Positions 1-64,000 of a DNA stretch of 64,000 nucleotides are shown piece after piece (the stretch's first letter is position 1; each line of letters begins with the position of its first letter). The DNA comes from Torpedo marmorata (lineage: Eukaryota). The stretch lies in assembly GCA_977017645.1 (NCBI GenBank), contig OZ360229.1, positions 78,182,001 to 78,246,000 on the forward strand, given 5' to 3'. A program made the position numbers and the translations under genes. The notes below the pieces were generated by a model. That model did no database searches and was not told the DNA's origin. It saw nothing but the letters and a program-made list of their open reading frames with translations.

Positions 1-1188
1 ATGTTGATCCTGCATTGTAGTCTGAATAGAGCTAAGAGTCAGCTCAACCCAGCCGTCTCTATTAGTACTATTAAAACAATGTAAGATGCTGAGAGAAGAT
101 GTGGAAGAATTAGATCAGTACCCCATCAAACTCATTCTTCTTGGAATGCACATGGGAACATTCAGGAGTCACACCTAATTCCTCTTGGCATGGCACTGAC
201 TTGCTTTTGGGCTTATCTTCTGAAGTCAAAATTCAGCACCCTTCCAGAATTAACCAAGAATACTGTTGGAGCAAGATTTCCTGTTGTGTGATGTCAGAAG
301 GTAACTATCAGAGACCCAAAGTTGGGGCCACTGGCAAGAACCCAGGGCAAATATGCCAAATTTGAATATGTGAATAGAGAATCACTCAAGGTAATAGACA
401 ACAGCATTAATCTGTTGAAATGAGTGGCAGGTGATACAGGAACATAATGCATGCGCAAGTTGCTATTTATGAAGAAAGTTAAACAAAATATTGGTTACAG
501 GGAAGTCAATTTTACAGCATTGATGGTGTCATTCGTGAGTCAGTGGAAAGTTGTGCATTTATGCCCCAGTACAGACATGCGAGTACGATAATGAGTGTAT
601 TTTCAGTGGAAGAGTGGGTTAACCTTCTAAAATGAAGCAACTTGTAAAATGGGCACTGGGAGTCTGTAGAAATCACCAGGACTTATCAAGCTTAATCGTT
701 TAGTTATATAATCTGTGCAGTGTCTCGAATTCATTCCCAACATTCTGTGAACAGGCAGGAAGTTGATGATTACCCAGACATCCCAGTCTGTTGGTGAGAT
801 GGCGGTGAGCCCTCATTCTAAGCTGCAACTGAAATGCATTTCACATATTGAAGTACAATGGAGCCAATCCAATGTCCCTCATTGCCTTATGTACTGACAT
901 CAGTCCTTTCACAGTCACTGCGGGAAGGTTATTCTTACTGTATCTTAGCTCTGGGCTCTGAAGCCATCTTTTCCATCTTTAAAAAATAAATATACTCTTT
1001 AAAAAAAGTAGCTAAAATGTGCATTAAACTAAAATAAATTTTCTACTATTACTAACTATTATTAAACAAAAGTTAATAGATTTTCACATTTTCCTCAACT
1101 ATTTCAGTGCATTACATTACAATTTCCACAGTGCAGTACCTCTCAATGCCAGAGATCAAAGATTCAGGCTGGACCGTGTCTTACTCAC

Positions 1189-1313
1189 AGCTTTATATCG
1201 GACCAGGTAATGTCGAATGGGGGAGCCTCCGTCATCCTGCTTGATCCAGTTGACTTTGTAGATATTTCCACTCCCCATTACATGTTCTTCAAGCTTAGGT
1301 GGACTTGGTTCTC
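1189..1313 (-). CDS. NCAM1: NCAM1 exon (exon 13 equivalent; FN2 N-terminal part)
   Basis: 125 nt, cttgtag|GA GAA...GCT|gtgagt. (R/G)EPSPPKLEEHVMGSGNIYKVNWIKQDDGGSPIRHYLVRYKA, cf. NCAM1 GEPSAPKLEGQMGEDGNSIKVNLIKQDDGGSPIRHYLVRYRA. Confidence 0.96.
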
Positions 1314-4300
1314 CTACAAGTTAATGTTGGTAACACCACATTTCTTATCCGATAATCCAAATGTCCTAATCTAATAAAAAGACTGCAGCCACTTAAAGCA
1401 CATCAATAGATTTCGATTGACTAATAACTTTAAAAAAAAAAGTTTCATTTTTTTCAGGATCGAAATAACTTACTGAGAACAGAACTGCATTTCAAGTATC
1501 TAATAACACAACAGCTAGACTGCAGTAACTGGGGCATCTAATTATTAATGTATAAGGGAGGGAATTGTAGTTCACTCAATGTTGATCTTGCTTCTATGCA
1601 ACTAAAATATTCAAAATTGTCATGATGAATTAGTCTTCAAGTTCCAGTACATTAAACAATTCATAGCCCGTAATATATTAACAGAGCAAATTCTGACAGA
1701 ATCAGAGCCTCCTATTTCTCTCATGCACTCGTGTTCCTGGGTTGTATACCAAGACTCTAAAATGATGTGTTCGTAATTGTAAATGACTGCTGTTGATCAT
1801 TATACATGTTAAACTTTTGGTTTATTACCCAAATGAAAAGAAGCAAAAGCAGGAAATAGCATTTTATAAATCATCTTATTGCAGCATGCTGGAACTGCCA
1901 GACTGTCTAGACAATACTCTAAGCACACACTAGTTGTTTAAGTTACAATATTTGATCAAACTATTAATACTTTTATTTTATAAGGCACTGCAGCTGTGAG
2001 TGACACCTGTGTGGGTTTGAATAATAAAATGGAGGTGTCAAGAGAAAACCAACTCCAGGATTATCTCTTCTCATATAATTTATTTAATGCACAACCCAAT
2101 ATATTTAGGATAAAATCGATTTTAAGTATTTTTTGAGGAGTACGTGAAATCTTGAATGTTTTCCTTCAGCTGCACAAAATCTGACACCTGGGAAACAGAA
2201 TGTAATCTTCTCCCTTGCGTCATTGAAAATGTCTCACGACTGCAAGAGAAAGAATAACTGAGCTGTTTTTATTCTTTTTTTTTGGAAAAGTTTTGAATGA
2301 ATTATATTGCTATGGAGAGATTTTCCAAATTTCAGTATCTTGCAAACCCGACAGGATGGGGAAACATCTCTAAGTTATAACTGCATGCTGGTGGAAAGGG
2401 AAAAATAAACTATAACCTCTGTTGCTATTTAAGAATGACCCTCTGGTATTCCAGATTCCATGCTGCATTATATTAGAATGTTAAATTATTAAATGACTAA
2501 AAATGGTAATGCAGTTCTGCTCAACCAGATCAGTTACGTGCAGCGGTGGCTCTTATAGGGAGACCAGTTGTCACAAGGATCCCCGAAACATAAATACATA
2601 TTGACAAACTTAATCGTTCCAAGGATCAAAATGGAGCTGAGCTCTCGTTGCATTCATGACAAACCTGCCCGGATTGCTTATTTCTGAGGGTTAAGCATCT
2701 GATTGCAAACAGTTGGGAGAAATTTCTTGGTGGCTATTAAATCATTGGAGGGTTTGTGAAAGTGATGCAGATGGGTCACGATCCTTGTTCGAGAAGATTT
2801 TTGTTGAGTAACTTGCTCCAACTGGGCTGATAAAGGAGACACGCAAGAGATATCAACATTGCCAGGACGACAAACAAACTGGTCAGAGGTGGGTTTTCAG
2901 AAGAATTTTGAAGGAAGAGAGGGAGGAGGAGGAGGGCACTTGGTTGAGGACAAATCAGGCAAGAGGGAGGTGAAGAAAGGGGAATCTGTATAACAATTTT
3001 GACTCTTTTCATGGGTGTTCTGGAGGGGTATAGATATCAACCCAGCACCATTAATATCTCCGGAAAACTAATACCCTTTCTGTGCAAGCATTGAAGATTC
3101 TCATTTTAGATTGCGGACTATCAATCCAATGATAAAGGATTGTCACCTGTAGAATAACCCCTTTTCAAAAAAATATTAGTTGTGAATTCTATAGCAGGAA
3201 AGGAGTTTTGTAATGAACAGGATTCTTAGAGTGTATTAGTTATCCAATAAATTCTCTACAAACAAATGATCATTCATAACTGAGTCTTCAGTATAAGAGT
3301 CACCACCACATATTCACTCTGCTGTTTGTGTTTATTTCAAGTTATACGAACAAGGGCATTCTTAAAATGTTAATATTCTGTAAACATATTCATTTGAAGT
3401 TTAGTTAACTTATCAGAGTAGGTTCATAATCCAAATAACGAGTTTTGCTGTAACTTAACAAGTTAGTGAGATTTCAAAGGAAGATACAGGGAAAAAAAAA
3501 ACAGTTGTTCCTTGTGCAGGCTGATTCCAGATGATGTAACAGTTCTACACAATTCAGTCACTAAGAGTTGCTTTACTCCATTTCTGGGCAAAATAAAAAA
3601 GTTAAAGAAGAAGAAAACACCAGCACAAATCATGCGAAATCATGCAGCACTTTTCGGAACATCATGTTGGCTAGGATTATGGAACTATATGAATTTCTGG
3701 TTCTAGATGAAGAAAAAGATTCAGTTAGCATGCATGTGGTGGTTCCATTTACACTAAGTGCTTTTTCACATTCACTAATGATTCATGCTTCATGTAGCCA
3801 TGTTTAGCTAATAATCTTTGTTTGGCATGCTTGCACCAAAGGAATTCTAGATAAGTCCAGTGCAACCAAGTTGCAGGAATTCAAATTCATCATCCTACAG
3901 TGTCAAAGGGATATTTTCCAAGAGAGATAGCTAATTTAGTGGTGAAGACTACATTTAATTTGTGGCCAAGGCACATCTGAATGTTAAATCATATCATAAA
4001 AGTTTAAAAGCACCCTTTCTTCCACTATGTGTCAAATTCACTGAGTGTAAATGGTAATGGAAACTTCAGAGACGATGCCTAATTGAAAAAAAAATTGCTT
4101 ATTGTTTGCTTAATATAAGGAATCTGTTCAATTGTAACCAAATAAATGCAAAAAGAAAGAAATGAGAAACAGAGCGGAAAAGCCCATTTAAATCAGCCTA
4201 TATCCGTTACTCAAATGGCATGCATCGGCGGGTCCAATTCTCAGACTCGTTGAAAACTCTGGATGTCGCCCAATAGGCTTCAGGAGGGGAATAAAACTAC

Positions 4301-4899
4301 TTGCATACATGCAGTGATGCTGTGAGTTACAGGTGTTAGTTGGATTCTGTTCGAATCGGTGCTTCCCTCTTAAAAAAAGATCAGGAAACATAATTCTGAC
4401 AAAGTGACCGACTGTCCAGGAATTTACAAATAAGAATTTTATTTTTAGCAGGGAAGCACCACAGATAAGATAAAAAAAAGTTATCTTTGCTCTTTGAAGT
4501 GTTTGCTCAGCTTATGCCAGATGTTAGTAATATTAATGGATTACATGTATTTTAAACCTGTATACTCAGCACCAGCACATAGCTCTTGTGTAAATACAAG
4601 GAACACTGAATTACAATTTACTTGAAATTACAAGAAGATTAAAATGTCCAAGTTTGTGCAAACACAAAGCAATCTGCAGGGCAGAAACCTCATTTACATC
4701 TAGTTATTAACTTCCTAATTTTAACAAAATACGATACAGGCTAATAACCATTTTATCTCAGAAGATTTAACTCTGGGAGAAGTTAGCTTCTAATGCACTA
4801 TTTTATCAGGGCATCAAAACTTAAACGGATAAAACCTTATTTTTCTCTTTATCATTAATTGCCTGCCAATTGTTTTGTAAAAACATGTTAGTTATACCG

Positions 4900-5076
4900 N
4901 NNNNNNNNNNNNNNNNNNNNNNNNNNNNNNNNNNNNNNNNNNNNNNNNNNNNNNNNNNNNNNNNNNNNNNNNNNNNNNNNNNNNNNNNNNNNNNNNNNNN
5001 NNNNNNNNNNNNNNNNNNNNNNNNNNNNNNNNNNNNNNNNNNNNNNNNNNNNNNNNNNNNNNNNNNNNNNNNNNNN
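4900..5076. other. Assembly gap (177 N)
   Basis: Run of N. Confidence 1.
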
Positions 5077-5204
5077 AACGTCCGTTCGGGCAACGTCCGA
5101 CCGCATATATGTCCGTGGTCCCATAATTATTCAGTTACCGCGAGCAAGTCCACAGTAATTTAGAAAAAGCGATTGCTAGTTAAAGGAAATTGTATACTGT
5201 ATAC

Positions 5205-5617
5205 CCAAACTGATCCGACTGCCCCGCTCTCTCCCCACAGCCCTGTATCAGTCCCAACTAATCCCACTGCCCCGCACTCTTCCCACAGCCCCGTGTCGGA
5301 CCCCACACTGATCCCACTGCCCCGCTCTCTCCCCACAGCCCCGTGTCAGTCCCCACACTGATCCCACTGCCCCGCTCTCTCCCCACAGCCCCGTGTCGGT
5401 CCCCACACTTATCCCACTGCCCCGCTCTCTCCCCACAGCCCCGTGTTGGTCCCCACACTGATCCAACTGCCCCGCTCTCTCCCCACAGCCCCGTGTCGGT
5501 CCCCACACTGATCTCACTGCCCCGCTCTCTCCTCACAGCCCCGTGTCGGTCCGCACACTGATCCCACTGCCCCACTCTCTCCCCACAGCCCCATGTCAGT
5601 CCCCACACTGATCCCTA
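5205..5617. repeat. GC-rich minisatellite, 50-bp unit, about 8 copies
   Basis: Unit ccccacactgatcccactgccccgctctctccccacagccccgtgtcggt recurs at 5301, 5351, 5401, 5451, 5501, 5551 and 5601, with degenerate copies before. Confidence 0.95.
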
Positions 5618-7233
5618 CTTACAAATAAAAAGTTTACAGGTACACTACAGTATCCCATATAGCTTTGCTAAATATATAATAGTGTTTGCACAACGTCCAC
5701 ATCGCATAACGCCCAATTTCACAGAACGTATCGAGGACATTAAGTGGCGCATACCATACACATATAAACATACCGGTATATATTTTTTATTTTTAAAACA
5801 GATTATTTTAACTTTTAAACATTTCTCCATGTGTTTATAGATAATCTATTTACAGAAGTAAATTCTTGATAAATTGCATATTATTTCAATTTACTCAAAA
5901 TTAATGTGAACTAGCTAATAAAGCAAAATTGAAACAATGGTAGATATTGCTTTAGTGCACGATTGTATCAAAATAATTTGCATCTCCAATGGTTGTCAGG
6001 TTTTTAATGAGGAATTATTTTCGTATCTATGTCAAGCATCAAAGCAGTTTTACATTCAATCTGGTGCTGTAAATTGATCCCAGAATATTCCCATCTCTGC
6101 GCTCATTGATTTTGCAAATTATCAAGTTGTGGTGCTGCACTGAAACTACAGAAACTGTTGCTGCTGGAATGTCAGACAGTTCTGAACCAAATTTGATGTT
6201 CTCACTCCCTGGAGGGAACTGACTATTTGGAAGATTGCTGTTTATGTGGAATATTCAGTTTATTGGCACAAAACGTTTCACAGGAACAGCCAGTGCTTCA
6301 AGAAAGTGAGGACATAATGTTTGTTTTCTGTTGTTTGTGGTGGTTATCTCAAAAAATTTGCTTTAGGCCTTCTTCTGACAAACTTTGTGGCCAAGATTTC
6401 CCATCCTGAACCCATGGGCATGAAGCTTAGCTGTAAAGTTATTCTATGCACATTGGCTGAGATCAGAAAAAAACAAACTGTAAATTAAAACTTAAAGCTT
6501 TTATAAATCTCTATGATTTGGCAGCTGGAAAAAAAAAGCATTATTTTTAAATAAACTAAACAAAAATGTAACTCTTTAAATAAATGCATTCTGGTTCAAC
6601 ATTTTTTGTCCAAAGTTCACTACAGCCCCCTATTCTGGCATACAACTCCATGAAAACTTATTTTTAAAAAAGTTTCTGTTATTAATTTTATCTTTTGCCC
6701 CTTTGTTCAATTTTTGGGTGGCAGATCTTGAGAAATAAATGACCATTTTATTTATGGGAGCCTACCTCTAAAAGCTTGGAGTGAACTAAGCTTGCTAGGA
6801 TTTTATAGACAGAATTAAATTGACGTCCAGGGCACCACGTAGGAAGGACATGTACAGGAGTCATAAGTTTATCAACAGCAGATGAGGAGAATGCTCCCTG
6901 GTATGTTAAAGTTAAACTCTTCTAAGTCAATGGCACTCTAAATAGGTTTATTGGCTAATTTATTACCAAGTTAAAAGCATAATTAATGGGTTTATAACTT
7001 ATAAATAGTTTTCTGTTTCAATGAAACAATTTCCATTTTACCTTTCACCCTTCTAGTTTCATTTGACACCATGGCACTTATCTTTTAAAATGAGATTTGT
7101 TCTGCAACATTTTGGTAAATACATAAAAATGTATTTTAGCAGGCATTTATAAAATTTCCATAATGCTCAACTCTACTGAACCCTTTGGAGAAACTTGTTC
7201 AATTTATTCAACCAATCAGAACAAAGATTTTAC

Positions 7234-7236
7234 CTT
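7234..7236 (-). CDS. NCAM1: NCAM1 3-nt AAG microexon
   Basis: ctggtgaacag|AAG|gtaaaa, with TGCATG at 7269-7274 and a displaced pyrimidine tract upstream. Lies between the 42-nt exon and exon 13, as for the known NCAM1 AAG triplet exon. Confidence 0.8.
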
Positions 7237-8769
7237 CTGTTCACCAGCGTGGACGACATCATCAGCACCATGCAAGCCACATGACAAAGTCACATGATAC
7301 GCACGTACATAATTGGTTGAAAGGAAAGTGGAGGAGAGCACATGAAAAATATAAAATTAAAACTGATGTAAACATGGGCAGAAATAGAGTCACAGACTGA
7401 ATCAACCAAAACCAAACCAAAAAACAGTAAAATACAAATGGGACGCTGGGATATTTAAGTCAAGCTCTCTGGTTGCAACAAACATCAGCAGTATTTCCTC
7501 TGGCTGCAATTGTAAATGAGAACGTTTAGTAGTTAAACAATTTGAAAGAAAAAATTGCAAAGCATTTTGTTACAGAAATGCAATTAGTTTCAGGCAAAGC
7601 TTGAACATCTCAGTGAAAAAAAAATTGATCAAAATACAATAACTGATAATTTTATCCCAGGATGCAGATTCTTGAACTCTCCCCAAATAACATCTTCAGA
7701 GGAAATTTTGCAGCTCTACAAATGCAGGGAGCAGCACCCCTTTTCACAAACACTTCCATCACAGGTTGTGAATTTAATCATCCCCAAAACTCACAACCAT
7801 ATCTGAATTTTACACTTTTCAGCACCGGTGATTTCCATTTGATTCAGGAAAACCACAAATGGAAAGGTGTACAAATTTTATTCCATTCCACATGCGATGC
7901 CATGGCAACAATGCAGCAATTATGCAATGAATGCGAGATGATGCAGAAGCTGTTGTAAAAAAAACTGCAATGGGAGTCTTGCTTGTATGCTTCAATCTGA
8001 TGCATTTGGCAGGCTACAAATAATGTTCATTATGAGACATACTATATGCTAATGAATGAAGAGTACAAGGCCACAGTAGCTGAGTCCTGTAGACATGCCC
8101 AGCCGAAATCTAATGAGAAAATAAAGAATACATTTCTAAAATTTCAATAGGATCACTGGGTAGACTGGGCTTGGGGGAAAAAAATTAAAACAAATTGAAT
8201 CAGTTCTGTCGTTGATTCTCACAATGTTGTTTTTCAGTTTAGCATCTAAACAATTGATAAAAAGTGCTTAGCTATAGTTTTAATATGGAAAAAATATTTT
8301 TTTAGTAGGTTATGTTGTTGCATCCAGCAATATTTTGTTGCAATGAATGTTGCTACTAATGTTCTGCCTTGCTGAAATAAAAAAAATTGCATTAGTTCTG
8401 TATTAAAATAAAATCTCCACTGATATTTTCTTCGCTGAAAGCAAAGTGGCATTAGTCTTGCACTGCACTAAGAAAAAACAGGATTAATGTTTAGTTGCAT
8501 TAGAACCCCAATACGAAATAAGTTGCATTTTTTAATTCAATAGGTTCCCTTTATTTTTCAAAACTTTTAAAATTACTTTTCTCAAAGAATCCCTATGATA
8601 ACGAGTTGTCCCCACTCACTATCTTTGAAATTAATTGCTTCTTTCCATAATTAAGTGATGACAACTCATAAATAAAACAGCTGGCTTTTTAAATCATCGC
8701 TGTCTCTCAACAATGAGAAGGACCCTCAGAATTTTCTGAGCTCGCAATCTGAAGTAGAGGGCTGCCTAA

Positions 8770-9350
8770 TCATAGAATCATAGAAAACCTACAGCACAAT
8801 ACAGGCCCTTCGGCCCACAAAGTTGTGCCGAACATGTCACTACTCTAGGAATTGATAGACTTACTTATATCCCTCTATATTTCTGAGCTCCATGTACCTG
8901 TCCAAAAGTCTCTTAAAAATCCCTATAAAATCCACCTCCACCACCGTTGCCGGCAACTCATTCCACGCACCCACCACTCTTTGCGTAAAAAACGTACCTC
9001 TGACATTTCCTCTACACCTTCTTCCCAACACCTTAAACCTGTGTCCCCTTGTAGCAACCATTTCGGCCCTGGGAAAAAGCCTCTGTCTACATGATCAAAG
9101 CCCCTTATCATCTTAAACACCTCAATCATGTCCCCTCTCATTCTCCTTCATTCCAAGCAGAATAGTTCCCTCAACCTGTTTTCATAGGGCATGCTCCCTA
9201 AACCAGGCAACATCCTAGTAAATCTCCTCTGCACCCTTTCTAATGCCTCCACATCCTTCCTGTAGTGAGGCGACCAGAATTGCGCACAATACTCCAATAT
9301 AGGTCTGACCAACGTCCTATTCAGTTGCAACATTACCTCTCGACTCCTAA
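8770..9350 (-). mobile_element. CR1 LINE 3' fragment
   Basis: Translates to the CR1 ORF2 C-terminus (LVRPILEYCAQFWSPHYRKDVEALERVQRRFTRMLPGL; RGDMIEVFKM; FFTQRVVGAWNELP); tail (ttctatga)n. Confidence 0.9.
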
Positions 9351-10450
9351 ATAATGCTATCCAAAGACCCGCCATTGATGGAAGAGAACTGCACACTCTG
9401 CGATGTCGATAGGGGCTGTGGGGACGATAAAAGGTCAGTGATAACGCAGTGAAGGCGAACAATTCTGCTCCCACAGTGGTTCTGCCCAGAGAAAGCAGAA
9501 GATTTTCTCCCTTCCCATCCCAAATCTGTGACCACCCCTGAACTACAAAACCCAACACATTCACCCAAGCAATCATTATTCACATGCAAAAGTGACTCCA
9601 CGACCCAAGGTCTTAAATGTACACACACGCACCATCAGTCAAAACTAGTGACTAGGGGCAACAGGGTTCATCTGCAATATCCCTGGGTTCAGGTACCAGG
9701 AAGAATAGAATCAATGTAGTGACCAACCTTGTCTATTTCACACATGCATTGATGGAAGAAACTTGCTAAGCCCTGTTAAGGAATGACTTATGCCAGACTT
9801 AAGGCACTTGTCCTGATGAAATAAGTGAAAATTTGAATCATTTCTTGGTAATGCTTGATCAACAAGAAATAAGTATTGATCACTTCCACTCTTGTGAACA
9901 GCTTCCAATCTTCTCAGTTCCAAATAAATTAATCAGAAATAGCTGTGGCAGGAATATATTTTTTGAGCACTAAGTTCCCAATATGTTGCTTATTTTAAAT
10001 AACCAAGATAATTGATGCTTTTAGCAGAACAAAGAAACAAATTATCAGCAGCAAAATGTCAATTATTCTGTCATATTGAGGGTATTAGAAGGAACAGGAA
10101 AGAGTTTTAATTCAGGTACTCTTGAACCTTTTAACTGAAGTGACATTTGCATTCACAAATCTGAACAGTATAGACACTAAGCTCTTCATATGATTACTAG
10201 CAAATAATTTAAATTTCATTTTTTTTACACTTATTCACCAAAATTAAACTGATGGTAGTACATGTTAAGAGCATGCACTGTAGCCCTTATACAAATGTAG
10301 AATGATTACGCAAAATATTGTTTAAACAATTTCTGATTAGCAAGTAAAAATTTTGATATTGGACATTTTATATAAAGAATTACATCCACGTTGAACCAAA
10401 CACTGGCATATCAAAGCATTCTGCTTGCTGTCAGTATCTTTGGATAGCAT

Positions 10451-10698
10451 GACCTTATTACACAGAGATCCCGCAATACTGCCGTAAAGAAGACCCATCA
10501 TTAAGCCGGCTTTGCTTTTTTTAACACTGAACCAAACAACGCTGGCATAATGCAATTTGGCGCTGTGACTACCTCCGTTGCCGGCTTAAAGGCGGGACTA
10601 CAATGACCCCCCATTCTGTGTTCGTACCTTTTACACAGAACGGCGTGGCGCAATAAAGACGCAATATTCCCGCCTTGAAGAGGCTGTGTAAAAGGGGC
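10451..10698. mobile_element. PIF/Harbinger-like MITE
   Basis: Imperfect TIRs gaccttattacacag ... ctgtgtaaaaggggc, plus an internal inverted repeat (ttaagccggc / gccggcttaa). Confidence 0.55.
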
Positions 10699-11089
10699 TA
10701 ATGTCTAAAGTGTTGTGGGAACAAAGACATTTACCAAACAGCATCGAATAGAATGAACAAGATGCACAACTTAATAGATGTCAAGATGCATTCAATTTAC
10801 GGTAACATTGAATGAATAATTCATTTTTACTTTTCGTTTTTGCTTTGATATATTTACCGTAACTATATTGAACAAACAGCACTCTCCCTCAAACTGAAGT
10901 TGCTTGAGCTGTCAAGTGCGTTGTGATAAAATTTTGTCAGAAACCAATGCAAATCTGTCAGTGCAGCCAGACGACAGAGTCGGGCATTTATCATTGGCCA
11001 CAACATGGTCTATAACCACACTGGAGGATGCCAAAAAATGCAAGAGAAATACTAGTACCAAGAAACTGATGATGACATCTTCAACAGAA

Positions 11090-12590
11090 GTTAGTACATG
11101 CATGAAATCAGGATTATAAATTAATGTGTTTAAATGGCTTCTATATATTATATTCTAAGCTACATAGATGAGAAAATTGCCACAACTTTTAAAAGGAACA
11201 TCAATGGCAGCACACAGATTTGACGTACACAAGATTTTATAGCTCATCAACCACAGATGAATTAGGTTACCGAGATAGGGACAAAGATTGCATTCCTCCA
11301 GTCAAGTTGGAGTCTTTGTTTTTACTTGCTCATATTGGAAACTACTCATATGTCTATTTTGTCACCTCCAAATTAAAGAGAATAATTTTTTCCATAATCA
11401 TGAATTCCATTCAGTTACAGCAGACTGATTTCACACTATTTTAAATTCAAATTATATACACTGAAATAAATTGCTACATATTTGAAACTGCTTGACAGAG
11501 GTTAATTAGTGCTGGTGTCAACATACATCTCCCTCTACTTACAAAAACATGCAATTTCCACCACAAATTAAGCGAGGAATATATTTATTGTTACTTTTCT
11601 GTTGGTAGCTATCTCTTGGCCCACACTGGGATGTGATAAATTGAAAGAAATACAAAGACAGGAGATCCAATGCCAGGTGCAGCTGCTTAAAGGCTTCATA
11701 AGCAGGAGGCCCCCCCCACCCAAAAAAATATTGAACTCCATTCAACAGAACAAATTATTTTTCCCTCAAACTGGCATATAAAAAATGTTTCTGAAAATTA
11801 AAACCTTTTGTTATGAAAAGGCACTACTGATAATACAGCTCCTCAAATATGAGCTCCATCTAATAAAATTATGGTAGCCTTTATGAATTTTTAATTTTAA
11901 TTCAAAATATTGCTCGAGTTCAAAGTGATATCTAAGATTTGTTTGAAATAAACAATCCTCAATAATCTGCACAAAATTTGAAGTTTCTCTAGTATAAACC
12001 GAGGGTTTTAGTGCAACTGCGCGATTATCCTACAGTCGAAACCATGCAAGCACAAATCATTGGCCAGGTTATTTCTGCTAGACTGCATAAGGAACTCCAT
12101 GGCAACACAATCCAACGTAATCAGAATAGTCCCAAGTGGCAACTCATCCAAGGTGTTAAAAATGTTTCACAAGTGAAATGCGTGTGCAGAGAATGTATTT
12201 GGTTTGGTAAATATGGTTAATAAATCATGCAAACTTAAAACCAGAAATGGTTATGTCTCTGGCTAATGATACACTGAAGAAACTTGTGTAGGTTAAAGAA
12301 CATCCTCTTCATTGTCACGGCTGGAAGCTGAAACTAATGTCATGCTGAGAAATCTTTAACTTTATAGATTAATATTCCACTTTTAATTGAAGCAATATTA
12401 AGAACATCTAATTCATGCTATCAAACTTCAAACTGCATTTTCTCTTGTGCAAAAAAAAAGTTTTCTCAGCTTCAAATCAATCCAAATTTCAGGCTCTCGT
12501 ATCTGGAAGGTTGACTGAACCCGACTTTAATAATAGTTGGAGAAGCTAGACTTGCTGAGGGACTTATAAAACAAACAACGGCATGCAAGT
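11090..12590 (-). promoter_or_regulatory. Cluster of RBFOX (TGCATG) splicing elements downstream of the 42-nt microexon
   Basis: Minus-strand TGCATG at 12582, 12226, 12043, 11548 and 11097; the last abuts a QKI-type ACTAAC. Confidence 0.65.
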
Positions 12591-12598
12591 ATACTCAC

Positions 12599-12640
12599 TA
12601 GATGAATTGAGTGATGGGAAAGGAGATGAAAGAAGGGTGG
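12599..12640 (-). CDS. NCAM1: NCAM1 hinge microexon (MSD1c/12C-like), 42 nt
   Basis: ttgcctttctttccatag|CCACCCTTCTTTCATCTCCTTTCCCATCACTCAATTCATCTA|gtgagt. Phase 1-1, Ser/Pro-rich xTLLSSPFPSLNSS; TGCATG 11 nt into the downstream intron; same length as tetrapod MSD1c. Confidence 0.8.
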
Positions 12641-14510
12641 CTATGGAAAGAAAGGCAACAATAAATGAATTCATGTTCAAATGGTTTATGAAGCCTGAGA
12701 TGAACTGGCTTGCAGTATCATTCTGACTAAGAACACACGGTTCAATAAACCAAGGTAAGTGGCTGCACAGTTTTGTGGCAACTCAATAACCAAAAGGAAG
12801 CTTACAACACAGAGCATAAAGTTAACTTCAAAATGGGAAGCGAGGCCGTTGCATTTTCCTCTCAAACCGTCACTGTAGCTGAGTTAAGAGTATTTATAAA
12901 ATACGCGCACTCTCTTTAGAAATAAACAACTTTGCAGCTCAATAAAACCTTTTAACAACAGGAGAACTGAGAGCAGGATTAAGCCATGCAACCTCACGGG
13001 ACAGCACCTGTCATTCAAACTGGCCGATCCTGCCCTTTCGCTCCATTTCCCTTTATCTCTTGGTTCTCCTCGTATCCAGAATGATTTTAGTTAATTTGAT
13101 TCACATTGGAAAGTGTCTATTTGCTCCTGAAGTTGCTTTTAGAAAATGTAAAATATTAAAGCCGGATCTCAATGCTAAAAACATGAAGACCAAGACATAG
13201 GAAAGAGTTTGTGAAGCAGGTCCCTATGAACAAAAAAATTAGTGGCAGTAAATGTTGTTATTTCTTGCATTGAACTCACTCAGTCAAATAAATTTGCCTG
13301 GAATTTATTCCTAGTTGGGTAATCCAATATTACTTCATTGGTTGTCTGACGTTAAGTATTTACAAGTACCACAGGCCAGAAATAAGTTTCGAGGCAATAT
13401 AGTTTTAAATTACCTTTGAAAGGGGAACTAGTCTTTTCTTATTAGAAATCTGATGGATTTCTTGTACTAGCTGACAGATTTACTGGCCATAATGCATTTC
13501 ATCTACAGGAACAATATTTTTTGACCAATATGCCAGTGAAAAGGTGTCATAAAAGAATGATTTTTTTGGAAGAAACTGTAACCATAAAAAAAGTTTCTTC
13601 TGATAATGTAAAAAGCAAGAACATAATACCAGATGGGATAGATTTAAATCAAACAGCATTCTCCACATTCAGTGTTGTGTTACAGTCTTAATTTATCGAA
13701 GCTTCAAATCAGCAACAACTCCTTATCAAGAGCAAAGAACAACCCGCTGGAGGAACGGAGAGAAAAATGGTCCGGAACCCTTCATCAAGACTGTTCTCCC
13801 TCTGATGCTGATTGACCCACCGAGTCCCTCCAGTAGATTGTGTTTTGCTTCAGATTCCAGAATCTGCAGCCTCTCGTGTGTCTGCAATCTTTATTGGAAG
13901 GTCCTATCCCTTTGGTGCAATGCTTGATTCACAGTTGTCAGATTCCACATTGATCATAATTAAATATAACATACGTCAGGAACAAAACAGAGCCTACTTG
14001 TTTGTTCTTTACTTGAACAGGTTTCCTGGTCAATTTCAAGTAATTCCAATGAAGTGCTGTAGATGTAATGCAATGATATATAAACACATCTAATCTATAC
14101 TGCCTGGTCTGGTACAGTATGCAAGTTTTTTGTGATATTAATTTTGATTTTTTTTCTCCCACCAAAGCCCTCCAGAAAAAAAGAATAGAAATCCATCCAC
14201 TTGCTTCAAATTCAATTCAACATGGGATGCAGAAGGTAGAGAAGGACTTGACCAAGGTAGACAGAATTCTGAGAGGAACTGATAGGCTGGATAATTAGAG
14301 ACTTTTCCCCTCAGCAGAAGTGGAAGAGCGCATGGGTTTTGAGGAAGAACCCAGGGGGCTGTTGGAATCTGGACGCCACTGCCCGAGGAGGGTGTTGGCA
14401 ACAGGTACTCTGACAATATTCAAGTACTATTTAGAAGAGCACATGAATCACAAAAATATGGAAGGCATGAGTTGAGTGCTGGAAAATGGGAGAAGAATTT
14501 AAAATTTAAA

Positions 14511-14754
14511 TTTAGACATACAGCACGTAACAGGCCATTTCGGCCCACTCCGTGCCGCCCAATTTACACCCAATTAACCTACACCCCCGGTATGTTTCAA
14601 ATGGGGGGAGGAAACCGGAGCCCCTGGGGAAAAACCATGCAGACACGGGGAGAACGTACAAACTCCTTACAGACAGCGCGGGATTTGAACCCAAGTCCCG
14701 ATCGCTGCCGCTTTAAAGGTGTTGCGCTAATCGCTATGCCAACCGTGCCGCCCC
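14511..14754 (-). mobile_element. tRNA-derived V-SINE (HE1-like)
   Basis: tRNA-like head, V-domain gagtttgtacgttctccccgtgtctgcatgg, CR1-like tail ggcctgttac..gctgtatgtctaaa; several near-identical copies in the window. Confidence 0.9.
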
Positions 14755-14834
14755 AAATGGACAGGTGTGGACCCAGTGGGCCAACATGCTGCATGACCCA
14801 ATGAGCTCAAGTTAAAATCCAGAACTGTTTAGTA

Positions 14835-15210
14835 AAACACGAAAGTCTGCAGACACCGTGATTGAGGTAAAAACACAATGTTGGAGAAACTCAGCAGGTC
14901 AAACTGTGTACTTTACATAGCAAAGATAAAGATACATAACTAATGTTTTGGGTTTGAGCCCTTCATCAAGGTATGAGCAAAATGTAGGCAGGTGCCCAAA
15001 CAAAATGGTGGGGGAGGGGCAGGGAAGGAGCACAGTCCCAAGGGCAGGAGGTAATAGGCGGATAAGGGAGGGAAGGCACACCAGCTTACAGGGGGAGGGG
15101 GGTGGAGAGCTGGAGGAAAGAAGACAGAGGGATGGGGAAGAGAGGGAGAATGGGGAGTGGGCTAGTAGAAACCGGAGAAGTCAATATTAATGCCATCCGG
15201 TTGAAGAGTG
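14835..15210 (-). mobile_element. Penelope-like element 3' remnant
   Basis: Shares the end of the GIY-YIG ORF (QPDGINIDFS) and the cttgatgaagggctcaa..ccgaaacgtt..gacctgctgagtttctccagca tail with the copy at 48690-49300. Confidence 0.7.
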
Positions 15211-16469
15211 CTCAGAACTGTTTAGTCATGGGTTCAGTGGGCAGGAATATCAACCCTGGGTCTCCTTGCCAAATGGAGATCTTCACGCTCTCCTCCCTCC
15301 CCCCACTCCCCAGCTGCCCCTGGCTCACGAACAGGAACTCCAGCCCGTGCAGTGGTGCTCACTCTTTTCCCTGTCAGGCTGCATGGCTTGTAAACTAGCA
15401 CCGATGGCACAGTCTGCAATTTCAATACAGCTCTCTTAATTAGTGCCAAATATTACAGAAATTAGCCACCCGTGCAAAGTTTCTTCTTCACAATCACTTC
15501 CAGTACTACCTGACACAGCAAATATCAATAGTCACTGAAAATGAGTCGCTCATCCAACCGCACTGTGGTGAGGGCAGAGGTATTACATTGAGAGGAAATG
15601 AAGACAACCATTAAATATGAAACATTATATGAAGCAGAAGCAATTAAGTGAAATAACAGCAGACATCTGCTGTATGGTTCCATCTGCTTATTAGTTGAAA
15701 ACAAGCTGATCCATTCTGCTTCCATGAAATGACTCCAGCTCGAAACATGGCAGAGATGGCATCTCAATATGATCCACTGGTTTGGACTAAGGAACTATTT
15801 CTCTCTTTTCTTGCATCACTATCCACTTTTCAGACTTCTGACAGATGATTGCAACAGTATATTTCCTTCAGTTATATAAAACTTTGCAGGAAAGAGTATG
15901 TAGCTCACTTTTTGCTCGTACTTTGAAGAAGGGCTCAGGCCCAAAATGTTGGTTATATACCTTTACCTCCTATGGATACTGGTTATACTGTATATCCTTA
16001 CCTCCTATGGACGCTGCAAGACCTCCAGCATTTCTGTGTTTTTACTACAGTGCCTGCAGACTTTCGTGTTTCCCTCCCACGGAGCTCACTAATGGTGGGT
16101 TACAAGGTGTGATTTAAGTGAAGGATTGCAACTTTGCCCCTATCCAATAGAGAGCAAAAAGATGGGTTTTCATAGATTGGTATTTGCTTCATGTTATCAG
16201 TTGCTTGCATTTTGAACAGTTATTGTGTCTTCCTTCCTGTAAAATTGTTCGCATTTGGTTATACCTAATACTGAATCGCCTTGACTCTAACAAGGTCGGC
16301 AATAACTGCTTAGCTTTGAAGCCATTCATAAACCGGATCTACCTTTATTTATCCTCTGAAATGCACAGCAAGAACCCATTATAAATATAATGTCACTACC
16401 CAATCTTGTGCAGCCAACCATAACACCCTGCCAAGATAAAGGCATGCTTGACGTCAGACAACAGCTTGG

Positions 16470-16705
16470 TTTCTGTCAGCCTACTCCCGGTTCTCCCTCT
16501 CTTCCCCATTCCTCTGTCTTCTTTCCTCCAGCTCTCATCCCCTTCCCTCTCCATTCACAGAGACATTCCCCCTCCCTCTGTTTGCTAGTGTGCCCCCCCT
16601 CCTTTATCCACATATTACCTCTTGCCTGTGGGACTGTGCGACTCACCCTGTGCCTCTCTCCCCAAAATTTTGTTCGGGAGCCTGCCCACATTTTGTTCAT
16701 ATCTT
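16470..16705 (+). mobile_element. Penelope-derived repeat, left half (continues at 19263-19378; split by L1)
   Basis: Same sequence as the reverse complement of 14835-15200; resumes after the L1 with tgatgaagggttcaagcccgaaatgttgg. Confidence 0.75.
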
Positions 16706-19262
16706 TTTTTTATAAAAAATTTTTATTTAAAATTTTTGAATCACAAAATACATAAAATAAAATGCAAAATTAACAAAATACATGTGATACATTTTCAACC
16801 CCCCCCTCCCTCCCCACCTCCCTAACCCTCCCGCCCCTACTAATCTACTAAAAGAAAAAAGAAAAGAAAGAAAGAAAGAAAAAGATAGAGTAAGGAGAAT
16901 GTCAATCTAAAAAAGAACAACTATAAACTGATTTTATTGTGGAAGATAGGTTCGCCAGTCAGATCTGATATCCAGAGATCTTCAAATCCTTAAACCAACA
17001 GTTTTTATATATGGGCTCCATATTTTCAAAAAGAAATGATATTTATTACGTAAATTATAAGTAATTTTTTCAAGTGGTATACATGAATGAAGTTCTGCAT
17101 GCCATCTTTCTAACCCTAAATCTACATCAGATTTCCAAGTAATAGCAATGCATTTCTTAGAAACAGCTAAAGCAATTCGCAAAAATTCTATTTGATACAT
17201 ATTTAATTTCATCTTAATACTAATTCTTTTAATATCTCCAAACAAAAATATCATAGGGTCCATTGGAAGTGTAATACTCAATACTTTATCTAAAAATGTT
17301 TTAATTTTCAACCAAAAATCATATATCTTTGGACAAAACCATGTAGAATGTACAAAAGAACCTTCCTCTCCATTACATCTAAAACATAAACCTTTAATTT
17401 TTTAGGCGTTAAATATAATTGATGAAAGAAATTATATTGCACTAATCTATATCTAACGTTAATAATCTTCGTCATACTTTGTTTACATAATTCTTTCCAA
17501 TGTTCCTCATCTATTATTACATTCAAATCTGATTCCCATTTTAATCTTGATTTGTGAATTCCTAATTTAGGCATTTTTCTCTGTAACAATCTATACATTT
17601 GAGAAATAAATTTATTTACACCTCCATTAGTAACTAATAATTCCAGTTCACTCTGTCTTGGTAAAGTCAAACTAAAACCCAACTTCCCAACTAAAAATGC
17701 TCTAATTTGATAATAAGCAAAAAGTGTATTGTTCATTAAACTTTTCTTTCATTCTTTGAAAAGTAATAAATTTACTGGCTTCAAAACAATCATTTATTTT
17801 CTTAATTCCCTTTTGGAACCAAATTTTAAATAACTGATTATCAACAGTAAATGGAATAAGTTTATTTTGATATAAAGGCATTTTTGGAGAAATCGACCCT
17901 TTCCCTCCTATCTCCCTATCCACTCTATTCCATATTTCTAACAAATGTTTAAAAATAGGAGAATTCTTCTCTCTTGTTAATAATAATTTAGAATTCCATT
18001 TATAAATAACTTCTTCTTTCAAATCTTCTCCTATATTATTTAGTTCTATTCTAATCCAAGCAGAAGACTTACCTAAATCAAACATTTCATTAACAAATTT
18101 TAATTGAGCTGCTTTATCATAACTTTGAAAATTAGGAAGTTGTAAACCACCCATTTCATAATTCCAAGTTTACTTCTCCATACTTACTCTAGCCAACTTT
18201 CCTTTCCACAAAAACTTCCTAATAATTAAATTTAAATCCTTAAAGAATTTCGAAGGGATTTCGTAAGGAATTGATTGAAAAAGATATTGAATTCTTGGAA
18301 AGACATTCATTTTAATACAGTTTACCCTTCCTATTAAAGTTATAGGTAAATCCTTCCAACTTTCTAAATCTTTTTTAATTTTCATAAATAATGGTAAATA
18401 ATTTATTTTATATAAATTAGCTAATTTTGTATCAATCTTTATTCCCAAATATTTAATTCCTTCCTTTGACCGTTTAAATTGTGTAATTTCTTTACATTTA
18501 CTATAATCCCCTTGCGTCAATGCCATAATTTCACTTTTATCAGAATTAATCTTATAACCAGATATTTCCCCGTATTCTTTCAATAAAACATTCAATTGTA
18601 ATGAAGAAGTAATAGGTTTTGTCATATAAATCAATACATCATCTGCAAATAAACTGATTTTATGCTCTTCTCTTCCAACTTTAATACCTACAATCTTAAT
18701 ATCTTGTCTAATTAATTCTGCCAAAGGTTCTATTGCTAAAATAAACAATGCTGGCGACAAAGGACATCCTTGTCTAGTTGACCTGGTCAAAGAAAATTTT
18801 GAAGAAATTTGTCCATTTGTCACCACTTTAGCAGATGGTTCTTTATATATAGTTTTAATCCAATTAATAAATGTAGTTCCAAAACCAAATTTCCCCAATA
18901 CCTTAAATAAATAATTGCACTCTAATCTGTCAAAAGCCTTTTCAGCATCTAATGTTAATACTAATGCTAGGTCATTTTTTTTTTCCACATTAATTAAACT
19001 AATTAATCTAGCTATATTATCTTTTGAATATCTATTCTTAATAAAACCAGCTTGAACTACATGGATTAAATCATGGTAAATAATTAGCCACTCTATTTGC
19101 TAAAATTTTTGCCATTATCTTATAATCCACATTTAACAATGAAATTGATCTATATGATTCTGTTTTCAACACATCTCTATCTTTTTTAGGTATAACTGTA
19201 ATTATTGCATTCGAAAATGTTTCCGGTAACGAATGGTGATGAATGTCTTTATTATTTGGAAA
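16706..19262 (-). mobile_element. 5'-truncated L1-clade LINE (ORF2 RT and C-terminus, frameshifted)
   Basis: Motifs YRSISLLNVDYKI, LDAEKAFDR, TRQGCPLSPALF, LFADD across ORFs 16982-19292. A-rich tail at about 16706-16735; 16-bp TSD attttgttcatatctt at 16690-16705 and 19263-19278. Confidence 0.95.
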
Positions 19263-19663
19263 ATTTTGTTCATATCTTGATGAAGGGTTCAAGCCCGAAA
19301 TGTTGGTTATGTATCTTTATCTTTGCTATATGAAGTACACTGTTTGACCTGCTGAAATTCCCCAGCATTGTGTTTTTACGTCAGCCCATGTATCAGTTTC
19401 ACCACATCCTAGCTTTCTCAGATATTTTGGACTGTCCACAGGCTCTTTTCAGACATTCCTGAGAGTAAAATCCTTTTGTTTCAGAAGGCTCAAAATGCCT
19501 GTGACCACTGTCAATCCCCACACTTATACAAATGGGAGAAGTATCTCTCATTAATATACGAAAGTGTTGGAGAAACTCAGCAGATCCCACAGCGTGCAGG
19601 GGAGGTATCTCGCATGTCTGGTACCAGTAGCTCAAGGTAGTGGCATTGAATATTTTTTTTTAC

Positions 19664-19696
19664 CTGTGGATGATTTGAGTGATGGACATGAATAGT
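19664..19696 (-). CDS. NCAM1: Candidate NCAM1 hinge microexon (MSD1b/12B position), 33 nt
   Basis: tatcgag|ACTATTCATGTCCATCACTCAAATCATCCACAG|gtaaaa. Phase 1-1, open (xYSCPSLKSST), same length as chicken 12B. The GAG acceptor and pyrimidine tract are weak. Confidence 0.4.
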
Positions 19697-20043
19697 CTCG
19701 ATACAGATAATCAATTTAATTCCCTCCATCAATAACATCTTAGCAGGACAGAAAGAGTAGGATCTCAGTTTTACTCCCTTGAGACTCAATCACTCATTCT
19801 AATTTTCACTGCTCCTTTGAATAATAACATCATTAGAATAAGATTCACCGAGAGCAGATTCCTCGAACAAATGAATTAGCAACTAATTGACAGATGCAGA
19901 GCAGACATCCAGTACAAATCAAGCTGGAAATTGGAGCAAGCAACAAAAGCAATCATTTAAATAATTCATGTTTATGTGCATAAAGTTGGTGGATTTTGTG
20001 AAGGATATGACATTTTGGGGAATTGCAAATGTTTTTACTTGAA

Positions 20044-20974
20044 CGTTACACCAGTGTCAGTACATCAGGGGAAATATTATATTAACTGTTGCAAGCTCCT
20101 GTTTTAATTAGTGAGCTCACTTTGGGGGTTGGTGTAGGCTGCAAACCATACACAGTTTTCACAACATTTACAGACAGCCTGGCACCATTGAGTCCAAACT
20201 ATAAACAAAGGATGCGCTCAACTAAGAACCCAGAACAATGGATGTTTACTCAAGGAGAAACAGATGGTGAGAGAGAAGTGATATGATTATGACTCGTGTT
20301 TGAGACTTAAACAGAAACAGATTTCAGTATTGATCAGCAAGTGATCTGAAAACACAGAGGTTGGAATGGCTCTATGAAATGGACAATTCGGATAATTCTC
20401 CTTGTCAGGGGAATTATTGTTGAGCCACTGAGACCATTGTAATGGTCATTTTGATTGACCCATATCTGGGTAAAGGAAGCAGGAGAATTGCTTCATTTGG
20501 ATCGTGACCATCGTGATGGTCATTTCGTCTGACCCTTTCCTGGGTTTTTGGAAGCATCGTGGAAGTCACATGTTTCGTTTCCCTTATGCAAGGAAGAGGG
20601 GAGTTGTGACAATCATTCGTATGAAAGAACATTTCTCTGGAAGCAACTCGACAAGGATTCATGAGTTTTGAGCAGTCTGATTACTCAGTGTCTCACCTAC
20701 TTCGTAATTACTTCTGAACATCAGTTTAAAAGTCTGAGATTCAACACAGGATTTCAAAGACTGAACTTTGGGAATTGACTTTCCGGAATTGTGCCTAAGC
20801 TGTAATGGTTTGTGTAAAACCCACACACACACACATAGGTATATTTGCGCATAGTTGGGGTTAAGTTTAGATTTAAGTAAGATGTTATATTATTAGTAAT
20901 TATTAATAAAAATATTGTTTTAAAAATAACATTGTCTTGGTGAATTTCTATTGCTGCTGGTCTGTGACGTAACA
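20044..20974 (+). mobile_element. Probable solo LTR
   Basis: (c)gttaca ... gtaaca ends; (AC)n, AATAAA and ttgctgctgg near the 3' end; same layout as 30974-31915. No clear TSD. Confidence 0.5.
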
Positions 20975-23379
20975 TAAGAAATAACTGATCAGTTGTGTTG
21001 AATGGGATATGTGTGGGGATGTTAAACAACGATGTCCTAATCTGTCAATTGGTTCCCAAGAACTGGTTAACTCCTGTACTCCCCGTGATTAACTGAATAA
21101 AACGTGTGAAAAAAATGTCACCTCTTGGATTAACTGACGAACACCAACTTTTAGTAATTTCATTGTGAAAATGATTTAAAGCATTCAGATTTTAATTGAA
21201 ATCATCTTTCTCCACAATGAAGGAGACCATGAAAACGTTTATCACATTCACTCCTTCCATTTCCCATCAGGCAATGAATCTGGAGTAAGAAAGCTTGCAG
21301 AGATAGGGAAAGAAAAGGGCAATTGGACAGTTTCTGAGTTGCCGTCTCCATGTTTTCTACCGCCTACTCCTGTCTTCCGACTCCTGCCTCCCCATCACCA
21401 CCATTCCTCACAACTAGTTCTTGATGCGCTGCTCTCCCACTGACAACCCACACCCACCTGCCACTTCATCACTGCGATCTGCCTTGTTGCTAAGGATAAG
21501 GCCACCTGGTCAAACACAATTTTTGAGAGTGGTTATATTCATTTCAGATACTCTGACAATATCGCACCCATTAAGTTGATGGGGATGCTCAGAGCAAAAA
21601 TGGAAGAAATATTCAATTCTAACCATTAAAGTCTTTGCGCTTTTTTCTTGCTGATCTTTCGCTATTTAAAAAAATGTGACTGTTGTTAGGTACAAATTGT
21701 TGCCCTGTTTCAGTAATCTCTTCTCCACTCCCATACAATCCTCTGGCAGTCTCTGCATGCCTTCAGTTCTAGTCTGATTACCTCAGCTCTTAATGATTCC
21801 AGCCCCAAGCTGTCAGGTCTCAACACTCCCTCCCTGAACCTCCCCTCCTTTCTCTCTCCTCCGCTGTGTTATTGCTTGAAACATATCGCCATGACCAACA
21901 GTGTTGTAACCTCTCCCAATACCTCCTTTATGGCTTGGTCTCAACAGGGCAGAGACCTGTGTTCCAATTAAATAAAGTGTGTAACTTACTGAATCAAAAC
22001 ACACCTTGCATTTATTTTTTTGACTAAACCTGCCATATGTTACAATTAATGAGTGCCAGACACAGTACAAACCACTGAAAAATTTGGTGAACATCAGGAT
22101 GGTAATGAAATACAATGTAAATAAGAAGTGATTGAAAATGAAATGAACCAGGAACCTACATCATTTCGATCAAACATAAATCACGTTTTTTGTTGTCTAA
22201 GATGTTTATAATGTAATGAGATAGTAAATTAGGCTTGAGGAAAAGCTAAAAAATGTTCACAACAGATTCGTCTTTGAAACATAACTCATTTACACTGACA
22301 GATGATGGTCATTGGTGTCAATAGCTGCAGTGAACTGTCTGACATGCAAATTGATTCTCATCATATAAATTTCTAAAGCATATATTAATAGAGTATGCCA
22401 AAGCATGAAATTGACTCAAAATGTTTTGGATTTCATCAGCATGTTCCAGATTTTTCCATTAATCTGTAAATGCAAAATAAAATATGTGGAAATTAAATAG
22501 CTTTTTATAGTGTATTTATCCAACGCAAATATGGGGCTGTCACAAAATAAAACTCCGGATTAGATTCGTGAAAGATCTCCATTCTAAATGCCTAGCTGTG
22601 GATCATTATGTGGAGAAAACTTTTGCTGTTTATTACAGTCCTTCTGTGAAGAGTGATTCCACTGGGTATATGCAAAAGTATTCAAGAGTTTCTTTTTCCC
22701 CACATTGAATGGATGCAATTGAATAGTAGTTCAGTTAGTGAACTTAGGAGGCCTGGACTAATGACAATGAAAGAGAGTTCAAATCCCATCACAGTAGCTA
22801 ATGAGTTTAATGAGTTACTCATAAAAAGGTAGACTAAAATCCCACCTCAGTAATGGAAATCAGAAAACTAACAGCTTGTCAAAAGATATCATCTGATTCA
22901 TAGCTGCCTTCACCATAGTGACATATTGCCCACTGCAGGGTGACTTGCAGACACCCTCTGAAATGGCCTTGTCAGACCCTTAAAGGGAAAAAGCCGGCCT
23001 TGGAAGCAATGCCCAAACCCTGTCAAAAAAGTAACATCCGGTTCACAGGCCCTGACATACCTTACCCCATTTCAACATGCAGCAAATCCCAGGAAAATAT
23101 TAAAAATCTATTAAAGCTTTCGTCTGCACATTGAAGGAAATTTGGCAAAGGTTTAGTAGACTGATTCCTGGAATAAAAGAGTTGCTTTCGAGGAAAGGTT
23201 GAGTCGTTTGGGCCAATGCTCAGAGGAATTTAGAAGAACGAGAGGTGAAACTCTCTTATTGTTAGGGGCGCCGGGCGGCACTAATGGTGAGTCTTTGTCA
23301 GGCAGAAGGCAATTTCGTGGAATATTACATGTTCTGTACTATTACATGACAATAAAGGAATCTTGACATCCTAATCTCA

Positions 23380-24010
23380 GGACAAGGGATTGCTCCAAGT
23401 ACCAAGTTTCTTGGAGTGCACTTGGCGGAGAGTCTCAGCTGGTCCCTAAATACCAGTTCCATAGTCAAGAAAGCCCAGCAGCGTCTTTACTTCCTGCGAA
23501 GACTGAGGAAAGTTCATCTCCCACCCCCTATCCTTACTACATTCTACAGGGGATGTATTGAGAGTATTCTGAGCAATTGCATCACCGCTTGGTTTGGTAA
23601 CTGTAGCACCTCGGACCGAAAGACCCTGCAGCAGATAGTGAGGGCAGCGGAGAAAATTATTGGAGTCTCTCTCCCCACCATGACAGACATCTACAACACA
23701 CGATGCACGAGTAAGGCTAAAAACATTGTGAAGGACTTATCACACCCCTTTGGTAAACTGTTTTCCCCTTTGCCATCTGGAAGGAGGTACCGAAGCACTC
23801 GGGCTCGTACGTCCAGACTGTGCAACAGTTTTTTCCCCCAAGCCATCAGGCTCCTCAATTCCTAGATATATATGTGTACTTGCATGCTATAGTTTTTTCT
23901 ATTGTATTATGATATTTATGTACATCTGCCCACGGTCCTGGAGAAACGCTATCTCGTCTTACTGTGTATATGGTAATAAACGACAAATAAAGGTGACTTA
24001 ACTTGACTTG
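23380..24010 (+). mobile_element. Rex1/Babar- or L2-like LINE 3' fragment
   Basis: ORF 23416..23865 (KFLGVHL..LSWSLNTSSIVKKAQQRLYFLRRLRK...SFFPQAIRLLN); AATAAA then (gactt)n tail. It interrupts a degraded CR1 fragment (about 23150-23250 and 24015-24250). Confidence 0.85.
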
Positions 24011-24554
24011 CTCATTTGAGACAGAGAAGAAATTCCTCCTCATCTCTAAGGTTTGTGAATCTTTGGAACTCTCTGCCGAGACTTGGCAGGTAGAATACCT
24101 GTGTACTGAAGGCTGAAGGAGATTACAGTATTTTGTCCACGGGTGAATCATGATTTGAGGCAATCAGGTGGGAAAATAGAGCTGACATCATGATCAAATG
24201 AACGACAGAGCAAGCTCGAGAGGAGCTTGGGTTGACTCATGCCTCAATTTTACTGCTGCTCCTCGGATTTCTGGCAATGAATGAATTAATTAGAGGGATC
24301 ACAGATCCCACTCATCCAATGCAAACAGGGCTGAGTGAGCGATTCCCACATCTAAATTCAGCTACTTTCACTCAGATTGCCATTAACTTTAATCCTTCTA
24401 CTTCGTAGGTAATTTACCTCATTCAGGATGGAAAGTAGCTTTTTGATGCAATAGTACAATTATGCTGACATTACATCAAGCACACTGGTGTAGTCCTGAC
24501 CTCAAGTGCTGCCTGCGTGGAGTTTGCATGTTCACCTTGTGACCACGTGGGTTT

Positions 24555-27500
24555 AGAACCATAGAACACAACAGCACAGAAACAGGCCCCTTCGGCCCTT
24601 CTAGTCTGTGCCAAACCATTTTTTTTTCCTAGTCCCACTGACCTGCACCCAGTCCATATCCCTCCATACCTCTCCCATCCATGTACCTGTCCAAATTCTT
24701 CTTAAATGTTAAAATTGAGCCCGCATTCACCACCTCAGCTGACAGCTCTTTCCACACTCCCTCCACTCTCTGTGTGAAGAAGTTCCCTCTCATGTTCCCC
24801 CTAAACCTTTCCCCTTTCACTCTTAACCCATGTCCTCTGGTTTGTATCTCACCTACCCTCAGTGGAAAAAGCCTATCTACATTTACTCTGTCCGTCCCCC
24901 TCATAATTTTAAATACCTCTATCAAATCTCCCCTCATTCATCTAACTCCAGGGAATAAAGTCCTAACCTGTTTAACCTTTCCCTGTAACTCAGTTCCTGA
25001 AGTCCGAGCAACATCCTAGTAAATCTTCTCTGCACTCTTTCAATCTTATTGATATCTTTCCTATAGTTCGGTGACCAAAACTGCACACAATACTCCAAAT
25101 TTGGACTCACCAATGTCTTATACCATAACATCCCAACTCCTATACTCAATACTTTGATTTATGAAGGCCAATATGCCAAAAGCTCTCTTTACAACCCTAT
25201 CCACATGTGACGCCACTTTCTGGGAATTATGTACCTGTATTCCCAGATCCCTCTGTTCCACCGCACTCCTCAGTGCCCTACCATTTACTGTGTATGTCCT
25301 TTCTTGGTTTGTCCTTCCAAAATGCAACACTTCACACTTGTCTGCATTAAATTCCATCTGCCATTTTTCAGCCCATTTTTCCAGCTGGTCCAGATTCCTC
25401 TGCAAGCTTTGAAAACCTTCTTTGCTGTCCTCAATGCCTCCAATCTTAGTGTCATCTGCAAATTTTCTGATCCAATTTACCACATTATCATCCAGATCAT
25501 TGATATAGATGACAAACAACAATGGTCCCAGCACCGATCCCTGAGGCACACCACTAATCACAGGCCTCCAGTCTTAGAAGCAATCATCCACCACTACTCT
25601 CTGGCTTCTCCCGTTCAGCCATTGTCGAATCCAGTTCACTACTTCACCATGAATACCTAGTGTCCGAACCTTCCTGACTAACCTCCCAACCGGGATCTTG
25701 TCAAAGGCATTACTAAAGTCCATGTAGACAACATCCACTGCCTTTCCTTCGTCAACTTTCCTGGTAACCTCCTCGAAAAACTCCACAAGATTGGTTAAAC
25801 ACGACCTACCACGCACAAAGCCATGTTGACTATCCCTAATCAGTTTCTGGCTATCCAAATAATTGTATATCAGATCTCTTAGAACAGCTTCCAATAATTT
25901 AACTACCGTATATTTCGGCGTATAAGTCGACCGGCAGATAAGTCGACCCCCTTTTTAGCCTCATTTTAATGGTTTTATGGTATATCCGGCGTATAAGTCG
26001 ACCCCCAAAAATCGCAATGCCTGAGATGTTGCGCATTGACCGGCGTATAAGTCGACCCCCAATTTTCAGGCTGTCTGGGCCTCCCAGCAACAACCCAAAA
26101 TTTGTTACAACATCCCAATCGGCAAGTAACAAAGCTGTAAATTAAGCAGGTACCGGTAAGTAAAAAAAACAGCAAAAAAAACCTTTGCTTCTGGCCGGGA
26201 AGATGCAGGTGCGGCGACGTCTTTCTCCCGAGCAGGAGTGGGGAGCTCGTTCTCCCGAGCAGGAGCGGGGAGCTCGTTCTCCTGAGCAGGAGCGGTGAGC
26301 TCGTTCTCCCGGGTAGGAGCGGGGAGCTCGTTCTCCCGAGCAGGAGCGGGGACCTCGGGCTCCACAAATGTAGAATGCCTGGGTGGTTTATGGCGGCGCC
26401 CGGCGGTGGGGAGGTGTCGGGGAGCGGCAGCGCCGGCGGTGGGGAGGTGCTTCCAGGGTCGACCTATACGCCGAATCATGTTTTCAGGGGTCGACTTATA
26501 CGCCGAATCGTGTTTTCAGGGGTCGACTTATACACCGAATCGTGTTTTCAGGGGTCGACTTATACGCCAAATCGTGTTTTCAGGGGTCGACTTATACGCC
26601 GAATCGGCGTGAACTCGATTTTGAGCTGATTTTAAGGTCTCAAAAGTATATCCGGCGTATAAGTCGACCCCCGTTTTTTGAGACATTTTTGAGGGTTTCA
26701 AGGGTCGACTTATACGCCGAAATATACGGTACTACTGACGTCAGGCTCACCGGCCAATAATTTCTAGGGTTACTTTTGGAGTCTTTTTTAAACAACGGAA
26801 CAACGTGAGCTACCCTCCAATCCTCCGGCACCACACCCGTGGCTAAGGACATTTAAAATATTTCTGCCAGAGCCCCTGCAATTTCTACACTAGCCTCCCT
26901 CAAGGTCCGAGGGAATTTCTTGTCAAGCCCAGGAGATTTATCCACCCTTATTTGCTTTAAGACAGCAAGCACTTCCTCCTCTTTAATCTGTATAGGTTTC
27001 ATGACCTCATTACTTGTTTCCCTTACTTCCCACAACTCTGTGCCCGTTTTCTGAGTGAATACTGATGAAAAAAACAACCATTTAAGATCTCCCCCATCTC
27101 TTTTGGCTCCATACAAAGCCGACCACTCTGATTTTCAAGGGGACCAATTTTGTCCCTTACTATCCTTTTGCTTTTAATATACCTGTAGAAACCCTTAGGA
27201 TTTTCCTTCACATTGTCTGCCAAAGCAAACTCATGTCTTCTTTCAGCCTTCCTGATTTCTTTCTTGAGGTTTTTCTTGCATTTTTTATACTCCTCAAGTA
27301 CCTCATTTGCTCCATGTTGCCTATACCTGCTATACACCTCTCTCTTCTTCTGAACCAGATCCCCAATATTCATCAAAAACCAAGGTTCCCTCTGCCTGCT
27401 AACCTTGCCTTTAATCCTGACAGGAACATACAAACTCTGTACTCTCAAAATTTTTGAAGGTCCTCCACTTACCTCGCACATCCTTGCCGGAAAACAACAT

Positions 27501-28945
27501 CCCAATCCACGCATTCTGGATCCTTTCTCATTTCCTCAAAATTGGCCTTTCTCCAATTCAGAATCTCAACCCGAGGCCCAGACCTATCCTTCTCCATAAT
27601 TAACTTGAAACTAATGGCATTATGATCACTGGACCCAAAATGTTCCCCTACACATACTTCCATCACCTGTCCTGTCTCGTTCCCTAATAGGAGATCCAGT
27701 ATTGCATTCTCTCTAGTTGGTACCTCTGTATATTGATTTAGAAAACTTTCCTGAACACATTTGACAAACTCCAAGCCATCCAATCCTTTTACAGTATGGG
27801 AGTCTCAGTCAATATGTGGAAAATTAAAATCTCCTACTATCACAACCTTATGTTTCCTGCAGCTGTCTGCTATCTCTCTACAGATTTGCTCCTCCAATTC
27901 TTGTTGACTATTGGGTGGTCTATAATACAACCCCATAAGTGTGGTCATACCTTTCCCGTTCCTCAGCTCCACCCATATAGCCTCAGTAGACGAGCCCTTT
28001 GTTCTGTCCTGCCTGAGCACAGCTGTGATATTTTCCCTGACGAGCAATGCCACTCCTCCCCCTTTCATCCCCGCCCACCCCCTCTCCCGTTCTATCACGT
28101 CTAAAGCAACAGAACAACAGAAGCCCGGAACATTGAGCTGCCAGTCCTGCCCCTCCTGCAACCATGTTTCACTAATGGCCACAATGTCATAATTCCACGT
28201 GCCAATCCACGCTCTAAGCTCGTCTGCCTTTCCTACAATACTCCTTGCATTTAAATAATTGCACCTAAGAACATTTCCACCACGTACAACCCGTTGACTT
28301 CTAACGGTGTATGCAATTTTCACATCATCTTTTCCCTCCTCCACTCATCTATCTGCTCTGGCACTCTGGTTCCCATCCCCCTGCAAATCTAGTTTAAACC
28401 CACTGGAGCAGCACTAGCAAACCTTCACGCAAGGATATTAGTCCCCCTCCAGTTTAGATGCAAACCGTCCCGTCGGAACAGGTCCCACCTTCCCTGCAAG
28501 AGAGCCCAATGATCCAGGAACCTGAAACCCTCCCTCCTGCACCATGTCTTTAGCCTCATGTTAAGCTGCATTATCCTCCTATTTCTAACCTCACTAGCAC
28601 GTGGCATGGGTAGCAATCCTGAGATCACAACCCTGGAATCCTGTCCTTCAACCTACCGCCTAACTCCCTGAACTCTCCTTGCAGGACCTCCTCACCTTTC
28701 CTACCCACGTCATTGGTCCCAATATGGACCACAGCATCTGGCTGCTCACCCTCCCTTCTGAGAATGCCGTGAACTCGATCTGAGATATCCAGATCCTGGC
28801 ACCAGGGAGGCAACATACTATCCGGGATACTCGATCTCTTCCACAGAACCTCTTATCTGTCCCCCTAACTATAGAATCACATATCACTACAGCTCGCCTC
28901 CTCTCCTCCCTTCCCTTCTTAGCCTCAGAACCAGACTTTGTGCCA
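24555..28945 (-). mobile_element. Near-full-length degenerate CR1 LINE (ORF1 esterase, ORF2 APE and RT)
   Basis: ORF1 GDSL/SGNH-like (DSIVRGTD, VHIGTND, DGLHLN); APE (YLNARSI, SETW, GDFN, SSDH); RT (QHGF, GVPQGSVLGP, FADD). TSD gggttt at 24549-24554 and 28946-28951; it splits a V-SINE. Confidence 0.95.
25906..26729. mobile_element. Non-autonomous pogo/Tigger element nested in the CR1
   Basis: TA|CCGTATATTTCGGCGTATAAGTCGACC ... GGTCGACTTATACGCCGAAATATACGG|TA. Both arms match 32181-34226 in inverted orientation; it splits the RT motif SLTSVV/KLLE. Confidence 0.95.
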
Positions 28946-29164
28946 GGGTTTACCCCGGGTGCTCCAGTTTCCTCCCACAGCTGACTGATGGGTGGGTCAG
29001 CACATTAATTAACCACTGTAAAGTGCCCCCTTCGTGTAGATTAGATGGTAAAATCTGATGGGAGTTAATTAGATTGCAGGAAGAATAAATCATTTTTTTC
29101 TGACATAAATAAATTAATTTAAAAAAAAAACCTTATCAAAATAATTAAAAACATTACTTAACTA

Positions 29165-29399
29165 GGGGTGGCACGGTTAGCACAACGCTGTTACAGTGCC
29201 AGCGACCGGGACTGGGATTCGAATCCTGCGCTGTCTGTAAGGAGTTTGTACGTTCTCCCCCTGTCTGCATGGGTTTCCTCTGGGTGCTCTGGGTTCCTCC
29301 CACCCTTCAAAACGTAGCGGGAATTGTAGGTCAATTGGGTGTAATTGTGCGACACGGGCTCGAGGGCCGAAAGGATCTGTTACCGTGCTGCATGTCTAA
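29165..29399 (+). mobile_element. V-SINE (HE1-like)
   Basis: ggggtggcacggttagc head, B-box-like gggattcgaatcct, V-domain, gtctaaa tail. Confidence 0.9.
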
Positions 29400-30149
29400 A
29401 GCAAACAAATTGAACATTGTTTATTTCACTCCTATTTGCTTTCAAACTTGCAGGTTTTAGATTGTGTGCCTGGTTTAATGCTGCAGGATCAACAGGAGAT
29501 TCCAAATGTTGCAGGGAAGTTGAAAGTTTCGGCATTTGGAATCAGCTAGTGATTCCCACCTCACACTGTGTGTACACTGCTCCGGGACTTCCTTTGGTTT
29601 AAATGGTTGTGTGTTGGTGTTCCCAACAACAGTCAACACAACCTGGCCCCCCTGCCTTTCACCCATCCTAGGATAACATCTAAGTATGTCAGACATTTGT
29701 CGCCGTAACTTAATACTTCCCCAGACGGAAAGAAATATGCTCCGACAATCAACTAGTCTACACACATCGATTTATTTACATCAAATTGACGACAGAAACT
29801 CAACAAATAAGATGCTTTAATATGAAACACAGTGTATTGTATCCAAACAAAATGAAGGATTGCGGGGAAATTACTGAGTCACATTTGGAAAATCTAGACT
29901 AATACTTATCAATGTTTATAGTGTTGCCCTGAAGATCCTGAAAGAAAATTGATCTCATTAGCCAGTTGCAATGCTGTGCTAGTTATTTCTTATGAGATAA
30001 CCGGCAATTAACAGTTACTTGTAACAATACAATTCCCTCTAATTACTTTTAAAATGCATTAGTTATGCTTTTCATGTGTCTGTGAAGCCTGACACCTCCG
30101 CATGTTCAGGAAAAAATGGTACCTGCGATAAAGGATGGGCTTAAACACT

Positions 30150-30943
30150 AGCCCCTTTCACGCTGGCACCTTATCCTAGTAATTAATGGCCAATATACCA
30201 GTTAAAGGGCCAGTGTGAACGCTCGCGAATCGGCACGCAGGCGTCAAATCACCCCGGGGACGGACCGCCTAGGTAGGGTGTATCATCCCCGGTGTCATCT
30301 GATGCCTGCGTGCCGATTAGCCCAGTGTGAAAGGGACATGGACTTATCCAGGGACAAAGTAGTGACGCGTTGATGATGTTTTTGCGTGAGTGCAGGAACG
30401 TGAAGGAAACAAAAGATTAAAAAAAGGTATAAACTTTGTATTCAATTTAATAAATCCTGATCAATGTATTATGATCTTGTATTTAAACAAAATTAATCAT
30501 GCCTAATTATAACATAATTAAGCATTATGTACAGCACAGTATGAGCCCTTCAGCCCCTGTTGTTGTGCCGACCTATATAATCCTTTATAAATTTATAAAG
30601 GACCTTGGGAAAGTGGTAGCGGCAATAAAGAGAGAGAGAGAGTGATGGTGGACCTGCGCTCCCAGAATTCCGTGCGGCAGAGAAAGGGCTGTATGCACGG
30701 AGCACAAATGGAGGGGTTTCTCTGCCACACGGAATTCTGGGAGGGCAGGTCCGCCATCGCTCGATGCTTCACTCAGACGTCACCGGTGGAGGATAGGCGC
30801 CCCTCTCCCCGGGGATGCCTGGTGGTGAGTGTGAAAGGACGCAGAGAACCGGTTAACAGTGGTCCAGTGTAAATGGCAAAAACGGCTTCTTTAACCGGTT
30901 CATTGAACGGCCAGTTTACAGGTTAGCCAGTGTGAAAAGGGCT
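30150..30943. mobile_element. PIF/Harbinger-like non-autonomous element
   Basis: TIRs agcccctttcacgctgg ... ccagtgtgaaaagggct; ACT on both sides (3-bp TSD; a TA TSD is also readable); internal repeats of ccagtgtgaa and a long internal inverted repeat (30640-30760). Confidence 0.75.
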
Positions 30944-30973
30944 ACTAATTGCAGACAATCACTTTCTTGAAGC

Positions 30974-31915
30974 TGTGACACCAGCAAGGTCATGCTAATT
31001 TATTGAAAGGTTAAGTGTTATGGACCATGACTGACCATTTGGACTGCGGACGGTCAGCAGGAAGGATGAAGTCTTTTGGAGTATACACTGGGGCCAGGTA
31101 TTGAAAGAGTTAACTTCCCCAGCTACTTGGTGTACCCAGACAAGATACATTGTTGCACTCTTGGTGTACCCAGACAGAGAGAGACCAGAGAGAGAGAGAG
31201 ACAGACTGGACAAGATACATCTGTTTCACTTTTGCAAAAAGCAGGTGCAGATTTCTGCAGGAAAAGCAAACAGTTGTGAGTTGCAAAGGCTACAGAACAC
31301 AGCCAAATCCAGGTTTGTGCATAGTCAGAGAAAAGACTGACAGGATAGCACATGGCCTCCTGTCTCAGGGAAATTCTGAGAAAAAGCAACTTCTGTGGAG
31401 AACAGGCGTGAGATCAGCGAGACTAGCTGTGAGATTCAAGCATACGCCTAAATCAGTGGTATACTGATCTGGAACTTGCAATCCTTATGAACCTACAAGA
31501 AGGGGACGTCATCAGAGAAGAAAACAAGTATTTGTAAGCATAAACAGTCATTGTCTCTCTCCAACGTTCATTCAGAAGTACTTCTACCAGACAGAGCTGA
31601 AGTTGAAGCCTGAACTTAGAGAGTGGATTTTGTCGACTGTATTATCCTTTTTTTTGACTGACTTGTTTTTTATGACTGACCTGGGGTTTTTGGGGAAAGT
31701 TTTTCCATTTTTACATAAGGGTTGGGCACAGACTGTAATGGTCTGGGCTTTACACACACACACACACACCTTTTAGATAAGAATAGTGTTATAGACGTTT
31801 ATAGTGGGGTTAATTGTTGTGAAATTATATGTTTAATTGTGTTTAATAAATAGTAATTTCAATTTAACCCCTTTTGCATTGCGTCTTCTGTCGTTGCTGG
31901 TTTGAATTTGTAACA
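30974..31915 (+). mobile_element. Probable solo LTR
   Basis: tgtgaca ... tgtaaca termini, (AG)n and (AC)n tracts, AATAAA near the 3' end. TSD is degenerate (gaagc/taagt). Confidence 0.55.
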
Positions 31916-32180
31916 TAAGTGTCTACCTTCAGAGTCCCCTGGTACCTGTTATTATGCATGGTCTGCATGACAAACCTTCAGGTCACACGAAAGCTTGATG
32001 CAAATCACTCTCCCCTCACTGACGAACTAGAAACTTCAACTTCAGAAATACAAAGTAACTCCCACTGTTCACAGAACATTAAACAAATCAAAGGCGTTAA
32101 AAGCAGTGTGCATAAATACTAAGCCAAAACTCAATGGCCATTTGCAAACTACAAAGTTTGGTCACTTGGCAAAGAAAATA

Positions 32181-34226
32181 CCGTATATTTCGGCGTATAA
32201 GTCGACCCTTGAAACCCTCAAAAATGTCTCAAAAAACGGGGGTTGACTTATACGCCGGATATACTTTTGAGACCTTAAAATCAGCTCAAAATCGAGTTCA
32301 TGCCTATTCGGCGTATAAGTCGACCCCTGAAAACACGATTCGGCGTATAAGTCGACCGCTGAAAACACGATTCGGCGTATAAGTCGACCCCTGAAAACAC
32401 GATTCGGCGCATAAGTCGACCCCTGAAAACACGATTCGGCGCATAAGTCGACCCCTGAAAACACGATTCGGCGTATAAGTCGACCCCTGAAAACACGATT
32501 CGGCGTATAAGTCGACCCCTGAAAAACCACAAAAAAAACCCGACTGCAACAAATTTTCATTGACATTTTTATTGAAAACAACAAGACATTTAGAACCCTT
32601 CAAAATCACTTTCGCTATTATCGTCTGAGGCAAAGATCTCGGCAAGCACATTCGGGGTCTCACTGTTTAAACAGTCATCGTACGGGTCCCAGTCTGTATC
32701 TGATGAGGCGTCTTCAGCTTCGTCGTCAGTGTCCCACAATAAATCATCTTCCGTACCATCAATTGCACAAGAGATACCGCACTTTTTAAACGATTTTATT
32801 ATAGTCTCTACTTTCACTTTGTCCCATGCCTTGAGCACGAAGTCACACAGCACATCAAGCGATGTAGCACGCATTGCCCCGCCTTTTGTAAAGGATTTTT
32901 CTGCACTCGACATCCATGTATTCCACTCTTCACGCACATGGTCTTTGAATGGCTTGTTCAAGCAGACATCGAGAGGTTGCAATATAGACGTCAAACCACC
33001 CGGGATAACCGCCATGTAAGTATTATGTTGTGCTAATGTACTTTTAGTCTTCTCAGTTAAGTGGCTACGAAACATATCCCAGACCAGCAAACTCCGTTCT
33101 TTGCGTAAACCGCCTGGCCGCCTGTTCCACACATTGTCTATCCATAGTTTTACACCATTTTCATCCATCCATCCTTTTTCATGAAAACGTACAAAAATAC
33201 CTGCTGGGAAATTTATTTTAGGTTTAAGTTTGCGCTTGAAGATTACCATGGGTCGTAACTTTGTCCCGTCGGCCATGCACGATAACACCACAGTAAACCT
33301 TTCATGTCCTGTACTCCTCGCTTGCACAGTTTTCACACCTTTCCATTCCACTGTTCAATATCCATATCATGTCAAAATTCATGGGGGTTTCGTTCATGTT
33401 TCCAATATTTGCCAATGCAAACTTGTGTTTCTGCCGGTTACGTAAAATAAACTGGTGAAAACTTACAACTTTATGATCAAGATCTTTTGGTAGTTTCTGA
33501 GCAATTTTAGTTTTTTGTCGTAATACCAGATTTTTCCTGTTCATAAAACGGTTGCACCAGCCTACTGTAGCTTCAAAATCATCACTGAGTTCTGGGTGCG
33601 ACTTTGCCCAGTTCAGTGCAAATGTTCTTATTTTATTTCGGGTTACTATGTAGCAATCTTGCCTCTGTTAACGTACCCATGTTGCGACGTGATTTTCCAA
33701 CTCTGGCCAACGAGTGATTCCTCTTCTCATCGAACATTGCCTTTTTGGTATTTTTCTTAAAGTATCTTCTTTCTTCCTCCAATCTCTTACCAACTTCTCG
33801 TATATATCAAATTTTCTTGCAGCAGCACAGTTGTTGGTTTTCTTGGCCATTTCTATAACTTTCAATTTAAAACTCGCCTCATACTTTCGTCGTTTCAATT
33901 AACCCTCCATGATAACAATCACCGCCAGCAAACGCCCAGCAGCTCAATCAGCGCGATCGTTGTGGGTCGACCTATACGCCGGTCAATGCCCAGCAGCTCA
34001 ATCATCGCGATTTTTGGGGGTCGACCTATACGCCGGTCAACGCCCAGCAGCTCAATCATCGCGATTTTTGGGGATCGACTTATACGCCGGTCAATGCGCA
34101 ACATCTCAGGCATCGTGATTTTTGGGGATCGACTTATACGCCGGATATACCATAAAACCATTAAAATGAGGCTGAAAAAGGGGGGTCGACTTATCTGCCG
34201 GTCGACTTATACGCCGAAATATACGG
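32181..34226 (-). mobile_element. pogo-family (POGK/Passer-like) DNA transposon, full length, inactivated
   Basis: 27-bp perfect TIRs with TA TSD; subterminal arrays of the gtcgacttatacgccg motif (32-bp unit, about 7 copies at 32309-32522). Confidence 0.95.
32590..33910 (-). pseudogene. pogo transposase (Brinker-type DBD, CENP-B HTH, DDE_1), disrupted
   Basis: RRKYEASFKLKVIEMA; WPELENHVATWV; IGNMNETP; LLVWDMFRSH; LQPLDVCLNKPFK; acidic tail. In-frame stops at about 33899 and 33668, a frameshift near 33360, and the first catalytic D appears as N. Confidence 0.92.
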
Positions 34227-34371
34227 TATTCTTTGACTGCTGTGTGAATTTATTGCATTCAAATGGTCTACCTTTGTACAACTAAGTATTTCATTTATGC
34301 AAAACTGGCTTGTGGGTATCATTTTAATCTAACATCCTCAACTGCAAACCAATTACATTAGAGGTCAGTAC

Positions 34372-35823
34372 CAGGGGTGCAGTGCTAATTTTTTAGGTGC
34401 TGGAGCTCACCAAAAACGGCGACAAGGAGGTCTCGCGAGACCTGACCTTGGTGGCCGCCATGTTGTATTTGGCGTTCTATAATTGAGAGCGTTGTATAAT
34501 AGGACAAAGTATTGCACGGTTGCACTCACTAATTATCATAAAATATAATTATCAACAAGTAAAGATCACCTTCCTTATCAATTTCACATCTCAAATAAAC
34601 TATGATCAGGCTTGTTGATTCATCAACGAGAACAGAAGTTTTGCCATTTATATGCTTGATATGCTGGCAAATATTCTTTTTCATATTAATGGCTATGTGA
34701 TTAATTCTCTCTGTAGCACTAGTGCGGGAATGCAGTCCAATTCCAATGTCAATACCATTTTTGTTTTGATGTTCCAGTAAACCAAAGTGATCAGAGTATG
34801 GTCTGTCATTCTGAGCTAAATAATATGCAGAATGAAAAATTGAACTTCTCTCTCTCTCCCTCCAACCCCCTGTTCTCTCCTCACTCCCCTGAATATTTTC
34901 TACTTCACTCATTTAGCCACCTTCCTGTAGAATCTGCTTCATGCTACTTTTGGAGTGACCCAAATCTCAACCCACCAGATGATTTCTTTTTCTGAAGAAC
35001 CACTGCTCTCTCCTTTGACCGCCCTCACCATCTCCTGTTCCTCCCCTGGATCTTGCCGGTGCAGCCCTGGACCCGGCCAGTGTACCCCTCGCCCTCTGCA
35101 TGCCCCCCTAGTTTTGACCAAACTGGTGGTCCCTGCTGTTCGGACACCGCGCACTGATCCTCGGACACCGCACGTGTGCAGGATGGGGCAAGGGGCTCGG
35201 CGCATCCCGCCCACCTCCCTCCCGGGGCCGACGCTCGGCCCTCCCTCCCGGGGCTGACCTGCTGAGGACAGGAGGGCGCCATGGTTCATCATTGGAGGGC
35301 TGAGGGTCCCTCTCCGCACCCGCACACAGCGGCGAAGTTCAGCCCCGTGGCAACGCGCCGGCGGCGACAGAGCCGGCCCCGCCCTTCCCTTCCCATCGCT
35401 GCCCGTGTCCGCCTTCCCCACCCGGGCTGCTGCTCCTCCTCCTCCGCTCGGGGCTCTCCGAGGGTCGGGCTGCTCCCCGTTCTGACGGAGACCCCCTCGT
35501 CCTGCACCCTAATCCGCTGAGTGCTTACCCTAAAGCGGACAAAGGGGATTCCCCTTGAATAGGACATGGGGGGGGGTTGCGGCCATTCAACCCATCGCGT
35601 CCATGCTTGACAAGGAACTCCCTCGCCTTATTCCACATCCTCCCCCAGTTCTAGTGCCCTGCTGGTCACAATTCTTAGCAAACACATCCAAGTAAACATT
35701 TCTCCTCTAATCCATCGACTAAATGTTTTCAATGTCTCACTCTCTGCTGAAAGACAGAAATCCTAGTGATTACAGAGGTGCCGGAGCTGCACTCCGGTGA
35801 GCTCTGGCAGCGCTGCACTCCTG
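34372..35823. mobile_element. hAT transposon derivative with transposase fragment
   Basis: TIRs caggggtgcagtgc ... gcgctgcactcctg; 8-bp TSD gtcagtac/atcagtac (7/8 match). Minus ORF 34529..34912 (AYYLAQNDRPYSDH...LHSRTSAT..HIA..M...SVLVDEST) resembles KIAA1586/ZNF862-type hAT transposases. Confidence 0.85.
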
Positions 35824-35900
35824 ATCAGTACCTGATTTATGGAGCATTTACACTGGTTAAAAATACCCGTGTTTCCAGATCTTGTGTAGTCAACACTGCT

Positions 35901-36128
35901 GGTGGCACAGTTAGCGCAACACTGTTACAGCACCAGCGACCGGGGTACGAATCCGGCGCTGTCTGCAAGGAGTTTGTACGATCTCCCCGTGTCTGCATGG
36001 GTTTCCTCTGGGTTCTCCGGTTTCCTCCCACCTTCCAAAACATACGGGGGTTGTAGGTTAATTGGGGTATTTGGGCAGCACGGGCTCATGGGCCGGAAGG
36101 GCCTGTTACCGTGCTGCATATCTAAATT
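35901..36128 (+). mobile_element. V-SINE (HE1-like)
   Basis: Head, V-domain and tail as in the other copies. Confidence 0.9.
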
Positions 36129-37297
36129 AAAAAGGCCTGCCCTCCACTAGCTCCCATCTTGTAGATCCCGGGAGAGTAGCTTGAAACCAGTGGATCAAAG
36201 CTACAAGTAGGATGGGGCATGACATGGGGTGGCGGGGGGGTGGGACGAACAGGCAAGCTTGAGCAAGGCAAATGGATGAAGCCAAGGGTTTTGGGGCTAG
36301 CTGCGGGGCAGGGATCTACTTATAAGTGGCTCAGAGCAGGATTGTGGGTCCATGCATTCAATTAAGTTTACTATTATTGTTTTTTTTACACACACACAAG
36401 TACCTGTTCAGCAGCAGCAAGTGAGAATTTTGGTGAGAATGCACATTGCACACATTACATGATGTATATGACAATAAACTTGTTTTCTTCTTTGTTATCT
36501 CACGGGTCAGAAAGTCACCAGGATGTATGCACATACCAAGGGTGCAAGAGGTGACTCACATCATGAAAAGGTCAATTTCATGCTGGTTATTTTACAACTT
36601 TCCAGGCCCTTGTAAAAGTTTAAAAGAAATCAAATCAGGGCACCGACTTGCTGGCCCCAAGTTAGAACCACGGCCACAGGTACATAAATCACCTCGTCTC
36701 CACAAAGGCAGATGCTAGCAGCTGTAATCTCACCCATATACAAAGCTACCAAAAACACACTGACATGGTGTTGCTGTGGTAACTGATGACCAATACAATA
36801 TAGTTACTTTTGTGTTGGACATTCTACAAGTATGAGGGAAAAAGAACAAACAGCAACCAAGGCCACGTTAAATTAGAATGTTTTTGAGACAACAATGTAG
36901 TGACCAAACATCAAATGGTCGATGGCAGGAAATTATGAAATGTGTTTTTATAGTCTGGTCACATATTCATCGACTAAGCATCATCAGTCAGGGGCGTGAG
37001 GGGGCAGGGAGCTGGGGCCAGCCCTTGGATGATGCACTGATGCAGCCGGGAGGACGCAGAGTCCAATCCCAATTCCTTTCATTAGTGGACCTTGGCTCCC
37101 ACCTGATCATGACCCAAGTGTGGGGACCGGACCAAAGCAGGAGCCCCGCAATCTGAGAAATGGCAAATTGTGAGGCCATTTTGTGACTCTGCGTGCTCCC
37201 TGTGCTCAGACCATAACACACCGTGGGGCCTGTCTGCAAACATTGCAAAGCTAGGAGCAGATCAACGGACAGAGACAGGACGGTGGGATAAACTTAC

Positions 37298-37318
37298 TTG
37301 GCTGCCCAGTGAACACTG
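37298..37318 (-). CDS. NCAM1: Candidate NCAM1 hinge microexon (MSD1a/12A position), 18 or 21 nt
   Basis: Very long pyrimidine tract (about 37335-37430), then gaag|cag|TGTTCACTGGGCAGCCAA|gtaagt. Frame-preserving phase 1-1; encodes LFTGQP (18 nt) or PVFTGQP (21 nt). First candidate after exon 12. Confidence 0.7.
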
Positions 37319-37734
37319 CTTCCATTGCGATGGACAGATGAGAAGAGAGAAAATAAAAAAAAAGTAAAAAGTGTGAAGATGGATGAAGTAGAACAAAGAC
37401 CAAAAGAATTAAAGATGAAAATGAAATGTTACCACAGAAACTGTGATGTGTTTACAAAGACAGATTCACTATTTGATTCCTAAAACAACTGAGTGCAGCT
37501 TTGAATGGCTGTAATATGACAGAGGGTGGATTTAATTTATCGTTGAATAATAGTTCACAAGACTCTGTTTAGTTACAAGCAAAACTCTGCAGCATCAGTG
37601 AAAACTCATTGTAACATTAGCCCTTTTCACCAGTCACTTTCTCCACATACTTCATTGGGCAGGACAGGTCACTTTCTGTGTCTGCAGCTTTCAGGTGTGA
37701 CAAGATGAACAATTAACTGGCATGGTTAGCGTTA

Positions 37735-37893
37735 GGGCGGCACCTTTAGCGTAGTGGTTAGTGCAACACTATTACAGCGCCAGCGCCCCGGGTTTGAATC
37801 TGCTACTGTCTGCAAGGAGTTTGTACGGTCTCCCTGTGTCTGCATGGGTTTTCTCCGGGTGCTCTGGTTTCCTCCCACCTTTCAAAACGTACA
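37735..37893 (+). mobile_element. V-SINE, 3'-truncated
   Basis: Head and V-domain only. Confidence 0.85.
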
Positions 37894-38986
37894 ATGATTT
37901 TCCTCCTATTCATCCCCACAACCAAAGCAGTCATCAGGTTAACACTGTGCAACTCTGAACCAATTTCTTTCCATCTGTAGTTCTCATTAACTGGGAGAGT
38001 GGATTAGCTGCTTCACTTTACTGGATTTATTTCACTAGATGCTTACACAGTTCACTAAAAGATGCTCAAGAGCACAAAATATACCCAGTAATGGTGCAGT
38101 GGTCACAAATGCTGAACTAATTTTCAATTACTTTTGTTCCTTGAGTGTTGAAAAGGTATCACAATTTATTCACTAGATAATTGCATTAGAACTTTTTAAA
38201 ATGTCCAATGTGAAGTGTAAAACCTTTTGGAGGCCCTCTCTCTAACACCTGAATGTGCACATCCTTGGTGTCTTTCTACACTTCTGTCAAACAAATTGAA
38301 CCAACAGTTTCCATCTAAGACAGAAATCAGAATTTGCAATGTCCTTCCTAAACACGAAACACAACGCAGTCCAATAACATCAGTGCTCACCAGTGAACTG
38401 AATTTCAAAAGGCTGCGCCTTGTGGAAGCAGCACGATGTTCCCATTTGCACATTTAAAGGATCGTATTGCTCGTGGCTAAGCCTGCTAAATTAGACATGA
38501 ATTTCTGGCCTGTAATCACCATCAATCTGCACTTCATTTTCAGAAACACTGACTTAGGGGAGGAGACTTTATCTTCCCTCTCAGGATTGTTAGAAAGCAG
38601 ATTTCCACAGGGCTAGCTTATCTACAACAGCTAAACTACCATCATTTGATGAGTCCCGATCAATAAGATTCTTTCAGCGTAATTAGGGAATGCCTTCTCA
38701 TGACAAAGACAGACTTCCCTCCAATCCACTGGCTCTGGCTTTCTCTTAACAGAAATGATCCTGCTATCTTCATAGGGCACACAATTTACATTGAAAAGCA
38801 TTCACCTAATTTCACCTTAAATAATGCAGTGAAAGTAGCAATTACACATTAGCAATATCTTTAAGGGTAATATATTAGAACAAGCTATATGAACACTGTG
38901 GTTCTTAGCTGTTGCTACGGTGCAACATTAGTTCAACAGAGAGGAGTTAACTCCATTTCAGAGTACCTGTACCTGTGACACTCTGT

Positions 38987-39574
38987 AGGCCCTTTTATAG
39001 TGCAAAAAAAGCGATTGTAAAGACAGAACATTTCTGTCTTTAAGTCGCTTCACTTACCTCCATTAAAGTTCCGATGGCGGATTGGTCAATCGAACTCCGA
39101 TCCGCCTAGGGGGGTTACACACAGAGGTGGAGTGAATCGCTCCACCTCCTCCATAAAACGAATACCGCTGAAAGTGGCTGCAAAGGGGAGGGCTGATGAC
39201 GTCGCGATGATGCCGTCAGCCCGCGACCCAGGAGCGTGAATTTAAAAAAACCCATATGGTTAATAGAGGCTATTATGCTGCGCAGGAGATCTGCCTGAGT
39301 CCTAAAACTGCCTGCACAGATCTCCACCAGCACTCTTACCTGCTCTTCGGTTGCCATTTTCGGGTATAGGCCGTTTTCCCTTCTCGTCATGGTGGCGGGC
39401 GGCGCTACTGCACCACTCGCCCCGCCTTCCTCAGATCGGGAAGCCAGCTCCCGACGCAGCTCAGCATAAAGGCAACGCTGGATACACCATATAGGTCGTC
39501 ACCATAAAAAGTAAATTCACTTTTTTTTTTTAACTTGAGCCGGCTTTATTGCGGTGTTTAAGCATAAAAAGGGT
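38987..39574. mobile_element. PIF/Harbinger-like element remnant
   Basis: TIR-like ggcccttttatag ... cataaaaagggt; minus ORF 39115..39390 contains TEEQVRVLVEI, reminiscent of the Harbinger Myb/SANT protein start. Confidence 0.55.
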
Positions 39575-39721
39575 TTGTGACTACAGAATGGTTCCTACAG
39601 TAACAGTCATTGAATACAATGATAAAGATAATGAGTCTAAAAGTTCAATTCCCCTTTTCTTATCTATGCCAGGCAGCTCTGCCACTATAAAAGTGGTGTG
39701 CTAAAACCATCATGTACTTAC

Positions 39722-39856
39722 GAACTTGCTGTGTCTTGAACTTAATGATCTGGCTGGCGTCACCAATTCCTTTTCCATTAATAGCAGATAACCGAAGGCT
39801 GTATGTAGTTTCTGGAGTCAGTCCACTGATGGTAATGACATTGTCTGAACCTAGAA
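39722..39856 (-). CDS. NCAM1: NCAM1 exon (exon 12 equivalent; FN1 C-terminal part); acceptor at 39856 or 39850
   Basis: (VL)GSDNVITISGLTPETTYSLRLSAINGKGIGDASQIIKFKTQQV, donor C|gtaagt. Two in-frame acceptors 6 nt apart (ctgtcag|ttctag|GT) give 135 or 129 nt. Confidence 0.94.
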
Positions 39857-40083
39857 CTGACAGAAATTAAAAACTGTGACGCACGTGTGCTTCAGAATGA
39901 CTGTGCTCTGACCAAATAAGTAGAAAAATTGTTGATGCTTAAATATTAACAAATTCAGGAAAATGTCTAAAAGTCATTAATGCGAGTATCCCTTGAGTAC
40001 TGGACAACATTTGTTTCTATTATGGCTTTTAGACATAAGTACCGAGAATTTCCCGTCATCAGTTTGCATACTTACCCTCCAGT

Positions 40084-40351
40084 GTGGCCGTTCACACAGG
40101 AAGGACGTTTACACTAACTTCCTACGTTGCGGTGATTTCGGAGGGTGGACGTCGTATTCATTAACCCATTGTTGCGGACCGCCTGCAGTTAAGTTTAGAC
40201 TGCAGGTAGTCCGCAAAAATGTCTAGGGCTGCTGCAGTAAAAATGTCGGGACGGAAATTAGTTACTAATTTCTGTCACGACCTTTTTACACAGCCAGCGT
40301 TGCGGTAAATTTGCGAGAATTTCCCGTTACGCAGCGGCTGTGTAAAAGTCA
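40084..40351. mobile_element. Harbinger-like MITE
   Basis: Imperfect TIRs tggccgttcacacag ... ctgtgtaaaagtca; several internal hairpins; CpG-rich relative to the flanks. Confidence 0.5.
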
Positions 40352-42857
40352 TATATAATTAACCCCTGTCGTTACCACTATCCAATTGTCCTCTGTCTGC
40401 TCATTACAGTCCAAGGACTTTAAGACAGCGTACAACATTCGGACAAACTATTTAACATGCATTCCAACTACCCAAGGAAGATGAATTTCCAGACACTGCT
40501 ATTCAGTTAATAACTACCCGTTAAACACCTTGCTGCATCCTATGACTGGAAACACACATCTCGTTTATTCATTTTCCTTTCTTTATGTTTTAATTAATTC
40601 TCAATTTCAGTGCAAAACAAGGTTTTCATTGCTTTCCCCATTTAAAAAAAAAGCAAAGAAAAAACAAAGACTAGTTAGTCTGAGAAGTGGAAAGCTTGCT
40701 GGGCTCGCTGGTGATCTCAGGGTCTACAACATCAATAAACCTCCACTGGGGAAAATGAACTGAAATAAATCTATCTCAACGTTTATGTCAATGGATTTGT
40801 AATTTTTCAATTGCAACTTTGTAGAAATAAAACAAACTATCTCAGGCATGAACAGTAATTTGAATGGATACCATGCTCCCTCTCAGCAGGTTACACAGCA
40901 GAGAGAGAAACAATTCCAATATTTCTGGTCAAATTACCAAGGAAGCCTGTTGTCCAGTTCCTCCTTTCCAAGGACAACCACGGCGGCTTGAACCTTTCCA
41001 CCAACCCCAGGTAGATTCAAGGACAGCTTCTTTCCACCACTATCAGACTCCTGGATGAACCCAGAATAGTAAATCATGTTGCCTTTGCTCCGTGCCAACT
41101 GATCTCTCTCTGTTACTCTGCACGTTTGTACCGTGTCTTACCTGATGTCCTGTGTACGAGATATCACTGTATGTGTGACAATAAACCTGAACTTTATTTC
41201 TCACTTGCTCAGGGTCAACAGGATTTCGGATCTGGTTCCAGTCACTGGAACCATTCATTAGACTGGAAGGATGCAACAAACTTGGATTTGGAGAAGCAAG
41301 ACCTTGACTTGGGAGGTACGTGTGTGTGCTGGGGCGTGTGCGCGCGGGCGTGCATATGTTTGTGTACATGTGTGCAGTTGATTTCACTAGAATTACTAAT
41401 GGGCACCAGCATAGTTCTCAGGAAATACACTGCAATCCAAAGTTAAAACTCTTCAAATTTAACCACTTTACTATTCATGGCTCAAAGGATCTGTTCAATT
41501 TAATTTTAGGGAAATTTCAAGATTCAAGGTATGATATCGGAAAATTCTGTGGACAACACAAGAATTTTACAGTGACACTGGCAGAAAGTTTGCATGGCAT
41601 CATAACTGAGGACAGTCAGGACATTACTTTCCATTCCTACATTTTAAATCTCTGTTCACCATTTCAGAATTTTTTTTTAGATCAAAACTTTCTTTCATCC
41701 TTCACGCCTCTGTGAAGCACGGAGGGAGAGAGCACATATCTCGAGAGTAAATGAAAGAACAGTGAGATGCATTGTATATTTTTAATACGAACTGTATTCA
41801 CAGTGCAGCTGGATTGAATTATGGGAACTGTTCTCGTTGCCAGAGACAAACCACCCAAGGGCTTCATATGGCATTTAATCAGATTCCCCAAATTAGTTCT
41901 TATTTTGGCTTTTAAACTCGTTTAACTTTATTGAAGATGTATATACTTAACTGATTTAAAACTGAAATAAGGGGCAACTTGTACAACACAACCTGCCTGA
42001 AATGCAAGGTAAGATTTCAGTTAGCAAGATTTGCTGCCAAGGAAAATATTTTAAATGAGCTGGAAAGGTCACTGAATTCAACAAGCATAAACCCTTCTGT
42101 ACAAGGTAACTGGTTTCCAGGTAAACCAGAGAACATTTTAAACCATGGACTTGTCCACATATCACTCTTGCTGTTTTAGATCAGTAAGTCATGCCACTCA
42201 GCCCTCATTATGACATGCACCTTTGCATCTACAGATTCTAAGGTTTATAATGCGGTGTCATTTCATGACCTGAACCACTGCCAACAAACCAAAGAAAAGT
42301 GGATGAGTAATTAAAACAGCTATGAAAGAGATACTATTATAAATACAGAGCTTTGTAACAATTATGAAGCTGTATTCCTTCCTTCGGAGACTCCTAACAA
42401 TATTTTGCTTTTATCCCTTGAGCATGGAAATATTGCCTTCCACTGTTGAACACTTTTTTTCCATGCAACTCAACTGAATTATGATGCAAGTTATATCCAT
42501 GTAAAATTCTCGAGTTGTTTCTTTTATCCATTATATGCTGTACCTTTGCAGTTTTTCAAGAATTATGTCATCATTTTGAAGACATTATCTCTTTTTTCCT
42601 TTATATATTCTACTGTGGCAATAAATAAATGTACATATTGAGAGGTTTTTATATTATCATAAAGCTTCTATAACACTCAGGTCCACATGGATAATATCTA
42701 CAGCCTCTCCTTCAACAATCTGCTTAAAAAGCTCAAGCAAATTAGTGAGGCAGGCTTTTCCCTGCATAGAGCCATGCTGACTATCCCTGATCAGTCCCTG
42801 CTTACCAAATGTATACAAATCCTATCTCTTTAGAATTCCTCCAATAATTCTCCGACT

Positions 42858-43190
42858 TCAAAGTTCAGATTTATGGTCAGAGTACATACATGAGATCACA
42901 TACAACCCTGAGATTCTTTTTCCTGCGGGCCAGGCAAAATGTGTCTTATTGGCAGTGCAAAAAACTGTACTCAAGAAAAGATATGGATATAAAAGAGAGA
43001 AATATAAAGAAAGAAATGAAAACAAACTGATTGTGCAATGCAGAAAATAAATATTCAATAATAATAATGTGCAAAGTAAGAGTCCTTAAATGAGTCTCTG
43101 ATTGAGTTTGTTGTTCAGGAGTCTGATGGCAGAGGGGTAGCAACTATTCCTGAAACTGGTGGTACGAGTCTTGTGGCACCTATACTTATA
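42858..43190 (-). mobile_element. Rex/L2-like LINE 3' fragment adjoining a CR1 RT fragment (42735-42850)
   Basis: RYRCHKTRTTSFRNSCYPSAIRLLN-like C-terminus and tctgaacttt tail. Confidence 0.7.
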
Positions 43191-43429
43191 CTTCTGATAC
43201 AAGGCTCATTGGTCAGTAGTTAGCTGGATTATCCCTGTGGCTAATAAAGAGAAAAATCATCATCTGGGCCCCAGCTATCTCCTTATTTTCATCCCTTAGC
43301 AACCGGGATAGATGGCTCACAGAAGAACCCTTCTCACAGTACCAGGCATTATGTTTCAGAAACAGAGTGAGATTTAGTGAGGCAATGGGGTGCCATAAAT
43401 AAAAGAAAAAAAAAAGTCCAAGTGTGCAT

Positions 43430-43747
43430 AAGCAAAAAAGCAGCCTCTATCTTCAAAGACCCCCACCACCCAGGCCATGCCCTCTTCACTCTGCTTCCAT
43501 CGGGAAAAAGGTACAGGAGCCTAAAGACGAGCACTCAACGGCACAAGGACAGCTTCTTCGCCGCTGCCATCAGATTCCTGAATAATCAATGAACCAAAGA
43601 CACTGCCTTACTTTTTGTGCACTGTTGTTTATAATTTTTTATAGTAATGTCGTTAGATGGTTAATATGAATGTTAACTGCACTATGATGCTGCCGCAAAA
43701 CACAGAATTTCATGACTTGTTCATGACAATAAATTCTGATTCTGATA
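43430..43747 (+). mobile_element. Rex/L2-like LINE 3' fragment
   Basis: KAASIFKDPHHPGHALFTLLPSGKRYRS...SFFAAAIRFLN; aataaa(ttctga)n tail. Confidence 0.85.
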
Positions 43748-43951
43748 AGGTGCGGAGTCAGACAGAGGGGCCAGGCTGACGAGCAGTGCAGGAGTTCCTG
43801 TGCCTGAGCATGGGTAAATTCTAAACATGGTGGGGAAACACTTCTGGTTCCAGTTCTGCTAAGTGATGGCAGATGATGCAGCATTTCTCACCTACAACAA
43901 GGCTGCTGCATCGCTGCTGGGATTTGCAACATTTCTCTGCACTATTATTCA

Positions 43952-44247
43952 GGGAAGGGGAATCTAAAACTAGAGGGTACAGATTCAAAGTGGGAGGCAA
44001 AATATTTAAAGGGGGTTTGAGGGTTCCCTTTACAACACAGAGAGTGGTGGGTCTCTGCAATGAGCTGCGATAAGAAGTGGTAGAGGTGAGTACAATTGTA
44101 ACCTTTAAATTAACCAGATACATACATAGGGAAGGTTCAGAGGGATATGGGCCAAATGCAGGCAAATTGGACTAGCGTGGGGTAGAAAACTTGGTTGGCA
44201 ATGGACAAGTTGGGTCTGTTCCCATGCTGTAGAGCTCTGCGATTCTC
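43952..44247 (+). mobile_element. CR1 3' fragment
   Basis: ESKTRGYRFKV...FTTQRVVGLCNEL. Confidence 0.75.
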
Positions 44248-44359
44248 CAATGGTATCTCCTCCTCCTGCGCTGCTCCAGAAGCCCCTTCACGAGATGAGT
44301 ATGTGGGAGAATCAATTCTTGGCCCATCACTTCATCTACCAGTTGTCATTCTAACTTAC

Positions 44360-44530
44360 CTTCCTTTGCGTCTGGTTTCTTGGTGGACCACTCAGCAGTG
44401 TCCTGGACCTTCCATTCAACCAGGTACTTCAGGACAGGGACCCCACCAGTCGACTCAGGTTCCTCGACCTCAATCTGTGCCGAGCTGGAATAGGGAATGG
44501 TATCCAGGATCGCAGGAGCAGATGGGGTCT
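44360..44530 (-). CDS. NCAM1: NCAM1 exon (exon 11 equivalent; FN1 N-terminal part)
   Basis: 171 nt, ttccag|AG ACC...GAA G|gtaagt. (E)TPSAPAILDTIPYSSSAQIEVEEPESTGGVPVLKYLVEWKVQDTAEWSTKKPDAKE; lies within ORF 44346..44591. Confidence 0.96.
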
Positions 44531-45023
44531 CTGGAACAATGAAAAAAAACATGAAATACACAAATTGCTGCCAAGAGTCTCCAAAACACACTTACATATT
44601 CTGATTTTTAACTCTTGCAGAAAGAACACCATCCACACAATTCCTTTCTTTCTCCCATCTTCTGCTGAAAACAGAATATATTTTCTTTTTTTTGGAAATA
44701 AGAAGTTGGTGTCTTGAGAAGCCTTCATCAATTAGCAGCTGTCTTCACCTCCAAAATGTGAAAACGAAGACACAAGAGACTGCAGCTGTTCTAATCTAGA
44801 GCGAAAGGTAATGGCACAGGCTGGTCTGTGAGAGCTCAATCAACCATGGTATAGGGGAAGACATGTTTTCCGGAAAAGGAGGACTTTTCAAAAGGAGGCA
44901 GACGCAATGTCCTACCAGGAGAGTCCTGCCTCTGGATCTGGGGCACCAGAAGGTCCTGTTTGTGGATCTTGGGCGAAAATACGATCATGAAAGAGAATTT
45001 GATTTTTGAATTAATTAAATAAA

Positions 45024-45257
45024 ATTAGACATACAGCACTGTAACAGGCCAATTCGGCCCTACGAGTCCGTGCCGCCCAATTTACACCCCATTAACCTAC
45101 ACCTCGGTACATTTTTGAAGGGTGGGAGGAAACCCACGCAGACACGGTGAGAACGTACAAACTCCTTACAGACAGCGCGGGATTCGAACGCAGGTCCGGT
45201 CCCGATCGCTGGCGCTGTAAAGGCGTGGCACTAACCGCTACGCCAACCGTGCTGCCC
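45024..45257 (-). mobile_element. V-SINE (HE1-like)
   Basis: Near-identical to 14511-14754. Confidence 0.9.
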
Positions 45258-45283
45258 AAAGTTTAATCCATTATTATCACGTA

Positions 45284-45914
45284 CCATACAGACTCGTGTA
45301 AAAGTTGATCTCATGTAAAAGTCGACTCCCTATATTTGGCCAAAATATCTGGACTTTTCCATATATCTCGTGTAAAAGTTGACCCTAGTCTCTCACCTCG
45401 GAGAGCTGGAGCTCCAGACGCCTTGGTTGCAAACTTTCGCCCTGGCCCTGATTGTTCGCAGGCCTGAGCTCCCGACACCTTGAACGCGGACTCTCACCTC
45501 GGCCCTGGCCACCCATAGGCCGGAGTTCTCGACGCCTCGAACGCGGACTCTCAGCTCGGCCCCCCACCCATCGGAGCTCACGATGTCTCGAACGCGGACT
45601 CTCGCCTCAGCCCTGGCTGCCCGTCGATCTGAGCTCCTGATGCCTCCGACTACACAGATACTTACCGCAGTCCTAACCTCCCCTGTGGTAGGACATGTGT
45701 TTTGATGCTCAGACTCTGTATTATTACTTTAATTCATTGTGTGTTTGTTCTTTATTCATTTAGAGATCATTTGGACTTTTGCTACTGATAGGGTATTTTA
45801 GATTCTAGTGTGAATATCAGCCCCTCAAAAATAGCATCCATGTAATAGTCGACCCCATAAATTTAACATTAAAAAATGGTCTAGAAAATTCGACTTTTAC
45901 ATGAGTATATTCGG
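45284..45914. mobile_element. Tigger/pogo-type MITE with internal GC-rich tandem repeats
   Basis: TA|ccatacagactcgtgtaaaagttga ... tcgacttttacatgagtatattcgg|TA; repeated tgtaaaagtcgac motifs; about 55-bp internal repeat containing gaacgcggactctc. Confidence 0.8.
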
Positions 45915-47174
45915 TATATTGTGATGCAGTTAAAAACTTTGTTTTGTGTGCTCTCCAGGTAAGTCAACCTCTACACAGCACAGCAGGTAGTGCAAGAATA
46001 AAACCAAGTGTTGCAATAAAACCAAAGTGCAGGGTGTAGTGTTAGAGAGAAAAGTTCCATTAAAATGTGCAAGCATCATATCATAGTAATGGGAGGTTTG
46101 TTCAAAAGTCTGATAATTGCAGGAAACAAACTGTCCTTGAATCTGGAGGTGCATGGTTTCAAATTCAAACAGAGCTCTGTGATAAGCAGGGAAATGATTT
46201 GGATTCTCAGAAACAGCCAACAAAACATTCTCCTAAAACCCTCAAAGAATGAGCCTTTGGCTTCAGGGGAGAATTCTTGTCCAAGTTAAAAGATGCAAAG
46301 TCCACTCTGCTACAGAGAGGCCCAGAGAACAAGCTCAGTTGACAACTCATGATACTCAAAGTCCAGTAGGTTAATGTGGCTGCTCATCCCATGGATCATA
46401 GCAGCCATACATAAATTTGAAGGCAGCGCACGCGCACACACAAAAGACTGCGTAATCGTCTGCAGTACAAAGTATCAAGCAACAAAGTAATGGTGCATCC
46501 ACGATCGGATTTGCAATGGACGAGTTTTGTTGGTCTTGCTGTTGAGATGCAATTTTTCTTCCTGACATGATTTATGTCGTACTGGTTTACTTATCAATTC
46601 AAGGTTCCATTGCACTGAAAGGTGGCCTCCACTCAAACTCGGAAGCTTCACCAAACATTTCCAACTGATAATCAGTTAATTCTGTACCCCTCCTGAGGTT
46701 ACTCTGCAAGATGCACTTTCCTGATATAGACGGGCACATTATCTGCTTCCACGGGGTTTAGTATTTAGTTCAGGTAGGGTGCCGTGTGTTTAGGCAGCTC
46801 ACATCCTTTAATTACACAAGGAAATAAGCTCTCCAGATCCAAAAAGGCTGTTCATTCGATGGACTGTCAATTCTGCAAACAATTACCAGCAAATGAGGCC
46901 TCATCAAATAATTAGATTCCATTTATTCCAAGCACAATTTTTCTAAAAATAGCTTTTGCACTCTTGTGTGATTTTGACTCCTGCAATGAGATGAGGGTTT
47001 ATTGTCGTTACACATGTGCAGATATGGAACCACAAACTAATTCACACCACCTACTGTGCTATTGAAACATCTCTTCTTTTCGTGCAATAACTGCAACTAC
47101 GATTATTTATTTATCTATCCTTTTAAATTTATTATCTCTTTTTCTGTCTTGGCGCATTGTGGTAATTTAGTTCA

Positions 47175-47422
47175 TATACATCCCTCCTCCCCCTGCTTGC
47201 TGGTGTGCTCCCCCTCCCTTATCCACCTATTACCTTCTGTCTGTGGGCCTGTGCTCCTCCCACTGCCCCTCCCCCCCATATCATTTTGTTCAGGCACCTG
47301 CCTTACATTTTGCCCATACGTTGATGAAGGCTCAAGCCCTAAACGTTGGTTATGTATCTTCATCTTTGCTTATCTAAAATATGCTGTTTGACCTGCTGAG
47401 TTTCCCCAGCTTTGTGCTTTTA
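47175..47422 (+). mobile_element. Penelope-derived repeat
   Basis: Same sequence as the element split by L1 at 16470-16705/19263-19378, but uninterrupted. Confidence 0.75.
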
Positions 47423-47641
47423 CAAGATTTTCAGGCTGAGATTGACAGAGAATGCCCCTGGTTCCTCACAATCTGCATGTTCAAAATGGACAGGAGTGCA
47501 AAACAAGCAAAACCATGAATAAATAAATCTCATTACCAATGGAATGTTTTTGTGGATTCTATCTTCCAGGCAGATGCAAGTAAATGTCTCATCAAAAACA
47601 TGCAAAGGTAGATGGATGTTTGGTTCTGGCTTCACAAGCTA

Positions 47642-48391
47642 CCGTATTTGATGGCATATAAGACCCACAGGCATATAAGAACCCCCCCCCCCATTTCAGC
47701 AGGGACTATTAAGAATTATTTTTTTTTAGTGTATTTACAGGTAAGCATTTAATGTTATTGAAATATGTAACTACAGTATAGCAGAAAAAAAACTTGGACA
47801 AAACATGCAACTAGGACAACAGGAAAAAATCTTTTTAATAATAATACTGCTGTAATTTACAAGAGAAAACAAAAACAGCTTAGCTATAGCAGAAAACATT
47901 TTATAAAAACAAACTGCCGCTGTCGGTCCCCACGCTGGTCCTGCTGCCCTGCTCTCTCCCGGCGGCCCGCTGTCCCGCTCTCTCCCGGCGGCCCGCTGTT
48001 GATCCCGGCGCTGGTCCCACTGCCCTGCTCTCTCCCGGGGGGGGGGGAGCGGGGCGGTAGGATCAGTGTGGGGACTGGTGGCGGGCTGTCGGGGGGGAGC
48101 GGGGTGGTGGGATCAGTGTGGGGACTGGTGGCGGGCTGTCGGGGCGGCGGGACCAGTGCCGGGAGAGTCTCCCGACAGCCCGCCACCAGCCCCCACCGCC
48201 CTGCTCCCCCCACCGACACCAGCCCCCAACGATAGATGGCGGTGATTCTAGTGAGCCACGCAGCGACAATGATCACTGTTGGCATTACTCACCATTATCA
48301 CCCTAATTTCAACTTCGCATATAAGACCCGGGGGATATTTTTGAGCCATTTTTTTGGGAAAAAAGTGAGTCTTATATGCCATCAAAGATGG
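47642..48391. mobile_element. Tigger/pogo-type MITE
   Basis: TA|ccgtatttgatggcatataagac ... gtcttatatgccatcaaagatgg|TA; repeated gcatataagaccc motifs; GC-rich core. Confidence 0.85.
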
Positions 48392-48689
48392 TAACTGCAG
48401 TCTCTTTGTACGATGGATTGAAGGGCATAGATGTAATTCCAGCCTGATGTCATGGTTTTATCAGGTAGCTACCTCCAGGGAAGTAGAACAAACAGTTGCA
48501 ATCTTCTCAGGAGCTTTACCTGTGATTATATGAGACCCCATGGGAAATTAAATTGGAGAGGAAGCACAGAGGGACAAATAGGCAACAGTTTACCACTGTT
48601 TCACAATTCATCACTTTCAATCTCATCAAAGGTCACTTTTTACACTGTGTCCTCCAGCGTTGGTAGAAACCTGTTCTACTAAGTTGAAC

Positions 48690-49300
48690 GCATGCAGTAA
48701 ATGCCTTTATTTCCTCTGCCTCTGTGGTCTCCTCTACATCAGGAAGACTGGGCGCAGACTGGGAGATCGCCTTGTTGAGAACCTCGGCTCTGTCCACCGC
48801 AATAGCGTGGATCTCCCAGCGGCCACCCATTTCAATTCCCCATCCCATTCCCTTGCTGACATGATTGTCCATGGTCTCATACACTGCCAGACTGAGACCA
48901 GCAGCAAATTGGAGGAACAACACTTCATCTTCCGTCTGGGCACCCTCCAACCAGATGGAATTAACATCAACTTTTCCGATTTCCGTTAAACTCCCCTCGC
49001 ACCCCCTCTTCTTCCCCCTGTCGCCTTTTCCCCAGCTCGGTCTCTCTCTCTTCCTTTTTCTCTTTGTCTCTTTTCACAGAGCCAAAATCAATTCTCACCC
49101 TTCCTCTTATCATATCCAATTAACAATTTTGACTGTTGTTCTGGACTCCTCCCCCTGCCATTCTTCAGTCTTTATTCAGATGCCTTCCTGTTTTTGCTTA
49201 CACCTTGAAGAAGGGCTCAGGCCAGTAATATATCTTTACCTCCTATGGTCGCTGCAAGACCGGCTGAGTTCCTCCAGCATTTTTGTGTTTTTTTTTTACA
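48690..49300 (+). mobile_element. Penelope-like element, GIY-YIG endonuclease end plus 3' region
   Basis: ORF 48660..48989: CGLLYIRKTGRRLGDRLVE...PAATHFNSPSHS...KLEEQHFIFRLGTLQPDGINI, typical of the PLE GIY-YIG C-terminus. Confidence 0.85.
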
Positions 49301-49534
49301 ATAACTGATACAGCCTAACTCCATCTCCAGAAGGAGCTCTCAATGCAGCAGCGTGATGATTTCCCATTTTAATTAATCTCTTCGAATTCTTCCCCAATTT
49401 AGTGCCAATCTGGTCGGAGACTGAATTCTGATTTGAGAGAGTTCATTAACATACTGTGGAAATGTTTATCACGTCTGAGAAATGCCATAACAGTAGTGGG
49501 CTGGGTATCACATAACAATGAGATGGATGACAGG

Positions 49535-50135
49535 AACGAGGTTGAAAGTCCAGTGGCATGGTGTCAGATAACAACCCTACCCTCGATGTCAATAAGATGA
49601 AGAAGATGATCATAGACTTCAAGAGAGGGTTAGACACCACACCCCTGTCCACATTAATGGTGCTGAAGTTGAAAGAGTAGACATCTTCAAGCTTTGAAGA
49701 ATAAACATCTCCAACGACCCAAGTTGGGAAAAACACGTTGATACGACAATCAAGTAAGCTCACCAATGCCTCTACTTTCTGAGAAGACTAAGGAAGTTCA
49801 GCATATCCTCCTTGTCCATCAATAATGAAAGCAGACTTGCTGGATCAGCGTGGTACAGGAGCTGCTCTGCTCAAGATCAGAACAGGCTACGGAAGGTGGT
49901 GAATGCAGTTCAGAACATAATAAAAACTTCCCTCCCCCCACATGGTCTCTATCTACATTTCCCACTGCCTAGGAAAGGCAACCCACATACTGATGGGCCC
50001 ATCACATCTGCGACACACTCTCTTCGCCCTCCTCCCTTTGAGGTGGGGGAGGGGAGGCTTATGAGTGTGAAAGCACACACCAACAGGCTCAAAGACAGTT
50101 TCTTTCCCACAGCCATCAGGCTCCTGAATGAACCC
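49535..50135 (+). mobile_element. Degenerate Rex/L2-like LINE fragment
   Basis: K..KMIIDFK, KKAHQCLYFLRRLRKF, TNRLKDSFFPTAIRLLN motifs. Confidence 0.75.
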
Positions 50136-50563
50136 CACAACATTGCTCTCATGCTGCCCTTGCTTCGTGCTAATTGATCTTCCTTTTCACTGAAATCGAA
50201 TACTCTATACACGTTTATACGCAATGTTAAAGATAACCTTTTAGTCTTTTTGCAGAAGCACCCTTCTCACTGCCCCAGCAATCTTTCCCTCTTACCTGAC
50301 TCTCCACCTCTCCCATCTTCTGCCCAATACACCATCATCTCTCAGCTCCTTTCGCCCCCCCCCCCATGATATCACCCCTTCCTACGTTAGTCTCAATAAA
50401 AGGTCCTGATTTGAAACATTGACGCTGCCTGACCCACTGAGCACCTCCATCTTCTCTTTTGCTCAAGATTCTGGCATCTGCGATTTTTGTGTTTCAAAAT
50501 TTTGCTTGGGATGGCTGAAACGTCAATGAATTAATAAAGAGCAAAAAGAGAAAAAGTGCTTAC

Positions 50564-50660
50564 CGGCTTGCACCAGAATAAACTCCTTCGACTCCACACC
50601 TACACGGTTGCTGGCAGTGCAGTTGTAAGGACCAAAGTCACTTTCTGAATCAGGTGTGAC
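50564..50660 (-). CDS. NCAM1: NCAM1 exon (exon 10 equivalent; Ig5 C-terminal part)
   Basis: 97 nt, ctttag|GTC...GCC G|gtaagc. VTPDSESDFGPYNCTASNRVGVESKEFILVQA(E), cf. NCAM1 [33 protein letters not shown]. Confidence 0.96.
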
Positions 50661-51449
50661 CTAAAGAGATACAGAACATCAGACATACATCACTGTACTG
50701 GCATCAACCTGACTTTAAAGAGCCTGCTAAAGAAGCTGACGATGTTTTTTATTTCAATCCTGCAATGGGGGAGAGGTGGGAACAATTATAATGTTTAAAA
50801 AGCAGTTGCACAGAATCATAGATAGGAAAGGCTGAGAAGGATGTGGGCCCAATGCATGCAAGGAGGACTCGCCCAGAATGCCAATTTGGTCAAATGTACG
50901 AGAAGGGCTGAAGGGCCTGCTCTGTGCTGAATGCCTTGATCATCTTTTTGCAATATGGACTGAACGTTCCCAGGTCAAATTGTGCTGCTCTAAAAATTTG
51001 GCCTGGGACTTCTGGTCATAAAGAATCTTGCTGATACTACTTCCGCATCTGATAAGCATCAAATGACCCCCCCCACCCCCACCTGGAAACGTTACAAAAA
51101 GAGCATGGCCAGGGAAATTAGTGTAGATCGGAGTGAGGAGCACACGCTGTTGGGTACTCCCTGATCAGTCTCAGGGCTGGAACCCCATTATTTGCTCCTT
51201 CTCCTTCATGAACCCCTCCCATAGTTTCAGTGCTCTGCCCATGCCTGCACACTGCTCCGCCAATCTCAACCCAGGCCCAGACCTGAGGGCTTAGTGTGAT
51301 TCAATTTCTCGGTGCTTTTCTAGATGTTTGAGCATGGACAGTAAAGTCAGTTGACCAATAATCTTTTTGAGCTTCTCCCTTATCTCCAAAGTAGCCCCCA
51401 GAAGCATAGGGTACATCAGAACACAAGAAACAGCAACAGGTCATCTCAA

Positions 51450-51945
51450 CATAGTAGATGTAGAAGGGTTGTTTCCCATGGTGGGGGAGTCCAGGATGTG
51501 CTAACGTTGGAGAGGGTTCAGAAGAGGTTCACAAGGATGATTCCGGAAATGAAAGGGTTATCATATGAGGAAAGTTTGACAGCTCTTGGCCTGTACTTGT
51601 TGGAATTTAGGAGAATGAGGGGGGATCTAATTGAAACATTTTGAATGTTGAAGTAGATGTAGAAAGGTTGTATCCTATGGTGGGAGAGACTAGGACAAGA
51701 GGGCGCCACTTCAGCCAGAGGGTGGTGAATCTGTGGAATTTGTTGCCACAGGCGGTTGTGGAGGCCAGGTAATTGGGTGTACTTAAGACAGAGATTGATA
51801 GGTCTTCATTAGCCAGGTCATCAAAGGTTATGGGGAGAAGGCCAGGCAGTGGGGCTGAGTGGGAAAATGCATTAGCTCATTATTAAATGGTGGGGTAGAC
51901 TCGATGGGCTGAATAGCCTATTTCTGCTCCTCTGTCTTATAGTCC
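51450..51945 (+). mobile_element. CR1 3' fragment (rearranged)
   Basis: LERVQKRFTRMIPEMKGLSYEE...RMRGDLIETF; the gtagatgtaga..ggttg..catggtgg segment occurs twice. Confidence 0.8.
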
Positions 51946-52371
51946 TTTAAATATGTTCTGTCGATGGGAGTGTGGCAGATATCACGTCACCACACTTCCA
52001 CATGATTCCCATATTCTTTAATTCCTTTTATGTTCAGAAACCTCCTGATCATATATATCCATGAATAACTGGAGTCTCCCCTGCTGGAAGAGGAGAGAAT
52101 TCTAAATGTTTCATAAACCTCCGAAAGAAATCTTTGCTGAACTCAATTTGAAAAGCTGACTCCTCATCCCAAGACAGCATTTCTTTGTTCCAGGTTTGAA
52201 CCTTCAGTATTCAACCTTAAAATCCTTTGGGGAGTATGGCAGTGCTGTGGTTAAGCTAATGGTCTAGTAATCCAGGGAATAGACCATTGATCTTTTTATA
52301 TATTTTTGATATACTTTAGACATACAGCACGGTAACAGGCCCTCCTAGTCCATGAGCCCAAATACCCCAAT

Positions 52372-55300
52372 TAGACAATAGACAATAGGTGCTGGAGTAG
52401 GTCCTTCGGCCCATCGAGCCAGCACCGCCATTTAACAGATCATGGCTGATCACTACTATCAGTACCCCTTTCCAGCCTTATCCCCATAACCCTTAACTCC
52501 CCTGCCCACTGGAGTCTTATCTAACTCTCTTTTGAACATAATTAGCGAATCTGCCTCTACCACCCTCTGTGGCAAAGCATTCCACAGATTCACACTTCTC
52601 TGGGTAAAAAAAATTTTCCTCATCTCCGTCCTAAAGGGCCTCCTAAAGGGCCTTCCCTGTATTCTTAAACTATGCCCTCTAGTCCTCGTCTCTCCCATCA
52701 TTGGGAACAAGTAATCCGATTCCACCCTGTCTATCCCCTTGATAATCTTGTATACATCAATCATGTCCCCCCTCATCCTTCTAAACTCCATCGGATATAA
52801 GCCCAGTTTTTCTAACCTTTCAGCATATGTCAATCCTGCCATCCCGGGAACAAACCTTGTAAATCTGCGCTGCACACCCTCTATAGCTAGTATGTCCTTC
52901 CTCAAATTTGGGGACCAGAGCTGGACGCAATACTCCAGGTGAGGTCTCACCAGGGCCCTGTACAACTGCAGGAGGGCATCTCTGCTCCTACACTCCAATC
53001 CCCTCTTTATGAAAGCGAACATGCCATTTGCCTTCTTCACAGCTTTCTGAACCTGCATGTTAGCCTTCAGTGACTGGTGTACAAGTACACCCAGATCCAT
53101 TTGCACTTCCCCACTCCCTAGCTTGTCTCCATTTAAATAATACTCAGCTTTCCTAATACTGCCCCCAAAATGGACAACCTCACATTTGCTCACATTGAAC
53201 TTCATCTTCCATTCCTCAGCCCACTCCCCCAACCTGTCCAAGTCCCTCTGCATTTTCCTGACATCCTCCTCACACTTTACACCGCCACCCAGTTTAGTGT
53301 CGTCTGCAAATTTGATCATGTTATTAATAATCCCTTCATCCAAATCATTTACATAAATGATAAACAACTGAGGACCCAACACCGATCCCTGTGGCACTCC
53401 ACTTGTCACATCCTGCCATCCTGAAAATGACCCGCTTATCCCAACCTTTTGTTTCCTATTTCTTAACCAATTTCCTATCCATGTCAGCACCTTACCTCCA
53501 ATACCATGCTCCTTGATTTTGCCCACTAGTCTCCTGTGCAGGACCTTATCAAAGGCCTTCTGGAAGTCCAAATACACCACATCCACTGGCTCTCCCAAGT
53601 CCACCCTCTTTGTCACATCTTCGAAAAATTCCAGAAGGTTAGTCAAGCATGATTTACCCTTAAGGAATCCATGCTGACTAGCCCCTGTACTATTATTTCT
53701 GCCTAAGTTTTCTGCTATTACTCCTTTTATGATAGATTCCAATATCTTCCCCATGACTTAAAAAGTGGCACCACATCAGCCACTCTCCAATCCACAGGAA
53801 CTTTGGAAAATGTCGACCAGTGCCTCCACAATTTCCAGAGCAACCTCTTTAAGCACCCTGGGATGCAGCCCAGCAGGCCCTGGGGATTTATCAGCCCTCA
53901 GTCCCAACAATTTACTCACAACCTCCTGCTTCTGGATCTGGATATCCATCAGATTCCCTACTTCCCTAGGAAAGTTCCCCAAGTCTCTTGATACTGCATG
54001 ACCACTACCCCCTAACTGACCATAACCTATATCCTCCTTGGTGAAGACAGATGCAAAGTATCTGTTAAATTCCTCAGCCATTTCCTTGTTTCCAGTAATA
54101 ATTTTACCCTTTTCCATTTTTAATGGCCCAATTTTAGTCCGAACCAATTTCTTCCTCTTCACATATCTAAAAAAGCTTTTGCTATCCTCTATTATATTAT
54201 TTGCTAATTTCCTCTCGTACTTCATTTTCCCCTCTCGTATGACTTTCTTAGTTACCCTCTGATGTTTTTTGAAGGTTTCCCAATCCTCTAACTTCCCACT
54301 CTGCTTCGCTATCTTATACTTACTCCCTTTGGACTTGATATTGCACTTGATTTCGTTAGTTAGCCACAGCTGCCATTTGCATCTCCTAGAGCCTTTCCTC
54401 CACTTTGGAATGAATTTGTCCTGAATCCTGTGAAAAAAGCCCATAAATACCTGCCATTTTTACCCAGTTGTCCTCCCAGCTAGGGTATCTTTCCATTTTA
54501 TTTTGGCTAGCTCCTCCCTCATGGCTGCATAATCCCCTTTATTTAACTGCAGTACTGATGCTTCCGACTTCCTTTCTTTTTCCCTTTCCATTTGCAAATT
54601 AAAAGTAACCATACTATGGTCACTATTCCCTAATGGCACCCCTACTTCGAGGTCACTTATTAACTCTGCGTCGCTGCACAGTACCAAGTCCAGAATCGAC
54701 TTCCCCCGGTAGGTTCCTCCACTAGCTGCTCCAAGAATGTATCTCGGAGACATTCTATAAACTCACTCTCTTGCTTTCCTGCCCCTGCCTGATTTTCCCA
54801 GTCCACCTTCATGTTGAAGTCCCCCATAACTACCGTATTGCTACCACTTTGACATGCCACTCTTAATTCTTGATTTATACTACTTCCTATATCTGAGCTA
54901 CTTTTCGGAGGCCTGTAAATGACCCCCATTATGGTCTTATGTCTTTGCAATTTCTTAATTCTATCCAAACAAATTCTATCCAAACAGACTCTACCCCACC
55001 TGTTTCAATGTCTTTCCTTTAAAATGCCTGAATTTCATTTCTTACCAACAGAGCTACCCAACCTCCTCTTCCTAACTTTCTGTCCTTTCTATAGGACGTG
55101 TACCCTGGAACATTTATTTCCCAATCCTGTCCCTCCTGCAGCCATGTCTCCGTTACTCCGATAATGTCATAACCTCCTATTGCCATTTGCGCCTCAAGCT
55201 CATCCATTTTATTCCTTACACTCCGTGCATTCATATACAATACCTTGATACCATACCTCCCTTCTTTCTCCACCTTTGTACCTGACGCACTTGCCCCTAC

Positions 55301-55411
55301 TCTCCTATCCCTTTTTGTTCCCTTTTTCCTTATGGTTTCACCGTCTATCGGAACCACCCCTATATTCACTCTCCTATCCGTTTCCCTATCAGTCTGGTTC
55401 CCTTCCCCCTG
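52372..55411 (-). mobile_element. CR1 LINE (entire ORF2: APE and RT, frameshifted), inserted into a V-SINE
   Basis: YMNARSVRNK, VTETW, GDFN, SDH; 431-aa open RT segment 52459..53754 (QHGF, FQKAFD, VPQGSVLGP, FADD); (ctattgt)n tail. SINE halves at 52315-52371 and 55412-55540 rejoin as ccccaatt..cctacaaaccc. Confidence 0.95.
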
Positions 55412-55984
55412 CCTACAAACCCTGTATATTTTGAAGGGAGAAAACTGGAGCACCCGGAGGAAACCCTTGCAGACACGGGGAGAACGTACAAACTCCTTAC
55501 AGACAGCGCCGGATTCAAACCCAGGTCGCTGGCGCTGTAATCTTTATGCACATGCTCAAATCCCATGACAGTAGCAAGGGAATGGAAATTCAATTACCGG
55601 TAATTATTATGAAAAGTTAGCATCAACGATGGTGACTACCAAAATGGTGTAAAATCCCATCAGATTCACCAATGTTCTTTTGGGAAGGAAATCTACCAAT
55701 CTTACATGGTTTTGTCTATTCATGCTTCACACCCGTAGGAATGTGGTTGGCTCTTAGATGGCCTCTGAAATGGCACAGCAAGTGTCTCGGATCAGGTACA
55801 GTGGATGGACAATAAATGCTGGCTTTGCCAGTGCAACCAGCATCCTGTGAATTAATCAACTTTAGAAGAACCTTCTAGGAAAACGTAACATTTAATAGTG
55901 GATCATCTCTTTGTTCTAAACTTCAGCGAGGTCAGTCCAAATCTGCACGAATCTGGCAATGAAAGCTTTGCTTTCATCCCTTAC

Positions 55985-56169
55985 CTGAAGGTAGCTGATA
56001 GATCGTGTGCTGTAGATCTTGATACTGCTGTAGTTGGAGCTTGGCAAATGTTGTCCATCTCGAAACCACGTTACCAGAGCATAAGGATGTGCAAGAACTT
56101 CACAGGTGATATTCACGGGGTTTCCCTCCCATGTGTAGACAGTCACAGACCCCTGTAGCTTGGGTGCAT
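55985..56169 (-). CDS. NCAM1: NCAM1 exon (exon 9 equivalent; Ig5 N-terminal part)
   Basis: 185 nt, ctcag|AT GCA...CAG|gtaagg. (Y)APKLQGSVTVYTWEGNPVNITCEVLAHPYALVTWFRDGQHLPSSNYSSIKIYSTRSISYLQ. Phase joins the previous exon; overlaps ORF 55916..56146. Confidence 0.97.
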
Positions 56170-56574
56170 CTGAGGTTGAGAGACGAGAATGATTGGAAAG
56201 GTTTATGTTTGCAAAAAAAAAAAAAGAAAAGAAAAGAAAAACCTGCTCTCATCAATGTTGCTGACGTAGAATGGGAGAAAGAGGGAGGGCTCGATGATAG
56301 CCCACACTGAGAGTGAGCTGCTCATTGGAGGGACGGGAGCTTTACAATGCCTAAATGGAGTACATTGTGTTTCCATTGTTAAATTATTCGGAGACACTTG
56401 CGTTTGAAGTGTTTCAGAACAAACCAGTCTAGAAATGCAATAGTTCCTCATCTCCCATGGGACCAGGTTGTGTGTGATGGTTGAAAATCACAAATCACAA
56501 AAATTCTGATTGCCATTCAGCAACAGGACAAAACAACACCCCATCATGAGCTGTGGAACAATGCAACAGCACTT

Positions 56575-56970
56575 ATAGATCACAGAACAGCATCGGAGAA
56601 GGCCCTTCATGATTTCCTAATTAAATTGACACTGCTGCTTGCCCTCCATCCCTTCATATTCACGTATCTCTCAAATGCCACTATCGTATCTGCTTCCACC
56701 ACTACGCCTGGCAGCCCGTTCCAGGCACCCACCACTCTGTGTAAAATATTTACCCCCCTATAAACTTCCTCCCCCTCACCTTAAATGCATGTCCTCGACT
56801 GCGTGATGCTTTTACCCTGGGAAAAGATTCCACCTTATCTATATCTCAGGTCGCCGCTCAGCCTCTGACACTCCAGAGAAAACAACCCAAGTTTGTCCAA
56901 CCTCTCCCTATAACTCATACTCTCTGAACCAGGTAACATCCTGGTACCTCTTCTGTACCATTTCCAAAGT
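56575..56970 (-). mobile_element. CR1 3' fragment
   Basis: TRMLPG..MSYRERLDKLGLFSLE..RL.GDL motif and CR1-type 3' UTR. Confidence 0.8.
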
Positions 56971-57815
56971 CTTGAAGTGATCTTAAACTGAATTATTGAC
57001 TGGTTCTCCCCTTGGATGCTAACCACTTCCTGTTTCACAAAAAATGAACAATTAATTTTCCATCGGAAAATTATCCTGCACAAATTCATAATTCACACTA
57101 TCTGTAGCTAACTACACTATTAAACAAATGTGCTAATACAGTAGCAAACTTGGATGTAAACAATTATTAATCACTAATCCATAAGACTACCTCTGCAAAA
57201 TGTAACATTCCCATTACACCAGTGGTTCTCAAACTTTTATCACTCACAGACCACGTGCAATAAGACCCACAGATCATCAGTGTGACGGGGTTGTGGGGGG
57301 GTGGGGAGGTGGGGAACTCGAGGTCCTTCCCAGACCACCAACAGCATTATTGTTTTGTTTTGCTGGGGACATTTTTTGAGAATGTTCATGTTTTTTTTTA
57401 ATGTCAAATTTACACCCTTGCTTTACATGTTACCTGCTCATTATAATCAGTAATATGTTTTTCTTGTTGCATTACTACTGATATCTATACAGGTTGGGAA
57501 ATGCCGTATTACAGAATACTAATGTTCAAAGGCAAACCAAAAAGTGATTGATAATAAAATGATTAATAAATTAAAAAGATGAATAAGATTAACAGAAGAA
57601 ATCTAATTTATTTTCTGCTACATTTTATTAATGTGAATAAACAGCGGATGGAATAATACCATGTCATTTCTAATTAATTATCTTAATCTATTTATGCAAC
57701 ACCAGAATATTTGATTAGCTTGAAGACCACATTATAAAGAGAATGCAACTGCATGAGCGAGGACATGGGGAAGATTTACGAGAGGAGATAAAAGTGATGT
57801 GAAATTCTCACTTAC

Positions 57816-57966
57816 ACTGAACTTCGAGGTACATGGATTCCGAGTCCTGGCCAATTGAATTTTTGGCTTTGCACATATATTCACCCGAGTCAGTGTGCTG
57901 AATGTCCTTGAGAGTCAGTGAAGAAAGCCTCGCATAGCTGTGAACCTCGATTCGCCCATCCATGGT
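57816..57966 (-). CDS. NCAM1: NCAM1 exon (mammalian exon 8 equivalent; C-terminal half of Ig4)
   Basis: 151-nt exon, cctgacag|ACC...CAG T|gtaagt. Translates TMDGRIEVHSYARLSSLTLKDIQHTDSGEYMCKAKNSIGQDSESMYLEVQ(Y), matching NCAM1 TLDGHMVVRSHARVSSLTLKSIQYTDAGEYICTASNTIGQDSQSMYLEVQY. Confidence 0.96.
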
Positions 57967-58903
57967 CTGTCAGGTGTAAAAATGTGATATTAGCAATGGT
58001 TTGTGTGGAAGCACTGATCACATGCCACAGGCTAGCATCAGGTACTGGATAGCCTCCCTGCCCTTTAGCATTTCTCTGCAGTATTACCTGGATGATTTAC
58101 ATTCCATTATGGGATTAATTTCAATACAAAAAAGTTGCATTCATCAATTTAGTAATTAATAGATGCTTTAAAGTTCCATAAACTTTATAAAAGTTTAATC
58201 CCCCAATATGAAATCCTGTTTTATTTTCCTTTAATTAATGGGCTTAAAAATACAAACAATATACAAAAGAATATAAGCAGTTGCTGATGAACAGCTGGTG
58301 ATGAGTCATGAAACATTAAAGTACCTGTGAAACTTTAATCAATTATATCCTGTAAATATGAAAGCATTCTGCTTCTCTTAAGGGAGCGAAGCTCCCAATG
58401 ATTCACTGTCAGATCTGTGTCCAGGCAGCAAGTGCTCTAATTCCTCTTACTTCAACCACAATGTAAATACAACACACAAATATATATAGGCTCAATGATG
58501 AATTCTGCACGATGTCTGCATTGCATTTGGCAAGAGTAACCAGTCGGAAACCCACATCAATGTCAGTTTGCTGCTTAAACTCTCTGATTGAAATTGGTAT
58601 CTTCTTTAAATCTCTCATTTTGTGCACCGCTCTCTTAATTAATCTTTTGTTCTCCCTTTGCCTTCACACATTTTTCTTCATACATCTTCTGCCTTCCTTG
58701 CATCCAGCACTTGCTACCACTCTTTTTATCCTCTGTGAATTTCCTCCGCAAGCAGCAAAACTATGAAGGTCAACGCACATGCCTAATCTTCACCTGATTC
58801 ACAATCCCTTGGTGCCCGTCTCATGGCATCAGCCCTCACCTCTCTCCTCCACACATACCCGATTCTCTGCCTGTCCCTGCGTCAACCTACACTCTCACAC
58901 CCC

Positions 58904-59165
58904 TGATGTACCTATCAATGACAGACGCAAGTCTGGAAGTGCAGGAAATCAATAGGCTTTTAATACCAGAAATCAGGCCAGGGCTAAGCTACACTTTGAC
59001 CTGGTGATCCCTGCTGGATTGTCCCGGAACTGAGGGAGGAGTCAATGGCTCAAGGCCTTTATTCCAGGGGAAAGGGGGGAGGAGTCACCGGGACAGACAG
59101 ACAGGTCATGGTCATACTTGCCTCAGGCCACAATACATATATACATACTAAAGTGGTTTACCACA
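58904..59165 (-). repeat. 3' LTR
   Basis: Preceded on the minus strand by the purine tract AAAAGAAGGGGTGAA. Confidence 0.97.
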
Positions 59166-59268
59166 TTCACCCCTTCTTTTAGGACAAGTCCGACAGGGGG
59201 GTGAAGTGGATACCGTAATTTAAAAAAACACAAATAAACATAGATTATTTACATAGTCATTATTACGT

Positions 59269-62200
59269 CTACAGGTTGAGTCTAACCGGCGGCCGGATTC
59301 GCCGCTGTGACCTGCGTAGTACCAGCGGTGATGGTAGTGGTTGTGGAATGAGGGTACGTGATGCCTGCGGAGATGGTTGTGGTTGTGGAATGGGAGTAGG
59401 TGTAGTAGGGTGGGTCTGGGTCTGGTTTGCCTCCTGCCTGGCTTGTGGCCTTTCCAGCTCCGGCTGGGGCGTTGTACCCGCCGTGCTGGGAGGCGGATGG
59501 GCCGGAGGGGGCAGCTGTGACCCGGCGTTCCCGCTGTCGGGGACCTCTTCTGACGCTCCTGCAGGCGCCAGGTCCCGTATTGACACCGTGTCTTCCCGCC
59601 CGTCGGGGAAAACCACGAATGCGTACTGCGGGTTCGCATGGATCAGCTGCACCCTCTCGACCAAGGGCTCGTACTTGCTACTCCGAAGATGTTTGCGGAG
59701 TAGCACCGGTCCCGGGGACGTCAGCCAGGCAGGGAGGGTAGTCCCGGTAGTCGATTTTCTGGGGAAGGAAAAGAGACGTTCGTGAGGGGTAGCGTTAGTG
59801 GCAGTACATAAGAGGGATCGTATAGAGTGGAGGGCGTCCGGGAGAACCTCCTGCCAGCGGGCCACTGGCCACCCTTTTGATTTCAGGGCCAGTAGTGTAG
59901 CTGTCCATACAGTGGCGTTCTCCCTCTCCACCTGTCCGTTCCCCCGTGGGTTGTACCCCGTGGTCCTACTGGTGGCGATGCCTCGGGTCTGCAAATGCTG
60001 TCGCAGCTCCTCGCTCATGAACGCGGATCCCCGGTCGCTATGGATATAGCTGGGGAACCCGAACAAGGTGAATACCTGGCGGAGGGCCTTGATAGCCGAA
60101 GCCGCCGAGGTATCTGGGCAGGGGATGGCAAAGGGGAACCGCGAGTACTCATCGATGATGTTAAGGAAGTACACATTGCGGTTCGTGGAGGGAAGGGGGC
60201 CCTTGAAGTCTACACTGAGACGTTCGAACGGGCGTGTGGCCTTGACCAGCTGTGCTCTGACGGGGCGGTAGTACTGCGGTTTGCATTCCGCACAGACTCG
60301 GCAGCTGCTGGTCATGGTTCTGACCTCATCCAGGGAGAAAGGCAGGTTCCGTGCTTTGATGAAGTGGAACAGCCTGGTGACTCCTGGGTGGCAGAGGTCG
60401 TTGTGTAGGGAGTATAACCGGTCGATCTGCGCGCTGGCGCACGATCCCCGGGATAGAGCGTCGGAGGGCTCGTTGAGCTTCCCGGGCCGGTACATGATGT
60501 CGTAATTGTAGGTGGAGAGTTCTATTCTCCACCTCATGATTTTGTCATTCTTGATTTTACCCCGCTGCTGGCTGTTAAACATGAATGCGACGGAGCGCTG
60601 GTCCGTCAGCAGGGTAAAATGTTTTCCGGCAAGATAGTGCCTCCAGTGCCGAACAGCCTCAACAATGGCCTGGGCCTCTTTCTCTACCGCGGAGTGCCGA
60701 ATTTCGGGGCCTTGAAGGGTGCGGGAGAAAAACGCTACCGGTCTTCCCGCCTGGTTGAGGGTAGCAGCCAGTGCGAAGTCCGAGGCGTCACTCTCCACCT
60801 GAAAAGGTTCCGACTCGTCCACCGCGTGCATCGCTGCTCGGGCGATGTCCCCTTTTATGAGGTCGAAAGCCTCACGTGCCTCCGCTGCAAGGGGAAACTT
60901 GGTGGACTTGACGAGGGGTCGGGCTTTGTCCGCGTAGTTTGGGACCCACTGCGCATAATACGAGAAGAACCCGAGGCATCGTTTAAGGGCTTTGGGGGTG
61001 AGGGGAATCGGAAGTTCCAACAGGGGGCGCATGCAGTCGGGGTCGGGTCCAATCACCCCGTTCTCCACGACGCACCCCAGGATAGCGAGTCGGGTAGTCC
61101 CGAACACGCATTTCTCCTCGTTATAGGTGAGGTTCAGCGTCTTAGCCGCCTGTAGGAACTTCCGAAGGTTCCTATCGTGATCCTGGCGATCATGACCACA
61201 AATGGTGATGTCGTCCAGGTACGGGAAGGTGGCAGTGAGTTTGAACTGGTCAATGATCCTGTCCATCTCCCGTTGAAACACGGATACCCCATTTGTTACC
61301 CCGAAGGGGACGCGCAGAAAATGGAATAATCTGCCGTCCGCCTCGAAAGCGGTGTACGCTCGGTCTTCCCGGCGAATCGGAAGCTGGTGGTAAGCCGACT
61401 TTAGGTCAATAGTGGAGAATACTTTATACTGCGCAATCTGGTTGACCATATCCGCGATTCTCGGCAGCGGATAGGCATCCAGTTGCGTGAACCGGTTAAT
61501 GGTCTGGCTATAGTCCACCACCATCCGGCTCTTAGCCCCGTTCTTCACCACGACTACCTGTGCTCTCCAGGGGCTGTTACTGGGTGCTATGATCCCTTCC
61601 CCCAGTAGACGATGCACTTCCGCCTTAATGAAAGCCCTGTCCCCTGCACTGTATCGCCTACTTTTAGTCGCTACAGGCTTACAGTCAGGGGTCAGGTTGG
61701 CGAAGAGTGGCGGGGGTTGGGTCTTCAGCGTGGAGAGACCACAGGTAGTCTGGGGCGTATTATTCAAGTACTGGGGGTTGGTCACAACGATCGGGGGGTG
61801 GGGCCCATCATAGTGCATGGTGACGCTTCGCAGGTGGCTTTGGAAGTCCAGTCCCAGCAATACAGGAGCACACAAACGGGGCATGACCATCAATGAAAAC
61901 CCGCGATATTCCGTGCCCTGCACTACTATATTCGCCACACAACCCCCCCGGATGTCTGTTGTGTGGGTTCCAGACGCCATGGCCACCCTCTGGCTTACCG
62001 GTACAATTGTGAGGCCACAGCGCTGGGCAGTGTCTGGGTGGACAAAACTTTCAGTACTGCCTGTGTCGAACAGGCAGGTAGTCTTATGCCCCTCAACTAG
62101 TATGTCCATCATCGATCTGGACAGCTGATGGGGCGCGCTCTGATCCAGCATCACGGATGCCAGGGTCGAGACGTAGTCTTGATCCGACGAGTCGTCTTGA

Positions 62201-63381
62201 TCCGACGCTGATGGCAGCTCCCGTAGCGCACACGTGTCGCTACAAGATGGCGGCGCTGGAAGTGCTGGCAGAGCCGCGGCGAGGTTGTAAAATGGCCGCG
62301 CCGGAAATGTAGAAACCGGAAGTGCTGAAGGCCAAGATGGCCGCCTCCATTCCTCGCACGAGGTCTCCGCCGGAAGTGACGACCGGTAAGATGGCCGCTC
62401 CCTTACTTCGCACGCGGCGCTGCTCGAAACCGGAAGTGCTGAAGGCCAAGATGGCCGCCTCCATTCCTCGCACGAGGTCTCCGCCGGAAGTGACGACAGG
62501 TAAGATGGCCGCTCCCTTACTTCGCACGCGGCGCTGCTCGGACCCGTACGCGACTTGGAGCGGCAGGCCTTTGCGTAGTGGCCTTTCTTGCCGCAGCTAG
62601 AACAAGTCGCGTCTCGGGCCGGGCAGCGCTTACGTGGGTGTTTGTCGAGCCCGCAGAAGTAGCACTTCTCGGGCTCCCGGGTGACAGCGGCAGCGGTTAA
62701 CTCACGGGTGGCGGCGGGCTCCCGGGTAGCGGCGGCAGCGGCCAACTCACGGATAGCGTCGGCGGCGGCGAGCGGGTCCCGGTAGACGGCAGCGGCCGTC
62801 GCGTTGCTTGCAGGGCTGGCGGTTGGGGCGATCCAAGAGGCAGGCTGCGCCTGCATAGCGTCAGCGTTCTTGAGCGCCGATTCCAGCGTGAGGGCATTCT
62901 GAACGGTAGATCTCAGGGTCAGGTCGGCGTGTTCCAGCAATCGCTGGCGAATGTAAACCGACCTGAGCCCCATAATGATCGTGTCCCTTGCCAATATTTC
63001 GGCGTGTTGCTCAGCCGTCAGGGCTCGGCAATCGCACGCCCGCACCAGGAGCATCACGTCCTGGATATATTCAGAGATCGACTCTCCGGGTCGCTGGTAC
63101 CGTTGCGATAACCGGTGCCTCGCGAAAACCTCGTTCACCGGCGTCAGGTACAGCCTTCGGAGGGCTTCCAAGGCATCCTCATAGGTATCACAGTCTCTGA
63201 CAGTGCCATACACTCGTTTGCTTACCCTGGACATGAGGATGTCGAGTTTATTCTCGTTTGTAACCGCTCTGGTCGACCTCAGGAAGGCTACGAAGCAGCG
63301 CAGCCAGAGTTCAAAGTCACTTGCAGCGTCTTGGGCCAGGGGGTCGATGTCCAGCTTGTCCGGCCTCAGAAAATTCTCCAT
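59269..63381 (-). CDS. Gag-Pol polyprotein, 1370 aa, uninterrupted
   Basis: Two CCHC knuckles (CYFCGLDKHPRKRC, CSSCGKKGHYAKAC), protease LFDTGS, RT YLDD, RNase H (SDAS...EKEA...TDQ), integrase HHCC plus D-D-E (VDFKG, HSDRG, QVER). The PR-RT-RH-IN order is gypsy; no chromodomain or env. Confidence 0.97.
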   Translation of the reverse strand: MENFLRPDKLDIDPLAQDAASDFELWLRCFVAFLRSTRAVTNENKLDILMSRVSKRVYGTVRDCDTYEDALEALRRLYLTPVNEVFARHRLSQRYQRPGESISEYIQDVMLLVRACDCRALTAEQHAEILARDTIIMGLRSVYIRQRLLEHADLTLRSTVQNALTLESALKNADAMQAQPASWIAPTASPASNATAAAVYRDPLAAADAIRELAAAAATREPAATRELTAAAVTREPEKCYFCGLDKHPRKRCPARDATCSSCGKKGHYAKACRSKSRTGPSSAACEVRERPSYLSSLPAETSCEEWRRPSWPSALPVSSSAACEVRERPSYRSSLPAETSCEEWRRPSWPSALPVSTFPARPFYNLAAALPALPAPPSCSDTCALRELPSASDQDDSSDQDYVSTLASVMLDQSAPHQLSRSMMDILVEGHKTTCLFDTGSTESFVHPDTAQRCGLTIVPVSQRVAMASGTHTTDIRGGCVANIVVQGTEYRGFSLMVMPRLCAPVLLGLDFQSHLRSVTMHYDGPHPPIVVTNPQYLNNTPQTTCGLSTLKTQPPPLFANLTPDCKPVATKSRRYSAGDRAFIKAEVHRLLGEGIIAPSNSPWRAQVVVVKNGAKSRMVVDYSQTINRFTQLDAYPLPRIADMVNQIAQYKVFSTIDLKSAYHQLPIRREDRAYTAFEADGRLFHFLRVPFGVTNGVSVFQREMDRIIDQFKLTATFPYLDDITICGHDRQDHDRNLRKFLQAAKTLNLTYNEEKCVFGTTRLAILGCVVENGVIGPDPDCMRPLLELPIPLTPKALKRCLGFFSYYAQWVPNYADKARPLVKSTKFPLAAEAREAFDLIKGDIARAAMHAVDESEPFQVESDASDFALAATLNQAGRPVAFFSRTLQGPEIRHSAVEKEAQAIVEAVRHWRHYLAGKHFTLLTDQRSVAFMFNSQQRGKIKNDKIMRWRIELSTYNYDIMYRPGKLNEPSDALSRGSCASAQIDRLYSLHNDLCHPGVTRLFHFIKARNLPFSLDEVRTMTSSCRVCAECKPQYYRPVRAQLVKATRPFERLSVDFKGPLPSTNRNVYFLNIIDEYSRFPFAIPCPDTSAASAIKALRQVFTLFGFPSYIHSDRGSAFMSEELRQHLQTRGIATSRTTGYNPRGNGQVERENATVWTATLLALKSKGWPVARWQEVLPDALHSIRSLLCTATNATPHERLFSFPRKSTTGTTLPAWLTSPGPVLLRKHLRSSKYEPLVERVQLIHANPQYAFVVFPDGREDTVSIRDLAPAGASEEVPDSGNAGSQLPPPAHPPPSTAGTTPQPELERPQARQEANQTQTHPTTPTPIPQPQPSPQASRTLIPQPLPSPLVLRRSQRRIRPPVRLNL
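62312..62540. repeat. 114-bp in-frame tandem duplication in the Gag-protease linker
   Basis: 38-aa unit SSAACEVRERPSY(L/R)SSLPAETSCEEWRRPSWPSALPVS occurs twice. Confidence 0.95.
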
Positions 63382-63406
63382 CGGATTTTAAAACTGGTAT
63401 TAAAAT

Positions 63407-63668
63407 TGATGTACCTATCAATGACAGACGCGAGTCTGGAAGTGCAGGAAATCAATAGGCTTTTAATACCAGAAATCAGGCCAGGGCTAAGCTACACTTT
63501 GACCTGGTGATCCCTGCTGGATTGTCCCGGAACTGAGGGAGGAGTCAATGGCTCAAGGCCTTTATTCCAGGGGAAAGGGGGGAGGAGTCACCGGGACAGA
63601 CAGACAGGTCATGGTCATACTTGCCTCAGGCCACAATACATATATACATACTAAAGTGGTTTACCACA
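63407..63668 (-). repeat. 5' LTR
   Basis: Direct repeat of 58904-59165; TATA-like GAATAAAGG followed by initiator-like TCAGTT; ATTAAA polyA-like signal. Confidence 0.97.
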
Positions 63669-64000
63669 ACCCCATTGTCCTTGAGGCCACTTTCTCTGAT
63701 CGCCATTCCAAGCTCTTTTCAAGAAACTGAAATTATTTTGTCTCACAGCTTTCCTGATTTTCCTGGTTTGTGCTTGATGCTACTTTAGACAATAAAATAC
63801 ATTGGCACACCTTGGAACAAAGCAACATCTCAATTCAACTGAGCCACTTGCGTGGTTGAATAAGGGGAGACCAATGCTTCCTCACAGTGGGTTTAACCAG
63901 GTAAATGTATTATTTATAGAATCTGTGAGCAGGCATTGGAAATTGCAGTGAATGCGAACTTTGTTACCTCTCACACACCTCATCAACACACAGCCACGTA

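Follow-up and report, generated by a model that had tools for sequence, protein, structure and literature searches.

The 38,408-nt, phase-1 intron between the two FN3 domains of Torpedo marmorata NCAM1 most probably houses a three-exon hinge cassette that encodes a linker between these domains and to which a fourth, 33-nt segment likely does not belong. The three frame-preserving segments, of 21/18, 42, and 3 nt, very likely represent alternatively spliced exons whose orthologues are predicted in Narcine and sharks.

We analyzed a window of 64,000 nt (contig OZ360229.1, positions 78,182,001 to 78,246,000). The gene is NCAM1, encoded on the minus strand, and its nearest match is Narcine bancroftii, at 98% over the FN2 exon. 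The FN3 tandem structures 2vkw and 2vkx match residues 499-720 of Narcine NCAM1. A sequence-only reading of this DNA had proposed a cassette of four microexons in this intron. It placed the flanking exons and the intron phase correctly, the four AG-GT-bounded segments, each a multiple of three in length, do exist, and their join is free of stops. Our analysis also supports the assignment of the cassette to the FN1-FN2 hinge of NCAM1. The features, in order of transcription, are as follows:

39722..39856, minus strand: constitutive exon of NCAM1 (135 nt) encoding the second half of FN3 domain 1, phase-1 donor (tblastn against Narcine NCAM1 and fit of the junctions to it)
37298..37318, minus strand: very likely exon a of the hinge, in the 12A/MSD1a slot, with a 21-nt form and an 18-nt form that uses a tandem acceptor at 37315 (homology rank and AG-free run)
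19664..19696, minus strand: 33-nt segment (acceptor score 1.1, GAG; donor 7.8)
12599..12640, minus strand: very likely exon c of the hinge, in the 12C/MSD1c slot, 42 nt long and Pro/Ser-rich (rank 1 of 1059 candidates)
9748..12587, minus strand: TGCATG motif cluster downstream of exon c, the first motif 12 nt past the donor (motif count)
7234..7236, minus strand: very likely AAG 3-nt microexon (12D), with a 124-nt AG-free run, a donor score of 7.4, and TGCATG at -38
1189..1313, minus strand: constitutive exon of NCAM1 encoding the first half of FN3 domain 2 (98% to Narcine NCAM1 and junction fit)

A run of 177 Ns also lies inside the intron, at 4900-5076.

Separating candidate exons from chance

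A description as stop-free, phase-1, AG-GT-bounded segments with lengths divisible by three is not by itself beyond chance: the intron holds 2092 such segments of 3-180 nt, and 53 of them are 33 nt long. We scored splice sites with a model whose training set comprised only 14 introns, all from NCAM1 of this ray, and the five proposed forms ranked 154, 52, 29, 10, and 9. High scorers were equally many on the opposite strand (51 vs. 38 at a score of at least 8). Because the opposite strand scores as well, we rejected the splice-site score as proof of exons.

The acceptors of the 21/18-nt segment, the AAG triplet, and the 42-nt segment are preceded by AG-free runs of 120, 124, and 52 nt, lengths that are reached by 8, 6, and 77, respectively, of the 2538 AGs. 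At the acceptor of the 33-nt segment the run is 25 nt, which 412 of the 2538 AGs attain. When candidates were filtered by AG-free run and donor, with thresholds chosen after the values were seen, six remained, four of which are the 21-nt and 18-nt forms of exon a, exon c, and AAG; the 33-nt segment was removed, and two candidates passed on the opposite strand.

Homology singled out the same first and third segments. When 1059 candidates were compared with the hinge peptides of sharks and Narcine, the 21/18-nt and 42-nt segments were the top matches (ranks 1-2), with both forms of exon a ranking top against white-shark exon a. The exon c peptide is identical to that of Narcine at 12 of 13 residues and to that of chimaera at 7 of 13. 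Exon a, exon c, and the AAG microexon all sit in single-copy DNA. Elsewhere in the intron, the long open reading frames look transposon-like by eye.

Neither the homology ranking of the 1059 candidates nor the filter revealed another candidate resembling the b slot in the intron. Those at 23218, 36823, 19923, 15562, and 14478 were discarded for a frameshift, a stop, a weak donor, or matches no better than antisense ones. A giant hinge exon of the gar or coelacanth type was likewise rejected, with no sense-strand match in the intron below E 0.9. A metagenome scan for DNA of relatives returned 598 pattern matches, none of which was confirmed.

Downstream of exon c, copies of TGCATG, which we take to be an RBFOX-type motif, are clustered: 7 of the 20 sense copies fall inside 3 kb (binomial p = 5.5e-4, for a window picked after looking), compared to 1 of 16 antisense copies.

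The hinge cassette across jawed vertebrates

Chicken NCAM exons 12A-D are described as four exons totaling 93 bp (Prediger 1988; PMC2120321). The ray cassette resembles them in lying in the FN3-FN3 intron of NCAM1 and in consisting of small, phase-1, frame-preserving putative exons, with a short exon first, one of 42 nt, and the AAG triplet last. It differs in having a three-exon form rather than four exons including b/12B, as no counterpart of 12B is supported, and in its first exon, which is 21/18 nt and encodes another peptide. A ptarmigan NCAM model resolves as 15/33/42/3 nt. The mammalian hinge exons are named a, b, c, and AAG in PMC2644493, and according to PMC2267215 AAG yields QG/KG. 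Monotreme NCAM1 models resolve as 12/48/42/3 nt. The mammalian MSD1a, MSD1b, MSD1c, and AAG exons measure 15, 48, 42, and 3 nt. The putative ray cassette shares with mammals a Pro/Ser/Thr-rich hinge insert, a 42-nt exon c, and AAG, but lacks the 48-nt b exon.

For closer relatives we used predicted RefSeq NCAM1 models from 23 cartilaginous-fish species; such models as a rule rest on RNA-seq. Exon c is present in 11 of the 23 species, in 10 of which a is joined directly to c, and 11 of the 23 have no insert of any kind. Inclusion of AAG, seen as QG, KG, or EG isoforms, was predicted in 5 of the 23. In Narcine bancroftii (XP_069751028-038), 21 + 42 nt are included in four of ten isoforms (X1, X3, X5, and X6) and 42 nt alone in one. 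The ray has putative exons a and c and a predicted direct a-to-c join in common with the Narcine and shark models, in which exon a measures 21 nt (Narcine), 18 nt (sharks), or 27 nt (Mustelus). It differs from Narcine in that none of the ten Narcine isoform models carries AAG and in that its exon c encodes an N-S-S sequon in place of the D-S-S of Narcine. Since RefSeq models already contain the 21/18-nt, 42-nt, and AAG exons, these exons are not hidden. The expectation that standard annotation would miss them thus fails for Narcine, although eight of the nine batoid species retrieved speak in its favor, as their listed isoforms show neither exon.

The set of a first exon, an exon of 42 nt, and AAG recurs from chimaera to birds and monotremes. 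To judge from these sequences, the three probably predate the split between cartilaginous and bony vertebrates and would have been present in the jawed-vertebrate ancestor. To this extent the jawed-vertebrate origin proposed for the architecture would stand; a four-exon form with conserved lengths is not supported. Across taxa, the first slot takes lengths of 9, 12, 15, 18, 21, and 27 nt, and the middle slot is absent or 30, 33, 36, 48, or 135 nt, while in gar and coelacanth it extends to several hundred residues. Even among birds, the 12B slot is 36 nt in five of the six species resolved and 33 nt in one, the one galliform. A 57-nt exon of gar, not any ray segment, resembles the monotreme b exon (score 38, p ≤ 0.01). 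That the catshark insert extends exon c at its acceptor was also considered and rejected, as the ray bases upstream of c read differently. Judged by these models, the middle slot is lineage-specific and turns over freely.

Exon c is 42 nt long in chimaera, sharks, the ray, birds, and monotremes. Of 10 chondrichthyan-amniote pairs, 3 showed in-register similarity of this exon at p < 0.05; the duck-echidna pair, from the same slot, gave p = 0.067. Because exon c of this ray is not significantly similar to that of duck (p = 0.47) or echidna (p = 0.11), and a 42-nt exon is absent from the ray-finned (30-57 nt) and coelacanth (90 nt) hinges retrieved, the length match between amniotes and chondrichthyans could be a coincidence.

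The 33-nt segment

Of the four exons proposed, the 33-nt segment is the one left unsupported, being one of 53 chance candidates of its length, with a weak acceptor and no homologue. Two AGs lie upstream of its GAG acceptor, and the more pyrimidine-rich of these leads to an in-frame stop. Its peptide has no counterpart in 645 proteins, is in none of the Narcine and shark models, and has no similarity to the middle exons of duck, ptarmigan, echidna, or catshark (ranks 93-260 of 1059). These comparisons suggest that it is likely not a conserved exon or part of the conserved cassette. Its location in a single-copy island, with repeats ending at 20087 above and beginning at 19607 below and an L1-like copy from 19235, led us to reject an origin as a piece of a repeat.

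The 3′ end and donor of the segment match the spliced join of exon c to AAG plus AAG's donor at 25 of 28 positions (score 41), and the match is followed by a run of A9 and a direct repeat of 6 bp (chance 153 of 38,026). With a low but appreciable probability, the segment may be a short piece of a splicing intermediate, copied from RNA in which c had been joined to AAG with the next intron still attached, and inserted into the gene's own intron with a ready-made donor, whether or not it is itself spliced. An L1-mediated retrocopy is characterized by loss of the intron between the copied exons, an A-tail, and a target-site duplication, to which the junction match, the A9 run, and the 6-bp repeat would correspond in this short stretch. 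None of 600, 600, and 500 shuffles reached the score of 41 (maximum 40), the best score across 400 kb of flanking locus was 31, and a junction-dependent match arose in 0 of 600 natural chimeras. The 6.2-Gb genome contains no other 28-mer within three mismatches, by counts that may be lower bounds. A young L1-like family is present, and the available part of one report describes RNA-templated repair in cis in yeast (PMC11390984). However, the match was found post hoc as one of 11 joins tried, with a TCA-rich stretch that had been picked beforehand partly for its exon-like look. Taken by itself, exon c is matched only weakly (equaled in 4-10% of shuffles), another site in the intron scores higher, and the donor, GTAAAA, is ordinary (1 of 14 in this gene). 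L1 target sites usually start A-rich, and the 6-bp repeat has no such start. Landing in the same intron would moreover require a mechanism acting in cis, which has a low prior.

We consider it quite improbable that exon c was partly duplicated at the DNA level to yield the segment, which then became an exon specific to this lineage with a new donor, an origin that the catshark 30-nt insert may have. Although the segment is the second-best match to Narcine exon c among the 1059 candidates and the catshark insert likewise best matches ray exon c (p about 0.02), the flanks show no similarity to exon c beyond 17 nt, the donor differs from exon c's own, and the acceptor is weak. Least credible is the original proposal of a real fourth exon, orthologous to chicken 12B or MSD1b, in a cassette with lengths conserved since the jawed-vertebrate ancestor: order and phase are correct, the segment scores best among the 53 candidates of its length and has its donor and single-copy setting in its favor, the same slot is filled in catshark (30 nt) and chimaera (135 nt), and the segment weakly resembles the end of the chimaera insert (rank 6 of 1059, p 0.04-0.09), but the dissimilarity to known middle exons, the direct a-to-c joins, the poor acceptor, and the predominantly 36-nt bird exon all speak against it.

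If the RNA-templated origin is true, the segment would preserve, as a rare trace in nature, a splicing intermediate that was copied back into the gene it came from; it would record the splicing order of a 3-nt exon and point to a cis RNA-templated route to new microexons.

Proposed role of the three-exon cassette

Between the two FN3 domains, the three exons likely insert up to 22 residues of Pro/Ser/Thr-rich linker; by eye, 8 of the 22 added codons are Ser/Thr. Any subset of the three could be included without a frameshift, and RBFOX-type proteins would likely switch on exon c in muscle, heart, or electric organ. The known muscle-specific cassette is included in muscle and heart and mostly skipped in brain, a pattern at which the TGCATG cluster hints for the ray. 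O-glycosylation and effects on the FN3-FN3 angle and on cis interactions have been proposed for the muscle-specific domain of amniotes (PMC2120321, PMC2290859, and PMC2267215). By analogy, the ray linker would likely be O-glycosylated and would likely alter the FN3-FN3 angle and cis interactions, and the cassette likely lengthens the flexible NCAM1 hinge in muscle.

Our literature search, which covered few subscription papers, found no paper stating that the first, 42-nt, and AAG exons are ancient and that the middle slot turns over. As knowledge of the cassette dates from the 1980s and public gene models contain its exons in cartilaginous fish, the comparison makes a modest addition: first, 42-nt, and AAG exons that are probably deep in jawed vertebrates, and a middle slot that appears labile.

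Probable NCAM1 hinge exons in the ray

A portion of the NCAM1 gene, encoded by the minus strand, lies in the window. Among 623 matches, the top match to the FN2 exon was NCAM1 of Narcine bancroftii (98% identity), and this exon has one match in the 6.2-Gb genome, which points to an electric-ray-like animal. Fitting a Narcine protein across 14 introns confirmed the flanking exons (39856-39722 and 1313-1189); the intron that separates them is 38,408 nt long and in phase 1. As the sequence-only reading had described, four segments in this intron join without a stop.

Hinge segments between the FN1 and FN2 exons
37318-37298 (21 nt, a21) or 37315-37298 (18 nt, a18), minus strand: exon a
19696-19664, minus strand: 33-nt segment, proposed middle exon
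12640-12599, minus strand: exon c (42 nt)
7236-7234, minus strand: AAG microexon (3 nt)

Between AAG and the FN2 exon, a run of 177 Ns (4900-5076) would make any exon there unreadable. Elsewhere in the genome, a paralogue at G000:C43:26.18-26.59 Mb (loci L028, L030, and L037; 45-76% identity per exon) is likely NCAM2 by sequence. A 30-nt exon, which we take, in part from the literature listing PMC2116347, to be VASE, is intact at locus L048 (~position 1100, minus strand), with good splice sites and 10/10 residues identical to Narcine.

Taken alone, the presence and stop-free joining of the four segments are weak evidence. The intron holds 2092 comparable segments of 3-180 nt, including 53 of 33 nt, and our splice model, trained on only 14 introns, gave scores ≥8 to 51 sites on the wrong strand versus 38 on the sense strand. 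Exon a, exon c, and AAG each lie within single-copy DNA, and their acceptors follow AG-free runs of 120, 52, and 124 nt, respectively. When candidates were filtered post hoc by the length of the AG-free run and by donor, a21, a18, c, AAG, and two others remained. Acceptor-like sites at 19923, 36823, and 15562 (minus strand) also follow AG-free runs >100 nt. Joining 19923 to the donor of the 33-nt segment would yield a 260-nt exon containing a stop, and 36823, with a donor at 90 nt, meets a stop early in the segment.

The sequences of relatives decide three of the four segments. Our hinge comparison covered 166 proteins of 23 cartilaginous fishes (one unparsed); all are predicted models, and counts refer to isoforms listed and are thus lower bounds. 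Such NCAM1 models probably rest on RNA-seq. At least 11 of the 23 species have the 42-nt exon, always together with a first exon in the species' models, and at least five have AAG; the insert is absent from the isoforms listed for 11. Four of the 10 Narcine isoforms listed carry 21+42 nt, and one carries 42 nt alone. The first exon is 18 nt in sharks, 27 nt in Mustelus, and 9 nt in chimaera. Among 1059 candidates of 9-60 nt, ray exon c ranked first for exon c of Narcine (12/13 identical), white shark, catshark, and chimaera. Against white-shark exon a, no candidate scored above the 21- and 18-nt forms, which ranked 6 and 11 against Narcine's own. Since relatives' predicted models contain a, c, and AAG, these exons are not hidden from annotation, contrary to what had been supposed; a and c are already in Narcine and shark models, although both were unseen among the isoforms listed for eight of nine batoids retrieved.

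Unlike Narcine and sharks, which have D at this place, the ray has an N-S-S N-glycosylation sequon in exon c (12599-12640). The 3′ end of exon a (37298-37318) and the beginning of the FN2 exon (1313-1300) are similar, sharing G-[QE]-P. In the Mustelus model P0213, exon a ends early, which may be a mapping artefact. Lineage-specific middle inserts occur in Callorhinchus (P0028, 135 nt) and Scyliorhinus canicula (P0185, 30 nt); the best match to the latter is ray exon c (rank 1 of 1059), and it is possibly an exon duplication.

The 33-nt segment

The last 22 nt of this segment plus its donor match the end of exon c joined to AAG and the AAG donor at 25 of 28 bases (score 41). We consider this match probably due to chance: the test was post hoc and the c-AAG join one of 11 tried, the stretch is rich in TCA, the donor is of a common type, and for exon c by itself the match is close to chance level (4-10% of shuffles). 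Because exon c and AAG lie 5.4 kb apart in DNA, true homology would require an RNA template. Such a copy of the spliced join is unlikely, and its insertion back into its own intron has a low prior, but several observations favor it. No shuffle reached score 41 (0/600, 0/600, and 0/500; maximum 40), the best score in 400 kb of flanking locus was 31, and none of 600 natural chimeras matched in a junction-dependent way (32 got to the score via repeats). No second site within 3 mismatches of the 28-mer was found among the genome matches listed. An A9 run comes directly after the match, a 6-bp direct repeat flanks it on both sides (chance 0.4%), and yeast is described as carrying out RNA-templated repair in cis (PMC11390984). 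The window also contains a 5′-truncated element (~16985-19235, minus strand), labeled L1-like by eye from reverse-transcriptase-like ORFs; across the portion used as query, at least 39 further copies are 97-99% identical to it.

That the segment is a conserved cassette exon is highly improbable, although it is the best of 53 candidates of its length, has a strong donor, lies in single-copy DNA, and weakly resembles the chimaera insert at its end (rank 6 of 1059). No motif like its peptide was found among 645 proteins, and when the 1059 candidates were compared with the middle exons of duck, ptarmigan, echidna, and catshark, it came only 93rd to 260th. Exon a is joined directly to c in 10 of the 11 species with exon c (isoforms listed). 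The segment was dropped by the post hoc filter; its GAG acceptor scores 1.1 and has two AGs ≤50 nt upstream, the more pyrimidine-rich of which leads to a stop.

Exon lengths across jawed vertebrates

Conservation of exon lengths, also proposed from sequence, holds between cartilaginous fishes and amniotes only for exon c (42 nt) and AAG (3 nt); the first slot varies from 9 to 27 nt and the middle, where occupied, from 30 to 135 nt. Among birds, duck, cuckoo, dipper, tit, and scrub-jay all have a 36-nt middle exon, and the sole galliform has one of 33 nt; one more bird with long unresolvable inserts was left out. Monotreme models have 12/48/42/3 nt. The exons are reportedly 15/33/42/3 nt in chicken and 15/48/42/3 nt in placental mammals. 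In chicken, four exons together make up an insert of 93 bp (Prediger 1988). First exons of 15 nt were seen in ray-finned fishes but not in coelacanth; later exons in this group of fishes measure 30-57 or 90 nt, AAG is often present, and a 57-nt gar exon resembles monotreme b. In-register similarity of exon c reached p<0.05 in 3/10 cross-lineage pairs (chimaera-duck, 6/13 residues), none involving the ray's own exon c.

RefSeq NCAM1 models of gar (P0066), coelacanth (P0067), and a mormyrid (P0058) carry acidic, Ser/Thr/Pro-rich hinge inserts of 270-770 residues. Their N termini are alike in gar and coelacanth (6/2000 shuffles) and in gar and mormyrid (0/2000); the same comparison found no similarity between coelacanth and mormyrid. 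These sequences hint at an old bony-fish mucin-like stalk. No insert of this type was found in the ray intron.

Predicted regulation and function

Exons a, c, and AAG are symmetric (phase 1) and lengthen the FN3-FN3 linker by as many as 22 residues, with a Pro/Ser/Thr-rich composition; their inclusion may be tissue regulated. Of 20 sense TGCATG motifs, seven fall within the 3 kb that follow exon c (p = 5.5e-4 for an interval picked after looking), compared with 1/16 antisense. One lies 12 nt beyond the exon c donor and another 38 nt upstream of AAG. RBFOX motifs downstream of an exon generally favor its inclusion, and those upstream disfavor it. RBFOX-type control would thus promote c and repress AAG, in agreement with Narcine a+c models that lack AAG.

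In amniotes, the full insert is described in muscle, heart, and skin, co-localizing with Z discs (PMC2120321). It carries O-linked sugar and, for the GPI form, has been linked to myoblast fusion (PMC2290859); in fibroblasts, adhesion was unchanged (PMC2115936). The insert alters a flexible hinge, the splicing role of which is termed "not well understood" (PMC2267215).

We found no report on a cartilaginous-fish NCAM1 cassette in our search, which had most subscription journals outside its scope; PMC7821500 mentions only a mouse Ncam1 microexon. The ray cassette is the known cassette in a new species, with three exons versus four, and public models of close relatives already have these. Of the proposed ancient layout, the four-exon form with a 33-nt middle exon was not supported; sequence comparison makes an ancestral arrangement of a, c, and AAG probable, though not proven.
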